Shown piece after piece: positions 1 through 37,773 of a stretch of 37,773 nt of DNA. The DNA comes from a bacterium (GTDB lineage Bacteria; UBA10199; JADGCS01). Each line of letters opens with the position of its first letter. Position 1 is the stretch's first letter. The position numbers and the translations under genes were made by a program. The stretch is taken from contig JAHJDR010000012.1 in the NCBI GenBank assembly GCA_018812345.1, positions 1 through 37,773 on the forward strand. Reading direction: 5' to 3'. The notes beneath the pieces were generated by a model. That model searched no databases. It was not told the origin of the DNA and saw nothing but the letters and a program-made list of their open reading frames with translations.

Positions 1-13
1 CCTTATTACCCCC

Positions 14-45
14 AAAAAAAAGCCCCACTGTGTGAGGCTTTTTTT
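14..45. terminator. Rho-independent, bidirectional-looking terminator hairpin
   Basis: A-run at 14-21. Stem AGCCCCAC/GTGAGGCT (21-28 / 32-39) with one mismatch and a 3-nt loop. T7 run at 39-45. Confidence 0.6.
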
Positions 46-80
46 ATTGGTGTTGCCCGGGGCTTAAGCCCGGGTTATTT

Positions 81-200
81 GGCAATTTCAATCGCAAATA
101 GCTTATTGCCTATTGTCAATTGTCAATAATTTATAGGCACAACACCGTCATTGCTCCTGATTGACAATAGGCTAACGGCAAGAAGCTATCGGCAATTTTC
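81..200. repeat. Intergenic hairpin element with ATTGTCA heptamer units, flanked by a short direct repeat
   Basis: Perfect 12-bp inverted repeat GCCTATTGTCAA (108-119) / TTGACAATAGGC (161-172). ATTGTCA is tandem x2 at 112-125. Outer partial arms are ATAGCTT / AAGCTAT. GGCAATTTC (81-89) and GGCAATTTTC (191-200) flank the element as direct repeats. Confidence 0.7.
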
Positions 201-206
201 ATTAAT

Positions 207-818
207 TTATTTCAGCTTTGCTTTGCCGCGGGTGTAGAGCACTCTGTTGACCATGGTTGTGAAGGCGTTATTCATCTTGGTCTGTGTTTCTGTTCCTTCC
301 AAAAGGCCTAAGGCGCGTGAGATGGCTTCATATGTGCATAGGTGGTGTGGCGTGGGACCATGTCGTAAATGATAGTTTGATGGTTCGCCTATGGGTAAAA
401 CCACCTTTTTCATTTTTGCTAATGCTGGTGTCCGTCTGATCATGCGTGCTGTCTGTCGCCAATTGCCATCAGGAACAAAAAGGCGAATAGGAGCTTTTAG
501 CTCTTTAATAAGGTCAGGGCTGAGTATGTTGTTCTGGGTTAGTGGATATAAAAGCAGGTTTGTTTCCGTTTCTTCAGAAACATCGGATAGGTCTAAAGAT
601 TCTTTGTTCTTATGTCCGTGAAAACGAATGTCAGCATTTTGTAATATTTTAGGGATGAGGTGTGCTGTATTTGTTGTGATAGCATATTCTTTATAGTGCA
701 TGAGAACAGTCACTTTAATTTTGTTTTCGATTTTTATGAGCTGGTTACAGAAACAGAGGTTAATGTGCATACGACAGTGATGGCAGCGTTCAGGTATGTT
801 GGGTAAGGGTGTGTTCAT
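207..818 (-). CDS. DTW-domain protein (tRNA-uridine aminocarboxypropyltransferase family, TapT/YfiP-like)
   Basis: ORF 207..887. N-terminal C-x2-C-x6-C-x-C cluster (CHHCRMHINLCFC) and 'LFVPDGNWRQ', a DTW-type motif. I prefer the ATG at 818 (MNTPLP...) because the 23 upstream codons read through a perfect hairpin. Confidence 0.7.
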   Translation of the reverse strand: MNTPLPNIPERCHHCRMHINLCFCNQLIKIENKIKVTVLMHYKEYAITTNTAHLIPKILQNADIRFHGHKNKESLDLSDVSEETETNLLLYPLTQNNILSPDLIKELKAPIRLFVPDGNWRQTARMIRRTPALAKMKKVVLPIGEPSNYHLRHGPTPHHLCTYEAISRALGLLEGTETQTKMNNAFTTMVNRVLYTRGKAKLK

Positions 819-854
819 GGGCCTTATAATCCTTATAAGATCAATAAGGCCCAT
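817..854. promoter_or_regulatory. Perfect 11-bp inverted repeat enclosing the DTW gene start codon
   Basis: ATGGGCCTTAT (817-827) / ATAAGGCCCAT (844-854). The 16-nt loop contains the nested palindrome CTTATAAG. Confidence 0.5.
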
Positions 855-883
855 AAACAATACAAAAAGGAGAGAAGAGGGCT

Positions 884-932
884 GCACGCCCTCTCATCAT
901 AATAGCTCTAACTTTGTTGTTAGAGGGCGTGC
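884..932 (-). terminator. Hairpin overlapping the 3' end of ORF 920..1405 (possible terminator)
   Basis: Perfect 11-bp inverted repeat GCACGCCCTCT (884-894) / AGAGGGCGTGC (922-932). On the minus strand it is followed by a C/T-rich tract. The loop is long (27 nt), so this is only moderate evidence. Confidence 0.35.
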
Positions 933-1405
933 ATGTAAAAAGATTGGTTTTGCTCCTCCCACACGGAGAGGCAGTATACGGCTCTTTCTAATTCAATCCA
1001 TTCACTTTGACTTACGTAGCCACGTGGTTGTTCCACATTATCAATTTGAGCCTTAAACTCCAAAATAACTTCCAAGCTTTGCTGGAAGATTGTTAAAGAA
1101 TTTTTGTGATTATGATAAACATGCGACAAGTAATTATTAAACTCGCGCAAAATTGTGGGACGCATTTCAATTGAAGCTCCCAAAACAAGGCTGCCTTTAA
1201 ACTCAAGAAGACTAATCACAATCTCTTGTTCATTGGAAGACTGAACAAGCTTTTCTAGAGACTCAAGCATTTGTAGATCAATCTGAGATCCTTTGGCATA
1301 CGTTGTTGTATGTGCCAGGTTTTCTTGATTGTACAAATTTCTTCCCGTGCCTGAAGTGCTCATAGAACCAGGATTATAGAGTATGTTTATAATGTCTTTT
1401 GTCAT
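920..1405 (-). CDS. Hypothetical protein (161 aa)
   Basis: ORF with an AGGAG Shine-Dalgarno 7-11 nt upstream of the ATG. No motif I can name with confidence. Confidence 0.6.
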   Translation of the reverse strand: MTKDIINILYNPGSMSTSGTGRNLYNQENLAHTTTYAKGSQIDLQMLESLEKLVQSSNEQEIVISLLEFKGSLVLGASIEMRPTILREFNNYLSHVYHNHKNSLTIFQQSLEVILEFKAQIDNVEQPRGYVSQSEWIELERAVYCLSVWEEQNQSFYMHAL

Positions 1406-1660
1406 TTATGCTCCTGATTGTTGGCCAGCTTAAGTGACAGATATTTTCTTAATTGGCCTTTTTTTAGATGTGGTTCGCAGGTTGCTTGTCCTGCCTATTT
1501 ATAGAAGCAATTACAATGCCAAGTATGAGGGAAAAAAGGAGGCGCTAAGTACTTGTTTTTATAGTTGTGTGAGGAGGGGAAAAGGTTATCCACAGTCAAA
1601 AAACACAACACTTTTCTCACTTTAGGAAAGATCGTTTTTCATATTGAGAGGAAAACTTCT

Positions 1661-1689
1661 AAATATCAATAAAATCAACAGGCTATATA
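1661..1689 (+). promoter_or_regulatory. Promoter-like motif: direct ATCAA repeats plus a -10-like TATATA
   Basis: AAATATCAATAAAATCAACAGGCTATATA. It matches 23050-23079 at 26 of about 31 positions with one indel. It lies about 90 nt upstream of the 1777 start. Confidence 0.4.
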
Positions 1690-1776
1690 TCGCCGCGCTA
1701 CGCCATAAAACGCGCGATTTTAGCAACTTTTTAGTGCCAGGACCGATAATAGATCGTAAGGAACTTTGAGGTTTAC

Positions 1777-3288
1777 ATGGTCGATAAAGCACAACAAGCT
1801 AAATCAGTCATATTCCCTGTTTATGAAGGGGCAGGTCTTGCCTATGATATTGCGCGTTTTAGTGTGGAATATAATCAGGACAAGAAATGGACAGATTTAA
1901 CTCTTCCTCCCATGAATCTAGCGCGCCCTGAGCATGAACTGGCACCTGAAGCAGCTGCTGTCGGGGCTTTTTTAGAGCTCTCACAGATGGGGCTACGTGG
2001 TGTAATGCGACCAACCTATGTTTTTAATCCCCCTAAATTATATTCTGATAATGAGGTAACAACCAGAGATTATCCTCAGCTTCAAACAGGCATGTTTAAT
2101 CGCCTCACAGGCTCATTGGGTACGGATTGGATGGTTAGACAGGCCCTTGGTAATACCTACATGTATAACCGAGCAGAGTTTAGTGATGAGCCCTTTAATT
2201 CTTCCATGGCCTATGCGTACGGGGCGATGTTCTATCTCAACGCCATTTCAACGCCTTTAGAAATGCAGGCTACACAAAATATTGGCAATAAAGGGGTGGG
2301 GTGTACAGACGGCGCGATTAATGACATTAAAGGTCTTTTTAATTTTGAGACTTATGAAGAAGCGCAAGAGTTTTGTAATGCAGAGCAACCTGTTAATGGC
2401 GGACAAGATTTGGCAACCTACGATGATGAATATACTCAAGAAGAATGGGATGCCTTAAATGCTGAATGGGAAAATAAATTTTTAGAACTATCTGCTGTAA
2501 ATCGTTCTCTCTATACTTTTGGACAAGGTTCGCGTTTAACCACAATGATAAATTCTTCTCTGGGTGGTTTTCAGGCCTTGGAATTATATGATGGCAGACC
2601 CTCTGCTGGCACAATAGCCTTTGCTATTAGTGTACCCATAACACAATTTGCTTTGGCCCATAAAAGGGCAAAAGAACAAGGTGAACCGCGCAATGCTGAG
2701 GGTAAAATTGTGCCCATGAGCACGGAAAATGCGGTGTTGACTTTATCGGCTCATACGCTTGGTGGTTTACAAGCAAGTTTTATTGAAGACAAAGAAGTTT
2801 TACGAGCCGTTGGCGCCATGAATGGCATGGCTATTGATTGGTATAGTCCGCAAGTACACAGACAATTATATGCGGTATCTCTTGATACGGGTGCGTCTCA
2901 AGTGGCACCATTAATTAATGTTGTGATGCCTGTTTTAGAAGGCGGCCAGCATTTAAGCGGTGGTTTTCGATATGGCGCAGCTCTTGACGATGCCTCTACA
3001 CCTGGTGAAAAAGTCATGCTGCATGGAACGGCTGCACTTTATGGTGGTATTTATCTTGGTCGTACAATTGAAGCGGGGCAAGCAGAGCCACAAGTGTGGG
3101 CTAATTTTGGTATAAATACAGGCGTTTTTGGCGTCAGTACTTTAGTTGGTTATTTAACACGTAATACACCTTTTGGTCGTGTGATGAATGGTGAGCTTGT
3201 AGGAGATAGGCCAGGCGGCTTAGCTTCTTTACGTATAACAGGTGGTCCAAATGGTACGACAGGTCTTGGAATAGCAGGAGAATTTTAA
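1777..3288 (+). CDS. Hypothetical protein (503 aa), first gene of the giant-lipoprotein block
   Basis: Long ORF with GAGG 8-11 nt upstream. No N-terminal signal peptide. The C-terminal third has Gly/Ala-rich hydrophobic stretches and ends ...GLGIAGEF. Confidence 0.8.
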   Translation: MVDKAQQAKSVIFPVYEGAGLAYDIARFSVEYNQDKKWTDLTLPPMNLARPEHELAPEAAAVGAFLELSQMGLRGVMRPTYVFNPPKLYSDNEVTTRDYPQLQTGMFNRLTGSLGTDWMVRQALGNTYMYNRAEFSDEPFNSSMAYAYGAMFYLNAISTPLEMQATQNIGNKGVGCTDGAINDIKGLFNFETYEEAQEFCNAEQPVNGGQDLATYDDEYTQEEWDALNAEWENKFLELSAVNRSLYTFGQGSRLTTMINSSLGGFQALELYDGRPSAGTIAFAISVPITQFALAHKRAKEQGEPRNAEGKIVPMSTENAVLTLSAHTLGGLQASFIEDKEVLRAVGAMNGMAIDWYSPQVHRQLYAVSLDTGASQVAPLINVVMPVLEGGQHLSGGFRYGAALDDASTPGEKVMLHGTAALYGGIYLGRTIEAGQAEPQVWANFGINTGVFGVSTLVGYLTRNTPFGRVMNGELVGDRPGGLASLRITGGPNGTTGLGIAGEF

Positions 3289-3291
3289 TGA

Positions 3292-3357
3292 GTCTCACGT
3301 CGCTCGTCTCACGTCTCACGTAAATTAACGCTAGACGATAGACGCTAGACGCTAGAC
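3292..3357. repeat. Heptamer-array hairpin (GTCTCAC-type arm / CTAGACG-type arm)
   Basis: Left arm GTCTCAC GTCGCTC GTCTCAC GTCTCAC G (3292-3320). Loop TAAATTAA. Right arm CGCTAGACGATAGACGCTAGACGCTAGAC (3329-3357). The arms pair at about 5 of every 7 positions. Confidence 0.85.
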
Positions 3358-3366
3358 AAAACAACA

Positions 3367-6300
3367 ATGATACGACGGCTAAGCAAATACATAATCGCAC
3401 TTATCGCTTTTCTACTCATTTTCGCTAGTTGTGCTTCCGAAAATCAAGCCATAGATCTTGCTGAAATTGCAGACAATGATTCTAATACAGGTGATGGTGG
3501 TTCCTTTTATCCTGATGCAAGTGGCTCAACCAATATTTGCGATGAAGATGAAGATGGGAATTGTATTGATGAAGCGACGATTAGTTCTATCATGCTGAAC
3601 AATCAACAGCTTGATTATAATATGAGCGAGCTTGATGATATTGAGTGTCAGTCGCTAGGACTTCCTTCAGGTGTTTCTTTTGAAGCAGAAATAGATCAAG
3701 ATAATACAAGTCTTGTTGACGGTATTTACCAATTTACAGTCATGAATGCGAGTGGTGGTTATTCTGAAGGCCGTGTAACAGGTGCTGGAGATATTACAAT
3801 TTGTTACATGCGTTCCAGCATTGGAACACATTCTGGACAAGTGAAAATTCTTCTCAATGCGAGCAGCGTTTCATCTTCTGCCTATGCGTACATAATAAAA
3901 ACATCAGGACAAACACTCGCCCCTCTTTTTACCATAACAAATCCCACTGAAGGGTTGATTATAGATAAGCGAGATGGGCATCATGAGGGTGTTGACAGTG
4001 CTGAAGGAGATTATTTATTAACCGTAACAGGAACAGTTAATCTTGATTTGCAAACCATTTTTGAAAAGGGATTAAATACAGACCTTTATATCGAAGCTGA
4101 TGGTGTTAAATATAAGACAAGCTTTAGTGAGAGTGGTAGCTTTTCAAAACAAGTGGGTGTGCCACAGGTTGAGGGTATTTATGCGGTTAAAGTTTCTCTT
4201 AATACAAACAGAGATAGTGTTTTAGCAAAAACAATTAATGTTGTTGTGGCAGGTGCTCCTGATTTAGAAATTGAAGTACGCGATGTTTCAGAAACAGAAA
4301 TTGACACAACAGCGCCAACAGATCTTCCTTATCTTATTGTTGGGCTGCGCATTTCAAATTTAGCGACATCTGGATCAAGTGAAACAGACATGCCTGTGGT
4401 CTTGTCTGATATTGCCTTTAATGGCGAAGAGCTTTATCCAAATACATCTATTTGGTATGATGAAAGTTGGTCTTGGTGCGAGTCTAAAGAACTAACATCA
4501 GAAGACACAAAAGGATTTACAGGCGTAAACACCTTATGCATTCCTCTTGATCATATAACAGAGCTTCAAGATGGTGTTAATACGATTACCGCAAAAGCAA
4601 CCAATGTGCTTGGTGAAAGCTCTGTAAGCTACACACTGATCATTGATAATGATAAGCCTATTATAACGGTTACGAGCCCAGGTCAAAATCAGCTTTATGC
4701 TCCTGGGCAAACAAAAATTACAGTTTCAGGAAAAGTTAAATATTTTGCACCACTTGATTCGAGTCTTGCCTCCTCTAAACCAACGCCTGCAAGTGGTGAT
4801 GTGGGCAGTTATTGTCAGCCCACAGAAGAAGATGATTCAGATTGTCCGGCGTCGAGTGTTAAAATGTGGTTTAACGTTTCAACCAGTGATGACAACTATC
4901 CTATCTATATATATCCGGATTACGCTGATAGCTATTCCACTGTTTCCCAAGCAGAACAAGAAGCCTATATGGATAGTGAAAGTGGGCAGCATGGCAATTG
5001 TTATACACAGCAAACAACCGAAGAAAATGATGATGGCTCAGAAACTATTGAAGAAAACATAGTTTGTGATGTGCCAGAAGGAAATTTTAAATTAACGCTG
5101 ACAGTACCTTCCCTAGATCACCACGCCCATATTAATCTTTATACGAATGTTTTAGAATTGCAGGCAGAAAGTGTGAAAGGACATAGAACAATTGAGGTTG
5201 TGACCTTTCAGGTTGGTGAAACAAGCTCACATAAGAGAAGTTTTAAATTGGGCCAAACAGCGCGAACATCAACATTAACCTCAGGTCAGCTGGGTCTTGT
5301 AGAAACGTCTTGTGGTGTGACAGAAGAGGTTTGTGTTAACCGAGCACCTGTGATGCTCAATGTTTCTGAAGGCCTTATTAGTCGTGATTCAGTTGAAGGG
5401 GCTAAGATATTAAAAGTTGTGGAACATTACCTTAATGAAAATCTTAGTTTTGCAGACGTGGCAAATGGTTGGATGAACTGGCCAAAAGATGATGACGATA
5501 ACATTGCTCTTGAAGAAGATTTTCAGAAACAATGGTTGGAATCTAGCGAGAGTGATGGCGTACGCTATGATGATTTTAAAGATTTACCACCTGCTTGGAA
5601 AAAAAAGTTTATTCAACAAGCTTTGCATAGCAATGTTATGGCCATGAAGTTTTGGGCCTGGGTTCGCTACATTGATTACTTACAGGATTCTGAGGATTCA
5701 GATTGTGATATCCATCCTGAACAATGCTATTTTGAGCGAGAAGGCAACCCAGAAGATGACTACAATGTTGCTCTAGATAAGTGTGGTGAAGTGATTACCT
5801 CGTCTTTTGTGCCTATTGGTGATTTTATTCGCGTGGCAGAAACATTTAAAGACTATGACACAGATCGCATACGCTTGTGGCCAGAATGGCCAGATATTGC
5901 GGGCACGGATTTTGAGTATAATGATTTTGTATCTGGCAAATGGCTTGTTCAAAGTTTGAACCTAAAAGCAAATGGTTATGTGGATGCTGATGTGTGCATT
6001 GTTCCTGATGATGAAGCTCTTTATGATTCTTATCTTCTCAATGGGTGTGATGCGAATGTTGATAGTGCTGATGTGCCAGCTTTTTGGGGCCATTTTGTTT
6101 CTTACAATCTTGTAGAGGGTGGGCTTCTTGGTGAAAACAATGCCTTGCCCATTAATGATGAAACGATTCCCATGGTATGGTCTGTTGGTAAGATTCGATT
6201 AACATTTGAAGATGTTATTCAGGTAACAAAAGAAAAAATTGGTGATGTTTGGGCAAATAAAATTAATATTTTTGAAGATAAAATTAATATTGTTCAATGG

Positions 6301-8205
6301 GACGAGTTGGAAGATTTGTTTAAAGCAGGTGTGATGCACGCGCAAACCATTCAAGTAGAGCCTTTTTCTAACTGCCCAGCCTATTATGCCCAAAAGCACC
6401 CAGGCTATGAAATTCCCTTTGGTTGCTCAAATAGTGAAATGTCCAACTACCCCTTTGTGTTAGAGTTGAACTCAACAAAAGGACAGGACGTATATATAGG
6501 ACTAATGGATAATGGTGCGAGTTCCTATATGTTGGGTGTGGTTTGGCAAGGTGTGATAGAAACCTTTAAGAAAATGGTTGGCTGCATGGATACTGAAATG
6601 GTTAACCCCATGATCTCTTCTCATTATGATTATCCTGAGTGGGTATGGGAAGGTGGCGCCATGTCTTTAGATTTTGAATGGGAAGAATTTAATTTTGGTG
6701 CGAACATTGAAAATAGTGATCTGAATATTTTTGATGGTGGTATTACAGCGAGAGTGCCTTTAAGTCTCGGTGTTGATGGTGTGCCCATGACATCATTCAT
6801 AAATATGATAAGCTCACCCACTGGATTCAATTTGGGACAAACATCTAAGCTTGGCAGTTTCAGAACAGCAACAGAAGCGCATACCAAAGGACATCTTGTG
6901 CGTTCCCAACAAAACAATTATTTAGAAGGGTATCCCTTAACAAGTGATAGCCCTCAAACAGAGGCTTTTCTGGGGTTGTCCATTAATATAGAAGAAATTG
7001 TTAATGCCGCTTCATATTTAATTTTCAAAAAAGGTCCCCTATCACTTCTAGAAACCTTTGAAGTGGAAGAGTTAGAAAAAAACACAAACTGGAGTTTGGG
7101 TGTTGATAAGGTAATACTCGGTCGTTTTGATATTTGTAATATAGCGGGCCTGATTGGTTCTGAATTAGCACCATCTCTTTTATTTGCTACAACTCAATCT
7201 TTATTTAATGAATCATCGCTACACTTAGATGTTATTTTAGATCCTGATTATCCCGTAACACTTTCCTTAAATCCCATTGAGGGTGCTGGCAGCAACGCTA
7301 CAGAAATTCAATTGGGTGTGTCCAACTTACAAATTGGTATCAAAGAACTTGTGGCTTATACACGTAATGGCGACGTTCAGGCTAATGTCTATGAAAACCC
7401 CAAAGATCAGGAAGAGCTATTGCGTCTTCGTCTCGATGGAGTGATCAAGGTGAGGGTTGTTTATTACAAAGAGCTCAGACAGATTCACGTATACTTACCA
7501 GGTTTTACAGAGCAAAACGTTCATGTTAGCATTGTTCCCGGACGTGGTGGGCCAACGTATGATGATGTGAATGTGGTAACAGATGTGCTCAATGGTGTGA
7601 TCGCAGCTGTTTTTGATAAAATGGGCAAAGACATCTATGAGGATTTTGATGATGATGGCAATCTTGATCCTACTATTGCCAACCCAACACTTGTGGTGAC
7701 GCTAAAAGGTAATGATGAATATGGTCCGGGCACATTTAATGTTGCCAGCTTAGAAGACTTTGAATTTGAATTAAAAGTTGAAGCTGCCGAAAACGCTTCT
7801 TGTGGCGATGATATTCCTTATTATTCAGAAGAAGTAGATTATCCACAAAGACCAGATATGTTTAACAATTCTAAAACGAAAAATGTAGGTAGTTCTGTGC
7901 TCAAATCTTCGAGCAAGCTCCCTCAGCTGACAGGTGATTTGCAGCCAATTAGTCTGGATCTTAGTAAGGACTATACAATACATATGTGGAACGATCCCTG
8001 TAAGTTTCTCTATCCTGGAAAGTTAGTTAAAGAAGAAGATGGCACGTTTACTAGAGAAGAAGATGTTTTAAGAGAAACGCTTTGTGATTTTGGAATCAAA
8101 GATGTTGTGATCGATCCTGTGATCGAGTTTGATAATGATGAAGGTTATATTCATGTTTCAGCTGACTTGTTTATTGAGTTGGAGAATTGGCTTATAGATG
8201 ACTAA
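3367..8205 (+). CDS. Giant acidic Cys-rich lipoprotein (1612 aa), function unknown
   Basis: Uninterrupted 4.8 kb ORF. Lipoprotein signal MIRRLSKYIIALIAFLLIFASC. It has many D/E residues and about 28 Cys, mostly in local pairs, which suggests a disulfide-rich extracytoplasmic protein. Confidence 0.9.
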   Translation: MIRRLSKYIIALIAFLLIFASCASENQAIDLAEIADNDSNTGDGGSFYPDASGSTNICDEDEDGNCIDEATISSIMLNNQQLDYNMSELDDIECQSLGLPSGVSFEAEIDQDNTSLVDGIYQFTVMNASGGYSEGRVTGAGDITICYMRSSIGTHSGQVKILLNASSVSSSAYAYIIKTSGQTLAPLFTITNPTEGLIIDKRDGHHEGVDSAEGDYLLTVTGTVNLDLQTIFEKGLNTDLYIEADGVKYKTSFSESGSFSKQVGVPQVEGIYAVKVSLNTNRDSVLAKTINVVVAGAPDLEIEVRDVSETEIDTTAPTDLPYLIVGLRISNLATSGSSETDMPVVLSDIAFNGEELYPNTSIWYDESWSWCESKELTSEDTKGFTGVNTLCIPLDHITELQDGVNTITAKATNVLGESSVSYTLIIDNDKPIITVTSPGQNQLYAPGQTKITVSGKVKYFAPLDSSLASSKPTPASGDVGSYCQPTEEDDSDCPASSVKMWFNVSTSDDNYPIYIYPDYADSYSTVSQAEQEAYMDSESGQHGNCYTQQTTEENDDGSETIEENIVCDVPEGNFKLTLTVPSLDHHAHINLYTNVLELQAESVKGHRTIEVVTFQVGETSSHKRSFKLGQTARTSTLTSGQLGLVETSCGVTEEVCVNRAPVMLNVSEGLISRDSVEGAKILKVVEHYLNENLSFADVANGWMNWPKDDDDNIALEEDFQKQWLESSESDGVRYDDFKDLPPAWKKKFIQQALHSNVMAMKFWAWVRYIDYLQDSEDSDCDIHPEQCYFEREGNPEDDYNVALDKCGEVITSSFVPIGDFIRVAETFKDYDTDRIRLWPEWPDIAGTDFEYNDFVSGKWLVQSLNLKANGYVDADVCIVPDDEALYDSYLLNGCDANVDSADVPAFWGHFVSYNLVEGGLLGENNALPINDETIPMVWSVGKIRLTFEDVIQVTKEKIGDVWANKINIFEDKINIVQWDELEDLFKAGVMHAQTIQVEPFSNCPAYYAQKHPGYEIPFGCSNSEMSNYPFVLELNSTKGQDVYIGLMDNGASSYMLGVVWQGVIETFKKMVGCMDTEMVNPMISSHYDYPEWVWEGGAMSLDFEWEEFNFGANIENSDLNIFDGGITARVPLSLGVDGVPMTSFINMISSPTGFNLGQTSKLGSFRTATEAHTKGHLVRSQQNNYLEGYPLTSDSPQTEAFLGLSINIEEIVNAASYLIFKKGPLSLLETFEVEELEKNTNWSLGVDKVILGRFDICNIAGLIGSELAPSLLFATTQSLFNESSLHLDVILDPDYPVTLSLNPIEGAGSNATEIQLGVSNLQIGIKELVAYTRNGDVQANVYENPKDQEELLRLRLDGVIKVRVVYYKELRQIHVYLPGFTEQNVHVSIVPGRGGPTYDDVNVVTDVLNGVIAAVFDKMGKDIYEDFDDDGNLDPTIANPTLVVTLKGNDEYGPGTFNVASLEDFEFELKVEAAENASCGDDIPYYSEEVDYPQRPDMFNNSKTKNVGSSVLKSSSKLPQLTGDLQPISLDLSKDYTIHMWNDPCKFLYPGKLVKEEDGTFTREEDVLRETLCDFGIKDVVIDPVIEFDNDEGYIHVSADLFIELENWLIDD

Positions 8206-8229
8206 AGACTAAAGTCCAAAGACTAAAGT
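8202..8229. repeat. CTAAAGA heptamer array (left arm around the four-helix-bundle gene)
   Basis: CTAAAGA CTAAAGT CCAAAGA CTAAAGT. The TAA stop of the 3367..8205 ORF (8203-8205) lies inside the first unit. Confidence 0.85.
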
Positions 8230-8242
8230 TGGAGATGTTGTT

Positions 8243-8632
8243 ATGTCGAAATTTTAACGTTTTGAAGATATTGAAAGCTGGAAAAAAGCAAGAGAGCTTA
8301 ATAAAAAAATATATGAATTAACTAATACTGAAAGATTTAATAAGGATTTTGGATTTAAAGACCAAATTAGAAGAGCTTCATTATCTATAAGCAGTAATAT
8401 TGCAGAGGGTTTTGAAAGAGGTGGAGACAAGGAATTTTTCCAATGCTTGTCCATAGCTAAAGGTTCTTGTGGAGAAGTTAGGTCGCAGCTGTATTTAGCC
8501 TATGATATTAAGTATGTTTCTAAAGAAGAAGCTGAAATGTTATTAGAAGAGGCTTCTGAGATTAGTAAAATGATAAATGGATTAATGAAATATTTAAGGA
8601 GTTCAGAATTTACAGGAAAAAAATACAAATGA
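8243..8632 (+). pseudogene. Four-helix-bundle protein (23S rRNA intervening-sequence protein / Avd-like family) with an in-frame TAA at codon 5
   Basis: The frame reads MSKF*RFEDIESWKKARELNKKIYELT...QIRRASLSISSNIAEGFERGGDKEFFQCLSIAKGSCGEVRSQLYLAYDIKYVSKEE.... This matches the family hallmarks FEDLxVWQKA and R(R)AxxSIxxNIAEG. There is no ATG, GTG or TTG between the TAA (8255-8257) and the TTG at 8447. Confidence 0.75.
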
Positions 8633-9036
8633 CTCAATTAAGAAAAAATAATACCCTCTTTGTATTAAAACTAACTTTAGTCTTTAGTCTTTGGTCTTTA
8701 GTCTTTACAAGTTGTTCCACATTCTACGGTGGTACAACGAGTTCTGAGGGGGATATGAGTGTTTCAGCCTCTCCGACCGAGATAGCTATTAGTGGTGATG
8801 CGGGTACAACCAGTCATCGCACAATTACGTTTTCTAATGCGTCAGACCAGAGTTTTGAAATTCATAATATGGCTTTTGTAGATAATGATTGTGGGGCCTA
8901 TTCTGTTTATAATGTGCTCGATGAAGCCAATAATGTTCTCTATCAAACAGGTAATCCTATTTCTATTAGCGTTGTTTCTGGGGCAAGCATTAGTATTAAT
9001 CTGCAATTTAGCCCCACATCTTGTAAAACAACATAA
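8629..9036 (+). CDS. Lipoprotein, N-terminal part (135 aa), ended by an in-frame TAA
   Basis: The ATG overlaps the upstream TGA (ATGA). Signal peptide and lipobox ...LVFSLWSLVFTSC. Beta-sandwich-like pattern (ITFSNASDQSFEIHNM...ISINLQFSP). Confidence 0.7.
   Translation: MTQLRKNNTLFVLKLTLVFSLWSLVFTSCSTFYGGTTSSEGDMSVSASPTEIAISGDAGTTSHRTITFSNASDQSFEIHNMAFVDNDCGAYSVYNVLDEANNVLYQTGNPISISVVSGASISINLQFSPTSCKTT
8674..8708. repeat. TCTTTAG heptamer array (right arm, reverse complement of CTAAAGA) inside the signal-peptide codons
   Basis: ACTTTAG TCTTTAG TCTTTGG TCTTTAG TCTTTAC. Its reverse complement matches 8202-8229 at 25 of 28 positions. It encodes LVFSLWSLVF. Confidence 0.85.
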
Positions 9037-9063
9037 TACACAACAACATTTATTATTTATTAT

Positions 9064-9906
9064 ATGATGGGGGAAACTGAGCTGTCTGACGCGGTTTCTT
9101 TGTTCACAACAGTTACAGATAATGCGCCTGATGCTGTTGTGTGTGATGAGGTTTCCAGAAGTTATTATGACGAATATGATAACCCCACAGAACGATCTCT
9201 GCCCGTTCTAGCTGATGGCAAGTCATACTATTTAAGAATTGATAAACTAAGCGCGTACATTCAAACAACAGGTGCTTTTGCTGCTTACGCGACTCAGGTA
9301 AGCACGCACTTGTATTTAGATGTGATTCCCGAAGCTGATCGCTACCAGCCTGTTTACTTGCCCTTTACAACAGATGAATCTGGCAATGTGACAGTAGCTG
9401 AAATTGATGCCTGTTCTGGTTTTGGAATGCCAACACCAATAACAGACACATTCTTTTTAGCCGCACCTGTTGCTGTGAATACAGCCGAGGCTTTTATAGG
9501 TTCAATTGATCGCGCGGAAACCCCTGGTCGCTTTTCTGTTCCCAATATTGTGCTCAGGATGTCTTCTTATATAAATAACTCTAATTCCCTTTTGCAAAGT
9601 ACAGAGGGCTATTTTGATGTTAATATTAATGTGGCCAGCCTCACGTCAGGGGAAACAGCTTCAAATGATTTTTTGCTAGATGTGCCTGCAGATACAGATG
9701 ATGATGGTGAACCTTTGCTCAATATTGTAGATGATAAGCTTGTGGGCAAAGATATAAGACATGGCACTGTGACTCTGGTTGGTATTGGCGAGTTTATTCA
9801 AGATGATAACACAAAGCTTTCTAACGAAGCTGTGTCTGCGATTATTGATAATGAATCCTATCTGTTTATTCAGATTGAAGGCGTTGTGACGCAGGAGATT
9901 GATTAG
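9064..9906 (+). CDS. Hypothetical protein (280 aa), in the same frame as 8629..9036 and probably its continuation
   Basis: 9064-8629 = 435 nt, a multiple of 3. Only the TAA at 9034-9036 separates the two ORFs. No signal peptide of its own. Confidence 0.65.
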   Translation: MMGETELSDAVSLFTTVTDNAPDAVVCDEVSRSYYDEYDNPTERSLPVLADGKSYYLRIDKLSAYIQTTGAFAAYATQVSTHLYLDVIPEADRYQPVYLPFTTDESGNVTVAEIDACSGFGMPTPITDTFFLAAPVAVNTAEAFIGSIDRAETPGRFSVPNIVLRMSSYINNSNSLLQSTEGYFDVNINVASLTSGETASNDFLLDVPADTDDDGEPLLNIVDDKLVGKDIRHGTVTLVGIGEFIQDDNTKLSNEAVSAIIDNESYLFIQIEGVVTQEID

Positions 9907-9910
9907 TTAT

Positions 9911-9987
9911 TCGTTGCTCGTTTTCCGTTGTCCGTATGAAGATAAAAAACGGACCACGGACCACGGACCACGGGCCACGGACCACGA
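9911..9987. repeat. Heptamer-array hairpin (TCGTTGC-type arm / (CGGACCA)x5 arm)
   Basis: Left arm TCGTTGC TCGTTTT CCGTTGT CCGT (9911-9935). The loop is A-rich. Right arm is CGGACCA x5 with one G variant (9950-9987). The inner 11 positions pair 10 of 11. Confidence 0.85.
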
Positions 9988-9992
9988 GAAGT

Positions 9993-12900
9993 ATGCTAAA
10001 GAGAATAAAAACATATTTCCTCATAGTATTATTCGTAGTAGTAGCTCTAACCCCAGCCTGTGGTGGTGAGGGTGACGTTGTAGATGCTTTGCCAGATATT
10101 AGTCCAACGCCAGATTTTACACCTGCGGCGGATACGAGTTTGGCTGATATGGCTATTAATACTTTCTTAGACAATGGTATTAGTATTACTGTTGATCCTG
10201 AATTTGTTGATTTCAATGACGAGAATGGCGCTATTAGTGAAGACGACGAATTGTATGCCGCTTTTAGCCTGACAAACAATTCAGGGACAACGCGCTCCTT
10301 TAACCTCAAAATTTATTCTGTATCAACGGGCTTTTCTATTGTTGATGAAAATAAAGAAAATCTGGGCAGCTATAATTACATAGAGGTTGCTCAGGGTGAA
10401 ACAAGAGAATTCTATTTAAAATTCAATGCGTGGGTTTTTGGAACACAAACAAGTTACATCACGATTACAGCAGATATTGATGGTTATATCCGATTTCCTA
10501 TGAGAGCTTCTGTGACAGGGCCCACAAGTTTTAAAATAATTTCCACAGGCTATTTTTGCACAGATGACAATGCGCCATCTATATCTTCTTTAGACTTTTA
10601 TAAAGCAGCCTATGGCCAAACAAAAATTCAAGGCATTAAGATCTGTAATACAGGCGGTGAGGACATTAAAATAAATATGGCAAGTCTAGAAGTTGGTGAT
10701 GATGCTACGCAATCGGATGCTATGCTAGGGAATGCTTTTCAAGATTTTATTTGGCAGATTACAGATGAGATTGATAGCACCTTTTCTTTTGGCCAAGAAC
10801 CAACAGCAACGAAGAGCTTTACGGAACCAAATTTTATAGATTACACAGGATCTCTTGATGATCCCGCCGCGAGCTATGATGTCCGCGTTTATCATACCGG
10901 TGCTGCCGTTCAAAATATTCTCATAGAAGCGGGAAAAATTCTCATGCTGGATGTTTTATACAGTCCGACAATGGCTGTAGAGGCGCCAGAAGGCTCTCTT
11001 TATAATTCTGTTGGGGTTAATGCCTTGCTAAAACTCAGCACATCGCTGGGAACAATAAGAATTCCTCTTGTGGGGGCTACGGGTGGTCAAGAGCCCATGC
11101 TTGAAATGGCCTATCGTTTGAGTGGCGAAGATGTTTATAAACCTATAGATCTTTATTCTGATGGTGCCGCAGCATACTTTGGTCGTGTGGAACTTTTTTT
11201 GGACTGGGTTTCTGCCAATTCATCTGTTGCTGAAATCAAAATAGCTAATGTGGGTAGTGGTTCAAAAGATCTTGAATTTTATGGTGGCGCTTTAAATGGT
11301 TTTTATGAGTATTATTGGGAAACAGGTGACAGTTTAAGTTTTCCCGTTACCCTCTCTTCTGGAGAAGAAGATTCTTTCTTTATGCGTTATTTGCCTGCGG
11401 CAACAAAAGCGCTCGATGAGGCTTATGATGCTACATGGGATTTTGGCCAATTTTATTTTGAACACACAGGTGGTAATGGACCACAAGGTAAGGTTTCGCT
11501 TGTCGGTGAACAAGATGCTGGCTACTCTGTTGAGCTTTTTTATGGTGGTGCTAAATTAGAGCATGAATATGAGGATGGTCGTAAAAAGAATTTATGTGTT
11601 TTTTCTACAGATCCTGCAAACCCAACAATGATTACGTTTAAAGTGGTTAATAATAATAAACTCAATAGTATGAGTGTTGATTGGGATATTAGAGATGATG
11701 ATGGTAATATAACAGCAACACCGAGTAGTGGTTTTGTTTCTGTTGACCCTGATTCTTCTTATTCATTTACAGTGGGTTTTGTGGCTTCTGGTGATGTTGT
11801 GGGCACAATGGTTTCGGGAGCGTTTAATGTGACGACAGAGTTTCCAGAGGCAGAAGCTCTTTATGCCGCACAGACTCAAGACCTTGTAGATCGAATTTTT
11901 TTAGTGCCATTTCAAGCCATGGCAAGCGAGTCAGGAGAGAGTAATTTGTGTAATACGGGTGTTCTCGGTGAAGACGGTACAACCCGAGCTACCTTTGTTA
12001 TTGATCGCGTGACCATGGTGATGACCGATCTTATTGAGTCAGCACATAATCCACCACCTTTCCGCTTTCATTTGCCGCTTGATGTGAATGCTCAGGACGG
12101 AACAGTGCGCATCGCAGAGCCTATTGAATTACAATTTAATGAAGAAGATCTTAATCCTTTAAAGTCTGTTCGTTCCTTTACGCATCAGGCAACCAATATT
12201 CAGGGTTGTGCCCCCTTACCTACTAATCCCTACAGCTTAGAGTATAAAAAGGGGAGCTGGACAGGAAAAGGTATTGAATGCTCGGATGATGGAGAGGGAA
12301 CAATTAAATACACAACGCCTTTGGGAGAAAATATTACTATTGATTCAGATACAGCTTGTATGCCCACAAATGGTGGGGAAGAAGTTATAGATGAAAATGG
12401 TGTTCGTTGGATGGTTGTGTACCATGAATTTGTTAAGTTTGATAACTGTGATGTTGAATACTATGGGAAAATAGCCACATTTGCTTACCGCCCTGATCTC
12501 GAAGATGTGAATGATGTCTTTAAGAGGGCTGAAGCGGCGCCTAATGAAAGTGAATCTTATTATGAAGGTGTTTACGGAGCTTATCAATATGGTTCCTACA
12601 TTACTTTCTTAGATGATACTAAATGTGCTGGTAATAAATATGGCCCAAGCTCGACACAAACTATTACGGATCCTGATGTTGTGAAAGATTGTTACAAGTC
12701 ATTGGCCTCAAAAAGTGATACGCGCCGACAAGATGGTTTTGTAAATGAATGCTCTTATTTTGTGTTTACTATTGATGAAGGTGTTGTGCCTGCTGATGCC
12801 ACTTCTGAAAATCCTGATTATGATTCTTGGGTAAGTTTTGGCACTTATGAGCCTCATGTGGATGATGAAGGGGAAACGCATGAAACTAAATATGATATAA

Positions 12901-13787
12901 CTATATATAATGTGCATTTTGTAGCCTATGTTTTAGGGGCAGGCGATCGTGGTATTTTCTTTAGTCACCCAGGGCATCTTGTTTATTCTGATATGTATGT
13001 GACCATCACAACAAAGCGCATTGCTGAGGAATCCTGGTATGATGGTGATTGGCAGCAACGTATTTCTTCTAATACAAGGCAGCACCTTGATAAGAACCAG
13101 ATTTTTCTAAAAGATGGGGAACGCTATGATACGAAGAAATTCTGGACAGAAGATGGTATTAATGAAGAGTTTAGTAATGTGATTGAGCAAAAAACCCTTG
13201 TTGATTCAGGTTTCAATTATGGTGGTTTTGGTAAGGGCGATTTTAGATTTTGGGGTGGTGATCCTAATGCCAAAACAATTATTTTTGCTGGTTGGCCTGT
13301 AAATTATGATGAACATAATCTTGTGCTTATGGTTGGTATTGGGGCTTTTAATGGTAAAGGAAATACGGCACCGTCATTTGCCAAAGCTGATGCCACAACA
13401 GGACAGGGTAAGCCCCTCTATTTTTCTTTTACAGGTTGTCTCATACCTGGCGAAGCTGCTGATAACCAGGGTTGCTTTGACTGGCATATTGATGACGGGG
13501 TTATGCCTGATGGCACGCCCTTGATTGATCTTTATAGCGAATCACAAATTGGCATGTTGCCTGATGGGTATGTTGATGAGCCTGGTGATTGTGCTAATTT
13601 AGAAAATGCAGGCTTTGCTGATCCCTCTAATCCTGATTATGATATGTATAAATACATGCCCTGTATTAATTATAAGATAATTGATGGTTTTGATCGTGAC
13701 CGTTACAAAAATTACTACGATAATTCGAATAAAATTGATTATGGCAATGACCCTTACGGTTCGTCTACCTGTGGTTACGGCAATTAG
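9993..13787 (+). CDS. Large Cys-rich lipoprotein (1264 aa) with repeated Ig-like/beta-sandwich modules, function unknown
   Basis: The ORF is open from 9936, but its first 19 codons translate the heptamer array. The ATG at 9993 gives MLKRIKTYFLIVLFVVVALTPAC, a lipoprotein-type signal. Recurrent 'xNxGxxxL'-type strands (FSLTNNSGTTRSF, IKICNTGGEDIKI, IKIANVGSGSKDL) resemble choice-of-anchor-D/ASH-like domains. Confidence 0.9.
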   Translation: MLKRIKTYFLIVLFVVVALTPACGGEGDVVDALPDISPTPDFTPAADTSLADMAINTFLDNGISITVDPEFVDFNDENGAISEDDELYAAFSLTNNSGTTRSFNLKIYSVSTGFSIVDENKENLGSYNYIEVAQGETREFYLKFNAWVFGTQTSYITITADIDGYIRFPMRASVTGPTSFKIISTGYFCTDDNAPSISSLDFYKAAYGQTKIQGIKICNTGGEDIKINMASLEVGDDATQSDAMLGNAFQDFIWQITDEIDSTFSFGQEPTATKSFTEPNFIDYTGSLDDPAASYDVRVYHTGAAVQNILIEAGKILMLDVLYSPTMAVEAPEGSLYNSVGVNALLKLSTSLGTIRIPLVGATGGQEPMLEMAYRLSGEDVYKPIDLYSDGAAAYFGRVELFLDWVSANSSVAEIKIANVGSGSKDLEFYGGALNGFYEYYWETGDSLSFPVTLSSGEEDSFFMRYLPAATKALDEAYDATWDFGQFYFEHTGGNGPQGKVSLVGEQDAGYSVELFYGGAKLEHEYEDGRKKNLCVFSTDPANPTMITFKVVNNNKLNSMSVDWDIRDDDGNITATPSSGFVSVDPDSSYSFTVGFVASGDVVGTMVSGAFNVTTEFPEAEALYAAQTQDLVDRIFLVPFQAMASESGESNLCNTGVLGEDGTTRATFVIDRVTMVMTDLIESAHNPPPFRFHLPLDVNAQDGTVRIAEPIELQFNEEDLNPLKSVRSFTHQATNIQGCAPLPTNPYSLEYKKGSWTGKGIECSDDGEGTIKYTTPLGENITIDSDTACMPTNGGEEVIDENGVRWMVVYHEFVKFDNCDVEYYGKIATFAYRPDLEDVNDVFKRAEAAPNESESYYEGVYGAYQYGSYITFLDDTKCAGNKYGPSSTQTITDPDVVKDCYKSLASKSDTRRQDGFVNECSYFVFTIDEGVVPADATSENPDYDSWVSFGTYEPHVDDEGETHETKYDITIYNVHFVAYVLGAGDRGIFFSHPGHLVYSDMYVTITTKRIAEESWYDGDWQQRISSNTRQHLDKNQIFLKDGERYDTKKFWTEDGINEEFSNVIEQKTLVDSGFNYGGFGKGDFRFWGGDPNAKTIIFAGWPVNYDEHNLVLMVGIGAFNGKGNTAPSFAKADATTGQGKPLYFSFTGCLIPGEAADNQGCFDWHIDDGVMPDGTPLIDLYSESQIGMLPDGYVDEPGDCANLENAGFADPSNPDYDMYKYMPCINYKIIDGFDRDRYKNYYDNSNKIDYGNDPYGSSTCGYGN

Positions 13788-13799
13788 GGTAAGAAAATA

Positions 13800-13857
13800 C
13801 GAAATCCGAATTTCGAAATCCGAAACAAAATAGTTTGGATTATTGATTGTCTTTTTT
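13800..13857 (+). repeat. CGAAATC heptamer array with hairpin and T-run (likely end of the operon)
   Basis: CGAAATC CGAATTT CGAAATC CGAAAC (13800-13826). It pairs with GTTTGGATT (13833-13841). T6 at 13852-13857. Confidence 0.65.
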
Positions 13858-13886
13858 ACATCAAATCAGTAAACAATCACCAATTT

Positions 13887-15014
13887 ATGACAAAAAAAAT
13901 TCCAGCTTATCTGGTCCTAAAAGATGGAACAGTGTTTGAGGGGTTTGGTTTTGGTTCATTAAACACCAATTCTGGTGAAGTTGTTTTCAATACATCCATG
14001 ACAGGTTATCAAGAAATTCTCACAGATCCATCCTATGCAGGACAGATCGTTGTGATGACCTATCCTCACATTGGCAATTATGGCATCAACCCAGAAGATG
14101 TGGAGTCGAGAAAGATTTATGCACAAGGCTTGGTCGTGAAAGAATTATCAGAAATCTATTCTAACCACCGGGCCACGTTATCGTTGGATGCTTATTTGAA
14201 AAAAGAAGGTGTTCCAGGAATCTCTGGCATTGATACCCGCGCCCTTGTGCGCCACATAAGGAATAAAGGCGCCATGCCAGCGCTATTGTCTGTGGGATCT
14301 AAACAAACAGCAAAACAACTCATTAAAGAGGCTAATAACTTACCAGAGATGAAAGGCCAGAATCTGGCAAAAGAGGTCTCAACGAAGGGCGTAAGGCGCA
14401 GGGAGCAAGGCGTAAGGCGCAGGGAGCAAGGCGTAAGGCAAAAACAGCGCTTCAATGTGATTGCCTATGATTATGGAATAAAGTTAAATATTTTGAGGTT
14501 GTTGGAAGCGCATGGGTGTAACGTTACGGTAGTGCCTTATGATTATTCAGCGGATAGAATTCTTAAGTCTAAAACGAAAATAGATGGTGTGTTTCTGTCC
14601 AATGGACCAGGAGATCCCGCGCCTTGTTTTCAAGCCATTGAGAATGTCAAAAAGCTTATTGGGAAAAAACCAATATTTGGTATTTGTTTAGGCCATCAAA
14701 TATTAGCCTTAGCCCTTGGGGCAAAAACATATAAATTAAAATTTGGTCATCATGGTGGTAATCAGCCGGTAAAAAATCTTGAAAAAGAAACAGTAGAGAT
14801 TACTGCGCAAAACCACGGTTTTGCTGTTGATCCACAAACATTGCCCCACGATGTAAAGATCACACACATTCATTTGAATGATCAGACGGTTTCAGGGATC
14901 AAGCATGAAACCTTGCCATTGTTTTCAGTGCAGTATCATCCCGAAGCTAGTCCGGGGCCGCATGATAGCACGTATCTCTTTCATCAATTTGTTGAATTGA
15001 TGAAAGAGAAATGA
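13887..15014 (+). CDS. carA: Carbamoyl-phosphate synthase small (glutaminase) subunit
   Basis: Full-length similarity, including the GICLGHQ catalytic Cys motif and QYHPEASPGPHD. Confidence 0.95.
   Translation: MTKKIPAYLVLKDGTVFEGFGFGSLNTNSGEVVFNTSMTGYQEILTDPSYAGQIVVMTYPHIGNYGINPEDVESRKIYAQGLVVKELSEIYSNHRATLSLDAYLKKEGVPGISGIDTRALVRHIRNKGAMPALLSVGSKQTAKQLIKEANNLPEMKGQNLAKEVSTKGVRRREQGVRRREQGVRQKQRFNVIAYDYGIKLNILRLLEAHGCNVTVVPYDYSADRILKSKTKIDGVFLSNGPGDPAPCFQAIENVKKLIGKKPIFGICLGHQILALALGAKTYKLKFGHHGGNQPVKNLEKETVEITAQNHGFAVDPQTLPHDVKITHIHLNDQTVSGIKHETLPLFSVQYHPEASPGPHDSTYLFHQFVELMKEK
14388..14440 (+). repeat. In-frame 21-bp tandem repeat (2.5 copies) inside carA
   Basis: GGCGTAAGGCGCAGGGAGCAA x2 plus GGCGTAAGGCA. 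Each unit is three degenerate heptamers (GGCGTAA GGCGCAG GGAGCAA). It encodes GVRRREQ GVRRREQ GVRQ in the inter-domain linker. Confidence 0.9.
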
Positions 15015-15053
15015 AAAATGAAAAATACATAAATGAAAAATGAAAAAGTAAAA
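15009..15053. repeat. AATGAAA heptamer array filling the carA-carB spacer
   Basis: ...GAGAAATGAAAAATGAAAAATACATAAATGAAAAATGAAAAAGTAAAAG. The carA stop TGA (15012-15014) is inside the array. Confidence 0.8.
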
Positions 15054-15054
15054 G

Positions 15055-18000
15055 ATGCCAAAAAGAACTGATATACATAAAATACTTATTATTGGTGCGG
15101 GGCCGATTGTGATTGGTCAGGCTTGTGAGTTTGACTATTCAGGAACACAGGGCGTGCGCGCTCTTAAAGAAGAGGGATACCAAGTTGTTCTTATTAATTC
15201 TAACCATGCCACCATTATGACAGATCCTGAAATGGCTGATCAGACATATATTGAACCGATTACCCCTGAAGTCGTTGCCTCCATTATTAGAAAAGAAAAA
15301 CCAGATGCCCTGCTACCGACGTTGGGGGGGCAAACAGCATTGAATGTAACAATGGCTCTCTATGAAATGGGTGTTTTGCAAGAGTTTGGTGTTGAGCTGA
15401 TAGGGGCAAATCTTAAAGCCATTAAAAAAGCAGAAGATCGCAAGCGCTTTCGTACAGCAATGGAAAAAATAGGTATAAAGGTGCCTCGTTCGGTCATTAT
15501 TAATAATTATCAGCAAGCACTTGAAGAAATTGAGGGTATTGGCTTTCCGGCAATATTGAGGCCTGCTTTTACTCTGGGTGGCACAGGGGGTAATATTTCC
15601 TATAATATGGAGGAATATAAAGAGCATATTAAGTGGGCGATTGATGCGTCTCCCAAAAAACAGGTTTTGGTTGAACAATCACTTTTGGGGTGGAAGGAAT
15701 ATGAGTTAGAGGTTGTGCGCGACAAAAAAGATAATGTGATCATCATTTGCTCGATTGAAAATCTTGATCCAATGGGTATTCACACAGGTGATTCCATAAC
15801 AGTGGCACCCGCTCAAACACTAACAGACAAAGAATACCAAGCATTGCGTAATGCCTCCGTAGCCATCATTAGAGAAATTGGGGTGGATACAGGCGGTTCA
15901 AACATTCAGTTTGGTGTGAATCCCAAAGATGGCACGGTCATGGTTATTGAAATGAATCCACGTGTTTCACGTTCTTCCGCTCTGGCGAGTAAGGCAACAG
16001 GCTTTCCCATTGCGAAGATCGCGGCAAAATTGGCAGTGGGTTATACGCTTGATGAGCTTGTTAATGATATAACAAAAGACACACCCGCTAGTTTTGAGCC
16101 ATCAATAGACTATGTTGTGACAAAAATACCGCGATTTACCTTTGAAAAATTTCCCATGGCAAAAAAAATATTAGGCACGCAAATGAAGTCTGTTGGTGAA
16201 GTCATGGGTATAGGGCGGACATTTAAAGAAAGTTTACAAAAGGCTATTCGGTCCTTAGAAACAGGAAAAAATGGCTTAGATGAGGTGGTTTATTTAGAGA
16301 AGACAAAAGAGGGTAAACAAAAAGAATGTCGTGAGCATCTCAAAAAAACAGGGCCTGATCGCTTATGGTGGGTTGCTGAAGCATTACGAAAAGGTGTTAA
16401 ACGAAATGTGATTTACAAGTTAACAGGTATTGATCCGTGGTTTTTGAATCAATTAGAACAAATTCTCTTGGTGGAAAAGGCTTTGAAAAAATGGGCAAAT
16501 AAGAAACAAAGCTGTAAAATGCCAGCTCTTCCCATAGATGTTCTTGTTGAGGCAAAACAAATGGGTTTTTCGGATAAACGCTTAGCCTGCCTGCTTAAAA
16601 CGCATGAAGATAGTGTTCGGCTCTTGAGAGAGAAAAAAAGAATTATACCTGTCTACAAAACAGTGGATACGTGTGCTGCTGAGTTTGAAGCCCATACACC
16701 CTATTTATATTCTACGTATGAACAAGAAAATGAAGCAAACCCTACGGGAAAGAAAAAAGTTTTGATTCTAGGAGGTGGCCCTAACCGCATTGGTCAAGGT
16801 ATCGAGTTTGATTATTGTTGTTGTCATGCTAGTTTTTCCTTACAGGAAGAAGGTTATGAAGTTATTATGGTGAACTGTAATCCTGAAACAGTGAGCACTG
16901 ATTACGATACTTCTGACCGCCTTTATTTTGAACCTTTAACGCAAGAAGATGTGATTAGGATATTACAAGAAGAAAAACCTGATGGTATCATTGTTCAGTT
17001 TGGTGGACAGACACCTCTAAAACTGTCAGCCGCTCTAGAAAAATGGGGTGCCAAATTATTAGGAACCACGTCTGATAGTATTGATCGCGTTGAAGATCGT
17101 GAGCGCTTTGCCGCATTTGTAAACGCCTTAGGGTTAAAGCAACCTGAAAATGGTTTAGCGAAGAGTTTTAAAGAAGCCTTAAATATTGCCAATCGTATTG
17201 GTTATCCTGTGTTGGTAAGGCCGTCTTATGTCTTAGGCGGCAGGGGTATGGAAATCATTTATGATGAACAAAGTTTAAAAGAATACATGCGTGTTGTTGT
17301 GAGTGTTTCAGAAGATCGTCCTGTGCTTGTTGATCGCTTTTTAGAGAATGCCGTTGAAATTGATGTCGATGCCCTTTGCGATGGTAGGGAAGCTATGATT
17401 GGTGGTATTATGGAGCACGTTCAGTGTGCCGGCATTCACTCGGGTGATTCGGCTTGTTGCTTGCCCCCTAAATCATTGCTGCCAAAAACAATTAATCAAA
17501 TCATTACGCAAACAAAACAAATGGCGTTAGAACTTAAGGTCGTGGGCTTAATGAATGTTCAGTTTGCTCTTCAAGATGATGTCCTTTATGTCTTAGAAGT
17601 TAATCCTAGGGCATCACGAACAGTTCCCTTTGTTTCAAAAGCCATTGGCCAGCCGTTGGCAAAAATTGCGGCCAAATTAATGGTTGGAAAAAAGTTGTCT
17701 GAAACTGGGTTTAAAGAAAATATATTTCCAGAACATGTTTGTGTTAAAGAAGCTGTTTTTCCTTTTAGTAAATTTCCTGGTGTTGATACATTGTTGGGGC
17801 CTGAAATGCGTTCAACAGGTGAGGTTATGGGGATTGATACAAAGTTTGGTATGTCTTTTGCCAAAGCAGAGTTAGCCGCTAAAAATCCGCTGCCGTTAAC
17901 AGGAATTGTTTTTATTTCCGTTCGAGACAAAGATAAAAAAGCCATTGTTTCCATTGCCGCCAGACTAATTGACTATGGATTTAAGGTCGTGGCCACTCAA

Positions 18001-18324
18001 GGAACAGCCAGCTTTCTTAAAGGTCATGGCCTTGATGTTTTTGTTGTGCAAAAACATTATGAAGGAGAGCCCAATATTTTGGAGCCTCTTGTTAAGAATA
18101 AAGTGGCTATGGTTGTTAATACGCATGAGGGAAAACTTTCCGCTGTGGATTCTTTTGAGCTCAGACGAACAGCCCTCATGACAAACACGCCATACTTTAC
18201 AACCTTAGCCGCTGCAGAAGCCGCTGTGATGGGAATATCTGAGCTGCGTCGCTCTCAAATGAATGTAAAGTCCATGCAAGAATATTTTAGTCAACAGAAT
18301 TTGAGAGAGATCTTTAATAAATAG
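15055..18324 (+). CDS. carB: Carbamoyl-phosphate synthase large subunit
   Basis: 1089 aa with duplicated ATP-grasp halves and an MGS-like C-terminal domain. The N-terminus is canonical ([32 protein letters not shown]). Confidence 0.97.
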
Positions 18325-18352
18325 TTACTAAAGAATATCATAAATTGAACTT

Positions 18353-18465
18353 AGTTCAATAGCCAATAATCAATAATGAATATCCAATATCCATTTGGTA
18401 GTTTCAAATCAGCACAGTACTAACTTGATGATTGGATATTGTTCTGTTGGATATTGAATATTGAA
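18353..18465. repeat. CAATATC/GATATTG-family hairpin element, copy 1
   Basis: It starts AGTTCAATAGCCAA. Left arm CAATAATCAATAATGAATATCCAATATCCAT. Right arm ACTTGATGATTGGATATTGTTCTGTTGGATATTGAATATTGAA. Confidence 0.85.
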
Positions 18466-18467
18466 AT

Positions 18468-19481
18468 TTAAAAAATGATTAATGACTTCAAGACCGTTCG
18501 CGTATTCATATCGCTTACCGCCTGATCAAACGCCTGCAGAGGATATTCTTGAAACATATTTGCCAAACCTAAGTTTTCATCTTTAAGAATGTTAAAAGAT
18601 TTAACCAATGAATCTGGTGTGGCAGAATAGCTTGTTATGATTTGGAGTTCGCGATGGTATAGCTCTGATGTATCAAGAGGGCCCACTTCACCAGAGAGGT
18701 GGCTGAAAAGATTTACAAATCCGCCATTACGAATCCAACTCAAAGATTCATTGAGCATGGTTGCCGGGCCGGCTGTGAAAATAATGCCATCTAAACCGCG
18801 GTTATTTGTTTTTGATTTTATGTGTTCTAAGACCAAGTCATTTACAGAGGCAAAGGCCTGATCAACACCCCAAGTTAGCGATTTCTCAGAGCGCTCAGGA
18901 TCAATATCAAGCCCGATAATATGACAATCAAGGCGTTTCAAAAGTTTTGTCATCATGAGGCCAATGGAGCCTAAACCAACAATCAAGATAGTATCATTGT
19001 TTTTTAAGGGAAGGCGATCAATGCTTCTTACGCAACAAGCCAAAGGCTCCATAAAAATAGCTTCTTTCCATGGCATGTTGTCTGGTATTTTTTGTGTTGT
19101 GTGTTTTAAGTGGGCTTCAGGGATGCAAATGTACTCGGCAAAACCGCCAGGAACAAAGTTTGTTGTCTTGAATGTGTCACACATGGAAAAACTGCCATGT
19201 GTGCAGTAGTGGCAATCAAAGCAGGGAACGTGGTGAGCCACAACAATTAATTCATTTTCATTATAGTCTTGAACAGCAGCCCCTTTTTTTACAATGCGTC
19301 CCACAAGTTCATGACCTAAGACAGTTGTTTTTTTCAAAAGCTTTAAATTTATTTTGAGAAGATCTGTACCACAAAGCCCGCAACCGAGTGTTTGTATGAG
19401 GACATCTTTGGGGCCTAGCTTTGGCTCTTCTATGGTAACAAGTTGGCTTGTGCCGTCTGTGTTGTTTTGTATTGCTTTCAT
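18468..19481 (-). CDS. Zinc-dependent medium-chain alcohol/polyol dehydrogenase family protein
   Basis: GCGLCGTDL, GHELVGRIV, a structural-Zn Cys cluster (CFDCHYCTHGSFSMC) and a Rossmann motif GLGSIG. Confidence 0.85.
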   Translation of the reverse strand: MKAIQNNTDGTSQLVTIEEPKLGPKDVLIQTLGCGLCGTDLLKINLKLLKKTTVLGHELVGRIVKKGAAVQDYNENELIVVAHHVPCFDCHYCTHGSFSMCDTFKTTNFVPGGFAEYICIPEAHLKHTTQKIPDNMPWKEAIFMEPLACCVRSIDRLPLKNNDTILIVGLGSIGLMMTKLLKRLDCHIIGLDIDPERSEKSLTWGVDQAFASVNDLVLEHIKSKTNNRGLDGIIFTAGPATMLNESLSWIRNGGFVNLFSHLSGEVGPLDTSELYHRELQIITSYSATPDSLVKSFNILKDENLGLANMFQEYPLQAFDQAVSDMNTRTVLKSLIIF

Positions 19482-19486
19482 GGCTT

Positions 19487-19566
19487 GGTTATCGGTTATA
19501 TCGGTTATCGGTTATCGGTTATCAGTTATCGGTTATCGGTTATCGGTTATCGGTTGTCGGTTATCG
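19487..19566. repeat. (GGTTATC)x11 tandem array abutting the ADH start codon
   Basis: Eleven units with three variants (GGTTATATC, AGTTATC, GGTTGTC). The array begins 6 nt from the ADH ATG (19481, minus strand). T10 homopolymer at 19572-19581. Confidence 0.9.
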
Positions 19567-19681
19567 TGGTGTTTTTTTTTTATAGTTTTATTATTATTGG
19601 AGAGCAATAATCAATATCAAATTGATTAATAGGTTGTTTAATGCCATATTTGCTATATTGTTAAGCAATTGTAATCGCTTA

Positions 19682-19725
19682 CGATAACACGATAACCTAT
19701 AACCGACAACCTATAACCGATAACC
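19682..19725. repeat. GATAAC-type heptamer array (inverted partner of 19487-19566) abutting the NRDE start codon
   Basis: CGATAAC ACGATAAC CTATAAC CGACAAC CTATAAC CGATAAC. It ends 4 nt before the ATG at 19730. Confidence 0.85.
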
Positions 19726-19729
19726 AATT

Positions 19730-20500
19730 ATGTGCCTCATATCTTTTATATACAAAATTCATCCTCAATATAAACTCATTTTAGTCTCAAATCGGGATGA
19801 GTTTAGAGGTCGGAAAACAAAACCAGCAGGTTTTTGGCAAAAGCAACCACAGCTGCTTGCTGGCATGGACGTAGAGCATCAAGGCACATGGCTTGGGGTC
19901 ACCAAGCAGGGTCGTTTTTCAGCGATAACAAATTTTCGTGATGGCCCCAGAAATACTTTGCCCCAAGAAAACTCTCGTGGCCATCTGGTGCGTGACTATC
20001 TTTTAGGAAACAAAAATCCGTTTACCTATCTTTTTAACTTTAGTGATAACGCTGGAGATTATGAGCCTTTTAATCTCTTAGTAGGTGATAAAGACAGGTT
20101 GTGTTTTTATTCTAACAAGGAACGGCAGATCTGGGAATTAGAGGCAGGTGTGTATGCGTTAAGCAATCATCTCTTAAACACGCCATGGCCAAAGACACAG
20201 ACGTTGAAAGAGTTTATGGAGTACCAAGCAGGGGAGTGGGAAGTGGATGTGGAAAAGATATTTAATTTCATGTTGGACACAAAGGAACCTGATGATGACA
20301 AGCTGCCCGATACGGGTGTGGGCATTGAATGGGAACGACGCATGAGTCCTTTGTTTGTGACCGGTGAAGACTATGGGACTGTGAGTTCAACCGTTATTTT
20401 ATGGGATAATGACGATAATATTTATTTTGCCGAAAGAACTTATAGAGGTGATTCGAAGAAGTTTGCTTTGAAGGAATTCAAATTTAAGATAGAGATGTAA
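19730..20500 (+). CDS. NRDE family protein (TANGO2/DUF833-like)
   Basis: N-terminal MC...SNRDEF signature and a length of about 256 aa. Confidence 0.8.
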   Translation: MCLISFIYKIHPQYKLILVSNRDEFRGRKTKPAGFWQKQPQLLAGMDVEHQGTWLGVTKQGRFSAITNFRDGPRNTLPQENSRGHLVRDYLLGNKNPFTYLFNFSDNAGDYEPFNLLVGDKDRLCFYSNKERQIWELEAGVYALSNHLLNTPWPKTQTLKEFMEYQAGEWEVDVEKIFNFMLDTKEPDDDKLPDTGVGIEWERRMSPLFVTGEDYGTVSSTVILWDNDDNIYFAERTYRGDSKKFALKEFKFKIEM

Positions 20501-20606
20501 AGTTCAATAGCCAACACTCAACAGAACAATATCCAATCATCAAGTAAGATGGCTAGTATTTTTAGTTGAATATTGGATATTGATTATTGGATATTGGATA
20601 TTGAAA
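20501..20606. repeat. CAATATC/GATATTG-family hairpin element, copy 2
   Basis: It starts AGTTCAATAGCCAA, as copy 1 does. The left arm contains CAACAGAACAATATCCAATCATCAAGT (20519-20545), the exact reverse complement of 18423-18449. Right arm TTGAATATTGGATATTGATTATTGGATATTGGATATTGAA. Confidence 0.85.
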
Positions 20607-20634
20607 AAAGGGCGCATTGGGGGCGCCCTTTTTT
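20604..20634. terminator. Bidirectional rho-independent terminator between convergent genes
   Basis: A6 run, then stem GGGCGC / GCGCCC (20610-20615 / 20623-20628) with a 7-nt loop, then T6 run. Confidence 0.8.
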
Positions 20635-20663
20635 GAGAGATTAGATTGAGATATGTTAATACA

Positions 20664-22919
20664 TCAATCTATAGATATAATATAAACTCGTCCAACGCTT
20701 GTGCCTGTATCACCATCATAACCAAAAGCGCTTACCACAACATCATCTGTGCCATTGCCATCTAGGTCACCAGCATTAATGATTCTGCTACCCGTGTTTT
20801 CGTTAGTGCTGCTACCAATAAATGTGGCTGTTGCCGTGTCTAGCGAATAGGTAGCAGGCGTTACAGGTTTTTCTTGGCCAGAAATATAATAGATTTTACC
20901 ATCATTATTTACATTATGGTCATAACTATAAGCGCCCACAAAAAGCTCACCATAGCCATCTCCATCCAGATCATTTACAAGGGCTGCGGCACCACCAGAG
21001 TAGTCAGAACTATTTTCGCCGGTGTAGAAAAGATCAGCTGTGCTGAGTGAGTTTGTTCCTGACAGGGCGGCGTCTCCATAAATAATATAGGTTTTGCCGG
21101 CATCTGTTGCGGCGTCATCACTGCCCATAATACCAACAACAAGATCATCTTTGCCATCATTGTTAATATCAACCCCACCGGTAACAACAAGTCCTGCAAG
21201 GTCTGCATTAGACTCACCGGTTAAGCAAATATCTGCTGTGCTAAGATTTATGGGGAGTGCGAGCAACGGTCTTTGTATTGAAGGGAGTGTTGCAAACGGT
21301 CCTGATAAGGCCCCTGTGTTATTGACTTTGTTTGTTTTTTCTCCAAAGAAAATATATACCTTGCCAGCATTAGTTGCGGCATCATCATTAAAAGCAGAGC
21401 TTATATAGAAATCATCCACACCATCACCATTGAAATCACCGACAGTTCCTGCTTTGATACCTGCGGCATCAGTGGTGTTTTCTCCAATAAAGGTTTGGTA
21501 TGCATCAGCAAGTGTCGTTGTTTCACTTACAGATGATCCTGAGAAGAGATAAACTTTTCCTGCTTCAGAGCCTGTTATATATGAATCAAAACCAAAGGCA
21601 GAGAGAAGGAAATCACCTTTTTTGTCACCATCTACATCACCAGCACTGGCTACATTGTTACCCAGGTAGTCATTTGCGTTTATGCCTGTAAACGTAACAT
21701 TGGCAGAAGAGAGGTTAATCGTTGTGCCCGAAGTAAACTCCTGGCCGTAAACCAAATAAACTTTACCAGCATTATTTCCAGCATCATCATTGCCAAAAGC
21801 GCCAATAAGGATTTCATCATAACCGTCGCTGTTTAAATCTTGAATAAGAGCAACAGAAATACCTGCTGAATCACCTTCGTTTTCTCCAATAAAAGTAACA
21901 TCAGCTGTGTCGGCTGACACATCAGATGTAATGTTTTCGTTGCCAAGGAAGAGATAAATATTTCCTGTTGAATTATTTTCTCCAAAAGCGCTGACAAGGA
22001 TATCATTATAACCATCGCCATTTACATCAGCATTACTGGCTGTGGCAAAACCAAAGAAGCTGTAATCACTTGTGCCATCAAAGTAGGTTGTGACATCAGC
22101 AAGGGCTAAATCTATATCAGCAACACCATCACAATCATTGTCGATGAAATCAAAGACCTCTGTGTTGCCAGAATAAGCATTGGGATCAAAGTCATCACAA
22201 TCAGTGTTGGCCTTGTCACCATCGCCATCAGCATCATTATCACCTTCAGTGTCTTCACAAACATCACCAGCATCGTCTCCATCGAGATCACTTTGGTCTT
22301 CGTTATCAACGTTAACACAATTATCACAGGCATCACCAAAACTATCATCATCAGAATTAGTTTGGTCTTCATTAGCGACTGTAGGACAATTATCATTTTC
22401 ATCAAGAATCATATCACCATCAGCATCATCGTTGTCTTCATCACAAAGATCGCCAATGCCATCATTGTCAGAATCTGTTTGGTCATTGTTGCCATCGTCA
22501 GGGCAATTATCGTTTTCATCGCAAATGCCATCAAGATCAGAATCTTGTGTGCCTGTGGCATCTGTAGGGCAATCATCATTAATATCAAGAACGCCGTCAT
22601 TGTCGTCATCGACATCACAGAGATCTCCTTCATCATCATCATCATTGTCTGCTTGGTTTGGATTGAAATAGTAGATGCAATTATCATTCTCATCAGCAAT
22701 GCCATCGCTATCTGTGTCGTTGAGGGTGGTGTTCCCTTCATCGGCATTTCCATCATCACCGGCATCATCAGCAGGAATTTCACCAGAGACATCTTCATTG
22801 ATGATATCACCAGTGATCTCATCTGATATTTTGTCGACACTGCACGCTGTTGAAAAAATAAACAGAATAGTAAAAACGCTCATGAAAATAATTTTAATTA
22901 AATATCTATATATTGCCAT
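20664..22919 (-). CDS. Lipoprotein with thrombospondin type-3 (Ca-binding) repeats and a seven-repeat FG-GAP (integrin-alpha-like) propeller
   Basis: Signal and lipobox ...FIFSTAC. Multiple DxDxDGxxDxxDNC motifs. Seven FG-GAP/Ca-loop blades (e.g. DVNGDGYNDILVSAFG, DLNSDGYDEILIGAFG, DVDGDKKGDFLLSAFG). Confidence 0.9.
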   Translation of the reverse strand: MAIYRYLIKIIFMSVFTILFIFSTACSVDKISDEITGDIINEDVSGEIPADDAGDDGNADEGNTTLNDTDSDGIADENDNCIYYFNPNQADNDDDDEGDLCDVDDDNDGVLDINDDCPTDATGTQDSDLDGICDENDNCPDDGNNDQTDSDNDGIGDLCDEDNDDADGDMILDENDNCPTVANEDQTNSDDDSFGDACDNCVNVDNEDQSDLDGDDAGDVCEDTEGDNDADGDGDKANTDCDDFDPNAYSGNTEVFDFIDNDCDGVADIDLALADVTTYFDGTSDYSFFGFATASNADVNGDGYNDILVSAFGENNSTGNIYLFLGNENITSDVSADTADVTFIGENEGDSAGISVALIQDLNSDGYDEILIGAFGNDDAGNNAGKVYLVYGQEFTSGTTINLSSANVTFTGINANDYLGNNVASAGDVDGDKKGDFLLSAFGFDSYITGSEAGKVYLFSGSSVSETTTLADAYQTFIGENTTDAAGIKAGTVGDFNGDGVDDFYISSAFNDDAATNAGKVYIFFGEKTNKVNNTGALSGPFATLPSIQRPLLALPINLSTADICLTGESNADLAGLVVTGGVDINNDGKDDLVVGIMGSDDAATDAGKTYIIYGDAALSGTNSLSTADLFYTGENSSDYSGGAAALVNDLDGDGYGELFVGAYSYDHNVNNDGKIYYISGQEKPVTPATYSLDTATATFIGSSTNENTGSRIINAGDLDGNGTDDVVVSAFGYDGDTGTSVGRVYIISID

Positions 22920-23022
22920 AACACCCTCGTGTTTCTTAAGGCAGAGACGCGACCTAACATTATGGAATCTCTGCAGATTTATAGTGCTTCTACTTGTTTT
23001 TCGGCATTAGCTGTGAAAAGTT

Positions 23023-23046
23023 TCGTCTTTTTTCAAAAAAAGACGA
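23023..23046. promoter_or_regulatory. Perfect 24-nt palindrome in the divergent spacer
   Basis: TCGTCTTTTTTCAAAAAAAGACGA, 4 nt upstream of the shared promoter-like motif. It could be an operator or an insulating hairpin. Confidence 0.4.
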
Positions 23047-23049
23047 ATT

Positions 23050-23079
23050 AAATATCAAATAAAATCAAGAGGTTATAAT
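23050..23079 (+). promoter_or_regulatory. Promoter-like motif: direct ATCAA repeats plus -10 TATAAT
   Basis: AAATATCAAATAAAATCAAGAGGTTATAAT, near-identical to 1661-1689. It lies about 115 nt upstream of the spt-like start. Confidence 0.45.
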
Positions 23080-23193
23080 TGTTTGCAAGGACAGAACCCT
23101 TAAGGGGGCCTTCTTAGACCTATTTATTGTATTTTAACGTTAGCAAGAAACCTGTGTTGCAATTATGTACAAGACTTATTAAGTGGGCCGCTT

Positions 23194-24435
23194 ATGAAAG
23201 AACAAAACACAAAACCAAACTTAGATACTTGCATGGATTACTTCTACAAGGGGAGTAAGGATGTCTTTAAGAAAGCCTATGATTTTGTTGAAGCAGACAT
23301 GATACGACAACTCAATATTTATCCTTATTATCAAACCATTGATTACAACGAAGGACCAAAGTGTATTATTGAAGGTAAAGAAGTGATCATGCTGGGATCA
23401 AATAATTATTTGGGCCTCACAACACATCCTGAAGTGCGTCAAGCAGCAATGGATGCCATTAATGAATATGGTACAAGCTTGACAGGATCGCGCCTTTTAA
23501 ATGGTACGCATAAACTCCATTTAAAATTGGAAGAAGACCTGGCTGCTTTTTTTAATAAAGAATCTTGTCTCGTTTTTTCTACAGGCTATCAAGCTAACAT
23601 TGGAGTTCTTTCTGCTCTTATTTCAAAAAGTAATTTACTCATTATGGATAAAATGGATCATGCTAGCATTTATGATGGTTATAAGGTTTCCAGAGGAGAT
23701 GTGATCAGCTTTAAACATAATGATATGGAAGATTTGGATAATGTGCTCGCAAGTGCAGACAAAGATGTTGGAAAACTTATCATGGTTGATGGTGTTTTCA
23801 GCATGGAAGGTGATGTAGCAAAATTAGATGATCTAGTTGCACTCAAGCAAAAATATAATACGCGGCTTGTTGTTGATGATGCTCACGGTGTTGGTGTTAT
23901 TGGGCCGGGTGGCCGAGGAACGGCTCATCATTATGGTTTGCAAGATCACGTAGATCTTATTGTGGGAACCTTTAGTAAGTCTTTGGCTTCTGTTGGTGGT
24001 TTTGTCGTCGGTAATTATAAGGTTGTAGATTTTATAAAACACTATGGACGGTCCATTGTTTTTTCAGCAAGTATTCCGCCGGCTTCTACTGCGGCAGCCA
24101 ATAAGGCTTTAGATATTTTAAAACGAGAACCAGAACGTGTTGAACGCGTGCAGGAAAATAGTCGTTACATGAGAGAAAACTTAGTTTCTCATGGTTTTGA
24201 TGTTGGAGGTTCTGAAACGCCGATTGTTCCTATTGTTGTGGGTAATGAAATACTAGCCCTCACCTTATGGCGTGAACTATTAGATTTAGGTGTTTATGTA
24301 AACTCTGTTGTTTATCCGGCAGTACCAAGAGATCGTGCTGTGCTGAGAACGAGTTATACTTCTGAGCATAAGCGCGAAGATTTAGATAAGGCGCTGGAAG
24401 CGCTTGTAACGCTGAAAAAGAAACATGGGTTTTAA
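23194..24435 (+). CDS. spt: Alpha-oxoamine synthase family PLP enzyme, most like serine palmitoyltransferase
   Basis: GSNNYLGL, FSTGYQAN, HASIYDG and the PLP-lysine motif GTFSKSLASVGGFVV. This matches the SPT-type GTFSKSxGxxGGFV rather than the GTLSKA/GTLGKA of BioF/Kbl. Confidence 0.7.
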   Translation: MKEQNTKPNLDTCMDYFYKGSKDVFKKAYDFVEADMIRQLNIYPYYQTIDYNEGPKCIIEGKEVIMLGSNNYLGLTTHPEVRQAAMDAINEYGTSLTGSRLLNGTHKLHLKLEEDLAAFFNKESCLVFSTGYQANIGVLSALISKSNLLIMDKMDHASIYDGYKVSRGDVISFKHNDMEDLDNVLASADKDVGKLIMVDGVFSMEGDVAKLDDLVALKQKYNTRLVVDDAHGVGVIGPGGRGTAHHYGLQDHVDLIVGTFSKSLASVGGFVVGNYKVVDFIKHYGRSIVFSASIPPASTAAANKALDILKREPERVERVQENSRYMRENLVSHGFDVGGSETPIVPIVVGNEILALTLWRELLDLGVYVNSVVYPAVPRDRAVLRTSYTSEHKREDLDKALEALVTLKKKHGF

Positions 24436-24503
24436 AGAATAAAGGCTTACGGTAAACAAAAAATACAGAATTTATCAAAAAAATCTTTAAAGAAATCTAA
24501 GTA

Positions 24504-25379
24504 TTAATAGTTGTGTTTAAGAAGCTCTATTACTGTTGGGTGAGTAATTTTTCGCTCATTTGTAATGAGGTAATGTTTGTAGGTGATGCCAATATTATCG
24601 CCAATGATGTAGAGTTCTTTTGATTTTAACAAGTCACTCACTGCGGGACGGGGGATGGCGACAATGCCATGGCCACCCACAGCGATAACGCGTAACATTT
24701 CTATGTCTTGAATATCACCTTTGAGATACGGTTTTATATTATGTGTATCAAAGTAGAGATCGATTTCTGAGCGAAGACTTGTGGGGTGTGTTGGGAGAAA
24801 GAGAACTTGTTTATGTAGGCTGTGTGGAAATTTGCGACGAAGGTTTCTGTAATCAGGGCTAGCGACAAAAATGAGTGGTGCCTTTTCAATAATGTAGTGA
24901 TACAAGCCTTTAATGTCTTTTGGGGCTGGTTCATTGCTAATGAGAATATCTAAGATCCCTTTTTTAAGCTTGTTGATGAGGTTTGGCATGGTATCGACAA
25001 CGATATTAAGAATGACTTTACCATGTGACAAGGGCCTTCGCAATAATGTGTGGATATTTTTTTTGGGCAAAGAATGGACAAGGCCTATTGTGAGATCAAT
25101 AGTATCTTTAACCGCGCTCACATTCAGGGCGTCCATCATTTCAGAACCTTTTTTAAAGATTAAATCAGCATAATCAAAAATGATTTTGCCTTTATCATTT
25201 AAAATGAGTTTTCGTGAGCGTCGTTCAAAAAGAGGGGTGCCCATATGTTTTTCAAATTGGGCTAGTTGACCAGAAAGCGTTGGTTGTGAAAGGCGTAGTT
25301 TTTTGCAGGCTGCTGTGACGCCGCCTTCTTTGGCAATTGCCCAAAAATAATAAAGATGATTGTAGTTTAGTTGATCCAT
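24504..25379 (-). CDS. LysR-family transcriptional regulator (NhaR-like N-terminus)
   Basis: The wHTH region LNYNHLYYFWAIAKEGGVTAACKKLRLSQPTLSGQL, followed by a substrate-binding-type C-terminal domain. Confidence 0.85.
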   Translation of the reverse strand: MDQLNYNHLYYFWAIAKEGGVTAACKKLRLSQPTLSGQLAQFEKHMGTPLFERRSRKLILNDKGKIIFDYADLIFKKGSEMMDALNVSAVKDTIDLTIGLVHSLPKKNIHTLLRRPLSHGKVILNIVVDTMPNLINKLKKGILDILISNEPAPKDIKGLYHYIIEKAPLIFVASPDYRNLRRKFPHSLHKQVLFLPTHPTSLRSEIDLYFDTHNIKPYLKGDIQDIEMLRVIAVGGHGIVAIPRPAVSDLLKSKELYIIGDNIGITYKHYLITNERKITHPTVIELLKHNY

Positions 25380-25385
25380 GGGTTA

Positions 25386-25455
25386 TCGTCGCTCGTCTCT
25401 CGTCGCTCGTCGCTCGTATGAAACGATAGACGCTAGACGCTAGACGCTAGACGCT
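25386..25455. repeat. Heptamer-array hairpin (TCGTCGC-type arm / CTAGACG arm)
   Basis: Left arm TCGTCGCTCGTCTCTCGTCGCTCGTCGCTCG. Loop TATGAAA. Right arm CGATAGACG(CTAGACG)x3 CTG. The Nnr stop codon (25447-25449, minus strand) lies in the array. Confidence 0.85.
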
Positions 25456-26931
25456 GTTGTTTACAAGATTTCTCAAATATACAAACAAATCACTCGCCAC
25501 AAGTCCCCGTTCTCCTTTTGTTGCGGCGAGATCGGCTGCTTTAGCGTGTAAACACACGCCAAGTTTTGCAGCGTCTAAGGCTGACAGCCCTTGGGCTATA
25601 AGTGCGGCAACAATTCCTGTTAAGGCGTCACCCATGCCCCCGCTGGCCATGCCAGGGTTACCTAAATCACATAAATAAATATTACTTTTGGGATCACAAA
25701 CAAGAGAGCCTGAACCTTTCAAAATAACAGTTGCCTGGTATTTCAATGCTAGTTTTCTAATGGCTGAAAAGCGATCTTTTTGCACGGCTGCTGTTGACGA
25801 ACCAAGAAGCCGTGCGGCTTCACCAGGATGTGGTGTGAGAATCATGGTTTCTTTTTTTAAGGGTTCTTGTGCCAGGAGGTTTAGCGCATCAGCATCAATG
25901 ACCAAAGGCAGTTTTGATTTGATGCAGGCTTGAAAAAGATGTTTTGCCCATACGTCTTGTCCTAAACCAGGCCCTATGGCAATTACCGATGCTTTACCCA
26001 TTTGTTCTGCTATTTGCGTGTCCTTATCAACTCCCCAGGACATGACTTCTGGTAACCATTTATTTATAAGAGGTGCATGTTGTTTTTTGGTCGCCAAACT
26101 AACAAGTCCCGAGCCTGTTCTAAGGCAGGCTGTGGCACAGAGTAGTGCTGCGCCCAACATACCTGTGTTGCCACCAACGATTAATGTGTGTCCGTAATTA
26201 TTTTTATGCGTGTTTTTTGCTCGTGGCGGTAATTTAGCTAAGAGCTGTGTTATATTGAGGCGCTCAGTTTCATTATTAATCCATTCATAAATTGAGCTGG
26301 GAACACCGAGGTCATCAAAAAAAATACGGCCAGAACATTCTGGACCATTATTTGTAAAAAGACCTCTTTTGAGACCAATAAAACTAATGCTCGCTGTTGC
26401 CATAACAGCGCAGCCCATAATTTCTCCTGTGTCTGCTTGTATGCCAGAGGGGAGGTCTAACGATAAGACAGGTTTTTGGGCGCTATTAATAGCCAGTACA
26501 GCCTTACGAAAGGGATTGATGATATTGCGAGATAATCCGGAACCAAAAATGGCATCTATAATAAGATCAAAGGTGTGCAGTCTTTGGTTGGTGTATTGAA
26601 TAATAGTTGTTTTTGTTTTTACCAGATCTTTGTAGGCTTTTAGGGCATCACCTTTAAGTTTGTTTGGATTGATTAACAGAAAAACAACAACATTCTTTTT
26701 TGCTTTATGTGCCAGGGAGGCAAGAGCAAACCCATCCCCCGCATTATTTCCAGCACCACAGACAACAGCGATGTATTTGTCATGAGGATGAAACTCTTGA
26801 ATCAGATCAAAAGCAGCTTTTGCAGCACGGGTCATGAGTGTGTATCCTGAAATATTGTGATCTTTAATGGCAATTTTATCAAGTTCTCTCACTTGAGTAG
26901 CGGTGTATAGTTGTGTTGGTAGTTTTGTCAT
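25447..26931 (-). CDS. nnr: Bifunctional NAD(P)H-hydrate repair enzyme (epimerase + ADP-dependent dehydratase)
   Basis: YjeF N-terminal domain (VCGAGNNAGDG) fused to a carbohydrate-kinase-like C-terminal domain (GPGLG, GGMGDALTG). Confidence 0.9.
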   Translation of the reverse strand: MTKLPTQLYTATQVRELDKIAIKDHNISGYTLMTRAAKAAFDLIQEFHPHDKYIAVVCGAGNNAGDGFALASLAHKAKKNVVVFLLINPNKLKGDALKAYKDLVKTKTTIIQYTNQRLHTFDLIIDAIFGSGLSRNIINPFRKAVLAINSAQKPVLSLDLPSGIQADTGEIMGCAVMATASISFIGLKRGLFTNNGPECSGRIFFDDLGVPSSIYEWINNETERLNITQLLAKLPPRAKNTHKNNYGHTLIVGGNTGMLGAALLCATACLRTGSGLVSLATKKQHAPLINKWLPEVMSWGVDKDTQIAEQMGKASVIAIGPGLGQDVWAKHLFQACIKSKLPLVIDADALNLLAQEPLKKETMILTPHPGEAARLLGSSTAAVQKDRFSAIRKLALKYQATVILKGSGSLVCDPKSNIYLCDLGNPGMASGGMGDALTGIVAALIAQGLSALDAAKLGVCLHAKAADLAATKGERGLVASDLFVYLRNLVNNSV

Positions 26932-26952
26932 TTTTTGTTGGTCTCATGTAAA

Positions 26953-27024
26953 CGAGACAGTCGAGACAGTCGAGACAATCGAGACAGTCGTGTTGTTGAT
27001 GCAACGATTGTCTCGATTGTCTCG
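26953..27024. repeat. 9-nt-period array hairpin (CGAGACAGT / CGATTGTCT)
   Basis: CGAGACAGT x4 with one AAT variant (26953-26990). Inverted partner CGATTGTCT x2 (27005-27024), which is perfectly complementary to the CGAGACAATCG variant. Confidence 0.85.
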
Positions 27025-27045
27025 CAATACAAGCGACGTAAATCG

Positions 27046-28446
27046 CTAAGTGCTCGAGCCTACAATTACATCCCATAAAACTCTTAAACCAAAATCTATA
27101 GAAGCTACTGGTATTCGTTCATCATGACCGTGAAATAACGAACCAAAGCTTATGTCTGGAGGTAGTTTCATTGGTGTAAACCCGTAGCATTTAATGCCGA
27201 GACGTGAGTAGTGTTTTGCGTCTGTGTATCCGGGTATGAGAAAAGGAACGGGAATGGCACCAGGATCATGTTTTATTAAAGTGTTTTCGAGAAGCTTATA
27301 AAACTCATTTTTGTAATTGGTTATAATAGGCTCTTGGGCTTTGAGTATTTCTATTTGAAACCCAGGGCCTATGAGAGCTTTAACTTCTTGAATAAATTCA
27401 TCAGTGCTTTGCCCAGGCAAAACGCGACCATCCACGAGCATTTCTGCTTTTGAGGCAATAACGTTAATTTTGCTGCCAGAGTGAAATACTGTGGGTGTCG
27501 CAAGATTGTGAAACATGCTATGAAAGTTTCGCGCTCTTTCTTTGTCTGGAAATATTTTGTTAAGAACAAAGTTTGAACAAAAGCGTTTTTGGATTCCTTT
27601 GAGAATAAGATTTTTCGGAAAGGGTTGGTGTTTGGCCAAACAATCGATAAACTTACGAGCTGGTTTAGAGCTATGAAAAGGCAGGCTTGTGTTGGCGAGC
27701 TTATGGGCTGCAAGTCCTAGGTTAGCCAGGGCTTGTTCATCCTGTGGCAAGGACGTGTGTCCTGTTTTTCCTGTGGCAATAATACGAAGCCAGCAGGAGC
27801 CTTTTTCAGCAACACCAATGGGGTAAAATACTTTTTTATCAATGGGCAGGCTGAAAGCACCCACTTCATTGAGGGCATATTCTGCTCGTATCAAATCTGA
27901 GTGGTGATTAACCAGCCATTTAGAGCCATAGTCACAACCTGTTTCTTCATCAGCGACAGCGGCTAAGATAAGATCTCTTTTAAGCGGTATTTTTTCTCTA
28001 TGTGCTTTCAGAAAAACACAAAGCTCCATAGCACTCATGTGTTTCATGTCGACAGCACCGCGCCCCCAAATAAAACCATCTTTTTCTTCTCCAGAAAAGG
28101 GGTCTGTCATCCATTTCTTTGTTTCTGCAGGAACAACATCAAGATGGCTTGTTAAAAGCAGTGGTTGTTCTGAGCCATCTCCCGAAAGGCGCGCTATAAG
28201 ATTGCCACGTTCTGGTACGGGTTCTAAAATGTGGTAATCAATTTTTTCTTTTTTAAGGATTTTTGCGATATATTTACACGCTTCCAATTCGTTTCCTGGG
28301 GGGTTTGTTGTATTAATACGAATGAGGTTTTGAAGGTGTGTGATACATTCTTGAATGTCTTGATCAGTAATTTTTAGCCCGTCATTCATCATGCAAAGAG
28401 TATATGATAGGTTGGGAAGGGGTTCAATGGGAATTTCAATACTCAA
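27046..28446 (-). CDS. M20 family metallopeptidase (ArgE/DapE/ACY1/CPG2 type)
   Basis: HLDVVP, GRGAVDMK and ADEETG metal and catalytic motifs. The ORF as listed starts at a TTG. The ATG at 28392 (MMNDGL...) is an equally plausible start. Confidence 0.85.
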   Translation of the reverse strand: MSIEIPIEPLPNLSYTLCMMNDGLKITDQDIQECITHLQNLIRINTTNPPGNELEACKYIAKILKKEKIDYHILEPVPERGNLIARLSGDGSEQPLLLTSHLDVVPAETKKWMTDPFSGEEKDGFIWGRGAVDMKHMSAMELCVFLKAHREKIPLKRDLILAAVADEETGCDYGSKWLVNHHSDLIRAEYALNEVGAFSLPIDKKVFYPIGVAEKGSCWLRIIATGKTGHTSLPQDEQALANLGLAAHKLANTSLPFHSSKPARKFIDCLAKHQPFPKNLILKGIQKRFCSNFVLNKIFPDKERARNFHSMFHNLATPTVFHSGSKINVIASKAEMLVDGRVLPGQSTDEFIQEVKALIGPGFQIEILKAQEPIITNYKNEFYKLLENTLIKHDPGAIPVPFLIPGYTDAKHYSRLGIKCYGFTPMKLPPDISFGSLFHGHDERIPVASIDFGLRVLWDVIVGSST

Positions 28447-28538
28447 TATTCAATAATGAATATCCAATATCCATGTTTTAAGCCTGTTTGGTTATGGATT
28501 TAAGGGGTGTTGATTATTGGATATTGAAGATTGATAAC
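28442..28538. repeat. CAATATC/GATATTG-family hairpin element, copy 3
   Basis: The left arm contains CAATAATGAATATCCAATATCCAT (28451-28474), identical to 18371-18394. Right arm TTGATTATTGGATATTGAAGATTGATAAC. Confidence 0.85.
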
Positions 28539-28565
28539 TGTGGCTAATAAATTTAAAAGCAAAAA

Positions 28566-29348
28566 ATGAGTATGAGATGGCGAATAACCCTTTTTTTTAT
28601 TGTCCTAATAGCAAGCGTGCCTTGTTTTGCCAGTGAGACAAATAAAGGTTATGAGATCATGAAAGCACAAAAGGAACAAAACATAGGCTTTCATGATGAA
28701 AAAAGTGTGGGCAGAATTGAGCTTGTGAGTAGAAACTTGAGCAAGGTGACGCGCTCTTTTCATCTTAGTGTGCTCGAAGGTTCTGAAAAGGCTCCAGAAA
28801 AAAGTTTGTACAAAATTACAAGCCCACAGGATTTAAAGGGTGTGGGGTTGCTTTTTCATGTAAATAAGGAAAAAGGAAATGATCAATGGTTGTATTTGCC
28901 TGCTACAAACAAGACAAAGCGTATTGCGGGCTCTTTAAAAAGTGGGCGTTTTGTTGGTTCAGAATTTACTTATGAAGACTTAAGCACACAGAACTTAGAA
29001 GATTATGATTATATATGGATGCGAGAAGAGGCGTGTGGAGAAACTCTGTGTGACGTGATAACTATTGTGCCTCATAAAGGAAAGTCACAATATGCCAAAA
29101 CAGTTGTCTGGGTTAGTCAAAAGAATCAGCAAACAAAAAAAATAGATTTTTATAATGCTGCTGGAGAGATTTTTAAAACAGCCAAAATCTATGGCTATAA
29201 ATTATACTTAAATAAATACTGGCGACCATGGCGTATTATTATGAGAAATTTGAAGCTTAAGAAAGAATCACGACTTGTTATAGATCAGATCGAGCTTAAT
29301 ACAGGATTAAAGGATAGTGATTTTACGAAAGCGGTGTTGGAGAGATGA
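28566..29348 (+). CDS. Outer-membrane lipoprotein-sorting (LolA-like) family protein
   Basis: Signal peptide ...VPCFASE. Family core DQWLYLPATNKTKRIAGSLKSGRFVGSEFTYEDL. Confidence 0.8.
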   Translation: MSMRWRITLFFIVLIASVPCFASETNKGYEIMKAQKEQNIGFHDEKSVGRIELVSRNLSKVTRSFHLSVLEGSEKAPEKSLYKITSPQDLKGVGLLFHVNKEKGNDQWLYLPATNKTKRIAGSLKSGRFVGSEFTYEDLSTQNLEDYDYIWMREEACGETLCDVITIVPHKGKSQYAKTVVWVSQKNQQTKKIDFYNAAGEIFKTAKIYGYKLYLNKYWRPWRIIMRNLKLKKESRLVIDQIELNTGLKDSDFTKAVLER

Positions 29349-30652
29349 ACCAAACAATTTATTTGAAACAACTTATTATCGCCATAGTTCTAATTTTTTT
29401 ATCGTTTTCTGTTCAGGCAGGCGAGCGACACTACTCATTTGGCCTGTCTGCGGCTTTTGAAAATTACCATTTTCTTGTTAATCGAACGCAACACGCAAAC
29501 AATGATATTTATGCGATAAATCTAGAGGCTCAGTTTTTGTATGACAACCATCATAATTTCAAAATTGATCTTAAACCGTGGGTCCTCATCGATATAGATC
29601 CTGTAATTATTTCACGCTATATTCCCAATGAAGCCAATGTTTTGTATTATTCGTCCTGGTTAGAGATAAGCGCTGGTATGCAATACTACAATAAAGGCAT
29701 TTCTGAATTTTATAATCCAACAAAAGTTTTTACACGCTATGATTTTGAGGATAAGATGTATATGCCAGGAGATGTGGGAGAGCTCATTTTTCGCGCGAAG
29801 ATCCTTAAAACACATATAGGTCCGTTTGATGATTTCAGTGTCGAGTTTATCGTGCAGCCCTGGTTTCAACAATCGTATTTATCAGAAAATGATTCTCGGT
29901 TTGCCTTGGCTGGTGATTTTGGATCTGTTCCTTATGAACTTGATGATGTTCACGATAACCCGCAAACTTATTTTGATTCCATCGGGTGGGGCGTGGTCTT
30001 AAAAGGAATGCTTTCTTCTTTGGAGTGGGAAATTCTTTATTATCACGGACCAGAACGAACACCAGCCTATTATTTTACAACGAATAGTGGTGGGGCTTTA
30101 CGTTTGCGGCCTTTTTATTACGTGATTGATATGGTGGGCGCTAACCTCAGCTATTCTGTAGGGCGTTTTTTATTGAAGGCAGAGCTGGCAGGAAAGATAA
30201 CTCTTGCAAATGATGCTATAACTCATGACTTACCAAATCAAACAGATAATCTAGTTCCTGATAGTTATTTTCAGTTTGTCGTGGGTGCTGACTACACAGT
30301 TGAGAATTTATTTAAGGAGCACATTTTGCGATTGACGGTTGAGTATTACGGTGAGGATGATGATGCTCGCGAGTTGGCTGAATACCGGCCGCTAAAGAAT
30401 GATATCTTTTTGGGTGCGGACTATGATTTTAATAATCGCCTGATGACGCATTTGCGTTTGGGTGTGTTAAAAGATCTTGGCAATACGGAGCTGGCCATTA
30501 TACTAGAAACAGAAACAAAAATTTATCGCGAGCTCAAATGGGAAGTCCAAGCTGCGATCGTGAATCGCGATTCTGATCCCACAGCCCCCTTGTCGTATTT
30601 TGATAATAATTCATATTTGCTAACAAGGCTGTCTTATTCCTTTGGGAGCTGA
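29345..30652 (+). CDS. Putative outer-membrane beta-barrel protein (435 aa)
   Basis: ATGA overlap with the LolA-like gene and GGAG upstream. Signal peptide ...SFSVQAGE. Alternating aromatic/polar strands and a C-terminal ...RLSYSFGS. Confidence 0.65.
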   Translation: MNQTIYLKQLIIAIVLIFLSFSVQAGERHYSFGLSAAFENYHFLVNRTQHANNDIYAINLEAQFLYDNHHNFKIDLKPWVLIDIDPVIISRYIPNEANVLYYSSWLEISAGMQYYNKGISEFYNPTKVFTRYDFEDKMYMPGDVGELIFRAKILKTHIGPFDDFSVEFIVQPWFQQSYLSENDSRFALAGDFGSVPYELDDVHDNPQTYFDSIGWGVVLKGMLSSLEWEILYYHGPERTPAYYFTTNSGGALRLRPFYYVIDMVGANLSYSVGRFLLKAELAGKITLANDAITHDLPNQTDNLVPDSYFQFVVGADYTVENLFKEHILRLTVEYYGEDDDARELAEYRPLKNDIFLGADYDFNNRLMTHLRLGVLKDLGNTELAIILETETKIYRELKWEVQAAIVNRDSDPTAPLSYFDNNSYLLTRLSYSFGS

Positions 30653-30674
30653 TCGGAAAATAATTCCTCTAAAA

Positions 30675-30693
30675 CATTCTCATATTGAGAATG
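30675..30693. other. Perfect 8-bp palindrome after the barrel gene
   Basis: CATTCTCA TAT TGAGAATG. There is no T-run, so it is a weak terminator or a protein-binding site. Confidence 0.35.
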
Positions 30694-30769
30694 ATAAAGC
30701 TGCCCCTGTTCCTGTAAATCATAACCATATAATATTATTGAATAATAAATGCCGGGCAACGTGATTTTT

Positions 30770-30785
30770 TGGCATCATTGTTGCA
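30770..30785 (+). promoter_or_regulatory. Sigma54 (-24/-12) promoter candidate
   Basis: TGGCAT-CATTG-TTGCA compared with the consensus TGGCAC-N5-TTGCW. GG-N10-GC spacing is exact. It lies about 80 nt upstream of the 30864 ATG. Confidence 0.6.
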
Positions 30786-30823
30786 TATTTATATGAATGT
30801 ATGAGAAGGTCTTAAAAGGGCAG

Positions 30824-30855
30824 AACCATAGAGCGTGTAAAAGCGTTCTATGGTT
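30824..30855 (+). promoter_or_regulatory. 12-bp leader hairpin ending 8 nt before the start codon
   Basis: AACCATAGAGCG (30824-30835) pairs with CGTTCTATGGTT (30844-30855): 11 Watson-Crick pairs plus 1 G-U. The loop is 8 nt. Confidence 0.5.
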
Positions 30856-30863
30856 TAGTTAAT

Positions 30864-31484
30864 ATGATGAAAAAAATTGTATCCATAATCCTTTTTTCTT
30901 TTCTTTTTTTAGCGTGTAACGAAACGATTACCACAAATGCGAGTGATAATTTAATGAATGGAAATGATGGGACAGCTATAACAGGCATCACGACCACAAC
31001 GTCTAATCTATTAGAAAGCTATACACAGGCAACATTTTCTGAATACGTTTATTTTCACAAAACAGAGAATAAAATCCTTATTGATTATAATTTTTTTCCA
31101 GCCCAGGCAGATATTTGCCAACAAGTAACGTACAATGCCGAGACAAATATCAATGGTTGTCAGACAGCTAAAACAGTTGTCATGCCATGTGCCTATCAAC
31201 CTTTGACGGAAAATGATCTCCTGTCGATTAATGTTAGCGCTCCTATTGAAGAAGAAACATGTGATCAAGAAGTTATTTTAGATATGAGTAGTGCTGAATT
31301 TTCTGTAGAAGGACTTATCTTTGCGTTTGAAGGAACTCTCAATATATTCAATTCTTATTTTGAATTTTCTATAACAAATGATGGATTTGTTGATACTGAT
31401 GATAGTCAAAAACTCGATTTTGAGTCCGCAGATGTAGATTTAGAAGCTGTTTACGCTAATGTGCTTGAGAAAAGAGTCTCCTAG
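30864..31484 (+). CDS. Small lipoprotein, function unknown (206 aa)
   Basis: Signal and lipobox MMKKIVSIILFSFLFLAC. No recognisable domain. Confidence 0.7.
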   Translation: MMKKIVSIILFSFLFLACNETITTNASDNLMNGNDGTAITGITTTTSNLLESYTQATFSEYVYFHKTENKILIDYNFFPAQADICQQVTYNAETNINGCQTAKTVVMPCAYQPLTENDLLSINVSAPIEEETCDQEVILDMSSAEFSVEGLIFAFEGTLNIFNSYFEFSITNDGFVDTDDSQKLDFESADVDLEAVYANVLEKRVS

Positions 31485-31514
31485 TTTTTTTCAACTTTAG
31501 GAGAACAAGGAAAA

Positions 31515-31540
31515 GGCGGTCTTTTTAGGCCGTCTTTTTT
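31515..31540 (+). terminator. Rho-independent terminator (plus strand)
   Basis: GGCGGTC / GGCCGTC form a 7-bp stem (5 Watson-Crick pairs plus 2 G-U) with a 6-nt loop, then T6. The loop contains the stop codon of the convergent minus-strand gene. Confidence 0.6.
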
Positions 31541-31956
31541 AATCCCTTTAAAACTTTTAATCCCTCATCAAAGAAAACATGTATTTTGTCAGGGTGGTCA
31601 AATGTGACAACAATACCACGACCAAAAGTGGGATGATAAACAAGCTCTTCCATGCTGTAGGCTTCTTTCATGTTGTATTTGCTTGGTGTTTTTGCCGTGT
31701 CTGTAAGCTTAAGGCGCCAATCTTTTTCTTGAGCGCTGACTTTTGCTTTTGTAAGGGCCTTGGCCGTTCCCTTAGTGGTGTTCTTTTTTGTGGTTTTTGG
31801 TTTGTCTGGATCTTTAAAACTATGAGTTGCTTTACAGGTAAGACACATAACGCGTTTTGGTCTTGTGCCATCCATGAGTGTAATACGGTGATTCAGGTCT
31901 AGTTTGCACTTTGAACAGTAACAAATAAGTTCGCCAAGCATTGTATATTGTACCAT
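31525..31956 (-). CDS. Zinc-ribbon protein with a basic linker, function unknown
   Basis: CxxC...CxxC (CYCSKCK...CLTCK), a K/T-rich linker, and a C-terminal HPTFGRGIVV beta-rich module. The ORF is open to 32064, but those extra codons translate a heptamer array, so I prefer the ATG at 31956. Confidence 0.6.
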   Translation of the reverse strand: MVQYTMLGELICYCSKCKLDLNHRITLMDGTRPKRVMCLTCKATHSFKDPDKPKTTKKNTTKGTAKALTKAKVSAQEKDWRLKLTDTAKTPSKYNMKEAYSMEELVYHPTFGRGIVVTFDHPDKIHVFFDEGLKVLKGLKKTA

Positions 31957-31965
31957 ATTTTCATT

Positions 31966-31993
31966 CTGCGTAGAGCGTGCTGCGTACTGCGTG
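31966..31993. repeat. CTGCGTA heptamer array
   Basis: CTGCGTA GAGCGTG CTGCGTA CTGCGTG, immediately upstream (minus-strand sense) of the 31956 start. Confidence 0.7.
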
Positions 31994-32133
31994 AAAAGTT
32001 CACAAAGTAGCAGTGCCGTATCGCTTGGTCTAAGGACTGTGGCTAAATTAGCTAATATATTCATGTATTGACAAGGAAATAATCAAAATAAAAAAAACTG
32101 TACACAAAACCCGGTCCGCTGTACTTAGATTTT

Positions 32134-32469
32134 ATGACAATATTCAAAAAAATAATTAATAAAGAAATTCCGGCAAATATTCTTTATGAAGATGATTTTT
32201 GCTTGGCGTTTCATGATATTAACCCAAAAGCACCCATTCATTTTCTTGTCATACCCAAGACTACAGAAATAGATAAACTCTCTTCAGCCAAAAAGGAACA
32301 CAAAGACCTTTTAGGGCATTTGATGATAACAGCAAAGGAGTTAGCTGAAAAAGAAGGGTTAAAAGATTTTCGTGTTGTCATTAACAATGGTGAAGGTGTT
32401 GGACAGACAGTGTTTCACTTACATATTCATGTTCTTGGTGGTCGTGATTTCACTTGGCCCCCTGGATGA
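32134..32469 (+). CDS. HIT-family (HinT-like) nucleotide hydrolase
   Basis: Histidine triad HLHIHVLGG and a length of about 111 aa. Confidence 0.9.
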
Positions 32470-32477
32470 CTTGTTTT

Positions 32478-32541
32478 CCGTGTCCCGTGTCTCGTGTCTT
32501 GTGTTCGGCATTCTGAACACTGAGCACTGGACACTGAGCAC
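32478..32541. repeat. Heptamer-array hairpin (CCGTGTC arm / GAGCACT arm)
   Basis: CCGTGTC CCGTGTC TCGTGTC TTGTGTT C, then loop GGCATTCT, then GAACACT GAGCACT GGACACT GAGCAC. GTG/CAC cores pair every 7 nt. Confidence 0.85.
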
Positions 32542-32550
32542 TTATAGTTC

Positions 32551-33294
32551 GTGTTCAGAAGAAATATCATTATTTACACGTTTTTCATTTTATTGTTATA
32601 TCCAAGTGTGGCTCAAACAGCAGACTGGACAATCCTGCCATCAGGCCTTGCCTATAAACAGATAGAAATTGTCTTAAATGAATCAGTGATTTCACTTCAT
32701 GCCCTTAAAATTGACCCTTCACAATACACAATTAAACCAATTTTTTCTGAAACAAGTGCTTCTGTACAAAAGTTAGCTCTCAAGACAGGTTCTTTAGCTG
32801 TTATCAATGCCAATTTTTTTGATACAAAAGGCAGGGTTCTTGGTTTAGTGAGAAATGATAACAAAAACATTAATAATATAAAGAAAATATCCTGGTGGTC
32901 AGTGTTTTGTCATAAAAATAAGCAGGCAAAAATTGTTCACACAACACAGTACAACGATACTTTTTGCGAGCAGGCTGTTCAGGCAGGGCCTAGGCTGGTT
33001 GTTGATGGGATTATGCCAAAGCTCAAGGATGAGCTTTCACGAAAAACAGTCGTGGGTATTGATCGTCAGGGCTTCATAATTTTTGTGGTGAGCAAACAAG
33101 AGATTCCTATTAAATTGTTAGCTGAAATCATGACGCAATCTGAAACAAATGGTGGTTTTGATTGTCCTAACGCTATCAATATGGACGGAGGAGGCTCATC
33201 GCAGCTTTATATTCAAGACGCGCCTGTTGACTACAATTTGCCCAGTTTTGTTGAGGTTCCTGTCGGGTTGGGGGTCTTTTTAAATGAAAAATGA
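32551..33294 (+). CDS. Phosphodiester glycosidase family protein (DUF2233/NAGPA-like), secreted
   Basis: GTG start and a signal peptide ...YPSVAQTA. Family blocks AVINANFFD and NMDGGGSS. Confidence 0.75.
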   Translation: MFRRNIIIYTFFILLLYPSVAQTADWTILPSGLAYKQIEIVLNESVISLHALKIDPSQYTIKPIFSETSASVQKLALKTGSLAVINANFFDTKGRVLGLVRNDNKNINNIKKISWWSVFCHKNKQAKIVHTTQYNDTFCEQAVQAGPRLVVDGIMPKLKDELSRKTVVGIDRQGFIIFVVSKQEIPIKLLAEIMTQSETNGGFDCPNAINMDGGGSSQLYIQDAPVDYNLPSFVEVPVGLGVFLNEK

Positions 33295-33320
33295 AAAGTG
33301 AATATTGAAAAGTGATAAAA
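33283..33320. repeat. AATGAAA heptamer array (second locus)
   Basis: AATGAAA AATGAAA AGTGAAT ATTGAAA AGTGATA AAAT. The TGA stop (33292-33294) and the last codons (NEK) of the upstream gene lie inside it. Confidence 0.8.
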
Positions 33321-33321
33321 T

Positions 33322-33792
33322 ATGAATAGCGAGAAAATAAAAAAGGCAAAAGAAGTTGCCAAATATTTGTATGAAGGAAAGGATATCAAACATCGGTCTT
33401 GTGGTGTTGCCTTAGCCGAGACGTTTTGTCTGCCCACGCGCCCTTATGCAAGCCTAAGAAAGGGTGGCGTTACTGGCGAAAATGAATGTGGTGCCATTTT
33501 GGCAGGACGACTTGTTTTAGGAGAACTTCTTGGAGATCCAGATCCCTTGGCGCCAATAACACCCAAGCTATTTGATGGCATGCATCTCTACAAGGAATTA
33601 TGTCAAAAACATCTCAATACAGGCGCTGCCAAGTCTTATGCTTGTTATGATCTCACACAGCGGTTTAAAGACTTTGATTCTCAAGAAAGAAAGAATTTTT
33701 GTGGTTCTACTGTAGAAACAGTAGCGGGTTGTGTTACAGAAGTTTTAGAGAGGTTAGAGGTTGTGTATAAACTTCTGAATATCGCCTTATGA
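33322..33792 (+). CDS. C_GCAxxG_C_C-like redox-motif family protein (tentative)
   Basis: RSCGVALAETF and ENECGAILAGRLVLGELLG resemble the C...(G)CGAxxG core, and further Cys residues lie downstream. Confidence 0.5.
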   Translation: MNSEKIKKAKEVAKYLYEGKDIKHRSCGVALAETFCLPTRPYASLRKGGVTGENECGAILAGRLVLGELLGDPDPLAPITPKLFDGMHLYKELCQKHLNTGAAKSYACYDLTQRFKDFDSQERKNFCGSTVETVAGCVTEVLERLEVVYKLLNIAL

Positions 33793-33862
33793 ACAAAGGA
33801 ACTCTGTATCATGAAGTAAATATTTCATGATTCCTTTGTTCGGCATTCGATATTCGATATTC
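33793..33862. repeat. Bulged 16-bp hairpin followed by a TCGATAT heptamer array
   Basis: ACAAAGGA...ATCATGAA / TTCATGAT TCCTTTGT (33793-33839, with a 7-nt bulge). Then TCGGCAT TCGATAT TCGATAT TC (33840-33862). Confidence 0.75.
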
Positions 33863-33872
33863 TTTTAACATT

Positions 33873-34157
33873 ATGTTTAATAAGTTTAAACAAACACACC
33901 TCTTTATTACGGGCAGGGTTCAAGGCGTTTTTTATAGAGTAAGCACAAAGGAAATAGCACAAAAGCTGAATTTAAAAGGTTGGGTACGAAATTTACCTGA
34001 TGGCCGCGTAGAAGTTGTTGCCCAGGGAGATGAAAGCAGCTTAAAGGACTTTATCACTTGGGCGTGGCAGGGATCGCCAGGCGCACAGGTTTTAGAGGTC
34101 TTAGTAACTTGGGAAGAGGTAATGCAAGAGTTTAATAATTTTCGAATAACAAATTAA
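33873..34157 (+). CDS. acyP: Acylphosphatase
   Basis: GRVQGVFYR...GWVRNLPDGRVEVVAQG signature, 94 aa. Confidence 0.9.
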   Translation: MFNKFKQTHLFITGRVQGVFYRVSTKEIAQKLNLKGWVRNLPDGRVEVVAQGDESSLKDFITWAWQGSPGAQVLEVLVTWEEVMQEFNNFRITN

Positions 34158-34168
34158 GTGAGGTCATT

Positions 34169-34705
34169 ATGTCAGAAAAAGATTTTTTAACTAAAGAACC
34201 GAGGGTGTTAATTAGTGCAGAAAAAATACAACAACGCATTGATGAAATAGCAAACCAAATTAACAAGGAATATGAAGGCAAAGAAGTGATGGCCATTTGT
34301 ATTCTGAAAGGAGCGTCTTTATTTTTTGCTGATGTGATCAGACGCATTAAAGTGCCACTTCGCTGTGAGTTCATGGCTATGTCAAGTTATGGCAATGAAA
34401 AGAAAAGCTCAGGAGAAGTGAAGCTTGTATTAGATGCTAAATACCCCTTAGAAGGTCAAAATGTTATTGTTTTTGAAGATATTGTAGATTCAGGTTTGAC
34501 CTTAACATATATTCTCAATCTATTAAAAGCGCGAAATCCCGCTTCCATTAGGCTTTGTTCCTTATTATTTAAACCAGAATGTTTAAAAAAACCGCTTGAA
34601 GTGGATTATATTGGTTTTGAAATAGGGAACGAGTTTGTATTAGGATATGGCTTAGATTATGAAGGTTACTTGCGCGGTCTACCTTATGTGGGTGTATTAG
34701 ACTAA
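34169..34705 (+). CDS. hpt: Hypoxanthine phosphoribosyltransferase
   Basis: PRPP-binding motif VIVFEDIVDSGLTL. C-terminal GYGLDY...R.LPY(V)G. GAGG Shine-Dalgarno. Confidence 0.93.
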   Translation: MSEKDFLTKEPRVLISAEKIQQRIDEIANQINKEYEGKEVMAICILKGASLFFADVIRRIKVPLRCEFMAMSSYGNEKKSSGEVKLVLDAKYPLEGQNVIVFEDIVDSGLTLTYILNLLKARNPASIRLCSLLFKPECLKKPLEVDYIGFEIGNEFVLGYGLDYEGYLRGLPYVGVLD

Positions 34706-34729
34706 AGACCAAAGACCAAAGACCAAAGA
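34702..34729. repeat. CTAAAGA/CCAAAGA heptamer array (third locus of this family)
   Basis: CTAAAGA CCAAAGA CCAAAGA CCAAAGA. The hpt TAA stop (34703-34705) is in the first unit. The array fills the 31-bp convergent spacer. Confidence 0.85.
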
Positions 34730-34736
34730 GTTTGAA

Positions 34737-35486
34737 CTAAGAGATTTTTTCTAATAACGAATCATCAATATCAAAATTTGCCCAAACATTTTGTACATCA
34801 TCATTGTCTTCTAGGGTATCAACAAGACTAAGAACCTTTTCTGCTGTTTCCAAGTCTTCAATTTTCACAGTGTTTTTAGGAATCATTTCTATTCCTTCTT
34901 CTGTGATGCTTATGTTTGTTTTTCTGAGAGCGTCACTTACGTTGTGAAAGTCATTTAATGATGTTGTTACAATGAAGAGATCATCTTCTTTTGTGATATC
35001 ATCAGCGCCTGCTTCAAGAGCTTTGTCGAAAAGGTCGTCTTCTGTTGTTGTGCTCGCATCAATGCGTAACACGCCTTTTTTTTCAAACATCCAGCTTACA
35101 GCACCTGTTTCTGCCATGCTGCCACCTTTTCTTGTGAAAGAATATCTGATTTCAGCTACGATTCTGTTTTTGTTATCTGTCATACATTCAACAAGCAGGG
35201 CAACACCAGCAGGGCCATAGCCTTCGTATGATATTTCATCATACCTGGTGCCTTCAAGATCTCCTGTGCCTTTTTTTATGGCGCGTTCTATGTTGTCCTT
35301 TGGCATTGATTGCGATTTTGCTTTGTCAACAGCGAGGCGGAGTCGTGGGTTGGCACTTATGTCTCCGCCACCCAATCTAGCGGCGACTGTGACCTCTTTG
35401 ATAATTTTAGAGAAAATTTTAGCACGCTTGGCATCAGCAGCGCCTTTTTTATGTTTAATATTTGCCCATTTGGAGTGTCCAGCCAT
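34737..35486 (-). CDS. YebC/PmpR family transcriptional/translational regulator
   Basis: [27 protein letters not shown]... is a canonical family N-terminus. Confidence 0.93.
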
Positions 35487-35495
35487 TGTTCTTTA

Positions 35496-35565
35496 GTGTT
35501 CTGTGGGCCGTGAACAGTCGTTTATTCTTAGGCAAAAAAACAGTTCACAGGTCACGGGACACTGG
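35496..35565. repeat. Heptamer-period hairpin (GTGnnnn arm / nnnnCAC arm)
   Basis: GTGTTCT GTGGGCC GTGAACA GTCG ... CAGTTCA CAGGTCA CGGGACA CTGG. GTGAACAG and CAGTTCAC pair with one mismatch. Confidence 0.7.
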
Positions 35566-35573
35566 TTACAGAA

Positions 35574-36443
35574 TTAAGGGGCGATTTTAAATCGTCCGTA
35601 TAAGCTTGCTTGCTTTTGTGTGTTAACTTCTGTCACATCGAGAACCACACGATAAAAACCAAGCGTGATATCCTTATGGAAATCCATTTTTGTTTTTATT
35701 TCCAGCTGTGATGTTTCTTTATCAATTTTTCCTGTGTAACGCAAAAAAGAAGGTTTGTAGAGAATAAGGCTTCCTTTATGAGAAAAAACACGAATACTTA
35801 CTTCTAGTTTGAGCGTTTCAGGGATAGAAACATTAAAATCTTTTACATAAAACTTTAGATAAAGATCAGAACCAGCGGTTATTGTTTTTGAGCTGAGAGG
35901 TTCACCCCTTTCATTTATAAATTCTAAAGGACTTAACAATAGCTGTTCCGATTTGTGAAAAACAACTTGTTGTTCGGATTTAATTTCTTTTTTGTTTGTG
36001 AAGAAAAGGCCTGAGCCAATGATGAGTGTGAGTAGAAGAATGAGTGAGCCAAAAGTCAACAGGGCTATTTTTGCCGTTCTTTTGTTTAGATCAATGGCTT
36101 TTATAGCGTTTGCGAGCGCATTTATTTTATTTGTAAAAAATGATTTTCCCTTCACAGGGATGCCCGCTTCTATTTTCTTAATTTTATAGGAAATGCTGCT
36201 GGGTTCTTTTGTTCGTGGTGGACGCGCAACCTGTTCTCTTTGTGTGACTTCTATATTGAGTTTTGTTGTGACGCTGTCTTCTTCTTGTTCTTCTTGAGTT
36301 GTCGTGTAAGGAGGACGTTCTTCAACCAAGGTGATTTCATTCTCATCAAAAGTATCTTCCAGTCGGATTTTTGTTGTTGTTTCAAATTGGCGTTGATTTA
36401 TTTTATAGGTTTTTGTTTTGTCTTGATATTTGTCTTTTGTCAT
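35574..36443 (-). CDS. Single-pass membrane protein, function unknown (289 aa)
   Basis: Acidic T/E-rich N-terminal region, one TM helix (IALLTFGSLILLLTLIIGSGLFF) and a C-terminal domain of about 130 aa. Confidence 0.7.
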   Translation of the reverse strand: MTKDKYQDKTKTYKINQRQFETTTKIRLEDTFDENEITLVEERPPYTTTQEEQEEDSVTTKLNIEVTQREQVARPPRTKEPSSISYKIKKIEAGIPVKGKSFFTNKINALANAIKAIDLNKRTAKIALLTFGSLILLLTLIIGSGLFFTNKKEIKSEQQVVFHKSEQLLLSPLEFINERGEPLSSKTITAGSDLYLKFYVKDFNVSIPETLKLEVSIRVFSHKGSLILYKPSFLRYTGKIDKETSQLEIKTKMDFHKDITLGFYRVVLDVTEVNTQKQASLYGRFKIAP

Positions 36444-36460
36444 GAAGATAAAAAGAAAAA

Positions 36461-37615
36461 TTAAAAATCGTCTTTTTGTTTAATGGCGTATGATATGGCT
36501 TTGCTAACCTCTTCAGGATCGAGCCCTTTCCAAAAAACGGTCCAATCTTTTGTTCTGTGCATGCCATCACACTGTTTTGTGTACCAGTGTGTGATAAACA
36601 TATCAGGACGTGAGCGCCAAAAAAGTCGTGAATGATTTTTTGTTATGTGTTGCCATAAATCTCGACCAATCCCCAATCCTCTTGCTTCTGTGCCTACAGC
36701 AAAGGTTGAGAGGTACGTCATGTCATCATGTTCTCTCAAAAGAGCGGCTCCCATGTAGTTTTCTTCGAGATAGATGTGATCAAAAGAGCTTTGAAAAAAT
36801 GAGGGGTTTGTTTTTTGTTCAAAACTATTTTCAATTAGTTTTTGTAGTGAGCGAGGATCAAGTTCTGGTATTTTTTTGTCAGAAATAATTTTGGAACCTA
36901 GTTGAATTAATGAACCAGCACCCTTCACGGTAAATAATTCTCGTAAAAGATTATTTGGAGAAACAATAGATACGTGGATTTTATGATCACAAGAACGAAT
37001 GATTTCATCACAGGTGCTCAGAAAAAGAGCGTCTTGTTTGTTGATGACGTTTGTTGTGAGCAGTGAGTCCTTTTCAAATTGGAGATTGATAAGATTGAGA
37101 GGTAGTCCTGTTTCTTGGTTCACAATGCCACCAGAACGTCTGAGAAAAAGAACTTTTCCTGTTCTCAATGTGTGTGCTAAGCTTGTCAGCTCTTCTACGA
37201 TATTTACTTTTGGACTTGAGTGAAGAAGGGGGAGTTCTCTTCTTTTTATTTTATCTTTGATGAAGTTGAGCTTTTCTTGATTGTCATGGGAATCAGATAA
37301 AATATTAAATGCGATTTTGGCTTTTCTAAAATAACTATCTATTTCGAGATTTTCAATGACATCATCTGCCGAACGGATCAAAACGACAGGGTACAGTGGC
37401 AGGCGCATAAGATAGCGGATTTCAAAGATAATGGCATCAAGATCATCGCGGAGAATGTCTTCTTCAAGAACAATGATAGCAAAGTTTTCCGGTTTTGTTT
37501 TTGTGAAAAGGTTGAGATAAAAGGCGGCATCTTTTTTATGGCCAACAGAATGCATGAAACGAAGGACCAGGTCTTGGGGTTTTGCTTGTTTTCTAAAAGG
37601 AATGATTTCTGACAT
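36461..37615 (-). CDS. N-acetylglutamate synthase-like protein of the vertebrate/fungal type (degenerate amino-acid-kinase domain + DUF619/NAT domain)
   Basis: LFTVKGAGSLI (the end of an AAK fold), then YLSTFAVGTEARGLGIGRDLWQHI and LFWRSRPDMFITHWYTKQCDGMHRTKDWTVFWKGL. These are hallmarks of the NAT (DUF619) domain. Confidence 0.7.
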   Translation of the reverse strand: MSEIIPFRKQAKPQDLVLRFMHSVGHKKDAAFYLNLFTKTKPENFAIIVLEEDILRDDLDAIIFEIRYLMRLPLYPVVLIRSADDVIENLEIDSYFRKAKIAFNILSDSHDNQEKLNFIKDKIKRRELPLLHSSPKVNIVEELTSLAHTLRTGKVLFLRRSGGIVNQETGLPLNLINLQFEKDSLLTTNVINKQDALFLSTCDEIIRSCDHKIHVSIVSPNNLLRELFTVKGAGSLIQLGSKIISDKKIPELDPRSLQKLIENSFEQKTNPSFFQSSFDHIYLEENYMGAALLREHDDMTYLSTFAVGTEARGLGIGRDLWQHITKNHSRLFWRSRPDMFITHWYTKQCDGMHRTKDWTVFWKGLDPEEVSKAISYAIKQKDDF

Positions 37616-37690
37616 GCTGGATATAATGCCACATTAGGGATGTTTGGATCAATGGGAATGTGCGTTGATAGCAGAGATACTATAGAGCGT

Positions 37691-37773
37691 GCTATCGTCC
37701 ATCGTCTAGCGTCTATTTCGCTAGACGCTAGACGCTAGACGCTAGACGCTAGACGCTAGACGCTAGACGATAG
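37691..37773. repeat. Heptamer-array hairpin with (CTAGACG)x7, truncated by the window end
   Basis: CGTCTAGCGTCTA (37703-37715) pairs perfectly over 13 bp with TAGACGCTAGACG (37722-37734). Seven perfect CTAGACG units span 37721-37769. Confidence 0.9.

Follow-up and report, generated by a model that had tools for sequence, protein, structure and literature searches.

Introduction

In filamentous cyanobacteria, hairpin-forming 7-bp STRRs lie between hupS and hupL and elsewhere, and have been called 'not unusual in filamentous cyanobacteria' (PMC2670836). Xanthomonas carries 70–75 GGGAATC arrays per genome as convergent inverted pairs, and the length of these arrays differs between species while their single or paired type is kept (Rehm et al. 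2015, PMC4692102). In Geobacter metallireducens, tandem repeats of 7–9 nt form families whose members are paired across the two strands; these include the 'global regulator sites' and the GGACCGG x4 elements and are specific to one species of the genus (Aklujkar et al. 2009, PMC2700814). TAACTGA direct repeats are found in Beggiatoaceae, some cyanobacteria and Bacteroidetes (MacGregor 2015, PMC4679880). The 23S intervening sequence (IVS) of Coxiella has a 28-bp inverted-repeat stem containing tandem heptamers that vary between strains, and is cleaved in vitro by RNase III at the first heptamer (PMC4990558).

We analysed a stretch of 37,773 nucleotides (hereafter the window; contig JAHJDR010000012.1, assembly GCA_018812345.1) from a bacterium of the UBA10199 lineage. 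The original prediction had described its spacers as saturated with hairpins of heptamers that could be assigned to no described family. This assignment can be made: the arrays are of the STRR or heptanucleotide-SSR type, of which hairpin or inverted-pair forms are published. Its choice of STRR and REP/BIME as analogues was sensible.

Results

Heptanucleotide arrays occupy most spacers of the window

Lag-7 self-match was 0.398 in spacers versus 0.254 in coding sequence. Shuffled spacers gave 0.279 ± 0.008, which places the real spacers at z = 15, and the signal was echoed at lags 14 and 21. Period-7 arrays made up 24% of the 3,506 spacer bases versus 0.5% of coding bases, so that they are both real and spacer-specific, as predicted. 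Their density was 0.71 per kb, against 0.076 per kb in 160 unrelated loci (2.5 Mb in total). TRF returned 27 non-redundant period-7 arrays and one 9-nt pair, at coordinates that essentially match the earlier list, and the claim of arrays in at least 17 of about 27 spacers becomes about 19 of 28 on a corrected gene map. On that map, 9037–9063 is not a spacer, since it falls within a single gene (8629–9906) broken by an in-frame TAA. The ORF called from 9936 probably begins at 9994, which leaves the hairpin at 9911–9987 wholly in a spacer; several other arms extend a few bases into coding ends.

Two inverted arms were present in 13–14 of the approximately 19 array-bearing spacers, in line with the prediction that most arrays are so arranged; five arrays are direct repeats only, from which no stem is possible (among them 15009–15053, 31966–31993, 33282–33321 and 34699–34729). 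The hairpins have stems of 21–30 bp and arms of 26–41 nt, or about 4–5 units per arm. Units of TRF arm pairs within the same spacer (n = 7) were complementary at 4–7 of 7 positions (mean 5.7), versus an average of 3.4 of 7 for arrays from different spacers. Each arm is homogenised internally, and many stems therefore pair at only 4–5 of 7 positions, with the same mismatch in every heptad. In many, runs of only 4–5 contiguous base pairs alternate with internal loops of 2x2 or 3x3. Folding z-scores lay between −3 and −11 for most spacers with arrays. Arm length was non-geometric, with a mode at 4–5 units and a dip at 3–4, a pattern shared by this lineage and unrelated loci rich in arrays. Genome GC is 40%, and none of the unit families is G4-prone.

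Heptad families recur along the window

Near the left end, an ATTGNCA-family hairpin with short arms of about 2–4 units and a 22-nt loop (100–176) lies downstream of a classical terminator; the family recurs in the related loci L167 (8452–8540) and L170 (1330–1405). Within a co-directional operon, (GTCNCNC)x4 and (ACGCTAG)x4 enclose a 6-nt loop (3292–3357), each heptad giving 5 base pairs and 2 mismatches. The operon spacer at 9911–9987 holds (YCGTTKY)x3–4 and (CGGACCA)x5.4 around a loop. At 13795–13843, a (CGAAATC)x4.4 array is accompanied by a short inverted partner (GGATT); compared with L170, an 88% relative, it is an insertion. On the forward strand, an A-rich direct-only (AAATGAA)x5.4 array reaches from the stop codon of carA to the start codon of carB (15009–15053), and the same unit recurs, direct-only and again on the forward strand, as (AAATGAA)x5.6 at a gene junction within an operon (33282–33321).

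The CAATATC//GATATTG hairpin occurs three times: between convergent genes (18353–18465), directly before a classical bidirectional terminator (20505–20606; L162 has one additional unit, at 20577) and in a divergent spacer (28435–28538). Another divergent spacer contains (GGTTATC)x11 adjoining the ADH start codon (19487–19566; one unit less in L162 and L001) and, across a 115-nt loop, its inverse (GATAACC)x6 adjoining the TANGO2 start codon (19682–19725). In the divergent spacers as a whole (19482–19729 and 28393–28565), each arm may belong to a different transcript. At 25386–25455, (CGTCGCT)x4.6 and (ACGCTAG)x4.7 flank a 5-nt loop with 4 base pairs and 3 mismatches per heptad. The sole 9-nt-period hairpin, (CGAGACAGT)x4 // (CGATTGTCT)x2, lies at 26953–27026.

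Towards the right end are a short direct CTGCGTA-like array (31966–31993), a GTG/CAC-core hairpin of (CGTGTCY)x3.7, a loop and (CTGAGCA)x4.3 (32478–32542), a short (ATTCGAT)x2.6 array after a stem-loop (33845–33862) and a direct-only (AGACCAA)x4.4 array (34699–34729). The last belongs to the AAAGACY unit family, as do the arms of the element at 8200–8707, and is absent in L167. A GTGNNNN//NNNNCAC hairpin (35496–35565) can be aligned with its L167 orthologue and differs by one compensatory C-G to T-A change. The final hairpin, (AGCGTCT)x4, a 3-nt loop and (CGCTAGA)x7.9 or more, occupies 37686–37773; the window contig and three other contigs carrying the neighbouring gene end there.

Period and architecture thus stay constant while the unit differs from spacer to spacer, as had been claimed, but the units are not independent of one another: they group into about ten dispersed families, each met repeatedly across the window and its relatives. 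Copies of the CAATATC family (at 18340, 20495, 28425 and in L167) share an irregular order of variant units, and so do copies of GTCNNNC//ACGCTAG (at 3285, 25375, 37670 and L167 9925–10000). Relatives at 86–88% identity carry the same families in other spacers. In orthologous spacers one family is swapped for another: L167 has a 7-nt GTCTCTN//ACTAGCN hairpin in the spacer orthologous to 26953–27026, an ATTGNCA-family hairpin in that orthologous to 28435–28538 and (GCAGTAA)x3.9 in that orthologous to 31966–31993. Array gain and loss could be followed along relatives at 88%, 73%, 61% and 51% identity, the last of which has the same operon with spacers of only 5–18 nt and no arrays; CarB itself has at most 62% identity to anything in GTDB. 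These results show that the set of spacers occupied by the elements changes over the time in which species diverge.

Arrays change by whole units and are not assembly artefacts

Two NCBI MAG, one ENA and two Logan assemblies matched the window at 99.9–100% identity across the arrays. Among the 99.9%-identical assemblies the only indels were −GTTATCA at 19518 and +TATTGAT at 20577, both whole heptamers within arrays, and the arrays also contained at least a third of the small number of SNPs. Contigs often break at arrays, as they might if the repeats arose in assembly or sequencing. However, at least four independent assemblies, drawn from two or more sequencing runs, agree on the arrays, which also lie at orthologous positions in related species and have counterparts in complete reference plasmids of other phyla. 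An artefact is thereby refuted.

Heptad hairpins lack terminator features

The original prediction held that the arrays are not simply terminators, and the data bear this out. Stable stem-loops, several of them directly after stop codons, would suit terminators or attenuators, and such a role has been suggested for one STRR hairpin (PMC2670836). However, none of the heptad stems is followed by a U-tract and none was flagged in a terminator scan. Ordinary GC-stem/T-tract terminators coexist with them (~15–45, 20604–20634, 23022–23048 and 31513–31536), one (20604–20634) directly after a heptad hairpin, and heptad hairpins are found in the promoter spacers of divergent genes as well as between closely linked genes of an operon. 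Termination or attenuation is thus an improbable function. Folding favoured the sense strand in 3 of 6 co-directional spacers and 9 of 14 stems at four-helix-bundle (4HB) genes; the two strands fold equally well, giving no sign of RNA-strand-specific selection.

One hairpin encloses a 4HB gene

The element at 8200–8707 has a left arm, (GACTAAA/GTCCAAA)x4 (8200–8228), that overlaps the stop codon of a 1612-aa gene, and a right arm, (CTTTAGT/CTTTGGT)x4.7 (8675–8707), that mirrors it, variant unit included. The right arm falls within the following ORF, where it codes for the hydrophobic core of the lipoprotein signal peptide. Unit complementarity is 7/7, and the arms form a 27-bp stem (−35.8 kcal/mol). 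The 446-nt loop contains a forward-strand gene (8243–8632) of the S23p / 23S-rRNA-IVS-protein 4HB family (NCBIfam TIGR02436, E = 2.6e-38; PDB counterparts 2GSC and 2RLD). Its in-frame TAA at 8255–8257 is GAA in sister assemblies, and intact 129-aa versions of the product are P0142 and P0143. The gene is thus a pseudogene in the window, as in L173, with the arms retained in both; L171 holds a deletion remnant of the ORF-bearing element (3428–3634). A 4HB gene inside a heptad hairpin points to the origin of the repeats. The window has about 14 hairpins, of which this one alone contains the ORF; the empty ones may have descended from ORF-bearing elements.

We then compared 4HB loci from Nostocales, Geminocystis, Stanieria, Riemerella, Pseudoxanthomonas, Acidobacteriota, Verrucomicrobiota and this lineage. 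Inverted heptad arrays bracketed 13 of 20 loci as scored (15 of 20 by eye) and 4 of 3,969 control ORFs, an enrichment of about 650-fold. X. campestris XCC0516 (PDB 2GSC) adjoins GGGAATC array #15. The units AAAGTCC//GGACTTT are kept by 4HB homologues at 61–66% identity in three other lineages; protein pairs at 72–80% identity have units in common, unlike pairs at 51% or less. The repeat unit thus tracks the 4HB protein subfamily. The family is a weak match to NF033474 (DGR Avd), and DGR Avd binds nucleic acid. Both 2GSC and 2RLD have 5 chains, and the S23p 4HB protein is a homopentamer toroid (PMC4990558).

Discussion

These data are best explained, with somewhat better than even confidence, by STRR-type, IVS-like heptad hairpins that are shaped by slippage, turn over between spacers and operate at the level of RNA. 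On this view the spacers would have been colonised by short palindromic heptanucleotide elements in about ten dispersed families, mostly without an ORF and with arms of about 4–5 seven-base units (28–35 nt; 9-nt units in one family). Very probably, three steps hold jointly. Arms gain and lose whole units, as observed, in a manner consistent with replication slippage; elements turn over between spacers as species diverge; and they are the same kind of element as the inverted-repeat stem of S23p-carrying 23S IVS, judging from the S23p gene at 8200–8707, the bracketing across phyla and the subfamily-specific unit. A fourth step is more tentative: imperfect stems of 21–30 bp would be RNase III substrates, and the insert, with or without an ORF, might be excised from the neighbouring cistrons or insulated from them. 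Insertion at gene boundaries would then be nearly harmless, and elements would accumulate there. For this organism RNase III cleavage is pure analogy, stems with 4–5 contiguous base pairs may be poor substrates, arms in divergent spacers may sit in different transcripts and the five direct-only arrays have no stem. The strand comparison (3/6 spacers, 9/14 4HB stems) lends it no support either, and descent of the empty hairpins from ORF-bearing elements is supported by one case, the L171 remnant.

A possible but doubtful alternative, compatible with the IVS-like hairpin explanation rather than exclusive of it, is that the arrays are binding sites for homopentameric 4HB proteins, one heptad per subunit and with a paralogue-specific unit; arrays flanking the protein's own gene would be autoregulatory, and solo arrays elsewhere its regulon. 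The protein might also be another heptad binder, such as CSP/S1 or IHF/HU, and protein binding has been proposed by MacGregor (PMC4679880) and Aklujkar (PMC2700814). The unit is conserved with the protein subfamily across phyla despite 35–40% protein divergence, when other spacers of this lineage have already turned over at 86% identity. The mode of 4–5 units fits a pentamer, the family is related to DGR Avd, and a solo AAAGACC array (34699–34729) lies 26 kb from the 4HB gene. However, binding data in this family are confined to DGR members, and a gene moving with its arms as one mobile unit would explain the covariation as well. The arms also persist although the 4HB gene is a pseudogene in the window and L173, and S23p is probably not made in vivo according to the Coxiella authors (PMC4990558).

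The arrays could instead be a pure mutational by-product without function or mobility, expanding neutrally where selection is weak as DNA polymerase slips preferentially by 7 nt, with inverted arms arising from pre-existing palindromes or template switching; the polymerase-footprint idea for such slippage reportedly goes back to Mrazek in 2007. Whole-unit indels as the sole indels, the share of SNPs in arrays, the equivalence of strands, the 51% relative without arrays and the heptamer SSR excess reported in many bacteria are all expected on this account. Slippage alone, however, would give a monotonic fall in copy number instead of a mode at 4–5 units with a dip at 3–4, and does not account for dispersed copies that repeat one irregular succession of variant units, for two species carrying the same families in different spacers, for the enrichment at 4HB genes or for the unit–protein covariation; we consider it unlikely as a full account. 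Still less likely are MITE- or REPIN-like non-autonomous elements moved in trans, for example by a hairpin-recognising enzyme of the RAYT/IS200-605 type. Dispersed, spacer-confined palindromic families of ~70–110 nt, different families at orthologous sites and insertion-like blocks relative to L170 would suit such elements. However, we found no transposase or other mobility enzyme in the 38-kb window and related loci, and neither target-site duplications nor conserved termini were seen. At least ten unrelated unit families would require recognition of structure rather than sequence, and REP and REPIN have no heptad periodicity.

The IVS-like hairpins of the window share with cyanobacterial STRRs the 7-nt unit, several units per genome, intergenic and intra-operon positions and the capacity to form hairpins (PMC2670836). 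They differ in that the host is not a cyanobacterium, their density is about 4 times that of pooled cyanobacterial loci (0.71 versus 0.18 per kb) and the majority of arrays are paired as inverted arms. The Xanthomonas GGGAATC arrays are likewise intergenic, most often of four units (PMC4692102), but have one dominant, G-rich, G-quadruplex-capable unit where the window has about ten families, none G4-prone. G. metallireducens also has multicopy families of 3–5 tandem units, paired at variable distance and found between operon genes (there proB|proA); its repeats were read as sites of IHF/HU, two of the classes consist mainly of 8- and 9-nt units, and no link to 4HB genes was reported (PMC2700814). 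TAACTGA arrays are intergenic heptamers too, of 2–6 units and often ending just upstream of start codons, with a scattered phylogenetic distribution and other heptamers in the same spacers; unlike the many, mostly inverted units here, they have a single unit and one inverted case among 170 (PMC4679880). In the window, the two A-rich AAATGAA arrays in direct orientation (carA|carB and 33282–33321) come closest to them. REP, BIME and REPIN of enterobacteria and pseudomonads are similarly spacer-confined, dispersed hairpin palindromes tolerated inside operons, but REP has a conserved ~35-nt family sequence without 7-nt periodicity and a RAYT-transposase link, neither of which we found here. The S23p IVS of Coxiella and Leptospira resembles the 8200–8707 element in its 4HB ORF within the loop of a ~28-bp heptamer stem, its strain-variable heptamer number and its decaying ORF (PMC4990558). 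It occupies helix 25/45 of 23S rRNA, unlike the element here, which sits in a protein-coding operon spacer, and its RNase III cleavage in vitro extends to the window by analogy only. The mode of 4–5 units agrees with the four units of Xanthomonas and Geobacter and with the 28-bp Coxiella stem. What is new here is the host, a deep lineage, together with the array density and the roughly ten unit families.

Heptad arrays concentrate in the spacers of the window

We corrected the gene map at four places before counting spacers: a single gene with an in-frame TAA spans 8629-9906, the probable starts of the ORF called from 9936 and of the M20 gene are 9994 and 28392, respectively, and an acylphosphatase gene lies at 33873-34157. 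On this map, spacer DNA amounted to 3,506 nt (9.3% of the window), and arrays were present in about 19 of the 28 spacers, with two inverted arms in 13-14. Tandem Repeats Finder (TRF) returned 27 non-redundant period-7 arrays and one 9-nt pair where the original prediction had placed them, covering 24% of spacer bases compared with 0.5% of coding bases. Self-identity at lag 7 was 0.386-0.398 in spacers versus 0.254 in coding DNA; the spacer excess reached 15 standard deviations over shuffled spacers, the peak was echoed at lags 14 and 21, and among lags 1-13 none except 7 stood out in the spacer autocorrelation. These results indicate that the proposed saturation of the spacers by period-7 arrays is real.

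The array density of the window was 0.71/kb, compared with 0.076/kb in 160 unrelated loci (2.5 Mb) drawn from searches that used CarB against GTDB genomes and the aminotransferase against JGI metagenomes. Within this background, cyanobacterial loci carried 0.18/kb and other genome loci 0.049/kb, and just 5 of the 160 loci reached at least 0.5/kb. Two JGI contigs with a GC content of 54-55% (L094, Ga0209536_100003342; L097, Ga0114923_10000881) were denser still, at 0.94-1.13/kb, with nested inverted array pairs around azlC/azlD. Their lineage is unrelated to that of the window; the phenomenon is therefore tied neither to low GC nor to the window lineage.

The housekeeping gene carA contains a heptad-derived array that has stayed in frame. 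At 14388-14439, 2.5 copies of a perfect 21-nt tandem repeat, each copy comprising three heptads, specify GVRRREQ-GVRRREQ-GVRQ in CarA's variable linker between domains.

Arrays belong to dispersed families and turn over between relatives

The CarB and aminotransferase searches yielded no close relative above 55-62% identity; the best CarB matches were about 61% identical and scattered over many phyla, and the nearest named relatives were 'Deltaproteobacteria bacterium' MAGs at 51-57% identity. Closer relatives were found through protein-cluster look-ups. In a syntenic relative with 86-88% protein identity (loci L167, L170 and L187), most corresponding spacers also carried arrays, often of another family or period: the M20|Nnr spacer has the 9-mer in the window and GTCTCTN//ACTAGCN in the relative, the LolA|M20 spacer has CAATATC and ATTGNCA, respectively, and the Nnr|LysR spacer has a 7-mer hairpin and 8-mers. 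The promoter-proximal parts of these family-swapped spacers could still be aligned, as could the hairpin at 35496-35565 with its orthologue, with one compensatory change from C-G to T-A.

About 10 unit families were recognized in the window. The three CAATATC hairpins, together with a half-copy in L167, have their variant units in one and the same irregular sequence, which marks them as copies of a single element of about 110 nt. GTCNNNC//ACGCTAG hairpins numbered three in the window and one in L167, and AAAGACY, AAATGAA, ATTGNCA and GTGNNNN units also recurred. Thus, the proposal that the unit changes from spacer to spacer was correct in that units and families differ between spacers; these differences are not independent, because dispersed families recur. 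Period-8 arrays were observed at similar positions in relatives (TGGTTCAC, ACCCCGCG, CGTGTTCA and CCCGTCGC; L167 11486-11564, L171 2054-2087 and L173 15785-15824) and, together with the 9-mer of the window at 26953-27026, indicate that the period is not strictly 7.

The conserved lipoprotein operon at 1777-13787 illustrates the turnover. Its spacers measure 78, 423 and 87 nt in the window, 37, 371 and 54 nt in a 61% relative, and 18, 5 and 15 nt, without arrays, in a 51% relative (L174), which indicates that the elements were gained within the window lineage and turn over fast. The predicted products of its four genes are large lipoproteins of 503, 1612, 420 and about 1264 aa, none with a Pfam match, and the operon was found only in the window lineage and in relatives down to about 40% identity, some labelled Deltaproteobacteria bacterium. 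In the 86% relative, a Bro-N-domain gene (L167 17359-17594) follows the left CAATATC arm where the window has a complete hairpin, and three independent contigs (L167, and L168 and L169 at their ends) break off after 87 nt of this gene, which might be another case of a gene inserted in a hairpin loop or else a mobile gene in multiple copies.

Hairpins have a characteristic arm length and heptad-wise pairing

The window hairpins have stems of 21-30 base pairs and arms of 26-41 nt. Arm length was non-geometric, peaking at 4-5 units and dipping at 3-4 (19 of 60 arrays in the window lineage), and the same peak and dip were seen in unrelated array-rich loci (29 of 84 arrays). In the seven same-spacer arm pairs called by TRF, 4-7 of 7 unit positions were complementary (mean 5.7), whereas arrays from different spacers averaged 3.4 of 7. 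Pairing was perfect in GGTTATC//GATAACC, the CAATATC family, the 9-mer and the 8200//8675 pair. In many stems partial pairing recurred heptad by heptad, with 5 pairs and 2 mismatches per heptad for GTCTCAC against GCTAGAC, and 4 pairs and 3 mismatches for CGTCGCT against CTAGACG; such a periodic pattern is expected if slippage homogenizes each arm internally while the two arms diverge. Many stems were strongly interrupted, and some arrays were direct repeats only. Sense and antisense strands folded equally well: when strand asymmetry at the RNA level (G-U pairs) was compared, the sense strand was better in 3 of 6 operon hairpins and in 9 of 14 stems around genes for four-helix-bundle (4HB) proteins, so that neither strand was favoured.

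The arrays are neither artefacts nor terminators

The window is an entire 37,773-bp contig of an NCBI MAG. Two other NCBI assemblies, one ENA and two Logan assemblies were 99.9-100% identical to the window through the arrays, which rules out an assembly artefact. Indels among these near-identical assemblies were limited to two, a GTTATCA unit at 19518 and a TATTGAT unit at 20577; each is exactly one unit long and falls within an array, as do at least a third of the few SNPs. Short-read contigs frequently terminated within arrays: the (CGCTAGA)n array at 37719-37773 ends the window as well as all three contigs retrieved for the NAT-upstream region. The arrays offer a practical explanation for the fragmentation of short-read assemblies of such genomes at almost all spacers. 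The hairpins also do not belong to the intrinsic (Rho-independent) terminators, in agreement with the original prediction, since T/U tracts are absent directly after the heptad stems in the window, a terminator consensus scan of the window called none of the hairpins, and ordinary terminators with a GC stem and a T tract stand beside them. Overall counts in the promoter and terminator consensus scan of the window equalled those of shuffles, and Rfam at gathering thresholds matched no rRNA or other RNA family in the whole window.

REP, BIME and REPIN elements have a conserved palindromic family sequence of about 35 nt in many copies. The dispersed families of the window reach 3-4 copies in its 38 kb and are built of heptads; no transposase, including RAYT/TnpA-REP, was found within the window or the related loci. 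MITEs combine terminal inverted repeats with a target-site duplication. The window hairpins have inverted arms, and no duplication was visible at the sole filled-versus-empty comparison (13788-13886 against L170). Three candidate regularities of the units were dropped: a Y-rich first and R-rich second arm relative to transcription was true for only 4 of 6 spacers, a common GAC/GTC core was frequent and not universal, and a role as all-frame stop codons fails because several units lack any stop codon.

A four-helix-bundle gene lies between heptad arms

The spacer at 8206-8628 is occupied by a 4HB gene (8243-8632) between perfectly mirrored arms. The gene matches TIGR02436 (E = 2.6e-38), its homologues carry PF05635, its PDB relatives are 2GSC and 2RLD with five chains each, and it is the sole such element in the window. 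The arms at 8200-8228 and 8675-8707 contain 4.1 and 4.7 units and pair over 27 bp (-35.8 kcal/mol). Sister assemblies and a 92% relative have the gene intact; in the 61% relative it is decayed yet still lies between AAAGACY arms, and a 73% relative retains, in another spacer, an internally deleted remnant flanked by AAAGACY arms.

The right arm is located within the next ORF, where it codes for the hydrophobic core of a lipoprotein signal peptide (LTLVFSLWSLVFTSC). The same was seen in L170 83-111, L171 2194-2230 and L173 10034-10063, that is, down to 61% identity, indicating the co-option of a repeat arm into coding sequence. Two in-frame TAA codons 780 nt apart interrupt the 4HB gene (8255-8257) and the gene of the 420-aa lipoprotein (9034-9036). 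Both sites encode glutamate in the sister-assembly proteins (P0142 and P0121) and read GAA in the close relative L187; the two codons could reflect real pseudogenization in the population, G-to-T sequencing damage or something else. A slippage frameshift through the 7-nt ATTTATT duplication at 9048-9063 was rejected, because the gene is broken by a GAA-to-TAA point difference and not by an indel.

Inverted heptad arrays bracket 4HB genes in many lineages

We sampled 20 4HB loci, including window 8200-8707, L057 9479-9920, L175-L186, L191, L193 and L196, from the window lineage, Pseudoxanthomonas, Riemerella, Nostoc (three loci), Anabaena sp. 90, Calothrix, Geminocystis and Stanieria plasmids, an Acidobacteriota MAG, a Verrucomicrobiota MAG as well as a BREX operon. 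Inverted heptad arrays bracketed 13 of the 20 loci by an automatic criterion and 15 by eye, mostly with 7/7 unit complementarity, compared with 4 of 3,969 control ORFs, one being itself a 4HB gene. The bracketed loci span at least six phylum-level lineages. In Pseudoxanthomonas, the 4HB gene lies between carA and carB, flanked by four GGGACCC and four GGGTCCC units, and the crystallized member of X. campestris, XCC0516, adjoins GGGAATC array #15 (Rehm supplement, PMC4692102). 4HB genes typically stood between co-directional genes of unrelated operons, at cas6|cas4 of CRISPR-Cas (L178, L180), brxC|pglX of a BREX defence operon (L196), nusB|PHP (L193), carA|carB (L057) and accB|XCC0516 (X. campestris). 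Judging by these positions, the genes resemble a cassette that entered spacers.

AAAGTCC//GGACTTT flanks the genes of homologues that have 61-66% identity to the window 4HB protein and come from Acidobacteriota, Verrucomicrobiota and the BREX locus; the window gene has AAAGACT/AAAGTCC. The three closest other pairs (72-80% identity), from different genera and different gene neighbourhoods, have GGCAGAA, AAAGCTA and GGGAACA/GGGAAAA in common, while pairs at or below 51% identity have no unit in common. Over all pairs, protein identity and unit similarity were uncorrelated (Spearman rho = -0.02, computed with one wrong unit and one wrong reading frame), and the signal was confined to close pairs (at least 72% identity) and to the AAAGWCY subfamily. 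Within that range, the repeat unit is specific to the 4HB protein subfamily, even across phyla. That unit and protein subfamily are conserved together over such distances speaks for a coupling of some kind that depends on sequence.

Discussion

Heptanucleotide arrays, namely the short tandemly repeated repetitive (STRR) sequences and their relatives, have served in fingerprinting since 1990 and turned up in many genomes, and the S23p/4HB family is very large, with structures solved. The general link between the arrays and 4HB genes joins two long-standing puzzles, the origin and function of the arrays and the function of the 4HB proteins, the latter dating from the 1990s, and makes both testable.

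In the only experimentally studied example, the intervening sequence (IVS) found in Coxiella 23S rRNA, an S23p ORF sits in the loop of a 28-bp inverted-repeat stem; its tandem GACAGAT heptamers differ in number between strains, and the first heptamer is where RNase III cleaves it in vitro (PMC4990558). The 28 bp correspond to four heptads, the modal arm length of the window lineage. By analogy, the heptad stems may be RNase III substrates; inserts would then be excised or insulated at the RNA level, and hence be tolerated at cistron boundaries. The ORF-less hairpins could be the counterpart of ORF-less IVSs or deletion derivatives.

The S23p protein of X. campestris is a homopentameric toroid (PMC4990558). 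It is conceivable, although we consider it unlikely, that the homopentameric 4HB proteins are sequence-specific binders of heptad nucleic acid, each paralogue travelling with and recognizing its own unit, and that the STRR-type arrays of cyanobacteria, Xanthomonas, Geobacter, Bacteroidota and the window lineage are their binding sites or footprints. If true, this would explain the period of 7, the arms of 4-5 units and the many unit families per genome.

The elements change length by whole units and turn over between spacers. Their architecture is not new, contrary to the suggestion that the class was undescribed: inverted or hairpin-forming heptads have been published for cyanobacteria, Xanthomonas and G. 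metallireducens. Many bacteria show an excess of heptamer repeats between their genes, for which a polymerase-footprint slippage idea is mentioned as that of Mrazek 2007, and each Xanthomonas genome contains about 185 GGGAATC arrays, mostly of four units, 70-75 being convergent inverted pairs (PMC4692102). The hairpin-forming 7-bp STRRs at hupS-hupL are 'not unusual in filamentous cyanobacteria' (PMC2670836); in G. metallireducens, tandem repeats of 7-9 nt form families that are paired on opposite strands, also within proBA, and a four-heptamer element occurs in 49 copies (PMC2700814); and TAACTGA arrays occur in Beggiatoaceae, cyanobacteria and Bacteroidetes (PMC4679880).

The window arrays are STRR-type heptad hairpins in dispersed families. 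They are STRR-like, as the original prediction held, share with STRRs the head-to-tail 7-nt units, spacer enrichment, use of several units and variation by whole units, and differ from the original definition in that the host is not a heterocystous or filamentous cyanobacterium. The hairpins have the structure of the stems surrounding S23p genes in many phyla. The 4HB element shares with S23p-type IVSs an S23p ORF, an inverted-repeat stem of about 28 bp and tandem heptamers of variable number; such IVSs sit in helix 25 or 45 of the 23S rRNA gene, whereas the window element sits between two protein-coding genes. What is new is the unsampled host lineage, outside the cyanobacteria, and the unusual density, which makes the window an extreme and well-replicated case of a known architecture.

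Follow-up and report, generated by a model that had tools for sequence, protein, structure and literature searches.

Does a run of large, co-directional genes without an assignable function encode a single cell-surface apparatus, and which of the genes belong to it? The question is raised by positions 1777–13787 of the window, by which we mean the whole 37,773-nucleotide stretch of bacterial DNA analyzed here. The original prediction placed five ORFs in this block and read them as one dedicated system. The ORF listing reproduces these positions, all on the forward strand (+): gene A (1777–3288; 503 aa, two cysteines), gene B (3367–8205; a 1612-aa acidic lipoprotein), an inserted four-helix-bundle gene (8243–8632), gene C (8629–9906; a 425-codon lipoprotein) and gene D (9993–13787; a 1264-aa acidic lipoprotein). 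For D, the listed ORF start at 9936 sits in a heptamer-repeat array, and the ATG at 9993 is the real start. The GC content of the block is that of its surroundings, and no integrase or transposase was found within it. The window also encodes an FG-GAP/TSP3 adhesin-like, MtsC-like protein. The proposed five-gene unit had to be redrawn: what is conserved is B-C-D together with a variable upstream gene, while the four-helix-bundle gene is an insertion specific to its clade.

The order B-C-D is identical in 10 distinct relatives, reaching down to 24–33% identity; the cassette is carried by the window, L096 (an 86%-identical relative), L004–L006 (60%-identical relatives), L001–L003, L093, L094, L095, L089/90, L091 and L099. 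The most distant cassette still aligns with the B of the window over its full length (24% identity, E = 4e-105) and with its C at E = 6e-23. Across cassettes, lengths vary narrowly (B, 1533–1893 aa; C, 400–444 aa; D, 1218–1345 aa), and the stop and start codons of B, C and D often overlap or almost abut. The flanks of the cassette, by comparison, are unrelated among relatives and comprise carAB/DTW, an RND adaptor/RNR, ribosomal genes or toxin-antitoxin genes, so that the expected co-conservation takes the form of strong synteny in every relative found, with differing surroundings. An A-like gene adjoins B upstream in most relatives, and in other clades a fifth gene 3′ of D encodes a MopE-like acidic lipoprotein. 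All four genes are under purifying selection, with dN/dS values of 0.06–0.09 (against L096, with its intact copy of C: A, 0.086; B, 0.074; C, 0.072; D, 0.063; for comparison, carA, 0.049). The families are also rare. An exhaustive HMMER search recovered only 52 relatives of B among 1.84 billion representatives, all full-length ones sharing its architecture, and the cassette was located at 5 loci among 185,579 GTDB species representatives. The cassette would represent a vertically inherited operon of one small uncultured lineage, with B, C and D as its invariant core.

Profile searches against Pfam, NCBIfam, PADLOC, PHROGs and PDB sequence profiles placed none of the proteins A–D in a described family, except for a weak ASH/PapD-like Ig match at the N-termini of D and C, and returned no known secretion-system, adhesin, defence or phage family. 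Together with AlphaFold2 (AF2) modeling and Foldseek searches, which likewise assigned none of them, these results bear out the earlier impression that the block has no recognized family signature.

B, C and D each carry a predicted lipoprotein (Lgt/LspA substrate) signal, consisting of a basic/hydrophobic signal peptide and a lipobox of the form [LVI][ASTVI][GAS]C: LIFASC|A in B (Cys22), VFTSC|S in C and LTPAC|G in D (Cys23). Among homologues, a lipobox-like signal recurs in 9 of 11 for B, in 22 of 23 for D and in every aligned sequence for C. Position +2 is occupied by A, S and G, respectively, and not by Asp, the residue concerned in a Lol-avoidance rule that is that of E. coli and may not be that of the host. 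Acidic residues are in strong excess (D+E versus K+R, 16.2% versus 6.3% in B, 13.2% versus 4.2% in C and 15.3% versus 6.6% in D), and the proteins contain 25, 5 and 17 cysteines. Within the families, 23 Cys columns of B and 16 of D are kept in at least 70% of members, many of them as local pairs (e.g., 58/66, 483/493, 649/656 and 1149/1161). Composition and family alignments agree with the original description of lipoboxes and a D/E excess in the lipoproteins and of locally paired cysteines. The three lipoproteins share a common layout of signal peptide, lipobox Cys, acidic linker and a putative ASH/PapD-like beta-sandwich, after which each continues into its own large family-specific domain.

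Because B, C and D have neither a known family nor a solved structure, they probably form an undescribed cell-envelope complex. The reading to which we give somewhat better than even weight is that B-C-D, with A, constitutes an undescribed outer-membrane-anchored lipoprotein complex, a lineage-specific envelope apparatus whose function we infer. Sec export, lipidation and disulfide formation would lead to tethering of B, C and D at the outer membrane and their assembly into one extracytoplasmic complex, probably calcium-stabilized and probably surface-exposed, though it may instead lie on the periplasmic face of the outer membrane, that would give this lineage an envelope apparatus of structural or adhesive function. 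The Myxococcus Glt gliding complex and surface lipoprotein complexes of Bacteroidota are comparable in that several large lipoproteins are encoded together, inherited as a block and presumably tethered to the outer membrane; they differ in that no component is homologous and in that the cassette and its neighbors include no motor, TonB-dependent barrel, ATPase or inner-membrane partner. Classical S-layers are not typically Cys-rich, which we counted against an envelope apparatus. Also counted against a complex were the nonsense codons in C and the inserted gene, the poor structural model of B and the lack of an export signal in A.

B, C and D might instead be independent surface adhesins or coat proteins that are adjacent only for co-expression, an explanation we consider unlikely. 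Among giant genes of bacteria, those for acidic proteins rich in Ig-like domains are generally the most common class, the window encodes the FG-GAP/TSP3 adhesin-like protein mentioned above, and calcium-site-like motifs are present in B and C. In B this motif is a C-x-D-x-D-x-D-G-x-C loop at residues 58–66, following the lipobox Cys, which recalls the TSP3/MopE-like surface lipoproteins of myxobacteria-like organisms (e.g., MtsC-type cohesion proteins). These are likewise acidic and disulfide-rich, but B-C-D differ from them in having isolated motifs rather than repeat arrays, no MYXO-CTERM and no profile match. The strict order, one-to-one-to-one stoichiometry and narrow lengths, however, hold across 24–33% identity while the flanks change, a constancy more usual among subunits of one complex than in arrays of adhesins, whose number and order change; moreover, none of B, C and D contains long internal tandem repeats.

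The original prediction likened the N-termini to ASH/choice-of-anchor-D domains, which held for D and only weakly for C. Residues ~66–160 of D resemble an ASH/Cep192_D4-like Ig domain: 20 of 23 family members match PF22073 (best E = 4.8e-15), although the D of the window itself, at 20.7 bits, falls short of the Pfam cut-off of 35.5, and a PDB sequence-profile match to CEP192 was obtained at E = 0.022. An NCBIfam search gave no match of D to the choice-of-anchor D model (NF012200). Of 9 C-family members, 3 match PF22073 (best E = 0.0015), and the N-terminal fragment of C reaches 12.2 bits (E = 0.2) against NF012200, below the cut-off of 45 bits. Aligning the N-terminal modules with hhalign gave E = 6.9e-4 for C versus D and E = 0.0025 for D versus B. 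From these comparisons, an ASH-type first module appears better supported for D than for C and B. Among ASH/PapD-like Ig domains (PF22073 Cep192_D4, PF15780 ASH, PF22544 HYDIN/VesB Ig, PF07610 DUF1573 and NCBIfam choice-of-anchor D), the first module of D appears to be of this type, and many bacterial choice-of-anchor surface proteins likewise have a beta-sandwich directly after the anchor. In contrast to those proteins, B-C-D are predicted to be anchored by a lipobox and not by a PEP-CTERM, sortase or T9SS signal, and more than 80% of each protein lies outside the domain and has no relatives.

Downstream of its beta-sandwich, C has a 280-aa family-specific C-terminal domain. Its reading frame, described earlier as interrupted, is a single frame with one in-frame TAA (9034–9036), where the intact L096 copy has GAT; the nonsense codon in the window genome is a very recent mutation or a sequencing error. 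In D, residues 600–1264 make up a compact, beta-rich domain that has invariant motifs and ends in ...STCGYGN. AF2 modeled these C-terminal 665 aa with a pLDDT of 77 and a pTM of 0.80, and Foldseek returned no match at E ≤1e-3 in PDB or BFVD; its insignificant top matches include YceI-like lipid binders and vitellogenin (probabilities 0.01–0.04). B likely contains ~600 aa of beta-sandwich modules after the calcium-site-like loop, judging from its sequence, and ends in ~1000 aa of family-specific alpha/beta region. The AF2 model of residues 620–1612 is poor (pLDDT 52). The top three Foldseek matches of this low-confidence model are BPI/PLUNC folds, namely SPLUNC1 (E = 0.011, probability 0.99), BSP30b with oleic acid (E = 0.03) and BPIFA1 (E = 0.05), none at E ≤1e-3 and all with TM ≤0.40. 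On the basis of this model, the C-terminal region of B may contain a BPI/TULIP-like lipid-binding module. Proteins of the BPI/LBP/PLUNC (TULIP) group have no sequence similarity to B, however, and are small and soluble (~200–450 aa), as opposed to a lipoprotein of 1612 aa.

These structural hints raise the possibility of a lipid-handling machine, in which membrane lipids would be bound or shuttled by the BPI/TULIP-like module of B and perhaps also by the large curved sheets of D; we give it a small share of the probability. The cargo could be the product of an SPT-like gene in the window, carried from one membrane to another or exchanged with the cell surface. A link to that gene had been drawn from an upstream motif shared with a sphingolipid gene. 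Two sites do exist: the 30-nt motif TAAATATCAATAAAATCAACAGGCTATATA at 1660–1689 (+), ~90 nt upstream of A, and a near-identical copy with a 1-nt indel at 23048–23079, upstream of the SPT-like gene; two sites were reached in 0 of 100 shuffles. The motif upstream of A is only partly conserved and degraded in L096, and since this relative is 86% identical, the motif is weak evidence for co-regulation. The SPT-like alpha-oxoamine synthase itself scores 480 bits against an NCBIfam cut-off of 640. Lipid handling thus draws on the BPI folds ranked first for B, the lipid binders among the matches of D and the common motif, and is opposed by the quality of the B model and the insignificance of its matches, the very low probabilities of the D matches, the poor preservation of the motif, the sub-threshold SPT-like assignment and the fact that no cassette contains an inner-membrane or ATPase partner.

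We regard A as a genuine partner of B-C-D in the putative operon and as the fast-diverging first gene of the cassette. In L001, L093 and L004 its stop codon either overlaps the B start or almost reaches it, and L094 carries the gene as a tandem duplicate. Identity between the window and L004 is only 28–32% for A, compared with 60% for B and 69% for D. A has no Pfam, NCBIfam or PDB sequence-profile match. As originally proposed, it lacks a signal peptide: the A-like protein of every clade is without a Sec, Tat or lipoprotein signal, and an upstream extension of the ORF is impossible. Its Gly/Ala-rich segments are weakly hydrophobic. The C-terminal tail GLGIAGEF resembles the beta-signal of outer-membrane proteins, with alternating hydrophobic residues and a terminal F or W, and most clades retain such a strand. 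Comparable tails end the A-like proteins of L001 (GFGATWTF), L093 (FNLTWEF), L094 (AGLSFRF), L099 (SVGIRF) and L004 (VGVSGRW), and the pattern, which occurs in about 1 of 79 other ORFs, is shared by A-like genes of four clades that are otherwise unalignable. Because the beta-signal-like tail is present but a Sec signal is absent, A is not classed as an outer-membrane protein; lacking an export signal, it also poses a topology problem for any contact with B-C-D in the envelope. One possibility is that the tail could dock onto the PapD-like modules by beta-strand augmentation.

Extending this thought, B-C-D might be a display or docking apparatus for A as a replaceable, fast-diverging cargo (an effector, adhesin tip or pore-former), with the tail of A bound by the PapD/ASH-like modules in a manner analogous to donor-strand complementation. 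This is improbable in our estimate. The preserved terminal strand in otherwise unalignable A-like genes, the low identity of A relative to B and D, its tandem duplication, the near-abutting start of B and the PapD-like fold at the start of all three lipoproteins would all fit. Against it, the cargo has no export signal and neither a translocase nor an energy source is encoded, A is not beside B in L091, the tail is missing in L089, and at short distance the dN/dS of A is ordinary (see above).

Two further features ascribed to the block turned out to lie outside the lipoprotein system. The four-helix-bundle gene, which had been described as nested, lies between B and C, with its TGA overlapping the ATG of C. 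It matches TIGR02436 over its full length (130.6 bits, cut-off 24, E = 2.6e-38), and PF05635 was recorded on the intact L096 copy, placing it in the 23S rRNA IVS protein family. The gene has a premature TAA at codon 5 (8255–8257; GAA in L096) and is absent from L004–L006. It is enclosed by inverted heptamer arms, the left one, (GACTAAA)n at 8200–8230, overlapping the last codons and stop of B, and the right one, (CTTTAGT)n at 8673–8707, lying within C, where it codes for residues LVFSLWSLVF of the signal peptide. In the minimum-energy RNA fold, these arms pair around the whole inserted gene (z = −2.69). Enclosure by a long inverted-repeat stem is shared with 23S rRNA intervening sequences; unlike these, the gene sits in an mRNA spacer between lipoprotein genes and carries a premature TAA. 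We conclude that it is an IVS-like insertion unrelated to the lipoprotein system. The second feature is the repeat-filled spacers. The A-B spacer (3292–3357) contains four GTCTCAC-like and four ACGCTAG repeats that form an imperfect hairpin, and the C-D spacer (9907–9986) an imperfect heptamer hairpin with (ACGGACC)5.4 at 9949–9986. However, ACGCTAG arrays recur at 25423–25455 and 37719–37773, and 7-nt tandem arrays are found in almost all intergenic regions across the window; L004 has them too. As the arrays are genome-wide, they neither mark the block nor indicate a shared apparatus.

It is highly improbable that we are dealing with a mobile, viral or defence island: the cassette has toxin-antitoxin genes at its flanks in L091 and L095, and the four-helix-bundle family includes the DGR protein Avd (a weak match, E = 2.5e-4), but the GC content matches the surroundings, integrases and transposases are absent, PADLOC and PHROGs gave no match and IMG/VR no relative, and the cassette adjoins housekeeping genes and evolves under purifying selection as they do. 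We consider this candidate effectively refuted.

Returning to an envelope complex of B, C and D, a more specific and rather doubtful version would make it a new outer-membrane lipoprotein machine with PapD-like docking modules, a new ~650-aa fold in D and a TULIP-like B, which either traffics envelope lipids, possibly the sphingolipid-type products of the co-marked SPT-like gene, or captures and displays A, a hypervariable, Sec-independent protein, by way of its beta-signal-like tail. Either version, if true, would amount to an envelope mechanism that is new and restricted to one deep uncultured lineage. If B-C-D form one machine, they would constitute a new kind of diderm envelope complex, built from families with ~50 relatives in 1.84 billion representative proteins. 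The C-terminus of D offers a large, confidently predicted domain that is without a counterpart among solved structures, and the cassette as a whole is a compact three-to-four-gene target for structural biology that could also serve to mark the lineage. For annotation, the lesson is to keep the four-helix-bundle gene and the heptamer arrays, both genome-wide elements in their own right, apart from the lipoprotein system. More speculatively, the hints of a lipid-binding fold and the tail of A may touch on the transport of non-LPS lipids and on the delivery of signal-less proteins to the envelope.

The block at 1777–13787 holds four long ORFs (A to D) and a small inserted gene on the + strand, and its original description was confirmed, with corrections that concern the inserted gene and the repeat-filled spacers. 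Gene A (1777–3288, + strand) encodes a protein of 503 aa with 2 cysteines, weakly hydrophobic Gly/Ala-rich segments and no signal peptide. B (3367–8205, + strand) encodes 1612 aa, with a signal peptide terminating in LIFASC-A. C (8629–9906, + strand) is a single reading frame with the lipobox FTSC-S, interrupted by one TAA at 9034–9036. The mechanical ORF start of D (+ strand), at 9936, falls within a heptamer array; the start that makes biological sense, an ATG at 9993, gives MLKRIK...LTPAC-G and matches the 1264 aa initially reported. Acidic residues strongly outnumber basic ones in B, C and D (D+E 13–16% vs. K+R 4–7%), which contain 25, 5 and 17 cysteines, respectively, almost all of which are kept across the families, often in neighbouring pairs, a pattern that fits disulfide-bonded extracytoplasmic proteins.

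Gene neighbourhoods revealed that the window, its 86%-identical relative L096, the 60%-identical relatives L004–L006 and further loci (L001–L003, L089/L090, L091, L093, L094, L095 and L099) all follow the order (A-like)-B-C-D. Word-indexed searches recovered 11 relatives of B and 23 of D, each family being of similar length; a second such search with the B alignment as query yielded no additional members, and GTDB genomes scanned for close relatives with B as the only query gave no match. Across loci, B spans 1533–1893 aa, C 400–444 aa and D 1218–1345 aa, and stop codons within the cassette often overlap the next start codon or come very close to it. Among clades the flanks are wholly different: DTW with carAB; an RND adaptor with SPOUT and RNR; ribosomal genes with SRP and trmD; or toxin-antitoxin genes. 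One 161-aa protein of the window (920–1405, - strand; no family match) has counterparts adjoining the cassette, on the opposite strand, in L004 (168 aa) and on the contig P0001. In the most distant cassette, B was aligned over its full length by BLASTP (E 4e-105, 24% identity), C at E 6e-23, and D at 31–34% identity. Between the window and L096, dN/dS was 0.086, 0.074, 0.072 and 0.063 for A, B, C and D, respectively, compared with 0.049 for carA and 0.030 for carB, indicating that purifying selection acted on all four until very recently, even on the interrupted C. Together, B, C and D represent three co-inherited, constrained, lipobox-bearing, acidic and cysteine-conserved proteins of orphan families. 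In several other clades, but not in the window's, D is followed by a fifth gene. In L001 (20606–21301), L093 (14131–14823), L089 (13250–14542) and L094 (14357–15580) it encodes a small lipoprotein that is very acidic (17–19% D+E) and Cys-rich, sometimes with MopE-like metal-binding repeats; in L099 (12254–13594) it is an ORF of 446 aa.

The gene between B and C encodes a four-helix-bundle protein of the 23S-rRNA-IVS family (TIGR02436, E 2.6e-38). It is intact in L096 and absent from L004–L006, and is therefore a clade-specific insertion and no member of the cassette, contrary to the five-gene unit originally proposed. Its codon 5 is an in-frame TAA (8255–8257), so that, with the TAA of C, two such codons lie within 800 bp. 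At these sites L096 has GAA and GAT, respectively, both codons for acidic residues. Because L096 has sense codons at both positions, and because A and B terminate in TAA, stop-codon reassignment was excluded; the two TAAs are either very recent nonsense mutations or assembly errors. Inverted heptamer arrays (GACTAAA/CTTTAGT, at 8200–8230 and 8673–8707) bracket the inserted gene in a 31-nt inverted repeat that extends between the end of B and codons 15–26 of C, where the right arm, in frame, encodes the hydrophobic signal-peptide core LVFSLWSLVF. In the predicted RNA fold the two arms pair and enclose the entire gene (z -2.69), the same stem-enclosed architecture as in 23S rRNA intervening sequences, but inside an mRNA. 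If RNase III were to cut this stem, as in rRNA, the start codon of C would be severed.

Tandem 7-nt arrays of 4–11 copies fill nearly every spacer of the 37.8-kb window and are also found in L004, so the repeat-filled spacers, initially taken as a trait of the block, are no signature of it. Besides the two arms just described, arrays are located at 3292–3357, 9949–9986, 13795–13825, 15009–15047, 18350–18470, 19487–19725, 20566–20603, 25386–25455, 26953–27024, 28436–28473, 32479–32542, 33282–33321, 34699–34729 and 37686–37773, usually as inverted pairs able to form hairpins. The unit differs among spacers, with some in common (e.g., ACGCTAG at 3328, 25423 and 37719), and in-frame coding arrays with 21-nt units occur in C and in carA (14388–14439, inserting GVRRREQ-GVRRREQ-GVRQ). 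Comparable families of tandem heptanucleotide repeats have been described in Geobacter metallireducens (PMC2700814).

The upstream motif said to be common to the block and a sphingolipid gene was only partly borne out. The 30-nt motif at 1660–1689 is real in the window and recurs with one indel at 23048–23079, 5' of an alpha-oxoamine synthase gene (23194–24435; closest NCBIfam family serine palmitoyltransferase, 480 bits, under the 640-bit cut-off), but it is degraded 5' of A in L096 and argues only weakly for co-regulation with lipid synthesis. Better conserved in the leader of A are TTATCCACA at 1586–1594, a perfect DnaA-box 9-mer, and the segment 1690–1776 (GATTTTAGCAACTTTTTAGTGC...CCGATAATAG), both kept in L096 and L004. 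GC skew indicated no replication origin at this leader, a promoter and terminator scan gave counts no higher than in shuffled sequence, and no RNA genes turned up in the window with Rfam or a tRNA scan. Elsewhere in the window, FG-GAP and thrombospondin type-3 repeats mark a 751-aa protein (20664–22919, - strand) that is similar to MtsC, a cell-cohesion protein of myxobacteria (E 1.8e-23, under the cut-off), and is likely another calcium-binding surface protein. At 28566–30652, a LolA_like gene (PF17131) overlaps by 4 nt a 435-aa gene that lacks a family match, and the two may be a lipoprotein or hydrophobic-ligand carrier pair.

We found no match for A, B, C and most of D in Pfam, NCBIfam, PADLOC, PHROGs or PDB sequences, and profiles of all four proteins against the PDB returned noise only (a nanobody; CEP192, E 0.022; lysyl oxidase, E 0.04). 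The exception was the first module: residues ~66–160 of D matched ASH-type Ig domains (Cep192_D4, HYDIN, ASH, DUF1573) in 20 of the 23 family members (best E 4.8e-15), and the N-terminal module of C matched them weakly. By hhalign, C resembled D (E 6.9e-4) and D resembled B (E 0.0025), a weak similarity confined to the module right after the lipid anchor; C vs. B showed none. Since the sharing is limited to this PapD-like first module, common to B, C and D, the three are not simple paralogues; they are built in parallel from an anchor, an acidic linker, a PapD-like sandwich and a unique large domain. That they are independent adhesins, merely co-expressed, is a reading we regard as unlikely beside the conserved gene order.

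The large domains of D and B were modelled with AF2. The model of D(600–1264), from the 23-sequence alignment, predicted one compact beta-rich domain with good confidence (pLDDT 77, pTM 0.80), for which Foldseek found no match at E ≤ 1e-3 in the PDB or BFVD and hence no solved analogue; porin, YceI and vitellogenin (E 0.2–5) were deemed noise. The model of B(620–1612) was poor (pLDDT 52), and its best three PDB matches, SPLUNC1, BSP30b and BPIFA1 (E 0.011–0.05, prob 0.85–0.99), all belong to the BPI-fold lipid binders. Coming from a low-confidence model, this possible kinship is a lead, not a finding, and we likewise give little credence to B-C-D as a lipid-handling machine.

A-like genes lie directly 5' of B in most clades, and neither BLASTP nor HMM iteration could align their products from one clade to another; the window and L004 share 28–32% identity in A, compared with 60% in B and 69% in D. 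In four clades whose A-like proteins cannot be aligned, the C-terminus is nonetheless a strand of alternating hydrophobic residues with F or W in last place (GLGIAGEF, GVGVSGRW, GFGATWTF, FNLTWEF, AGLSFRF, SVGIRF), a pattern found in ~1/79 of other ORFs at the same loci, and L094 (3–2824) encodes two tandem A-like paralogues, 55% identical, with near-identical tails (...PGLQAG[LV]SFRF). The tail resembles the beta-signal of outer-membrane proteins or the C-terminal strand of chaperone-usher subunits; however, every A lacks a signal peptide. For this reason A is not taken to be a polytopic membrane or outer-membrane protein, and a Kyte-Doolittle scan of the window's A found no convincing transmembrane helices. 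B-C-D as a docking or display apparatus for a variable A protein seems to us more doubtful still than the adhesin and lipid-handling readings.

The cassette is rare. Among 1.84 billion representative proteins, a B C-terminal profile (990 positions; HMMER) matched only 52 at E ≤ 1e-3; all full-length hits measured 1445–1886 aa, the profile aligning to their C-terminal end, and no Pfam domain was found in divergent members. When 185,579 GTDB species representatives were scanned by pattern, the B alignment picked up 2 loci and the D alignment 5, and the MAGs of the five GTDB loci bear discordant NCBI labels (Nitrospirales, Nitrospira, Deltaproteobacteria); a carB scan reached just ~60% identity, to many phyla, and was uninformative on taxonomy. 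A mobile, viral or defence origin of the block was effectively rejected, with no match in PADLOC or PHROGs and no relatives of the cassette found in IMG/VR.

Of the original interpretation, a novel co-conserved envelope lipoprotein system is retained and the five-gene unit is not, while the repeats and the upstream motif count for little as arguments. As far as Pfam, NCBIfam, PADLOC, PHROGs, PDB and BFVD searches can see, no described family or machine comes near the system. We propose that B, C and D would receive a lipid that tethers them to the outer membrane, and would assemble as one disulfide-stabilised, probably also calcium-stabilised complex with a structural or adhesive role in the envelope, for which the cassette offers a compact, testable target.

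Follow-up and report, generated by a model that had tools for sequence, protein, structure and literature searches.

A four-helix-bundle gene framed by inverted heptamer arrays in a lipoprotein operon resembles ORF-bearing rRNA intervening sequences

The DNA analyzed here (the window) is a 37,773-nt stretch of a bacterial contig in which a small gene lies between two predicted lipoprotein genes on the plus strand. The upstream lipoprotein gene (positions 3367–8205) is given in the ORF list as 1612 aa, begins with the N-terminus MIRRLSKYIIALIAFLLIFASC, and is kept in all relatives at 1586–1700 aa. The small gene is a four-helix-bundle (4HB) gene of the PF05635/TIGR02436 family that occupies positions 8243–8632 of the same strand (129 codons). 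A Shine–Dalgarno-like GGAG can be read from the sequence at 8231–8234, 8 nt ahead of the ATG, and an ATGA overlap joins the 4HB stop codon to the start codon of the downstream lipoprotein gene (8629–9906, plus strand). An initial annotation of this DNA described the neighbors as two giant lipoprotein genes, which suits the upstream gene but not the immediate downstream one, whose product is 425 aa long. The lipobox Cys codon of the downstream gene is at 8713–8715, and in the window this gene is broken by a TAA at 9034–9036, a nonsense SNP corresponding to one G→T difference from L002, another contig of the same organism.

Recognition of the 4HB product as a 23S-rRNA-IVS protein, made originally from the letters alone, was upheld by HMM comparison. 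The ORF scores 131.3 bits against PF05635 (cut-off 33.8), covering profile positions 1–106 of 106, and 130.6 bits against TIGR02436 (cut-off 24). The family motif GxxRxxxSxxxNxxE (Zhang et al. 2013, PMC3936711) is represented in the product, P0001, by R44-x3-S48-x3-N52-x2-E55, with Q41 at the position of the leading G. Relatives in the PDB are 2gsc (E = 2.9e-14) and 2rld; each was deposited with five chains, which may be mere crystal packing. In the window the gene is interrupted early by a premature TAA at codon 5 (8255–8257). This codon is GAA in the sibling assemblies, four further contigs from this organism (L002–L005) that encode the unbroken 129-aa product, and the ORF is also intact in L006–L012. 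The dN/dS value of 0.054, measured against a relative with a 92% identical 4HB protein (the 92% relative), places the 4HB protein under purifying selection in this lineage; a dN/dS figure for carA was set aside as unreliable, probably owing to an offset in the alignment. The protein is nevertheless dispensable: one relative retains it as a decayed pseudogene, a second has lost it, and a nonsense codon interrupts it in the window. A search of 5.8 billion proteins found no close paralogue, the next-best protein below the 92% orthologue being 67% identical, and the best match in a genome-collection scan with the 4HB protein is 65% identical.

The 4HB gene is framed by two arrays of tandem heptamers that face each other in inverted orientation. 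The left arm (8200–8230, plus strand) consists of the four heptamers GACTAAA, GACTAAA, GTCCAAA, and GACTAAA followed by GTT (period GACTAAA × 4.1); the TAA stop codon of the upstream gene (8203–8205) falls within it, and the arm is noncoding past 8205. The right arm (8673–8707, plus strand) is composed of CTTTAGT-type heptamers (× 4.7) and translates to LTLVFSLWSLVF, which forms residues 15–26 of the downstream signal peptide, its hydrophobic core. One unit of this arm, CTTTGGT, sidesteps an in-frame TAG. Both placements agree with the initial annotation, and the inverted repeat that it reported is real: 8200–8230 and 8673–8703, each 31 nt long and separated by 442 nt, are complementary at 28 of 31 positions (90%). 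If the register is moved by one unit, 8203–8228 pairs with 8682–8707 over 26 nt with 96% complementarity. Scored for ungapped complementarity, the arms reach 23 at best, against an average of 7.6 and a top value of 13 over 500 shuffles, and the stem is found in the minimum-free-energy fold of the window and likewise in that of the 92% relative. The loop was originally thought to hold the 4HB gene and nothing else, but it also contains the start codon of the downstream gene (8629) and its first 15 codons. A promoter/terminator scan gave no such site inside the cassette, an Rfam scan of the window found no family, and a tRNA scan and PADLOC gave no matches.

Arms of this kind are widespread around PF05635 genes. 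Among 80 loci obtained from the genome-collection scan with the 4HB protein, an inverted-repeat score of at least 14 was seen for 63 of 78 PF05635 genes, which are spread over about ten phyla, compared with 1 of 139 shifted controls, and period-7 arrays are 25-fold enriched beside the gene. Distant homologues carried on plasmids have inverted arms in nine of nine cases. The arm-unit consensus across the loci is AARGTYC, and 77 of 107 arrays have 4–5 heptamers per arm. Neighboring genes are usually co-oriented with the PF05635 gene (64 of 76 and 70 of 75), and the median gaps to them are 64 and 63 nt. A search of all fetched loci for 23S motifs found none, and no locus is in rRNA. Thus, the family resides mostly in ordinary operons and has inverted heptamer arms wherever it is seated, and the stem-loop-with-ORF layout noticed in the mRNA context of the window is found outside rRNA across phyla. 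A literature search covering mainly papers outside subscription journals returned nothing on PF05635/S23p genes with heptamer or flanking repeats outside rRNA.

The arm unit of the window (AAAGACT/AAAGTCC) is the family-wide one. It is unusual among the other arrays of the source genome and is shared by the arms of the closest 4HB homologues (Pyrinomonadaceae type). Loci with a common arm unit also have higher protein identity, both within taxa (0.71 versus 0.60) and across taxa (0.58 versus 0.54), and the units partly track the host taxon, with GGGAACA and GGTGACA types in cyanobacteria. When (AAAGTCC)3 arrays were collected from metagenome contigs, only 3 of ∼67 evaluable arrays adjoined a PF05635 ORF and several lay within ORFs, a census that may undercount owing to its partner-arm regex and an HMM built from close relatives only. 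The proposal that (AAAGTCC)n arrays mark 4HB cassettes was dropped on these grounds. Because such arrays are far commoner without the gene than with it, assigning the arms to the gene is not the sole reading. Arm mismatches over 73 loci comprise 69 of the G·U type and 64 of the A·C type. This lack of bias gives no sign of selection for sense-RNA pairing in particular and counts against the RNA-stem model, which makes a DNA-level or protein-binding role possible.

The history of the site can be followed in relatives. The 4HB gene is present in three of the nine orthologous operons examined, and deeper relatives have an empty site. The window lineage and L006 have arms around an intact gene, and the right arm of L006 has two transitions giving G·U pairs and a 6-nt deletion. 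In L015 (a 59% relative) the same arms are recognizable around a decayed 4HB pseudogene, and in L014 (70%) nothing but arm remnants is left. An empty site, which the initial annotation suggested seeking in relatives, occurs in L016, L103, and L104 (49–54% identity), where the spacer is 5–7 nt long and contains no gene and no arrays. The left arm is identical at 31 of 31 positions in the 92% relative, for which the flanking genes have dS values of 0.66–1.19, and gene-less array hairpins in neighboring spacers were replaced while the cassette arms stayed fixed. This sporadic presence and absence of the cassette fits horizontal acquisition.

The closest known counterpart is the intervening sequence (IVS) in the 23S rRNA of Coxiella burnetii (Warrier et al. 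2016, PMC4990558), which is 428 nt long and has a 28-bp stem and an S23p ORF. Upstream of this ORF are 2–3 tandem GACAGAT heptamers whose copy number varies among strains, RNase III cuts at mid-stem, and the ORF is decaying; the function and origin of IVSs are still termed unclear in that study. The IVS of Leptospira is a further ORF-bearing 23S example, known here through its citation in PMC4990558. The window element (∼504 nt) shares with these IVSs the S23p/PF05635 ORF, terminal inverted repeats forming a stem of 28–31 bp, tandem heptamers of varying copy number 5′ of the ORF, a stem that persists as the ORF tends to decay, and a sporadic, apparently horizontal distribution. The resemblance to a 23S IVS is therefore stronger than the earlier reader knew. 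Because the Coxiella IVS has the same parts, we read the locus as an IVS-type cassette within an mRNA. That it is such a cassette, with an architecture common to the whole family, is very probable, the comparison with a true rRNA IVS being one with the Coxiella paper, since the surveyed loci include no rRNA-resident copy. The same layout around PF05635 genes in many phyla makes the rRNA IVSs look like one special case among hairpin cassettes of wide occurrence.

There are also differences from the 23S IVSs. The window element lies between protein genes and not in 23S helix 9/25/45 or in 16S rRNA, and one of its arms codes for signal peptide. The Coxiella protein is apparently not made, whereas the 4HB protein of the window lineage is under purifying selection. 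Finally, RNase III cleavage is demonstrated for the Coxiella IVS, whereas for the window element it would follow by analogy from a predicted duplex.

RNase III-processed stem-loops in mRNA are known from the early mRNA sites of phage T7, from rpsO–pnp, and from the rnc leader. These also place a long near-perfect duplex between cistrons of a single transcript, but they are short-range hairpins that enclose no gene and lack periodic repeat arms. REP/BIME elements and MITEs are likewise repeated palindromic elements that colonize operon spacers. In contrast, the window arms are heptamer arrays with variable units and not one conserved sequence family, and the cargo is a conserved non-transposase gene. 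Cyanobacterial STRR are bacterial heptamer tandem repeats. Others are the TAACTGA repeats of Beggiatoaceae, Cyanobacteria, and Bacteroidetes (MacGregor 2015, PMC4679880) and the TTTTGAA repeats of Nostoc, for which a heptamer-binding trans-acting partner was postulated (10.1101/2022.06.06.494920). Published heptamer repeats are tandem 7-nt units concentrated in spacers, often at start or stop codons, and the tandem direct repeats of the window sit in the same places. However, the published repeats are direct and have other units, and the reports on them connect them neither with PF05635 genes nor with inverted pairing; a helix bundle is mentioned zero times there and an inverted set is 1 of 170. 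The published units TAACTGA, CCCCAGT, TTGGTCA, and CAACAGT are absent among the arrays of the window (GACTAAA/GTCCAAA units). The window holds ∼25 heptamer arrays in all, and heptamer hairpins without a gene occupy ∼17 of its 27 spacers. A tblastn search of the loops in these other hairpins found no further 4HB remnants.

With so many arrays in the window, two nearby spacer arrays might be complementary by chance. Yet only 6 (1.7%) of the 351 pairs that its heptamer arrays can form reach a complementarity score of at least 18, the arm pair is conserved in two more lineages, and the layout recurs around PF05635 genes in many phyla, which leaves coincidence with almost no probability. Just as little can be said for a reading in which the 4HB gene serves a diversity-generating retroelement (DGR) as its Avd accessory gene. 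The kinship with Avd (bAvd; PF22296, NF033474) asserted in the initial annotation does exist as a distant similarity within a four-helix-bundle fold family (PHROG 3206, E = 8e-8; NF033474, E = 2.5e-4), but the Avd family cut-offs are not reached (21.3 versus 80 bits for NF033474, 16.8 versus 40 bits for PF22296). Furthermore, a Pfam search of 28 ORFs, which include most of the long ones, gave no reverse transcriptase, and no pair of template and variable repeats was found. To our knowledge, heptamer-array arms have not been described for Avd genes. A more substantial alternative is the history favored by the earlier reader: The heptamer hairpin already stood in the spacer and a naked 4HB gene entered its loop, 4HB genes homing to array hairpins. 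Such an event would suit the abundance of gene-less hairpins in the window and near 4HB genes in other phyla, the predominance of (AAAGTCC)n arrays without a gene, and the partial agreement of arm units with host taxon. However, the outgroups have no hairpin at the site, the arm unit is that of the closest homologues and not one of the genome's common units, a shared unit goes with higher protein identity within and across taxa, and the cassette arms stayed frozen while gene-less hairpins turned over. We therefore consider a hairpin-first history unlikely.

The cassette might instead be mobile at the DNA level, its arms being terminal inverted repeats with reiterated sites for a recombinase acting in trans and RNA pairing being incidental. 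A DNA palindrome predicts mismatches without strand bias, as observed; the element comes and goes at orthologous sites; and IVSs have long been suspected of being transposition remnants (PMC4990558). Against this, no transposase was found in or near the cassette, and no target-site duplication was noticed short of a systematic search. Near-identical paralogues are also missing from the protein search, and the strong co-orientation with neighbors and the exact filling of operon spacers point to a life within transcripts. On this evidence, DNA-level mobility is a minority possibility. The arms could also be putative binding arrays for the 4HB protein, with a heptamer for every subunit of a pentamer, through which the protein would regulate itself and act as a global regulator in array-rich genomes. 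The tight clustering at 4–5 units alongside the five-chained 2gsc and 2rld, purifying selection on the protein together with an invariant arm, the covariation of unit type with protein similarity, and the partner postulated in the Nostoc study are all in keeping with such binding. But arms survive where the gene is dead (L015 and the window itself), most arrays built from that unit have no 4HB gene anywhere near them, and the five chains may be a matter of crystal packing alone. Binding by the 4HB protein is thus a doubtful explanation of the arms.

The explanation that we favor combines an IVS-type cassette, joint arrival of gene and arms, takeover of one arm as a signal peptide, and an RNase III step; taken whole, it is on balance probable. 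The element would be a non-ribosomal copy of an ORF-bearing 23S IVS with its own ribosome-binding site and neither promoter nor terminator. The ancestor of a small clade would have received gene and arms jointly, between genes 2 and 3 of a conserved four-gene lipoprotein operon; it counts against this account that no recombinase, reverse transcriptase, or target-site duplication was seen by which they could have arrived. Later, gene 3 may have had its start codon and charged N-terminus brought within the loop, and the right arm may have been recruited as the hydrophobic core of its signal peptide. On the polycistronic RNA, the arms are predicted to pair into a ∼31–34 bp duplex, which RNase III might cut mid-stem by analogy with the Coxiella IVS. 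We propose this last step tentatively, at somewhat less than even confidence. Such a cut would free the 4HB message and part the start codon of the downstream lipoprotein from its gene body. Ribosomes stopping in the left arm or traversing the right arm would compete with arm pairing, so that the stem would fix the balance between upstream and downstream expression and would not be a site of harmless excision. Indeed, a right-arm cut that destroys the downstream message fits a simple excision role awkwardly.

The locus and the survey join two puzzles, the rRNA IVSs with their ORF and the heptamer repeats of bacteria. What had been a curiosity of the ribosomes of a few pathogens becomes a general and testable class of transcript-resident elements, for which culturable carriers such as Flavobacterium, Chitinophaga, Riemerella, and Nostoc could serve as test systems. 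A PF05635 gene that turns up within a cas operon, or within some other operon, may be a passenger and not a functional partner. A broader view would treat PF05635 cassettes as pan-bacterial, residing in operon spacers, cas operons, and plasmids with the 23S IVSs as a subset, and would make the 4HB pentamer the partner of heptamer repeats. One heptamer per subunit might then be bound at STRR, TAACTGA-, and TTTTGAA-type arrays, controlling processing or translation genome-wide. The combined proposal is improbable as it stands: its architectural half is largely shown, and the partnership of 4HB protein and heptamer repeats is speculation, although a candidate protein partner for these repeats is now named. 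The locus also offers a case of a repeat arm recruited as a signal peptide.

One further array of the arm-unit family is present in the window. It comprises 4.4 copies of AGACYAA at 34699–34729 (plus strand) and overlaps the stop of a gene at 34169–34705. This array is unpaired, with no partner arm and no gene, and it is complementary to the right arm of the cassette at a score of 24.

The gene at 8243–8632 of the window (129 codons; hereafter the 4HB gene) is a member of the four-helix-bundle family PF05635/TIGR02436. This family assignment, proposed in the initial annotation, was borne out by profile searches, with scores of 131.3 bits for PF05635 (cut-off 33.8, full profile) and 130.6 bits for TIGR02436. 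Models for Avd proteins match the open reading frame (ORF) weakly (NF033474, 21 bits, cut-off 80; PF22296, 16.8 bits, cut-off 40; PHROG 3206, E=8e-8). Solved structures that match the ORF are those of the four-helix-bundle proteins 2gsc and 2rld, both of which have five chains in the deposited entry. A GGAG sequence lies 8 nt upstream of the ATG at 8243. Codon 5 of the gene is TAA in the window, whereas the same codon is GAA, and the 129-aa protein intact, in four contigs from essentially the same organism (L002, GCA_018824645.1; L003; L004, GCA_043812215.1; and L005). The window and L002 differ at just eight positions across 18.5 kb, and at two of them a G→T change converts GAA to TAA: at 8255 in the 4HB gene and at 9034 in the adjacent gene for a 425-aa predicted lipoprotein, which appears as two ORFs in the window because of this TAA. 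The paired changes could represent a linked knock-out haplotype or could be assembly or oxidation errors.

The inverted repeat said to enclose the gene is real. Its arms, at 8200–8230 and 8673–8703, are 31 nt each, lie 442 nt apart and are 90% complementary in ungapped alignment; array registers are ambiguous, and with a shift of one unit, 8203–8228 and 8682–8707 are complementary at 96%. Both arms are tandem heptamers, with 4.1 copies of GACTAAA on the left and 4.7 copies of CTTTAGT on the right. Because heptamer arrays abound in the window, the relevant null is the pairing of any two arrays. A complementarity score of at least 18 was reached by 6 of 351 array pairs, including the pair at 8200/8675, which scored 23 compared with a maximum of 13 for shuffled flanks. 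Folding predicts a closing stem of ∼34 bp both in the window and in L006, a relative whose 4HB protein is 92% identical.

The arms are shared with the neighboring genes much as the annotation had described. The left arm holds the stop codon of the upstream gene (TAA at 8203–8205 of ORF 3367–8205), and the right arm reads LTLVFSLWSLVF, part of the signal peptide and lipobox MTQLRKNNTLFVLKLTLVFSLWSLVFTSC of the next gene (8629–9906). Of the two lipoproteins described as giant, the downstream one (425 aa) does not deserve the term. Nor is the 4HB gene the only content of the loop, since the downstream gene begins there: its start codon (8629, in an ATGA overlap) and its first 15 codons lie within the loop. 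A scan for promoters and terminators found no site resembling either within the cassette.

A search of species-representative genomes, guided by the 4HB protein, provided 80 loci with PF05635 genes of 53–65% identity, spanning Acidobacteriota, Bacteroidota, Ignavibacteriota, Planctomycetota, Verrucomicrobiota, Nitrospirota, Chloroflexota, Pseudomonadota, and others; together with nine plasmid-borne homologs, the survey covers loci picked by similarity to one protein. None of the 80 is located in rRNA. Inverted tandem arrays flank nearly all of the genes, as in L025, where AGTCCAAAGTCTAAAGTCCAAAGTCCAAAGT is accompanied by its perfect reverse complement. An inverted-repeat score of at least 14 was obtained for 63 of 78 PF05635 genes versus 1 of 139 control intervals shifted by 1.7 kb, and the density of period-7 arrays within 200 nt of the gene is 25-fold that elsewhere in the flanks. 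The consensus unit of the upstream arm on the coding strand is A-A-R-G-T-Y-C. The commonest arm unit, AAAGTCC, is also one of the four units in the left arm of the window, and most arm arrays (77 of 107) hold four or five units. Neighboring genes are usually co-oriented (64 of 76 upstream, 70 of 75 downstream) and lie at median distances of 64 and 63 nt; the cassette with its arms therefore fills the spacer. Arms made of 9-mers flank PF05635 genes in two Thermodesulfovibrio-type loci (L061 and L063).

All nine plasmid-borne homologs (30%–46% identity), from Nostoc, Calothrix, Anabaena, Pseudanabaena, Geminocystis, Riemerella, Azospirillum, and Gemmatirosa, also carry inverted arrays, although of different units (among them GGGAACA, GGTGACA, TTAGCTG, and GGAGGGC). 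Two of these copies are wedged between cas6 and cas4 in type I-D CRISPR-Cas operons (L106, Pseudanabaena; L110, Anabaena sp. 90). PF05635 genes inside cas operons were formerly interpreted as a functional association (PMC3936711); a promiscuous passenger is the better fit, and this placement may explain why the family was earlier labeled "cas-associated." Proteins that share an arm unit are more similar than those that do not, both within taxa (identity 0.71 versus 0.60) and across taxa (0.58 versus 0.54), with taxon labels assigned by hand from record titles. This covariation fits joint inheritance of the gene and its arms.

The proposed analogy with intervening sequences (IVSs) of 23S rRNA is supported and can be extended. 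The IVS of Coxiella burnetii is 428 nt long, with a 28-bp stem formed by terminal inverted repeats, an S23p ORF that is decaying and apparently untranslated, and, ahead of this ORF, two to three GACAGAT heptamers in tandem, whose copy number varies among strains; RNase III cleaves midway along the stem, where the first repeat begins (PMC4990558). The element in the window matches this IVS part for part, but its host molecule is an mRNA rather than 23S rRNA, and the same layout recurs in the PF05635 family. Since it lies outside rRNA, we do not file the locus as an rRNA IVS; we regard it as an mRNA-borne element of that kind. We found no description of this architecture outside rRNA in open-access papers or bioRxiv. 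The report on TAACTGA repeats (PMC4679880) makes no link to a PF05635 protein, and a preprint on Nostoc postulates a partner of heptamer repeats of unidentified nature (10.1101/2022.06.06.494920). Relative to this literature, the new finding is a PF05635 family with inverted heptamer-array arms that is embedded in operons across phyla. It opens two old questions to experiment, namely the nature of IVSs and the role of heptamer repeats.

Heptamer arrays are not confined to the 4HB locus. They occupy ∼17 of the 27 spacers in the window (in one case as 9-mers), mostly as inverted pairs with loops of 3–115 nt, and the predicted folding energies of the hairpins are far lower than those of shuffled controls (z from −2.4 to −5.7). 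Such spacers lie at 3289–3366, 9907–9992, 13788–13886, 15015–15054, 18325–18467, 19482–19729, 20501–20663, 25380–25446, 26932–27045, 28447–28565, 32470–32550, 33793–33872, 34706–34736, 35487–35573, and 37616–37773. Some gene-less hairpins are strictly periodic, with stems of 4–5 bp and a 2×2 or 3×3 internal loop once per heptamer. Among the hairpins of the window, only the 4HB hairpin encloses a gene, and no second 4HB remnant was found elsewhere in the window. Gene-less hairpins of related units also adjoin 4HB genes in other phyla. Among ∼67 evaluable (AAAGTCC)3 arrays in metagenome contigs, three adjoin a PF05635 ORF, 17 have a partner arm but no gene, and the rest are solitary. The association of arrays with 4HB genes in this reverse direction is weak, and heptamer arrays are therefore a broader phenomenon of which 4HB cassettes are a subset.

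The history of the site can be followed in relatives found via the 425-aa protein, where a four-gene operon (∼500, 1600, 420, and 1260 aa), mostly without Pfam matches, is conserved. Relatives L006–L012 (4HB protein 92% identical) retain an intact 4HB gene and both arms. In L015 (425-aa protein 59% identical), a dead 4HB gene (54% identity across 100 aa, one frameshift, two stops) lies inside the same arms (left, AGACCAAAGACCAAAGACTAAAGAGTAAAGTCCAAAG), demonstrating that arms can outlive the gene. L014 (70%) lacks the gene, and has TAAAGACCAAAGAAA at the stop codon, (TCTTTGG)×5 in the signal peptide and unrelated arrays between. The spacer of L102 (58%) is 50 nt with a solo (GCTGACR)×5 array, spacers of 5–7 nt without gene or array are present in L103 (54%), L104 (51%), and L016 (49%), and L017 (48%) carries an unrelated GC-rich palindrome. 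Over 16–17 kb, L016 has no heptamer array and L017 has one. The simplest reading of these sites is a single arrival of the gene with its arms, in the common ancestor of the window, L006, L014, and L015. The downstream gene would then have gained a new start within the loop, with the right arm becoming code for the signal-peptide core, after which the 4HB gene would have decayed in L015, disappeared from L014, and acquired its nonsense codon in the window. The evidence at this site thus points away from insertion into a pre-existing hairpin, as first suggested, although that idea keeps some life because 4HB cassettes are a subset of a broader array phenomenon.

Comparison of the window lineage with L006 gives a dS of 0.66 and a dN of 0.036 for the 4HB gene (dN/dS 0.054), and a dS of 1.19 for the neighboring gene for the 1612-aa protein. 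The left arm is identical at 31 of 31 positions, with no changes at its 25 noncoding bases where roughly ten are expected. The coding right arm of L006 has a 6-nt deletion and two transitions, both yielding G·U pairs in the predicted fold. In contrast, gene-less heptamer hairpins in adjacent spacers have been replaced partly or wholly by arrays of other units, and generation or replacement of arrays in these spacers appears to be quick. Arm identity, dN/dS, and hairpin turnover therefore indicate that, as long as the gene is alive, the protein is maintained and so are the arms.

We consider it established how the element is built, that its arms and gene are co-inherited and constrained, and that the layout extends across the family. 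By analogy with Coxiella, RNase III would cleave the arm duplex in the operon transcript. Such a cut would release the 4HB message, yet it would part the start codon and N-region of the downstream lipoprotein from its body. Ribosomes terminating at 8203–8205 or translating across 8673–8707 would melt the stem. For these two reasons we favor a switch between processing and translation over harmless excision. The mismatches across 73 arm pairs, 69 of G·U type and 64 of A·C type, are nearly balanced, which speaks against a purely RNA-level role: a DNA palindrome would show this pattern, as would arms that are each kept to a consensus, but a selected sense-strand helix would not. An element acting at the DNA level is a live alternative. 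So is the possibility that the arms are protein-bound arrays, whose binder might be a pentameric 4HB protein itself, a notion in keeping with the four to five units per arm.

Several further features of these sequences were recorded. In the window, the four-gene operon (1777–13787) encodes, in order, a 503-aa protein lacking a signal peptide and three predicted lipoproteins (1612, 425, and 1264 aa). It is essentially without Pfam or NCBIfam matches, and its synteny extends to relatives with as little as 42% identity, among them marine TARA contigs. In this clade, heptamer arrays encode the signal peptides of the 425-aa lipoprotein (L014, 1893–1975; window, 8673–8707). The (TCTTTGG)×5 array of L014 reads SLVFGLWSLVFG, and the stretch of signal peptide just before it is encoded by a further array hairpin.

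Array density is 0.66 per kb in the window and 0.12 in the flanks from other genomes; in deeper relatives of the window lineage it is about 0. Units are diverse (ACGCTAG, GTCTCAC, GGTTATC ×11, CAATATC, ACGGACC, AAATCCG, AAATGAA, and others) and usually form inverted-pair hairpins; where orthologous spacers of the window lineage and L006 are compared (dS between the lineages ∼0.7–1.2), arrays of unrelated units have taken the place of gene-less hairpins, for instance GGCAATT-type in place of ACGGACC. In the periodic hairpins at 3289–3366 and 25380–25446, GTCTCAC- or TCGTCGC-type arrays pair imperfectly with ACGCTAG, and the two spacers share an arm pair in opposite orientation relative to flanking genes. 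ACGCTAG arrays occur at three distant spacers (3328–3357, 25423–25455, and 37719–37773), the last forming a near-perfect hairpin with its complement at 37686–37715 (−48.7 kcal/mol, z = −5.0). The hairpin at 26953–27024 consists of 9-mers rather than heptamers (CGAGACAGT ×4 against CGATTGTCT ×2). An 11-mer, GTTCGGCATTC, is found at 32503–32513 and 33838–33848, each time in the loop or junction directly before the 3′ array of a spacer hairpin; this recurrence is weak, since two or more matches arose in 7 of 100 shuffles. A-rich (AAATGAA)n arrays at 15009–15047 and 33282–33321 end a few bases from the starts of carB and of the gene at 33322–33792, resembling the TAACTGA repeats of Beggiatoaceae in being proximal to start codons. 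Finally, (AAAGTCC)n arrays are present within long ORFs of three metagenome contigs (L137, 5830–5900; L170, 6535–6560; L113, 5663–5690), where they would encode KSKVQSP-like inserts, and such arrays are therefore not confined to spacers.

What the first reader, a model, noticed from the sequence alone, without database searches (positions are those of the whole stretch)
18353..20606. A 2.1 kb two-gene module (ADH / NRDE) is bracketed by copies of one ~110-bp element, including a perfect 27-bp inverted repeat
ACTTGATGATTGGATATTGTTCTGTTG (18423-18449) is the exact reverse complement of 20519-20545. Both elements begin with the same 14-mer, AGTTCAATAGCCAA (18353-18366 and 20501-20514), placed just after a plus-strand stop codon. 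A third copy at 28442-28538 shares an identical 24-mer with copy 1 (18371-18394 = 28451-28474). A perfect 27-bp match is far beyond chance in 38 kb. It means recent duplication, gene conversion, or functional pairing of these elements. The bracketed segment could be an invertible or mobilisable cassette, or the elements could be MITE-like. No recombinase or transposase lies within the window.
Basis: seen in the sequence. Interest (0 to 1): 0.6.

Follow-up and report, generated by a model that had tools for sequence, protein, structure and literature searches.

The report
Dispersed heptamer-hairpin repeats, not a cassette
The two look-alike sequences around the ADH/TANGO2 gene pair are ordinary copies of a roughly 90-base self-folding repeat present about 47 times in this genome; they arrived after the gene pair was in place and do not form an invertible or mobile cassette.

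Summary
The 27-mer inverted match, the shared 14-mer and the shared 24-mer are all exact. The cassette reading fails.

- **What the element is.** Each "element" is an imperfect palindrome. It has five CAATAnn units, a loop of about 13 nt, and five nnTATTG units. Direct and inverted matches between copies are therefore built in.
- **Copy number.** The family has about 47 loci in this 3.06 Mb MAG. Thirty-three family pairs share 27 or more exact bases. Each flanking copy has an equal or better partner on another contig.
- **Relatives.** A congener (G002) has the same order and orientation, carA-carB-ADH(-)-TANGO2(+)-FG-GAP(-), and none of these elements.
- **Other strains.** Contigs from four other assemblies of the same species (99.8-99.98% identical) are colinear. 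They differ only by single 7-nt unit indels and SNPs. One SNP breaks the "perfect" 27-mer.
- **Recombinase.** No recombinase lies in the window.
- **Evidence of insertion.** At two other loci the element sits where relatives have overlapping genes or a roughly 60-nt spacer. This makes it an inserted, MITE/REPIN-like dispersed repeat.

The family is one of many 7-nt-period intergenic arrays in this genome. This scan had already noted those arrays on other DNA of the same genome. How the element spreads and what it does in RNA remain untested.

The parts
18353..18466 (.). Copy 1 of the CAATAnn hairpin element, in the convergent carB/ADH spacer. The left arm has 5 CAATAnn units, the loop is enlarged to about 30 nt, and the right arm carries the TTCTGTTG variant unit. 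By its loop it is in 'forward' orientation.
   Evidence: Sequence. It folds as a hairpin on both strands, z = -3.3 and -3.7. Family alignment. Identical in the two other assemblies that cover it.
20501..20606 (.). Copy 2 of the element, directly after the TANGO2 stop codon. Its loop-defined orientation is inverted relative to copy 1, and it belongs to the same right-arm subfamily as copy 1 and the C184 copy.
   Evidence: (z = -6.0 and -10.0; the folded stretch also contains the adjacent terminator stem, which adds to these scores). Between strains it shows a 7-nt unit indel and a C-to-G SNP inside the 27-mer.
20604..20634 (.). Canonical bidirectional intrinsic terminator (A-run, GGGCGC stem, GCGCCC, T-run) between copy 2 and the FG-GAP gene.
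   Evidence: An 11-pair stem flanked by A and T runs. A similar GC stem sits at the same position in congener G002.
28434..28536 (.). Copy 3 of the element, in the divergent spacer between the M20 peptidase gene (start at 28392 by another assembly's gene call) and a LolA-like gene.
   Evidence: (z = -4.8 on the + strand). Identical in two other assemblies.
18468..19481 (-). Zinc-type alcohol dehydrogenase gene (337 aa).
   Evidence: Pfam ADH_N and ADH_zinc_N. A 66%-identical orthologue lies at the same position in G002.
19730..20500 (+). TANGO2 / NRDE-family gene (256 aa).
   Evidence: Pfam PF05742, E = 3e-66. A 54%-identical orthologue lies at the same position in G002. The gene was found in only 3 of 41 related genomes searched.
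19487..19566 (.). GGTTATC x 11 array abutting the ADH start codon. It belongs to a different heptamer family.
   Evidence: TRF. One-unit length polymorphism and SNPs between strains.
19682..19725 (.). Inverted partner array (CGATAAC / CTATAAC x 6) abutting the TANGO2 start codon. Because the genes diverge, both mRNA leaders would carry GATAACC-type repeats.
   Evidence: (inverted repeats I3-I11). The 115-nt AT-rich centre holds the best promoter-like match.

Best explanation
The sequences flanking ADH/TANGO2 are two ordinary members of a non-coding, non-autonomous, dispersed palindromic repeat family. The third copy, 8 kb away, is another member.

The consensus is about 88-90 nt: TTCAATAnn(CAATAnn)4-CCA, a loop of about 13 nt (usually GTGAAGAnTTAC, in either orientation), then TGG-(nnTATTG)5AA. 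Each copy folds on itself into a long interrupted stem of 5-bp CAATA/TATTG helices separated by 2-nt bulges.

Shown:
- The family multiplied in this species only.
- Copies were inserted into pre-existing short spacers and at gene junctions.
- After insertion the arms evolve by gain or loss of single 7-nt units and by point mutation.
- The ADH/TANGO2 pair was already in place before the elements arrived, so the bracketing is incidental.

Inferred:
- Copies spread as hairpin-forming DNA without a target-site duplication. This could be through a trans-acting hairpin-specific enzyme, such as one of the genome's HUH/Y1 transposases, or through template switching or gene conversion.
- Copies are tolerated inside operons because the transcript folds the insert out. 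That leaves the upstream stop codon, with the Shine-Dalgarno-like purine run before it, next to the downstream start codon.
For: - **Self-complementarity.** All three window copies fold as hairpins well beyond shuffled controls.
- **A true family.** There are 47 loci with conserved unit order, conserved termini and a family-specific loop.
- **Species-specific.** The five-unit arm pattern hits 42 times in G000, once in congener G001, and never in G002 or in 38 further relatives.
- **The 27-mer is not special.** Thirty-three family pairs share at least 27 exact bases. Copy 1's longest matches are on C131 (32 nt) and C6 (30 nt). Copy 2's longest is on C184 (28 nt). Right-arm identity is 95% and 91% to C184 against 88% between the two flanking copies.
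- **The module predates the elements.** G002 has carA-carB-ADH(-)-TANGO2(+)-FG-GAP(-)-aminotransferase in the same order and orientation. Its spacers hold unrelated repeats.
- **No variants.** Contigs from four other assemblies are colinear at 99.78-99.98% identity, each giving a single BLAST alignment over its full length or nearly so. The only indels are single 7-nt units.
- **Insertion elsewhere.** On C144 the element fills a 101-nt spacer where the G002 orthologues overlap (ATGA). On C77 the spacer is about 180 nt, against about 60-65 nt in G002 and G003, with the same TTGACA promoter box retained.
- **Position.** In operon spacers the element begins 0-3 nt after the stop codon in 6 of 14 cases. 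In several cases the next ATG follows within 3-11 nt with no ribosome-binding site in between.
- **No recombinase in the window**.
Against: - No mobilising enzyme is linked to the family. None of the six Y1_Tnp genes lies on a contig with a family copy. Four of them are flanked by different GGGGTCA-type repeats.
- No target-site duplication and no parent insertion sequence were found.
- The stem shows no compensatory changes. All 26 consensus pairs are invariant or changed on one side only, so selection for pairing is not demonstrated.
- No presence/absence polymorphism was seen between strains at the four loci compared, so current mobility is unproven.
- Copies 1 and 2 do share a derived variant, so a local inverted duplication cannot be excluded.
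- Same-unit arrays of all families are modestly clustered (46 pairs within 3 kb against 26 +/- 5 expected).
Confidence: 0.85

Rival explanations
1. The 2.1 kb segment is an invertible or mobilisable cassette. The inverted 27-bp repeats would be recombination sites that flip or move ADH/TANGO2.
For: Two same-family elements in inverted orientation bracket the segment and share a perfect 27-mer. They share a derived right-arm variant. Twenty-seven bases is near the minimum length for homologous recombination (general knowledge).
Against: Congener G002 has the same order and orientation but lacks the elements. Contigs from four other assemblies of the species are colinear. One strain has a SNP inside the 27-mer. 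No recombinase lies in the 37.8 kb window. Both genes are served by a divergent promoter region inside the segment, so flipping would switch nothing. The 27-mer also occurs on C184, and family pairs with at least 27 exact bases are common.
Confidence: 0.02
2. The copies are not a dispersed element. They would be independent simple-sequence arrays that grew in place by slippage and converged on an AT-rich heptamer.
For: Slippage does operate: strains differ by single 7-nt units. The genome holds 1105 period-7 arrays with 223 distinct units. At the spacer after dut, four relatives each carry a different short-period array. The same 22-mer appears in AATATCC-type arrays of unrelated metagenome organisms.
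Against: Slippage cannot reproduce the same order of variant units (CAATAGC-CAATAAT-CAATAAT-GAATATC-CAATATC), the same termini and the same non-repetitive loop at dozens of loci. On C144 a complete element sits where G002 has no spacer at all.
Confidence: 0.05
3. The hairpins are kept mainly because they act in RNA. Possible roles are 3'-end protection, RNase III-type processing sites, or bridges that keep translational coupling across a spacer. Their spread would then be driven by selection rather than selfish copying. This is compatible with the best explanation as a secondary role.
For: Elements lie in transcribed spacers of all types: 22 tandem, 9 convergent and 5 divergent. They often abut the stop and start codons, with no ribosome-binding site between the element and the ATG but a purine run before the element. 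By my reading of the orientations against the gene directions, loop orientation matches the direction of transcription in 13 of 17 operon spacers. Copy 2 sits next to a separate canonical terminator, so it is not itself the terminator.
Against: There is no covariation in the stem. The variable dinucleotides are not kept complementary. Copy 2 is antisense to the only transcript likely to contain it. Orthologous spacers in relatives do without the element. No transcript data could be obtained.
Confidence: 0.25

Closest known systems
REPINs (REP doublets forming hairpins) mobilised by RAYT transposases; Bertels & Rainey 2011, PMC3116915
   Same: A hairpin of about 90-100 nt made of two inverted conserved arms and a less conserved spacer. 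It is extragenic, present in tens to hundreds of copies, lineage-specific, and many singlet or decayed copies exist (paper read).
   Different: The arms are tandem heptamers, not short REP palindromes. No cognate RAYT flanked by the family was found. The Y1 transposase genes here carry GGGGTCA-type repeats instead. No compensatory changes were seen, whereas the paper reports them as common.
Inverted pairs of heptameric GGGAATC repeats in Xanthomonas, and heptamer repeats of Nostoc/Calothrix (STRR-type); Rehm et al. 2015, PMC4692102
   Same: Intergenic arrays with 7-nt units, many arranged as convergent pairs able to form stem-loops (70-75 such pairs per Xanthomonas genome). Repeat length varies between related genomes (compared).
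   Different: Those repeats are G-rich simple repeats studied for quadruplex formation. Here the unit is AT-rich with a 5-nt conserved core, and the copies share a fixed unit order, termini and loop, so they form a dispersed composite element. The genome carries 223 different period-7 units rather than one dominant unit.
Bacterial MITEs and small palindromic repeats (Correia/NEMIS, ERIC, RUP, Rickettsia palindromic elements) - from general knowledge
   Same: Non-coding elements of about 100 nt with long terminal inverted repeats, inserted in spacers and at gene ends. They sometimes supply the last codons and the stop codon of a gene, as on C316.
   Different: No target-site duplication and no parent insertion sequence with the same ends were found. 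The internal 7-nt periodicity and unit slippage are not typical of MITEs.
Invertible DNA switches (invertons) and composite transposons - from general knowledge
   Same: Inverted repeats bracket a DNA segment.
   Different: There is no adjacent recombinase or transposase, no alternative orientation in any of the assemblies that span the segment, no promoter or coding switch logic, and the segment is at the same site in a congener without the repeats.

Membership tests
Invertible DNA switch (inverton) | Inverted repeats flanking the segment | tested here: met
   27-nt exact inverted match, extending to 51 nt at 86% complementarity.
Invertible DNA switch (inverton) | Both orientations present in the population or in relatives | tested here: not met
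   Congener G002 and contigs from four other assemblies of the species all show the same orientation.
Invertible DNA switch (inverton) | Site-specific recombinase encoded nearby | tested here: not met
   No recombinase or transposase domain in any window ORF.
Composite transposon / mobilisable cassette | The cassette's presence at a site depends on its flanking elements; the site is empty in relatives | tested here: not met
   G002 has ADH and TANGO2 between carB and the FG-GAP gene but has zero copies of the element family.
MITE | Short, non-coding, multi-copy, with terminal inverted repeats | tested here: met
   About 88-110 nt, 47 loci, 35-45-nt inverted arms ending TTCAATA...TATTGAA.
MITE | Target-site duplication flanking each copy | tested here: not met
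   Flanks of about 27 aligned copies show no consistent direct repeat. The inspection was by eye, and the AT-rich flanks limit its power.
MITE | Autonomous parent element with the same terminal repeats | tested here: inconclusive
   The only pair of opposed arms 0.5-3 kb apart is the flagged ADH/TANGO2 locus, which holds no transposase. The MAG has 435 contigs, and 9 family loci lie at contig ends.
REPIN / RAYT system | Two inverted conserved sequences plus a spacer forming a hairpin, located extragenically | tested here: met
REPIN / RAYT system | Family copies flank a cognate single-copy RAYT (Y1 transposase) gene | tested here: not met
   There are six PF01797 matches. None lies on a contig with a family copy. 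Four of them are flanked by GGGGTCA/TGACCCC repeats. Two of those genes sit at contig ends, so absence is not proven.
REPIN / RAYT system | Compensatory changes maintaining the hairpin | tested here: not met
   0 of 26 consensus pairs show a change on both sides in 14 full copies.
Heptamer tandem repeats (STRR-type; Xanthomonas GGGAATC pairs) | Tandem 7-nt units in intergenic DNA, often as convergent pairs | tested here: met
   TRF period 7 in all copies. Genome-wide, 863 of 1105 period-7 arrays lie outside called ORFs, and 460 of 1474 spacers carry one.
Heptamer tandem repeats (STRR-type; Xanthomonas GGGAATC pairs) | Unit-number variation between strains | tested here: met
   +7 nt in the copy 2 right arm in two assemblies, and -7 nt in the GGTTATC array in one.

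The most novel reading that the evidence does not exclude
Heptamer-unit hairpins may be a distinct class of mobile DNA. They would be inserted as pre-folded single-stranded hairpins at stop/start junctions without target duplication, by an enzyme not yet linked to them. They would be tolerated because the transcript loops the insert out and so preserves translational coupling. The identical 22-mer in heptamer hairpins of unrelated metagenome organisms would then reflect a conserved recognition sequence or horizontal spread rather than convergence.
Probability: 0.15. Interest if true: 0.6.

Novelty: new variant of a known kind. Interest (0 to 1): 0.3.

Why it matters
For the claim as posed, the result clears away a false lead: this locus holds no phase-variable or mobile metabolic cassette.

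The useful residue is a cleanly defined, species-specific family of small palindromic repeats built from 7-nt units. There is empty-site evidence of insertion, including one case between two genes that overlap in a sister species. There is also direct evidence that the arms change by whole-unit slippage between strains. This links two phenomena usually treated separately: heptamer simple repeats (STRR-type) and REP/MITE-like dispersed hairpins.

The family also gives a tractable system for asking how hairpin inserts are tolerated inside operons. These repeats break short-read assemblies as well. Nine of the 47 loci lie at contig ends, and several contigs from other assemblies end inside the elements.

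Tried and rejected
- **Sequencing runs.** Independent assemblies were used instead.
- **Rfam.** Nothing near threshold over 18200-20800; the best match had E = 0.24.
- **Taxonomy.** CarB is too conserved, at most 62% identity to genomes from many phyla. A literature search by accession found nothing relevant. The lineage remains unnamed here.
- **Local clustering as support for a cassette.** For this family, 4 pairs within 12 kb against 2.5 +/- 1.7 expected, P = 0.25. It is not significant, although all heptamer families pooled are modestly clustered.
- **A loop motif shared across heptamer families.** The loop is specific to this family, 9 of 12 genome hits, so there is no common loop module.
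- **Covariation.** None detectable, because the paired cores are invariant.
- **Strain-level presence/absence.** All copies compared were fixed in every assembly that covers them: window copies 1-3 and the C77 and C316 copies.
- **Integron attC-like cassette sites.** Considered and set aside without a formal test. The two genes diverge from an internal promoter region, the elements occur in all spacer types and orientations, and their ends (TTCAATA...TATTGAA) do not match the attC core as I recall it.
Full report
**Observation**

The window is one whole contig (C342) of a 3.06 Mb, 435-contig, 39% GC metagenome-assembled genome.
- 18423-18449 is the reverse complement of 20519-20545 (27 nt).
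- AGTTCAATAGCCAA occurs at 18353 and 20501.
- 18371-18394 equals 28451-28474 (24 nt).

Against random sequence a 27-nt inverted match is expected about 4e-8 times. Only copy 2 directly follows a real stop codon. Copy 1 starts 28 nt after the carB stop.

**What the "element" is**

Each copy is itself an imperfect palindrome. Copy 1 (about 18355-18465), copy 2 (about 20503-20605) and copy 3 (about 28435-28528) fold into long interrupted hairpins on either strand. Their z-scores range from -2.5 to -10 against dinucleotide shuffles. The two strongest scores belong to the copy 2 stretch, which also contains the adjacent terminator stem.

The arms are tandem 7-nt units, CAATAnn on the left and nnTATTG on the right. 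A palindrome matches a second copy of itself both directly and in inverted sense.

**Family size and shape**

A periodic-core search finds 47 loci in the genome. The flagged elements also give BLAST matches on dozens of other contigs.

Aligned copies give a consensus of about 88-90 nt: TTCAATAttCAATATCCAATAATCAATATCCAATATCCATG-TGAAGAnTTAC-TTGGATATTGGATATTGATTATTGAATATTGGATATTGAA.

Three features point to copying from a common source rather than independent slippage:
- The order of variant units is conserved.
- The termini are conserved.
- The non-repetitive loop is conserved. The loop motif GTGAAGAnTnAC hits the genome 12 times, 9 of them inside this family.

The family lies in tandem (22), convergent (9) and divergent (5) spacers. 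It often fills the whole spacer.

**Is the 27-mer special?**

It is not. Among the 1081 pairs of family members, 33 share at least 27 exact bases, and 28 of the 47 elements have such a partner.
- Copy 1's longest matches are on C131 (32 nt) and C6 (30 nt).
- Copy 2's longest match is on C184 (28 nt).
- The 27-mer itself occurs a third time, on C184.

When oriented by the asymmetric loop, copies 1 and 2 are inverted relative to each other. They share a derived right-arm variant, an 8-nt unit TTCTGTTG, but C184 shares it too. C184 is closer to each of them (95% and 91%) than they are to each other (88%). Copy 1's left arm is closest to C131 (95%), so the arms have mosaic affinities.

Family copies are not significantly clustered on contigs: 4 pairs within 12 kb against 2.5 +/- 1.7 for random placement among array-bearing spacers. 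All heptamer families pooled show a modest excess of same-unit neighbours: 83 against 59 +/- 8 within 12 kb, and 46 against 26 +/- 5 within 3 kb.

**Cassette test in relatives**

TANGO2 was found in only 3 of 41 related genomes. In congener G002, however, the whole neighbourhood has the same order and orientation as the window. The genes and their protein identities are:
- carA, 71%
- carB, 82%
- ADH on the minus strand, 66%
- TANGO2 on the plus strand, 54%
- the FG-GAP gene on the minus strand, 51%
- the aminotransferase, 74%
- the LysR-type regulator gene

G002's spacers hold unrelated short repeats: GGGTCGTn octamers and CTCGTTC heptamers after carB. A GC-stem terminator sits after TANGO2.

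The five-unit arm pattern occurs 42 times in G000, once in G001, and never in G002 or in 38 further relatives. The gene pair therefore predates the elements.

**Cassette test within the species**

The exact TANGO2 and LolA-like proteins are encoded on contigs from other assemblies: two NCBI assemblies, one ENA assembly, and Logan contigs from two runs. These contigs are 99.78-99.98% identical to the window. Each aligns as a single colinear block over its full length or nearly so, between window positions 15.7-24.5 kb and 25.4-29.9 kb.

The only indels are single 7-nt units:
- One extra TATTGAT unit in the right arm of copy 2, in two assemblies.
- One GGTTATC unit fewer before ADH, in one assembly.

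One assembly also has a C-to-G change inside copy 2's 27-mer, so the perfect inverted repeat is not even conserved between strains.

No window ORF has a recombinase or transposase domain. ADH and TANGO2 diverge from a 248-nt spacer that holds the best promoter-like match, so inversion of the segment would not change what drives either gene.

**Evidence that the element is an insertion**

- **C144.** The element fills a 101-nt spacer between two co-directional genes. Their G002 orthologues (81% and 67% identity) overlap as ATGA.
- **C77.** The spacer between a nadD-like gene and a zinc-ribbon gene is about 180 nt with the element. It is about 60-65 nt in G002 and G003, which keep the same CTATTGACA promoter box.
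- **C316.** The element overlaps the 3' ends of both convergent genes and supplies their last codons and stop codons.
- **After dut.** Four relatives each carry a different short-period array at the same spot. Such spacers appear to be recurrently colonised or renewed.

No target-site duplication is evident.

**Link to a mobilising enzyme**

The genome has six Y1_Tnp (PF01797) matches. None lies on a contig with a family copy. Four of them are flanked by inverted GGGGTCA/TGACCCC repeats, a classical REP/RAYT-like arrangement of a different repeat. REPIN membership is therefore not met, although fragmentation of the assembly limits this test.

**Function**

Rfam gives nothing. RNAalifold on 14 full copies recovers five 5-bp CAATA/TATTG helices separated by 2-nt interruptions. 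All 26 pairs are invariant or changed on one side only, so there is no covariation evidence.

Copy 2 is followed by a separate canonical bidirectional terminator, so the heptamer hairpin is not itself the terminator.

In operon spacers the element starts 0-3 nt after the stop codon in 6 of 14 cases. In several cases the next ATG follows within 3-11 nt, with no ribosome-binding site in between but a purine run just before the element. From this I infer, without any test, that folding of the transcript loops the insert out. That would keep the stop codon, the Shine-Dalgarno-like run and the next start codon close together, which would explain tolerance inside operons.

**Context and prior knowledge**

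The family is one of many. TRF finds 1105 period-7 arrays with 223 distinct units, and 460 of 1474 spacers of at least 30 nt carry one. Earlier notes of this scan had already flagged the pervasive heptamer hairpins in this genome on other DNA.

Inverted pairs of heptamer repeats are described in Xanthomonas (Rehm et al. 2015, PMC4692102). REPINs are the closest mobile-hairpin model (Bertels & Rainey 2011, PMC3116915).

The exact 22-mer AATAATGAATATCCAATATCCA also occurs in heptamer arrays on 8 metagenome contigs. These come from unrelated organisms (GC 37-57%; proteins 22-63% identical to this genome or without a match), and some of the arrays form hairpins. I leave this unexplained.

**Verdict**

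The cassette interpretation is rejected, and the MITE-like reading is partly upheld. The locus is an ordinary pair of housekeeping-type genes whose spacers were colonised by a species-specific, heptamer-built palindromic repeat.

Noticed in passing
G000 contigs C117:300-1480, C14:290-480, C15:20120-20260, C120:17230-18340: Four Y1_Tnp (HUH transposase) genes are flanked by GGGGTCA-type repeats, inverted on both sides where both flanks are assembled (C117, C120). GACCCCT occurs 121 times in the genome. This looks like a classical REP/RAYT system and is distinct from the heptamer hairpins.
   Followed up: partly
L128-L135 (metagenome contigs): The exact 22-mer AATAATGAATATCCAATATCCA lies in AATATCC-type heptamer arrays on 8 metagenome contigs. 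These come from unrelated organisms (GC 37-57%; proteins 22-63% identical to this genome or without a match). L133 (marine) and L131 carry it in hairpin form. Convergence, a shared recognition sequence and horizontal spread are all still open.
   Followed up: partly
window 19482-19729: The divergent ADH/TANGO2 spacer has GGTTATC x 11 abutting the ADH start and its inverted partner abutting the TANGO2 start. Both mRNA leaders would therefore carry the same GATAACC-type repeat, with no obvious Shine-Dalgarno sequence. Unit number differs between strains.
   Followed up: partly
G000 C182:3938-4026 and orthologous spacers L154 (G002), L155 (G001), L156 (G003): The spacer after dut carries a different short-period array in each of four relatives: the CAATAnn hairpin, TAGCTAG x 5, CGAGCTCA x 5, and GTTCGTGAT x 2. 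In G003 the unit seems to be copied from the gene's own last codons plus its stop codon.
   Followed up: no
G000 C316:23027-23115: One element overlaps the 3' ends of both convergent genes (NTPase_1 and HycI) and supplies their final codons and stop codons. It is identical in the other assemblies compared.
   Followed up: partly
G000 C60:4108 and C60:5262: Two ACGCTAG-family hairpins with similar loops (GGGGTGCCAATAAT and GGGGTATCAATAAT) lie about 1.1 kb apart in inverted orientation. This is another same-family bracket. Pooled over all families, same-unit arrays are modestly enriched within 3 kb (46 against 26 +/- 5).
   Followed up: partly
window 37719-37773 and contig ends generally: The contig ends inside a CGCTAGA array. 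Nine of the 47 CAATAnn loci lie at contig ends, and several contigs from other assemblies stop inside these elements. The repeats cause assembly breaks, so true copy numbers are probably higher.
   Followed up: no
window 19730-20500: The TANGO2/NRDE-family gene was found in only 3 of 41 related genomes searched. The close ADH orthologue was found only in G002 among four family members searched. The pair may be an old acquisition of this genus.
   Followed up: partly

Follow-up and report, generated by a model that had tools for sequence, protein, structure and literature searches.

The short tandemly repeated repetitive (STRR) sequences are reportedly a feature of filamentous cyanobacteria, and stem-forming STRR arrays are said to lie in rnpB and nif spacers. 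For strain fingerprinting, heptamer arrays (the STRRs and repeats related to them) have been in use since 1990. In Xanthomonas, GGGAATC heptamers form 70 to 75 close pairs per genome, one array per strand and always convergent, with the repeat type kept between species and the lengths varying (Rehm et al. 2015, PMC4692102). The TAACTGA repeats of Beggiatoaceae, cyanobacteria, and Bacteroidetes are intergenic, run to 2 to 6 copies, and abut start codons (MacGregor 2015, PMC4679880). They show an orientation bias relative to genes and are almost exclusively direct arrays of a single unit, with one inverted case (PMC4679880).

The elements described below are, as far as their sequence indicates, STRR-like repeats, a known kind in a new, non-photosynthetic, uncultured lineage. 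They came to attention through four hairpins in a 37,773-nt stretch of DNA (the window). The original prediction was that the arms of each hairpin are complementary only at a 3 to 4 nt core recurring every 7 nt, and it offered two explanations, namely selection on a periodic structure or independent expansion of two heptamers that share a complementary core.

Array hairpins in the window

All four sites are inverted repeats that fill a short spacer between co-directional genes (Table 1). Tandem Repeats Finder reports two opposed period-7 arrays at the sites beginning at 32478, 25386, and 3292, and no period-7 array at 35496. The predicted restriction of pairing to a core stood at two of the four sites, where the folds are ladders, was overstated at a third, and did not hold at the fourth, which is nearly continuous. 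The clearest ladder is at 25386, between a LysR-type gene (24504-25379, minus strand) and a YjeF-type gene (25447-26931, minus strand), the final 9 nt of whose ORF are overlapped by the 3' arm. Pairing between these arms is confined to CGTC/GACG, the core proposed for them, and the predicted fold has helices of 4, 5, 4, 4, and 4 bp with symmetric 2x2 or 3x3 loops between them. At 3292, the 5' arm begins 4 nt past the stop of the ORF at 1777-3288 and the 3' arm ends 9 nt before an ATG at 3367, both neighbors being large lipoprotein-like ORFs. The fold of GTCTCAC//ACGCTAG is again a ladder (helices of 4, 4, 5, 5, and 3 bp; -27.1/-33.0 kcal/mol, z -4.7/-3.8).

Table 1. Coordinates of array elements in the window (// separates the two arms; numbers after units are copies)
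Feature	Position	Units and remarks
5' arm, site 32478	32478..32508	four units CGTGTCY/TGTGTTC
Loop, site 32478	32509..32512	CATT
3' arm, site 32478	32513..32541	CTGAACA CTGAGCA CTGGACA CTGAGCA
5' arm, site 25386	25386..25417	(TCGTCGC)4.6, CGTC family
3' arm, site 25386	25423..25455	(ACGCTAG)4.7
5' arm, site 3292	3292..3321	(GTCTCAC)4.3, CGTC family
3' arm, site 3292	3328..3357	(ACGCTAG)4.3
Hairpin, site 35496	35496..35565	between YebC-type gene and unassigned ORF 35574-36443
CGTC-family pair	37686..37773	AGCGTCT x4 // CGCTAGA x7.9, 3-nt loop; runs past window end
Pair of 9-nt units	26953..27024	CGAGACAGT x4.2 // CGATTGTCT x2.2; hairpin, architecture as heptamer pairs
Pair in divergent spacer	19487..19725	GGTTATC x11 // CGATAAC x6, 115-nt gap
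Wide pair	8200..8707	GACTAAA x4 // CTTTAGT x4.7, enclosing about 446 nt

The arms at 32478 start 9 nt past the stop codon of a HIT-family gene (32134-32469) and end 10 nt short of a phosphodiester-glycosidase-like gene (32551-33294, longest-ORF start), and the 3' arm has a higher-order period of 14 nt. GTG/CAC is indeed the sole block common to all four unit pairs, as had been proposed, but the pairs match by Watson-Crick rules at 4, 5, 3, and 6 of 7 positions, and the minimum-energy fold contains 25 pairs (G-U included) with an 8-bp terminal helix (-29.4 kcal/mol, z -3.7). The claim that only a 3 to 4 nt core pairs therefore understates the pairing at this site. At 35496, the units are heptamer-like (CNGTGNN), no two are alike, and the fold is a nearly continuous stem, so the GTG/CAC ladder suggested for it is not borne out. 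Fold energies at the cited sites lie 3 to 5 SD under those of dinucleotide shuffles, with the plus strand at 25386 as the exception (-27.4 kcal/mol, z -0.58; minus strand -30.0, z -3.2).

The window holds 29 period-7 rows, as against 1.2 in first-order Markov simulations. One repeat lies within an ORF: the interior of the frame at 13887-15014 carries a perfect 21-nt higher-order repeat, GGCGTAAGGCGCAGGGAGCAA x2.5 (14388-14439), consisting of three AAGGC-family heptamers, and since 21 nt is 3 x 7 nt the reading frame is preserved. The genes at 3367 and 25379, directly downstream of array hairpins, are without a Shine-Dalgarno-like 4-mer. Over the ATG starts of the whole genome, such a 4-mer is found at -18 to -4 in 42% of genes, compared with 9% in a control interval.

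Complementarity, unit architecture, and arm polarity across the genome

The genome from which the window comes (G000; 3.06 Mb, 39% G+C, 97% complete) contains 1,075 period-7 arrays, of which 732 (about 70%) lie mostly in intergenic DNA. Arrays with at least 3.5 copies number 753 for period 7, 171 for period 8, 63 for period 6, and 22 for period 9. The 8-nt-unit arrays are genuine, and together with those of 9 nt they indicate that the array process is not strictly heptameric. The 8-nt-unit arrays also weaken the suggestion that three units, at 21 bp, make up about two helical turns of DNA. The units fall into at least 35 classes with unrelated cores, and individual units recur in many arrays (ACGCTAG in 103, ACGATAG in 73, AACCGAT in 61).

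Neighboring arrays separated by a gap of 0 to 30 nt make up 189 close pairs. Such a pair occupies a median of 80% of its host spacer, with a median start 3 nt past the upstream stop and a median end 8 nt before the next start codon, and pairs are present in 6.9% of co-directional, 4.3% of divergent, and 2.8% of convergent spacers. The loops are 4 to 22 nt long (10th to 90th percentile) and their sequences are unrelated among copies. At C435:1644 and C392:1716, a G+C-rich mini-hairpin (e.g., ccccgaaacgggg) lies between the arrays, as if these had formed on either side of a pre-existing stem-loop. Two sets of copies are alike beyond their arms. The hairpins at C276:5 and C8:24219 are identical and share an identical right flank, the C276 copy standing at a contig start where the left flank is uncomparable; redundancy in the assembly or a duplication of recent date is the probable cause, and duplicates of this sort slightly inflate the locus counts. 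The near-identical CCGTT-family hairpins at C220:2384 and C220:2954, 570 nt apart with the same left flank and similar loops (aaagcactaca and aaattactaca), look like a local tandem duplication of gene and spacer.

Complementarity between arms was measured as the best-rotation match of the two arm consensuses in all 189 pairs, with partners shuffled among loci for comparison. Observed pairs exceed shuffled ones at 7, 6, and 5 matches of 7 (22, 49, and 67 pairs vs 5, 9, and 22) and fall below them at 4 (35 vs 67) and at 3 or fewer (16 vs 87). The arms are thus more complementary than shuffled arrays, as the original prediction would have it. At the sequence level, the number of phases paired out of 7 is 7 in 5 hairpins, 6 in 30, 5 in 70, 4 in 50, 3 in 21, and 2 or fewer in 13, so that pairing at 5 phases is the commonest state and 84 of the 189 hairpins have no more than 4 phases paired. 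The core-only ladders thus form the weak end of a continuous range. The idea of a core has statistical substance for this weakly paired tail, a contiguous 4-nt core being present in 49% of the 4-of-7 class compared with 21% in shuffled partners.

The complementarity is not a property of the individual locus. When partners were shuffled within each of five families, no locus-specific complementarity was found (z -2.1, 0.4, -1.4, 1.8, and -1.9), and the variable positions of the CGTC family match at 0.53 at real loci compared with 0.61 with shuffled partners. Complementarity therefore belongs to the family as a whole, with no coordination of the variable positions between arms. Particular mismatched combinations of arms recur at unlinked loci with unrelated loops, including ACGATAG/ACGCTAG at 16 loci, AAACCGG/ACAACGG and AATAATC/AATATCC at 7 each, and AAAGCTC/AAAGCTG at 4. 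Selection against perfect palindromes was considered and set aside: 7/7 pairs number 18 against 23.9 expected in the five families, and arm length grows with complementarity.

The ladders can be traced to the architecture of the units. Each family has a constant core of 4 to 5 nt and 2 to 3 variable positions, for example CGTCT+NN, CCGTT+NN, and CAATA+NN; in the largest, the constancy of CGTCT is 88 to 98% and variation falls on the two positions after it (TAG, TAT, TGT, CAT, TCA, GCT). Across 143 hairpins, unit diversity within arms is 0.14 to 0.15 at non-pairing phases and 0.07 at pairing phases, and the per-phase diversities of the two arms are correlated in the true register only (rho 0.22, p 6e-13). 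By itself, this pattern would point to a constraint on pairing. Arrays that lack a partner arm (solo arrays) have the positional profile of paired arms in all four families tested, and the division into core and variable positions therefore belongs to the unit family and not to the hairpin. Selection on a periodic paired structure, one of the two explanations first offered, accordingly finds no support here, given the identical pattern in solo arrays and the lack of partner-specific pairing within families. The solos of two families show no more than a hint of extra core variability; in family F1, diversity at core positions 2 to 4 is 0.05 in solo arrays vs 0.025 in paired arms, which hints at a small pairing-related constraint. 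A conserved terminal cap, CGTGCTA, was also considered for CGTC-family arrays; it is present in 23% only and looks like a decayed unit.

The other explanation, independent expansion of two heptamers, comes closest to the truth in that the arms share complementary cores, but the arms are not independent and are always of one family. Within each family, one strand form is always the 5' arm, in a ratio of 92:1 at gaps up to 40 nt and 12:2 at gaps of 41 to 150 nt, and the pairs at 19487 and 8200 in the window (Table 1) obey the same rule. A family-free count gives 5 minority votes among 212, where 75 are expected under random polarity, and direct-oriented neighbors with the same unit number 4 vs 76 inverted. 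Independent arrays adjoining by chance would show both polarities equally, so this fixed polarity means that the arms are not independent. Heterogeneous blocks of 3 units (21 nt) are also common to unlinked loci more often than when unit order is shuffled within arms (574 vs 372±44, 180 vs 108±17, and 75 vs 39±9), and two loci that differ in their loops carry an identical 31-mer mosaic. Arms are therefore related by copying. The copy numbers of the two arms are barely coupled (rho 0.15), and mirror symmetry of unit variants between arms is weak (permutation z 3.1), with the single locus C1:854 contributing about 21 points of the 47-point excess. A compositional rule for the 5'-arm form was rejected: T exceeds A in 103 vs 50 pairs, but in only 39 vs 30 distinct units.

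Relatives of the host and the origin of the arrays

Arrays reach densities of 351, 278, and 191 per Mb in three congeners. In sampled stretches of family- and order-level relatives (G003-G009), the density is 0 to 100 per Mb, and a single array with at least 3.5 copies was found, in G003; the genomes of the relatives measure 1.6 to 4.6 Mb. Among 85 orthologous spacers compared between G000 and its congener G002, arrays are shared at 3, compared with 3.0 expected, and the units differ, so that array presence is independent between the two. Of 21 spacers orthologous between G000 and its congener G001, 5 hold arrays in both genomes, in three cases from the same family, and one orthologous hairpin keeps its AAGGC/GCCTT core in both arms with different variable dinucleotides. 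The spacer after the HIT gene illustrates the turnover. In G000 it holds the hairpin at 32478, in G002 a direct (GTAGCTT)6 array, and in G001 a core-only ladder with GGAC/GTCC; the G003 spacer (L103 11056-11187) is free of arrays and has a plain hairpin of 9 bp, ATTCTGTGC...GCACAGAAT, which may be the state before arrays arose. Among the sampled relatives, the arrays are restricted to the genus, and they turn over rapidly between congeners.

Y1_Tnp, RVT_1, MutS_V, and Pol I 5'-nuclease genes were examined as correlates of this burst and rejected, all being present in array-rich and array-poor relatives alike. The Y1_Tnp (IS200/RAYT-type) domains lie at the N-terminus of open frames of ~320 to 340 aa (e.g., on C117, C120, and C416). 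A reverse-transcriptase homologue in G000 (C208:1301-1926) is broken by in-frame stops (2 TGA and 1 TAG), and similarly in G001 (C150), which makes it either a pseudogene common to both genomes or a gene that is recoded.

We think it rather likely, if far from certain, that the elements are STRR-like arrays spread by copying and slippage, and that the ladder is a by-product of unit architecture rather than a selected periodic fold. Each cited element consists of two inverted tandem arrays in which a 7-nt unit is present in 3 to 5 copies. The two arms carry one family on opposite strands, which makes the cores complementary every 7 nt, and the variable positions are filled regardless of the partner arm, which produces the periodic internal loops. 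The arrays themselves are presumably STRR-like selfish or near-neutral DNA, and a copy-based, strand-polar process acting at the DNA level, symmetric on both strands of a site, would spread arms between spacers, where they would afterwards grow and shrink by slippage. A transcript across the element in either direction is predicted to form a metastable ladder hairpin. Several points stand against this explanation. No enzyme or gene among those examined (Y1, reverse transcriptase, MutS, Pol I 5'-nuclease) correlates with the arrays; the loops are unrelated between copies, and simple whole-element transposition is therefore hard to reconcile with them; the core diversity of F1 solos hints at a small constraint from pairing, and the spacer and orientation biases of the arrays at some filtering; and the constancy of cores in arms, in solos, and across species might just as well be due to a protein that recognizes them.

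That last point is the starting point for a different proposal, in which the arrays are platforms for a protein that reads a 4 to 5 nt core once per 7 to 8 nt of DNA or single-stranded nucleic acid. A cold-shock or OB-fold protein covering ~7 nt per monomer would be a candidate, and with inverted arms the assembly would have two-fold symmetry. Cores that stay constant beside free spacer positions, and the fixed polarity, are what such a platform would be expected to have, and CspB does bind heptamers with one protein per heptamer (PMC4679880). We nevertheless rate this as improbable. With at least 35 unit classes of unrelated cores, no single sequence-specific protein could read all the arrays, and units of 8 and 9 nt exist as well; no candidate gene was identified, and the arrays are dispensable at any given spacer. 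Selection might instead act on RNA, the ladders being intercistronic stem-loops for mRNA 3'-end protection, RNase cleavage, or translation uncoupling whose periodic loops would leave them meltable by ribosomes. Placement speaks for this: the pairs fill their spacers almost from stop codon to start codon and are commonest between co-directional genes, fold energies lie well under those of shuffled sequences, and solo arrays of two families favor one orientation relative to genes (57:29). The symmetry of the polarity also means that transcription, whichever way it runs, reads the same 5'-arm and 3'-arm forms. From the co-directional enrichment and the bias of the solos, some RNA-level filtering of arrays is possible. 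Direct signs of selection on the transcript are missing, however, and we consider a selected RNA element unlikely. G-U wobbles show no sense excess (123 sense vs 126 antisense), and the sense fold is the more stable one in 61 cases and the antisense fold in 50, without asymmetry. T makes up 6 or more of the 10 downstream nt in 6% of 113 co-directional hairpins, and the flank there is A-rich (mean 4.2 A vs 2.7 T). With this lack of a T-tract and none of the four cited sites called by a terminator scan, an intrinsic (Rho-independent) terminator was rejected; Rfam 15 gave zero matches at gathering threshold across the whole window. Complementarity that is not specific to partners within families, a core pattern kept in solo arrays, and random presence at orthologous spacers of congeners all count against the RNA proposal, and 4-bp helices broken by 3x3 loops are poor RNase III substrates.

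Mobility in trans was weighed as well. The pairs could be REPIN- or MITE-like non-autonomous elements, with array arms as terminal inverted repeats and a Y1 transposase acting on them, and such elements would display the fixed polarity, the inherited left and right arms that match imperfectly, and the multi-unit blocks common to several loci. Some pairs also bracket loops of 64 to 621 nt, twice with a small gene inside (on C31 and at C342:8200-8707), and six Y1_Tnp genes are present in the genome. Even so, we judge this very improbable. None of the six is flanked by arrays (the sole array within 2.5 kb is ~1.1 kb away), and Y1_Tnp genes are equally common in array-poor relatives, with 1 to 10 copies in every relative examined; the loops are unrelated in both sequence and length among copies, and the arms are not palindromic REP units. 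Alternatively, strand-polar addition of 7 to 8 nt units could take place at the two 3' ends that a single site offers (for instance at a break, nick, or stalled fork), by a templated or slippage-driven process resembling telomere healing in a bacterium. This is a distinctly improbable reading, and if true it would explain a good deal: why the same strand form is always 5', why neither the variant content nor the copy number of one arm depends on the other, why the loops are unrelated local sequence, and why a constant core is accompanied by degenerate junction positions.

Relation to described repeat systems

For annotation, this genome is a caution against taking a periodic ladder as a sign of designed structure, whether in RNA or for protein binding. 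The arrays place concrete constraints on any model of origin: period 7 and then period 8 dominate; a core with free positions is present with or without a partner arm; polarity is strict; imperfect arm combinations are inherited and blocks are shared; there is no transcription-strand signature; and a burst at the level of the genus goes with rapid turnover.

With REPINs and REP-BIMEs, the elements share dispersed intergenic inverted doublets that form imperfect hairpins, the imperfection being inherited (Bertels & Rainey 2011, PMC3116915). They differ in that the arms are tandem arrays and not palindromic REPs, the spacer is conserved in neither length nor sequence, and Y1 genes are unflanked. 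Membership in the REPIN/RAYT class was rejected for these reasons, the doublet being inverted but its spacing of 4 to 22 nt unconserved and no Y1_Tnp gene flanked by cognate arrays; membership among MITEs was rejected on internal sequence, the loops being unrelated among copies. The TAACTGA repeats are likewise abundant intergenic heptamers with an orientation bias relative to genes, whereas inverted pairs are frequent in G000, where many units exist side by side. The convergent-only pairs of Xanthomonas parallel the fixed polarity seen here (92:1), both being intergenic heptamers. The Xanthomonas repeats have one G-rich unit capable of forming a G-quadruplex (GGGAATC or GGGGAYT), while dozens of units are present here, none of the top unit classes of G000 contains a GGG run, and the two arms typically carry different variants.

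Heptamer-array hairpins next to carB are also found in named genomes of other phyla. At the locus in a cyanobacterial MAG, GTCAGTT//CTGACTC forms a ladder of 5-bp helices and 2x2 loops, the same ladder as here, and the hairpin by carB in a Ferrigenium MAG is a near-perfect stem. The closest likeness is to the STRRs, which are few-copy tandem heptamers, as are the arrays discussed here, and which also form a few families, every one of them scattered over tens to hundreds of loci between genes and often inverted and foldable. The unit sequences here are not those of STRRs, however, and neither is the host: STRRs belong to filamentous (heterocystous) cyanobacteria, whereas a search of the 97%-complete genome for Photo_RC (PF00124) gave no match, with a positive Synechococcus control, and the host is not an oxygenic cyanobacterium. 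We know of no description of fixed polarity, of complementarity at the family level only, or of core and variable positions within units for STRRs. What is new, then, is the fixed arm polarity, the inheritance of heterotypic arms, the blocks shared across loci, and the core/variable pattern of solo arrays, seen here in a dense and compact example of heptamer arrays outside the cyanobacteria.
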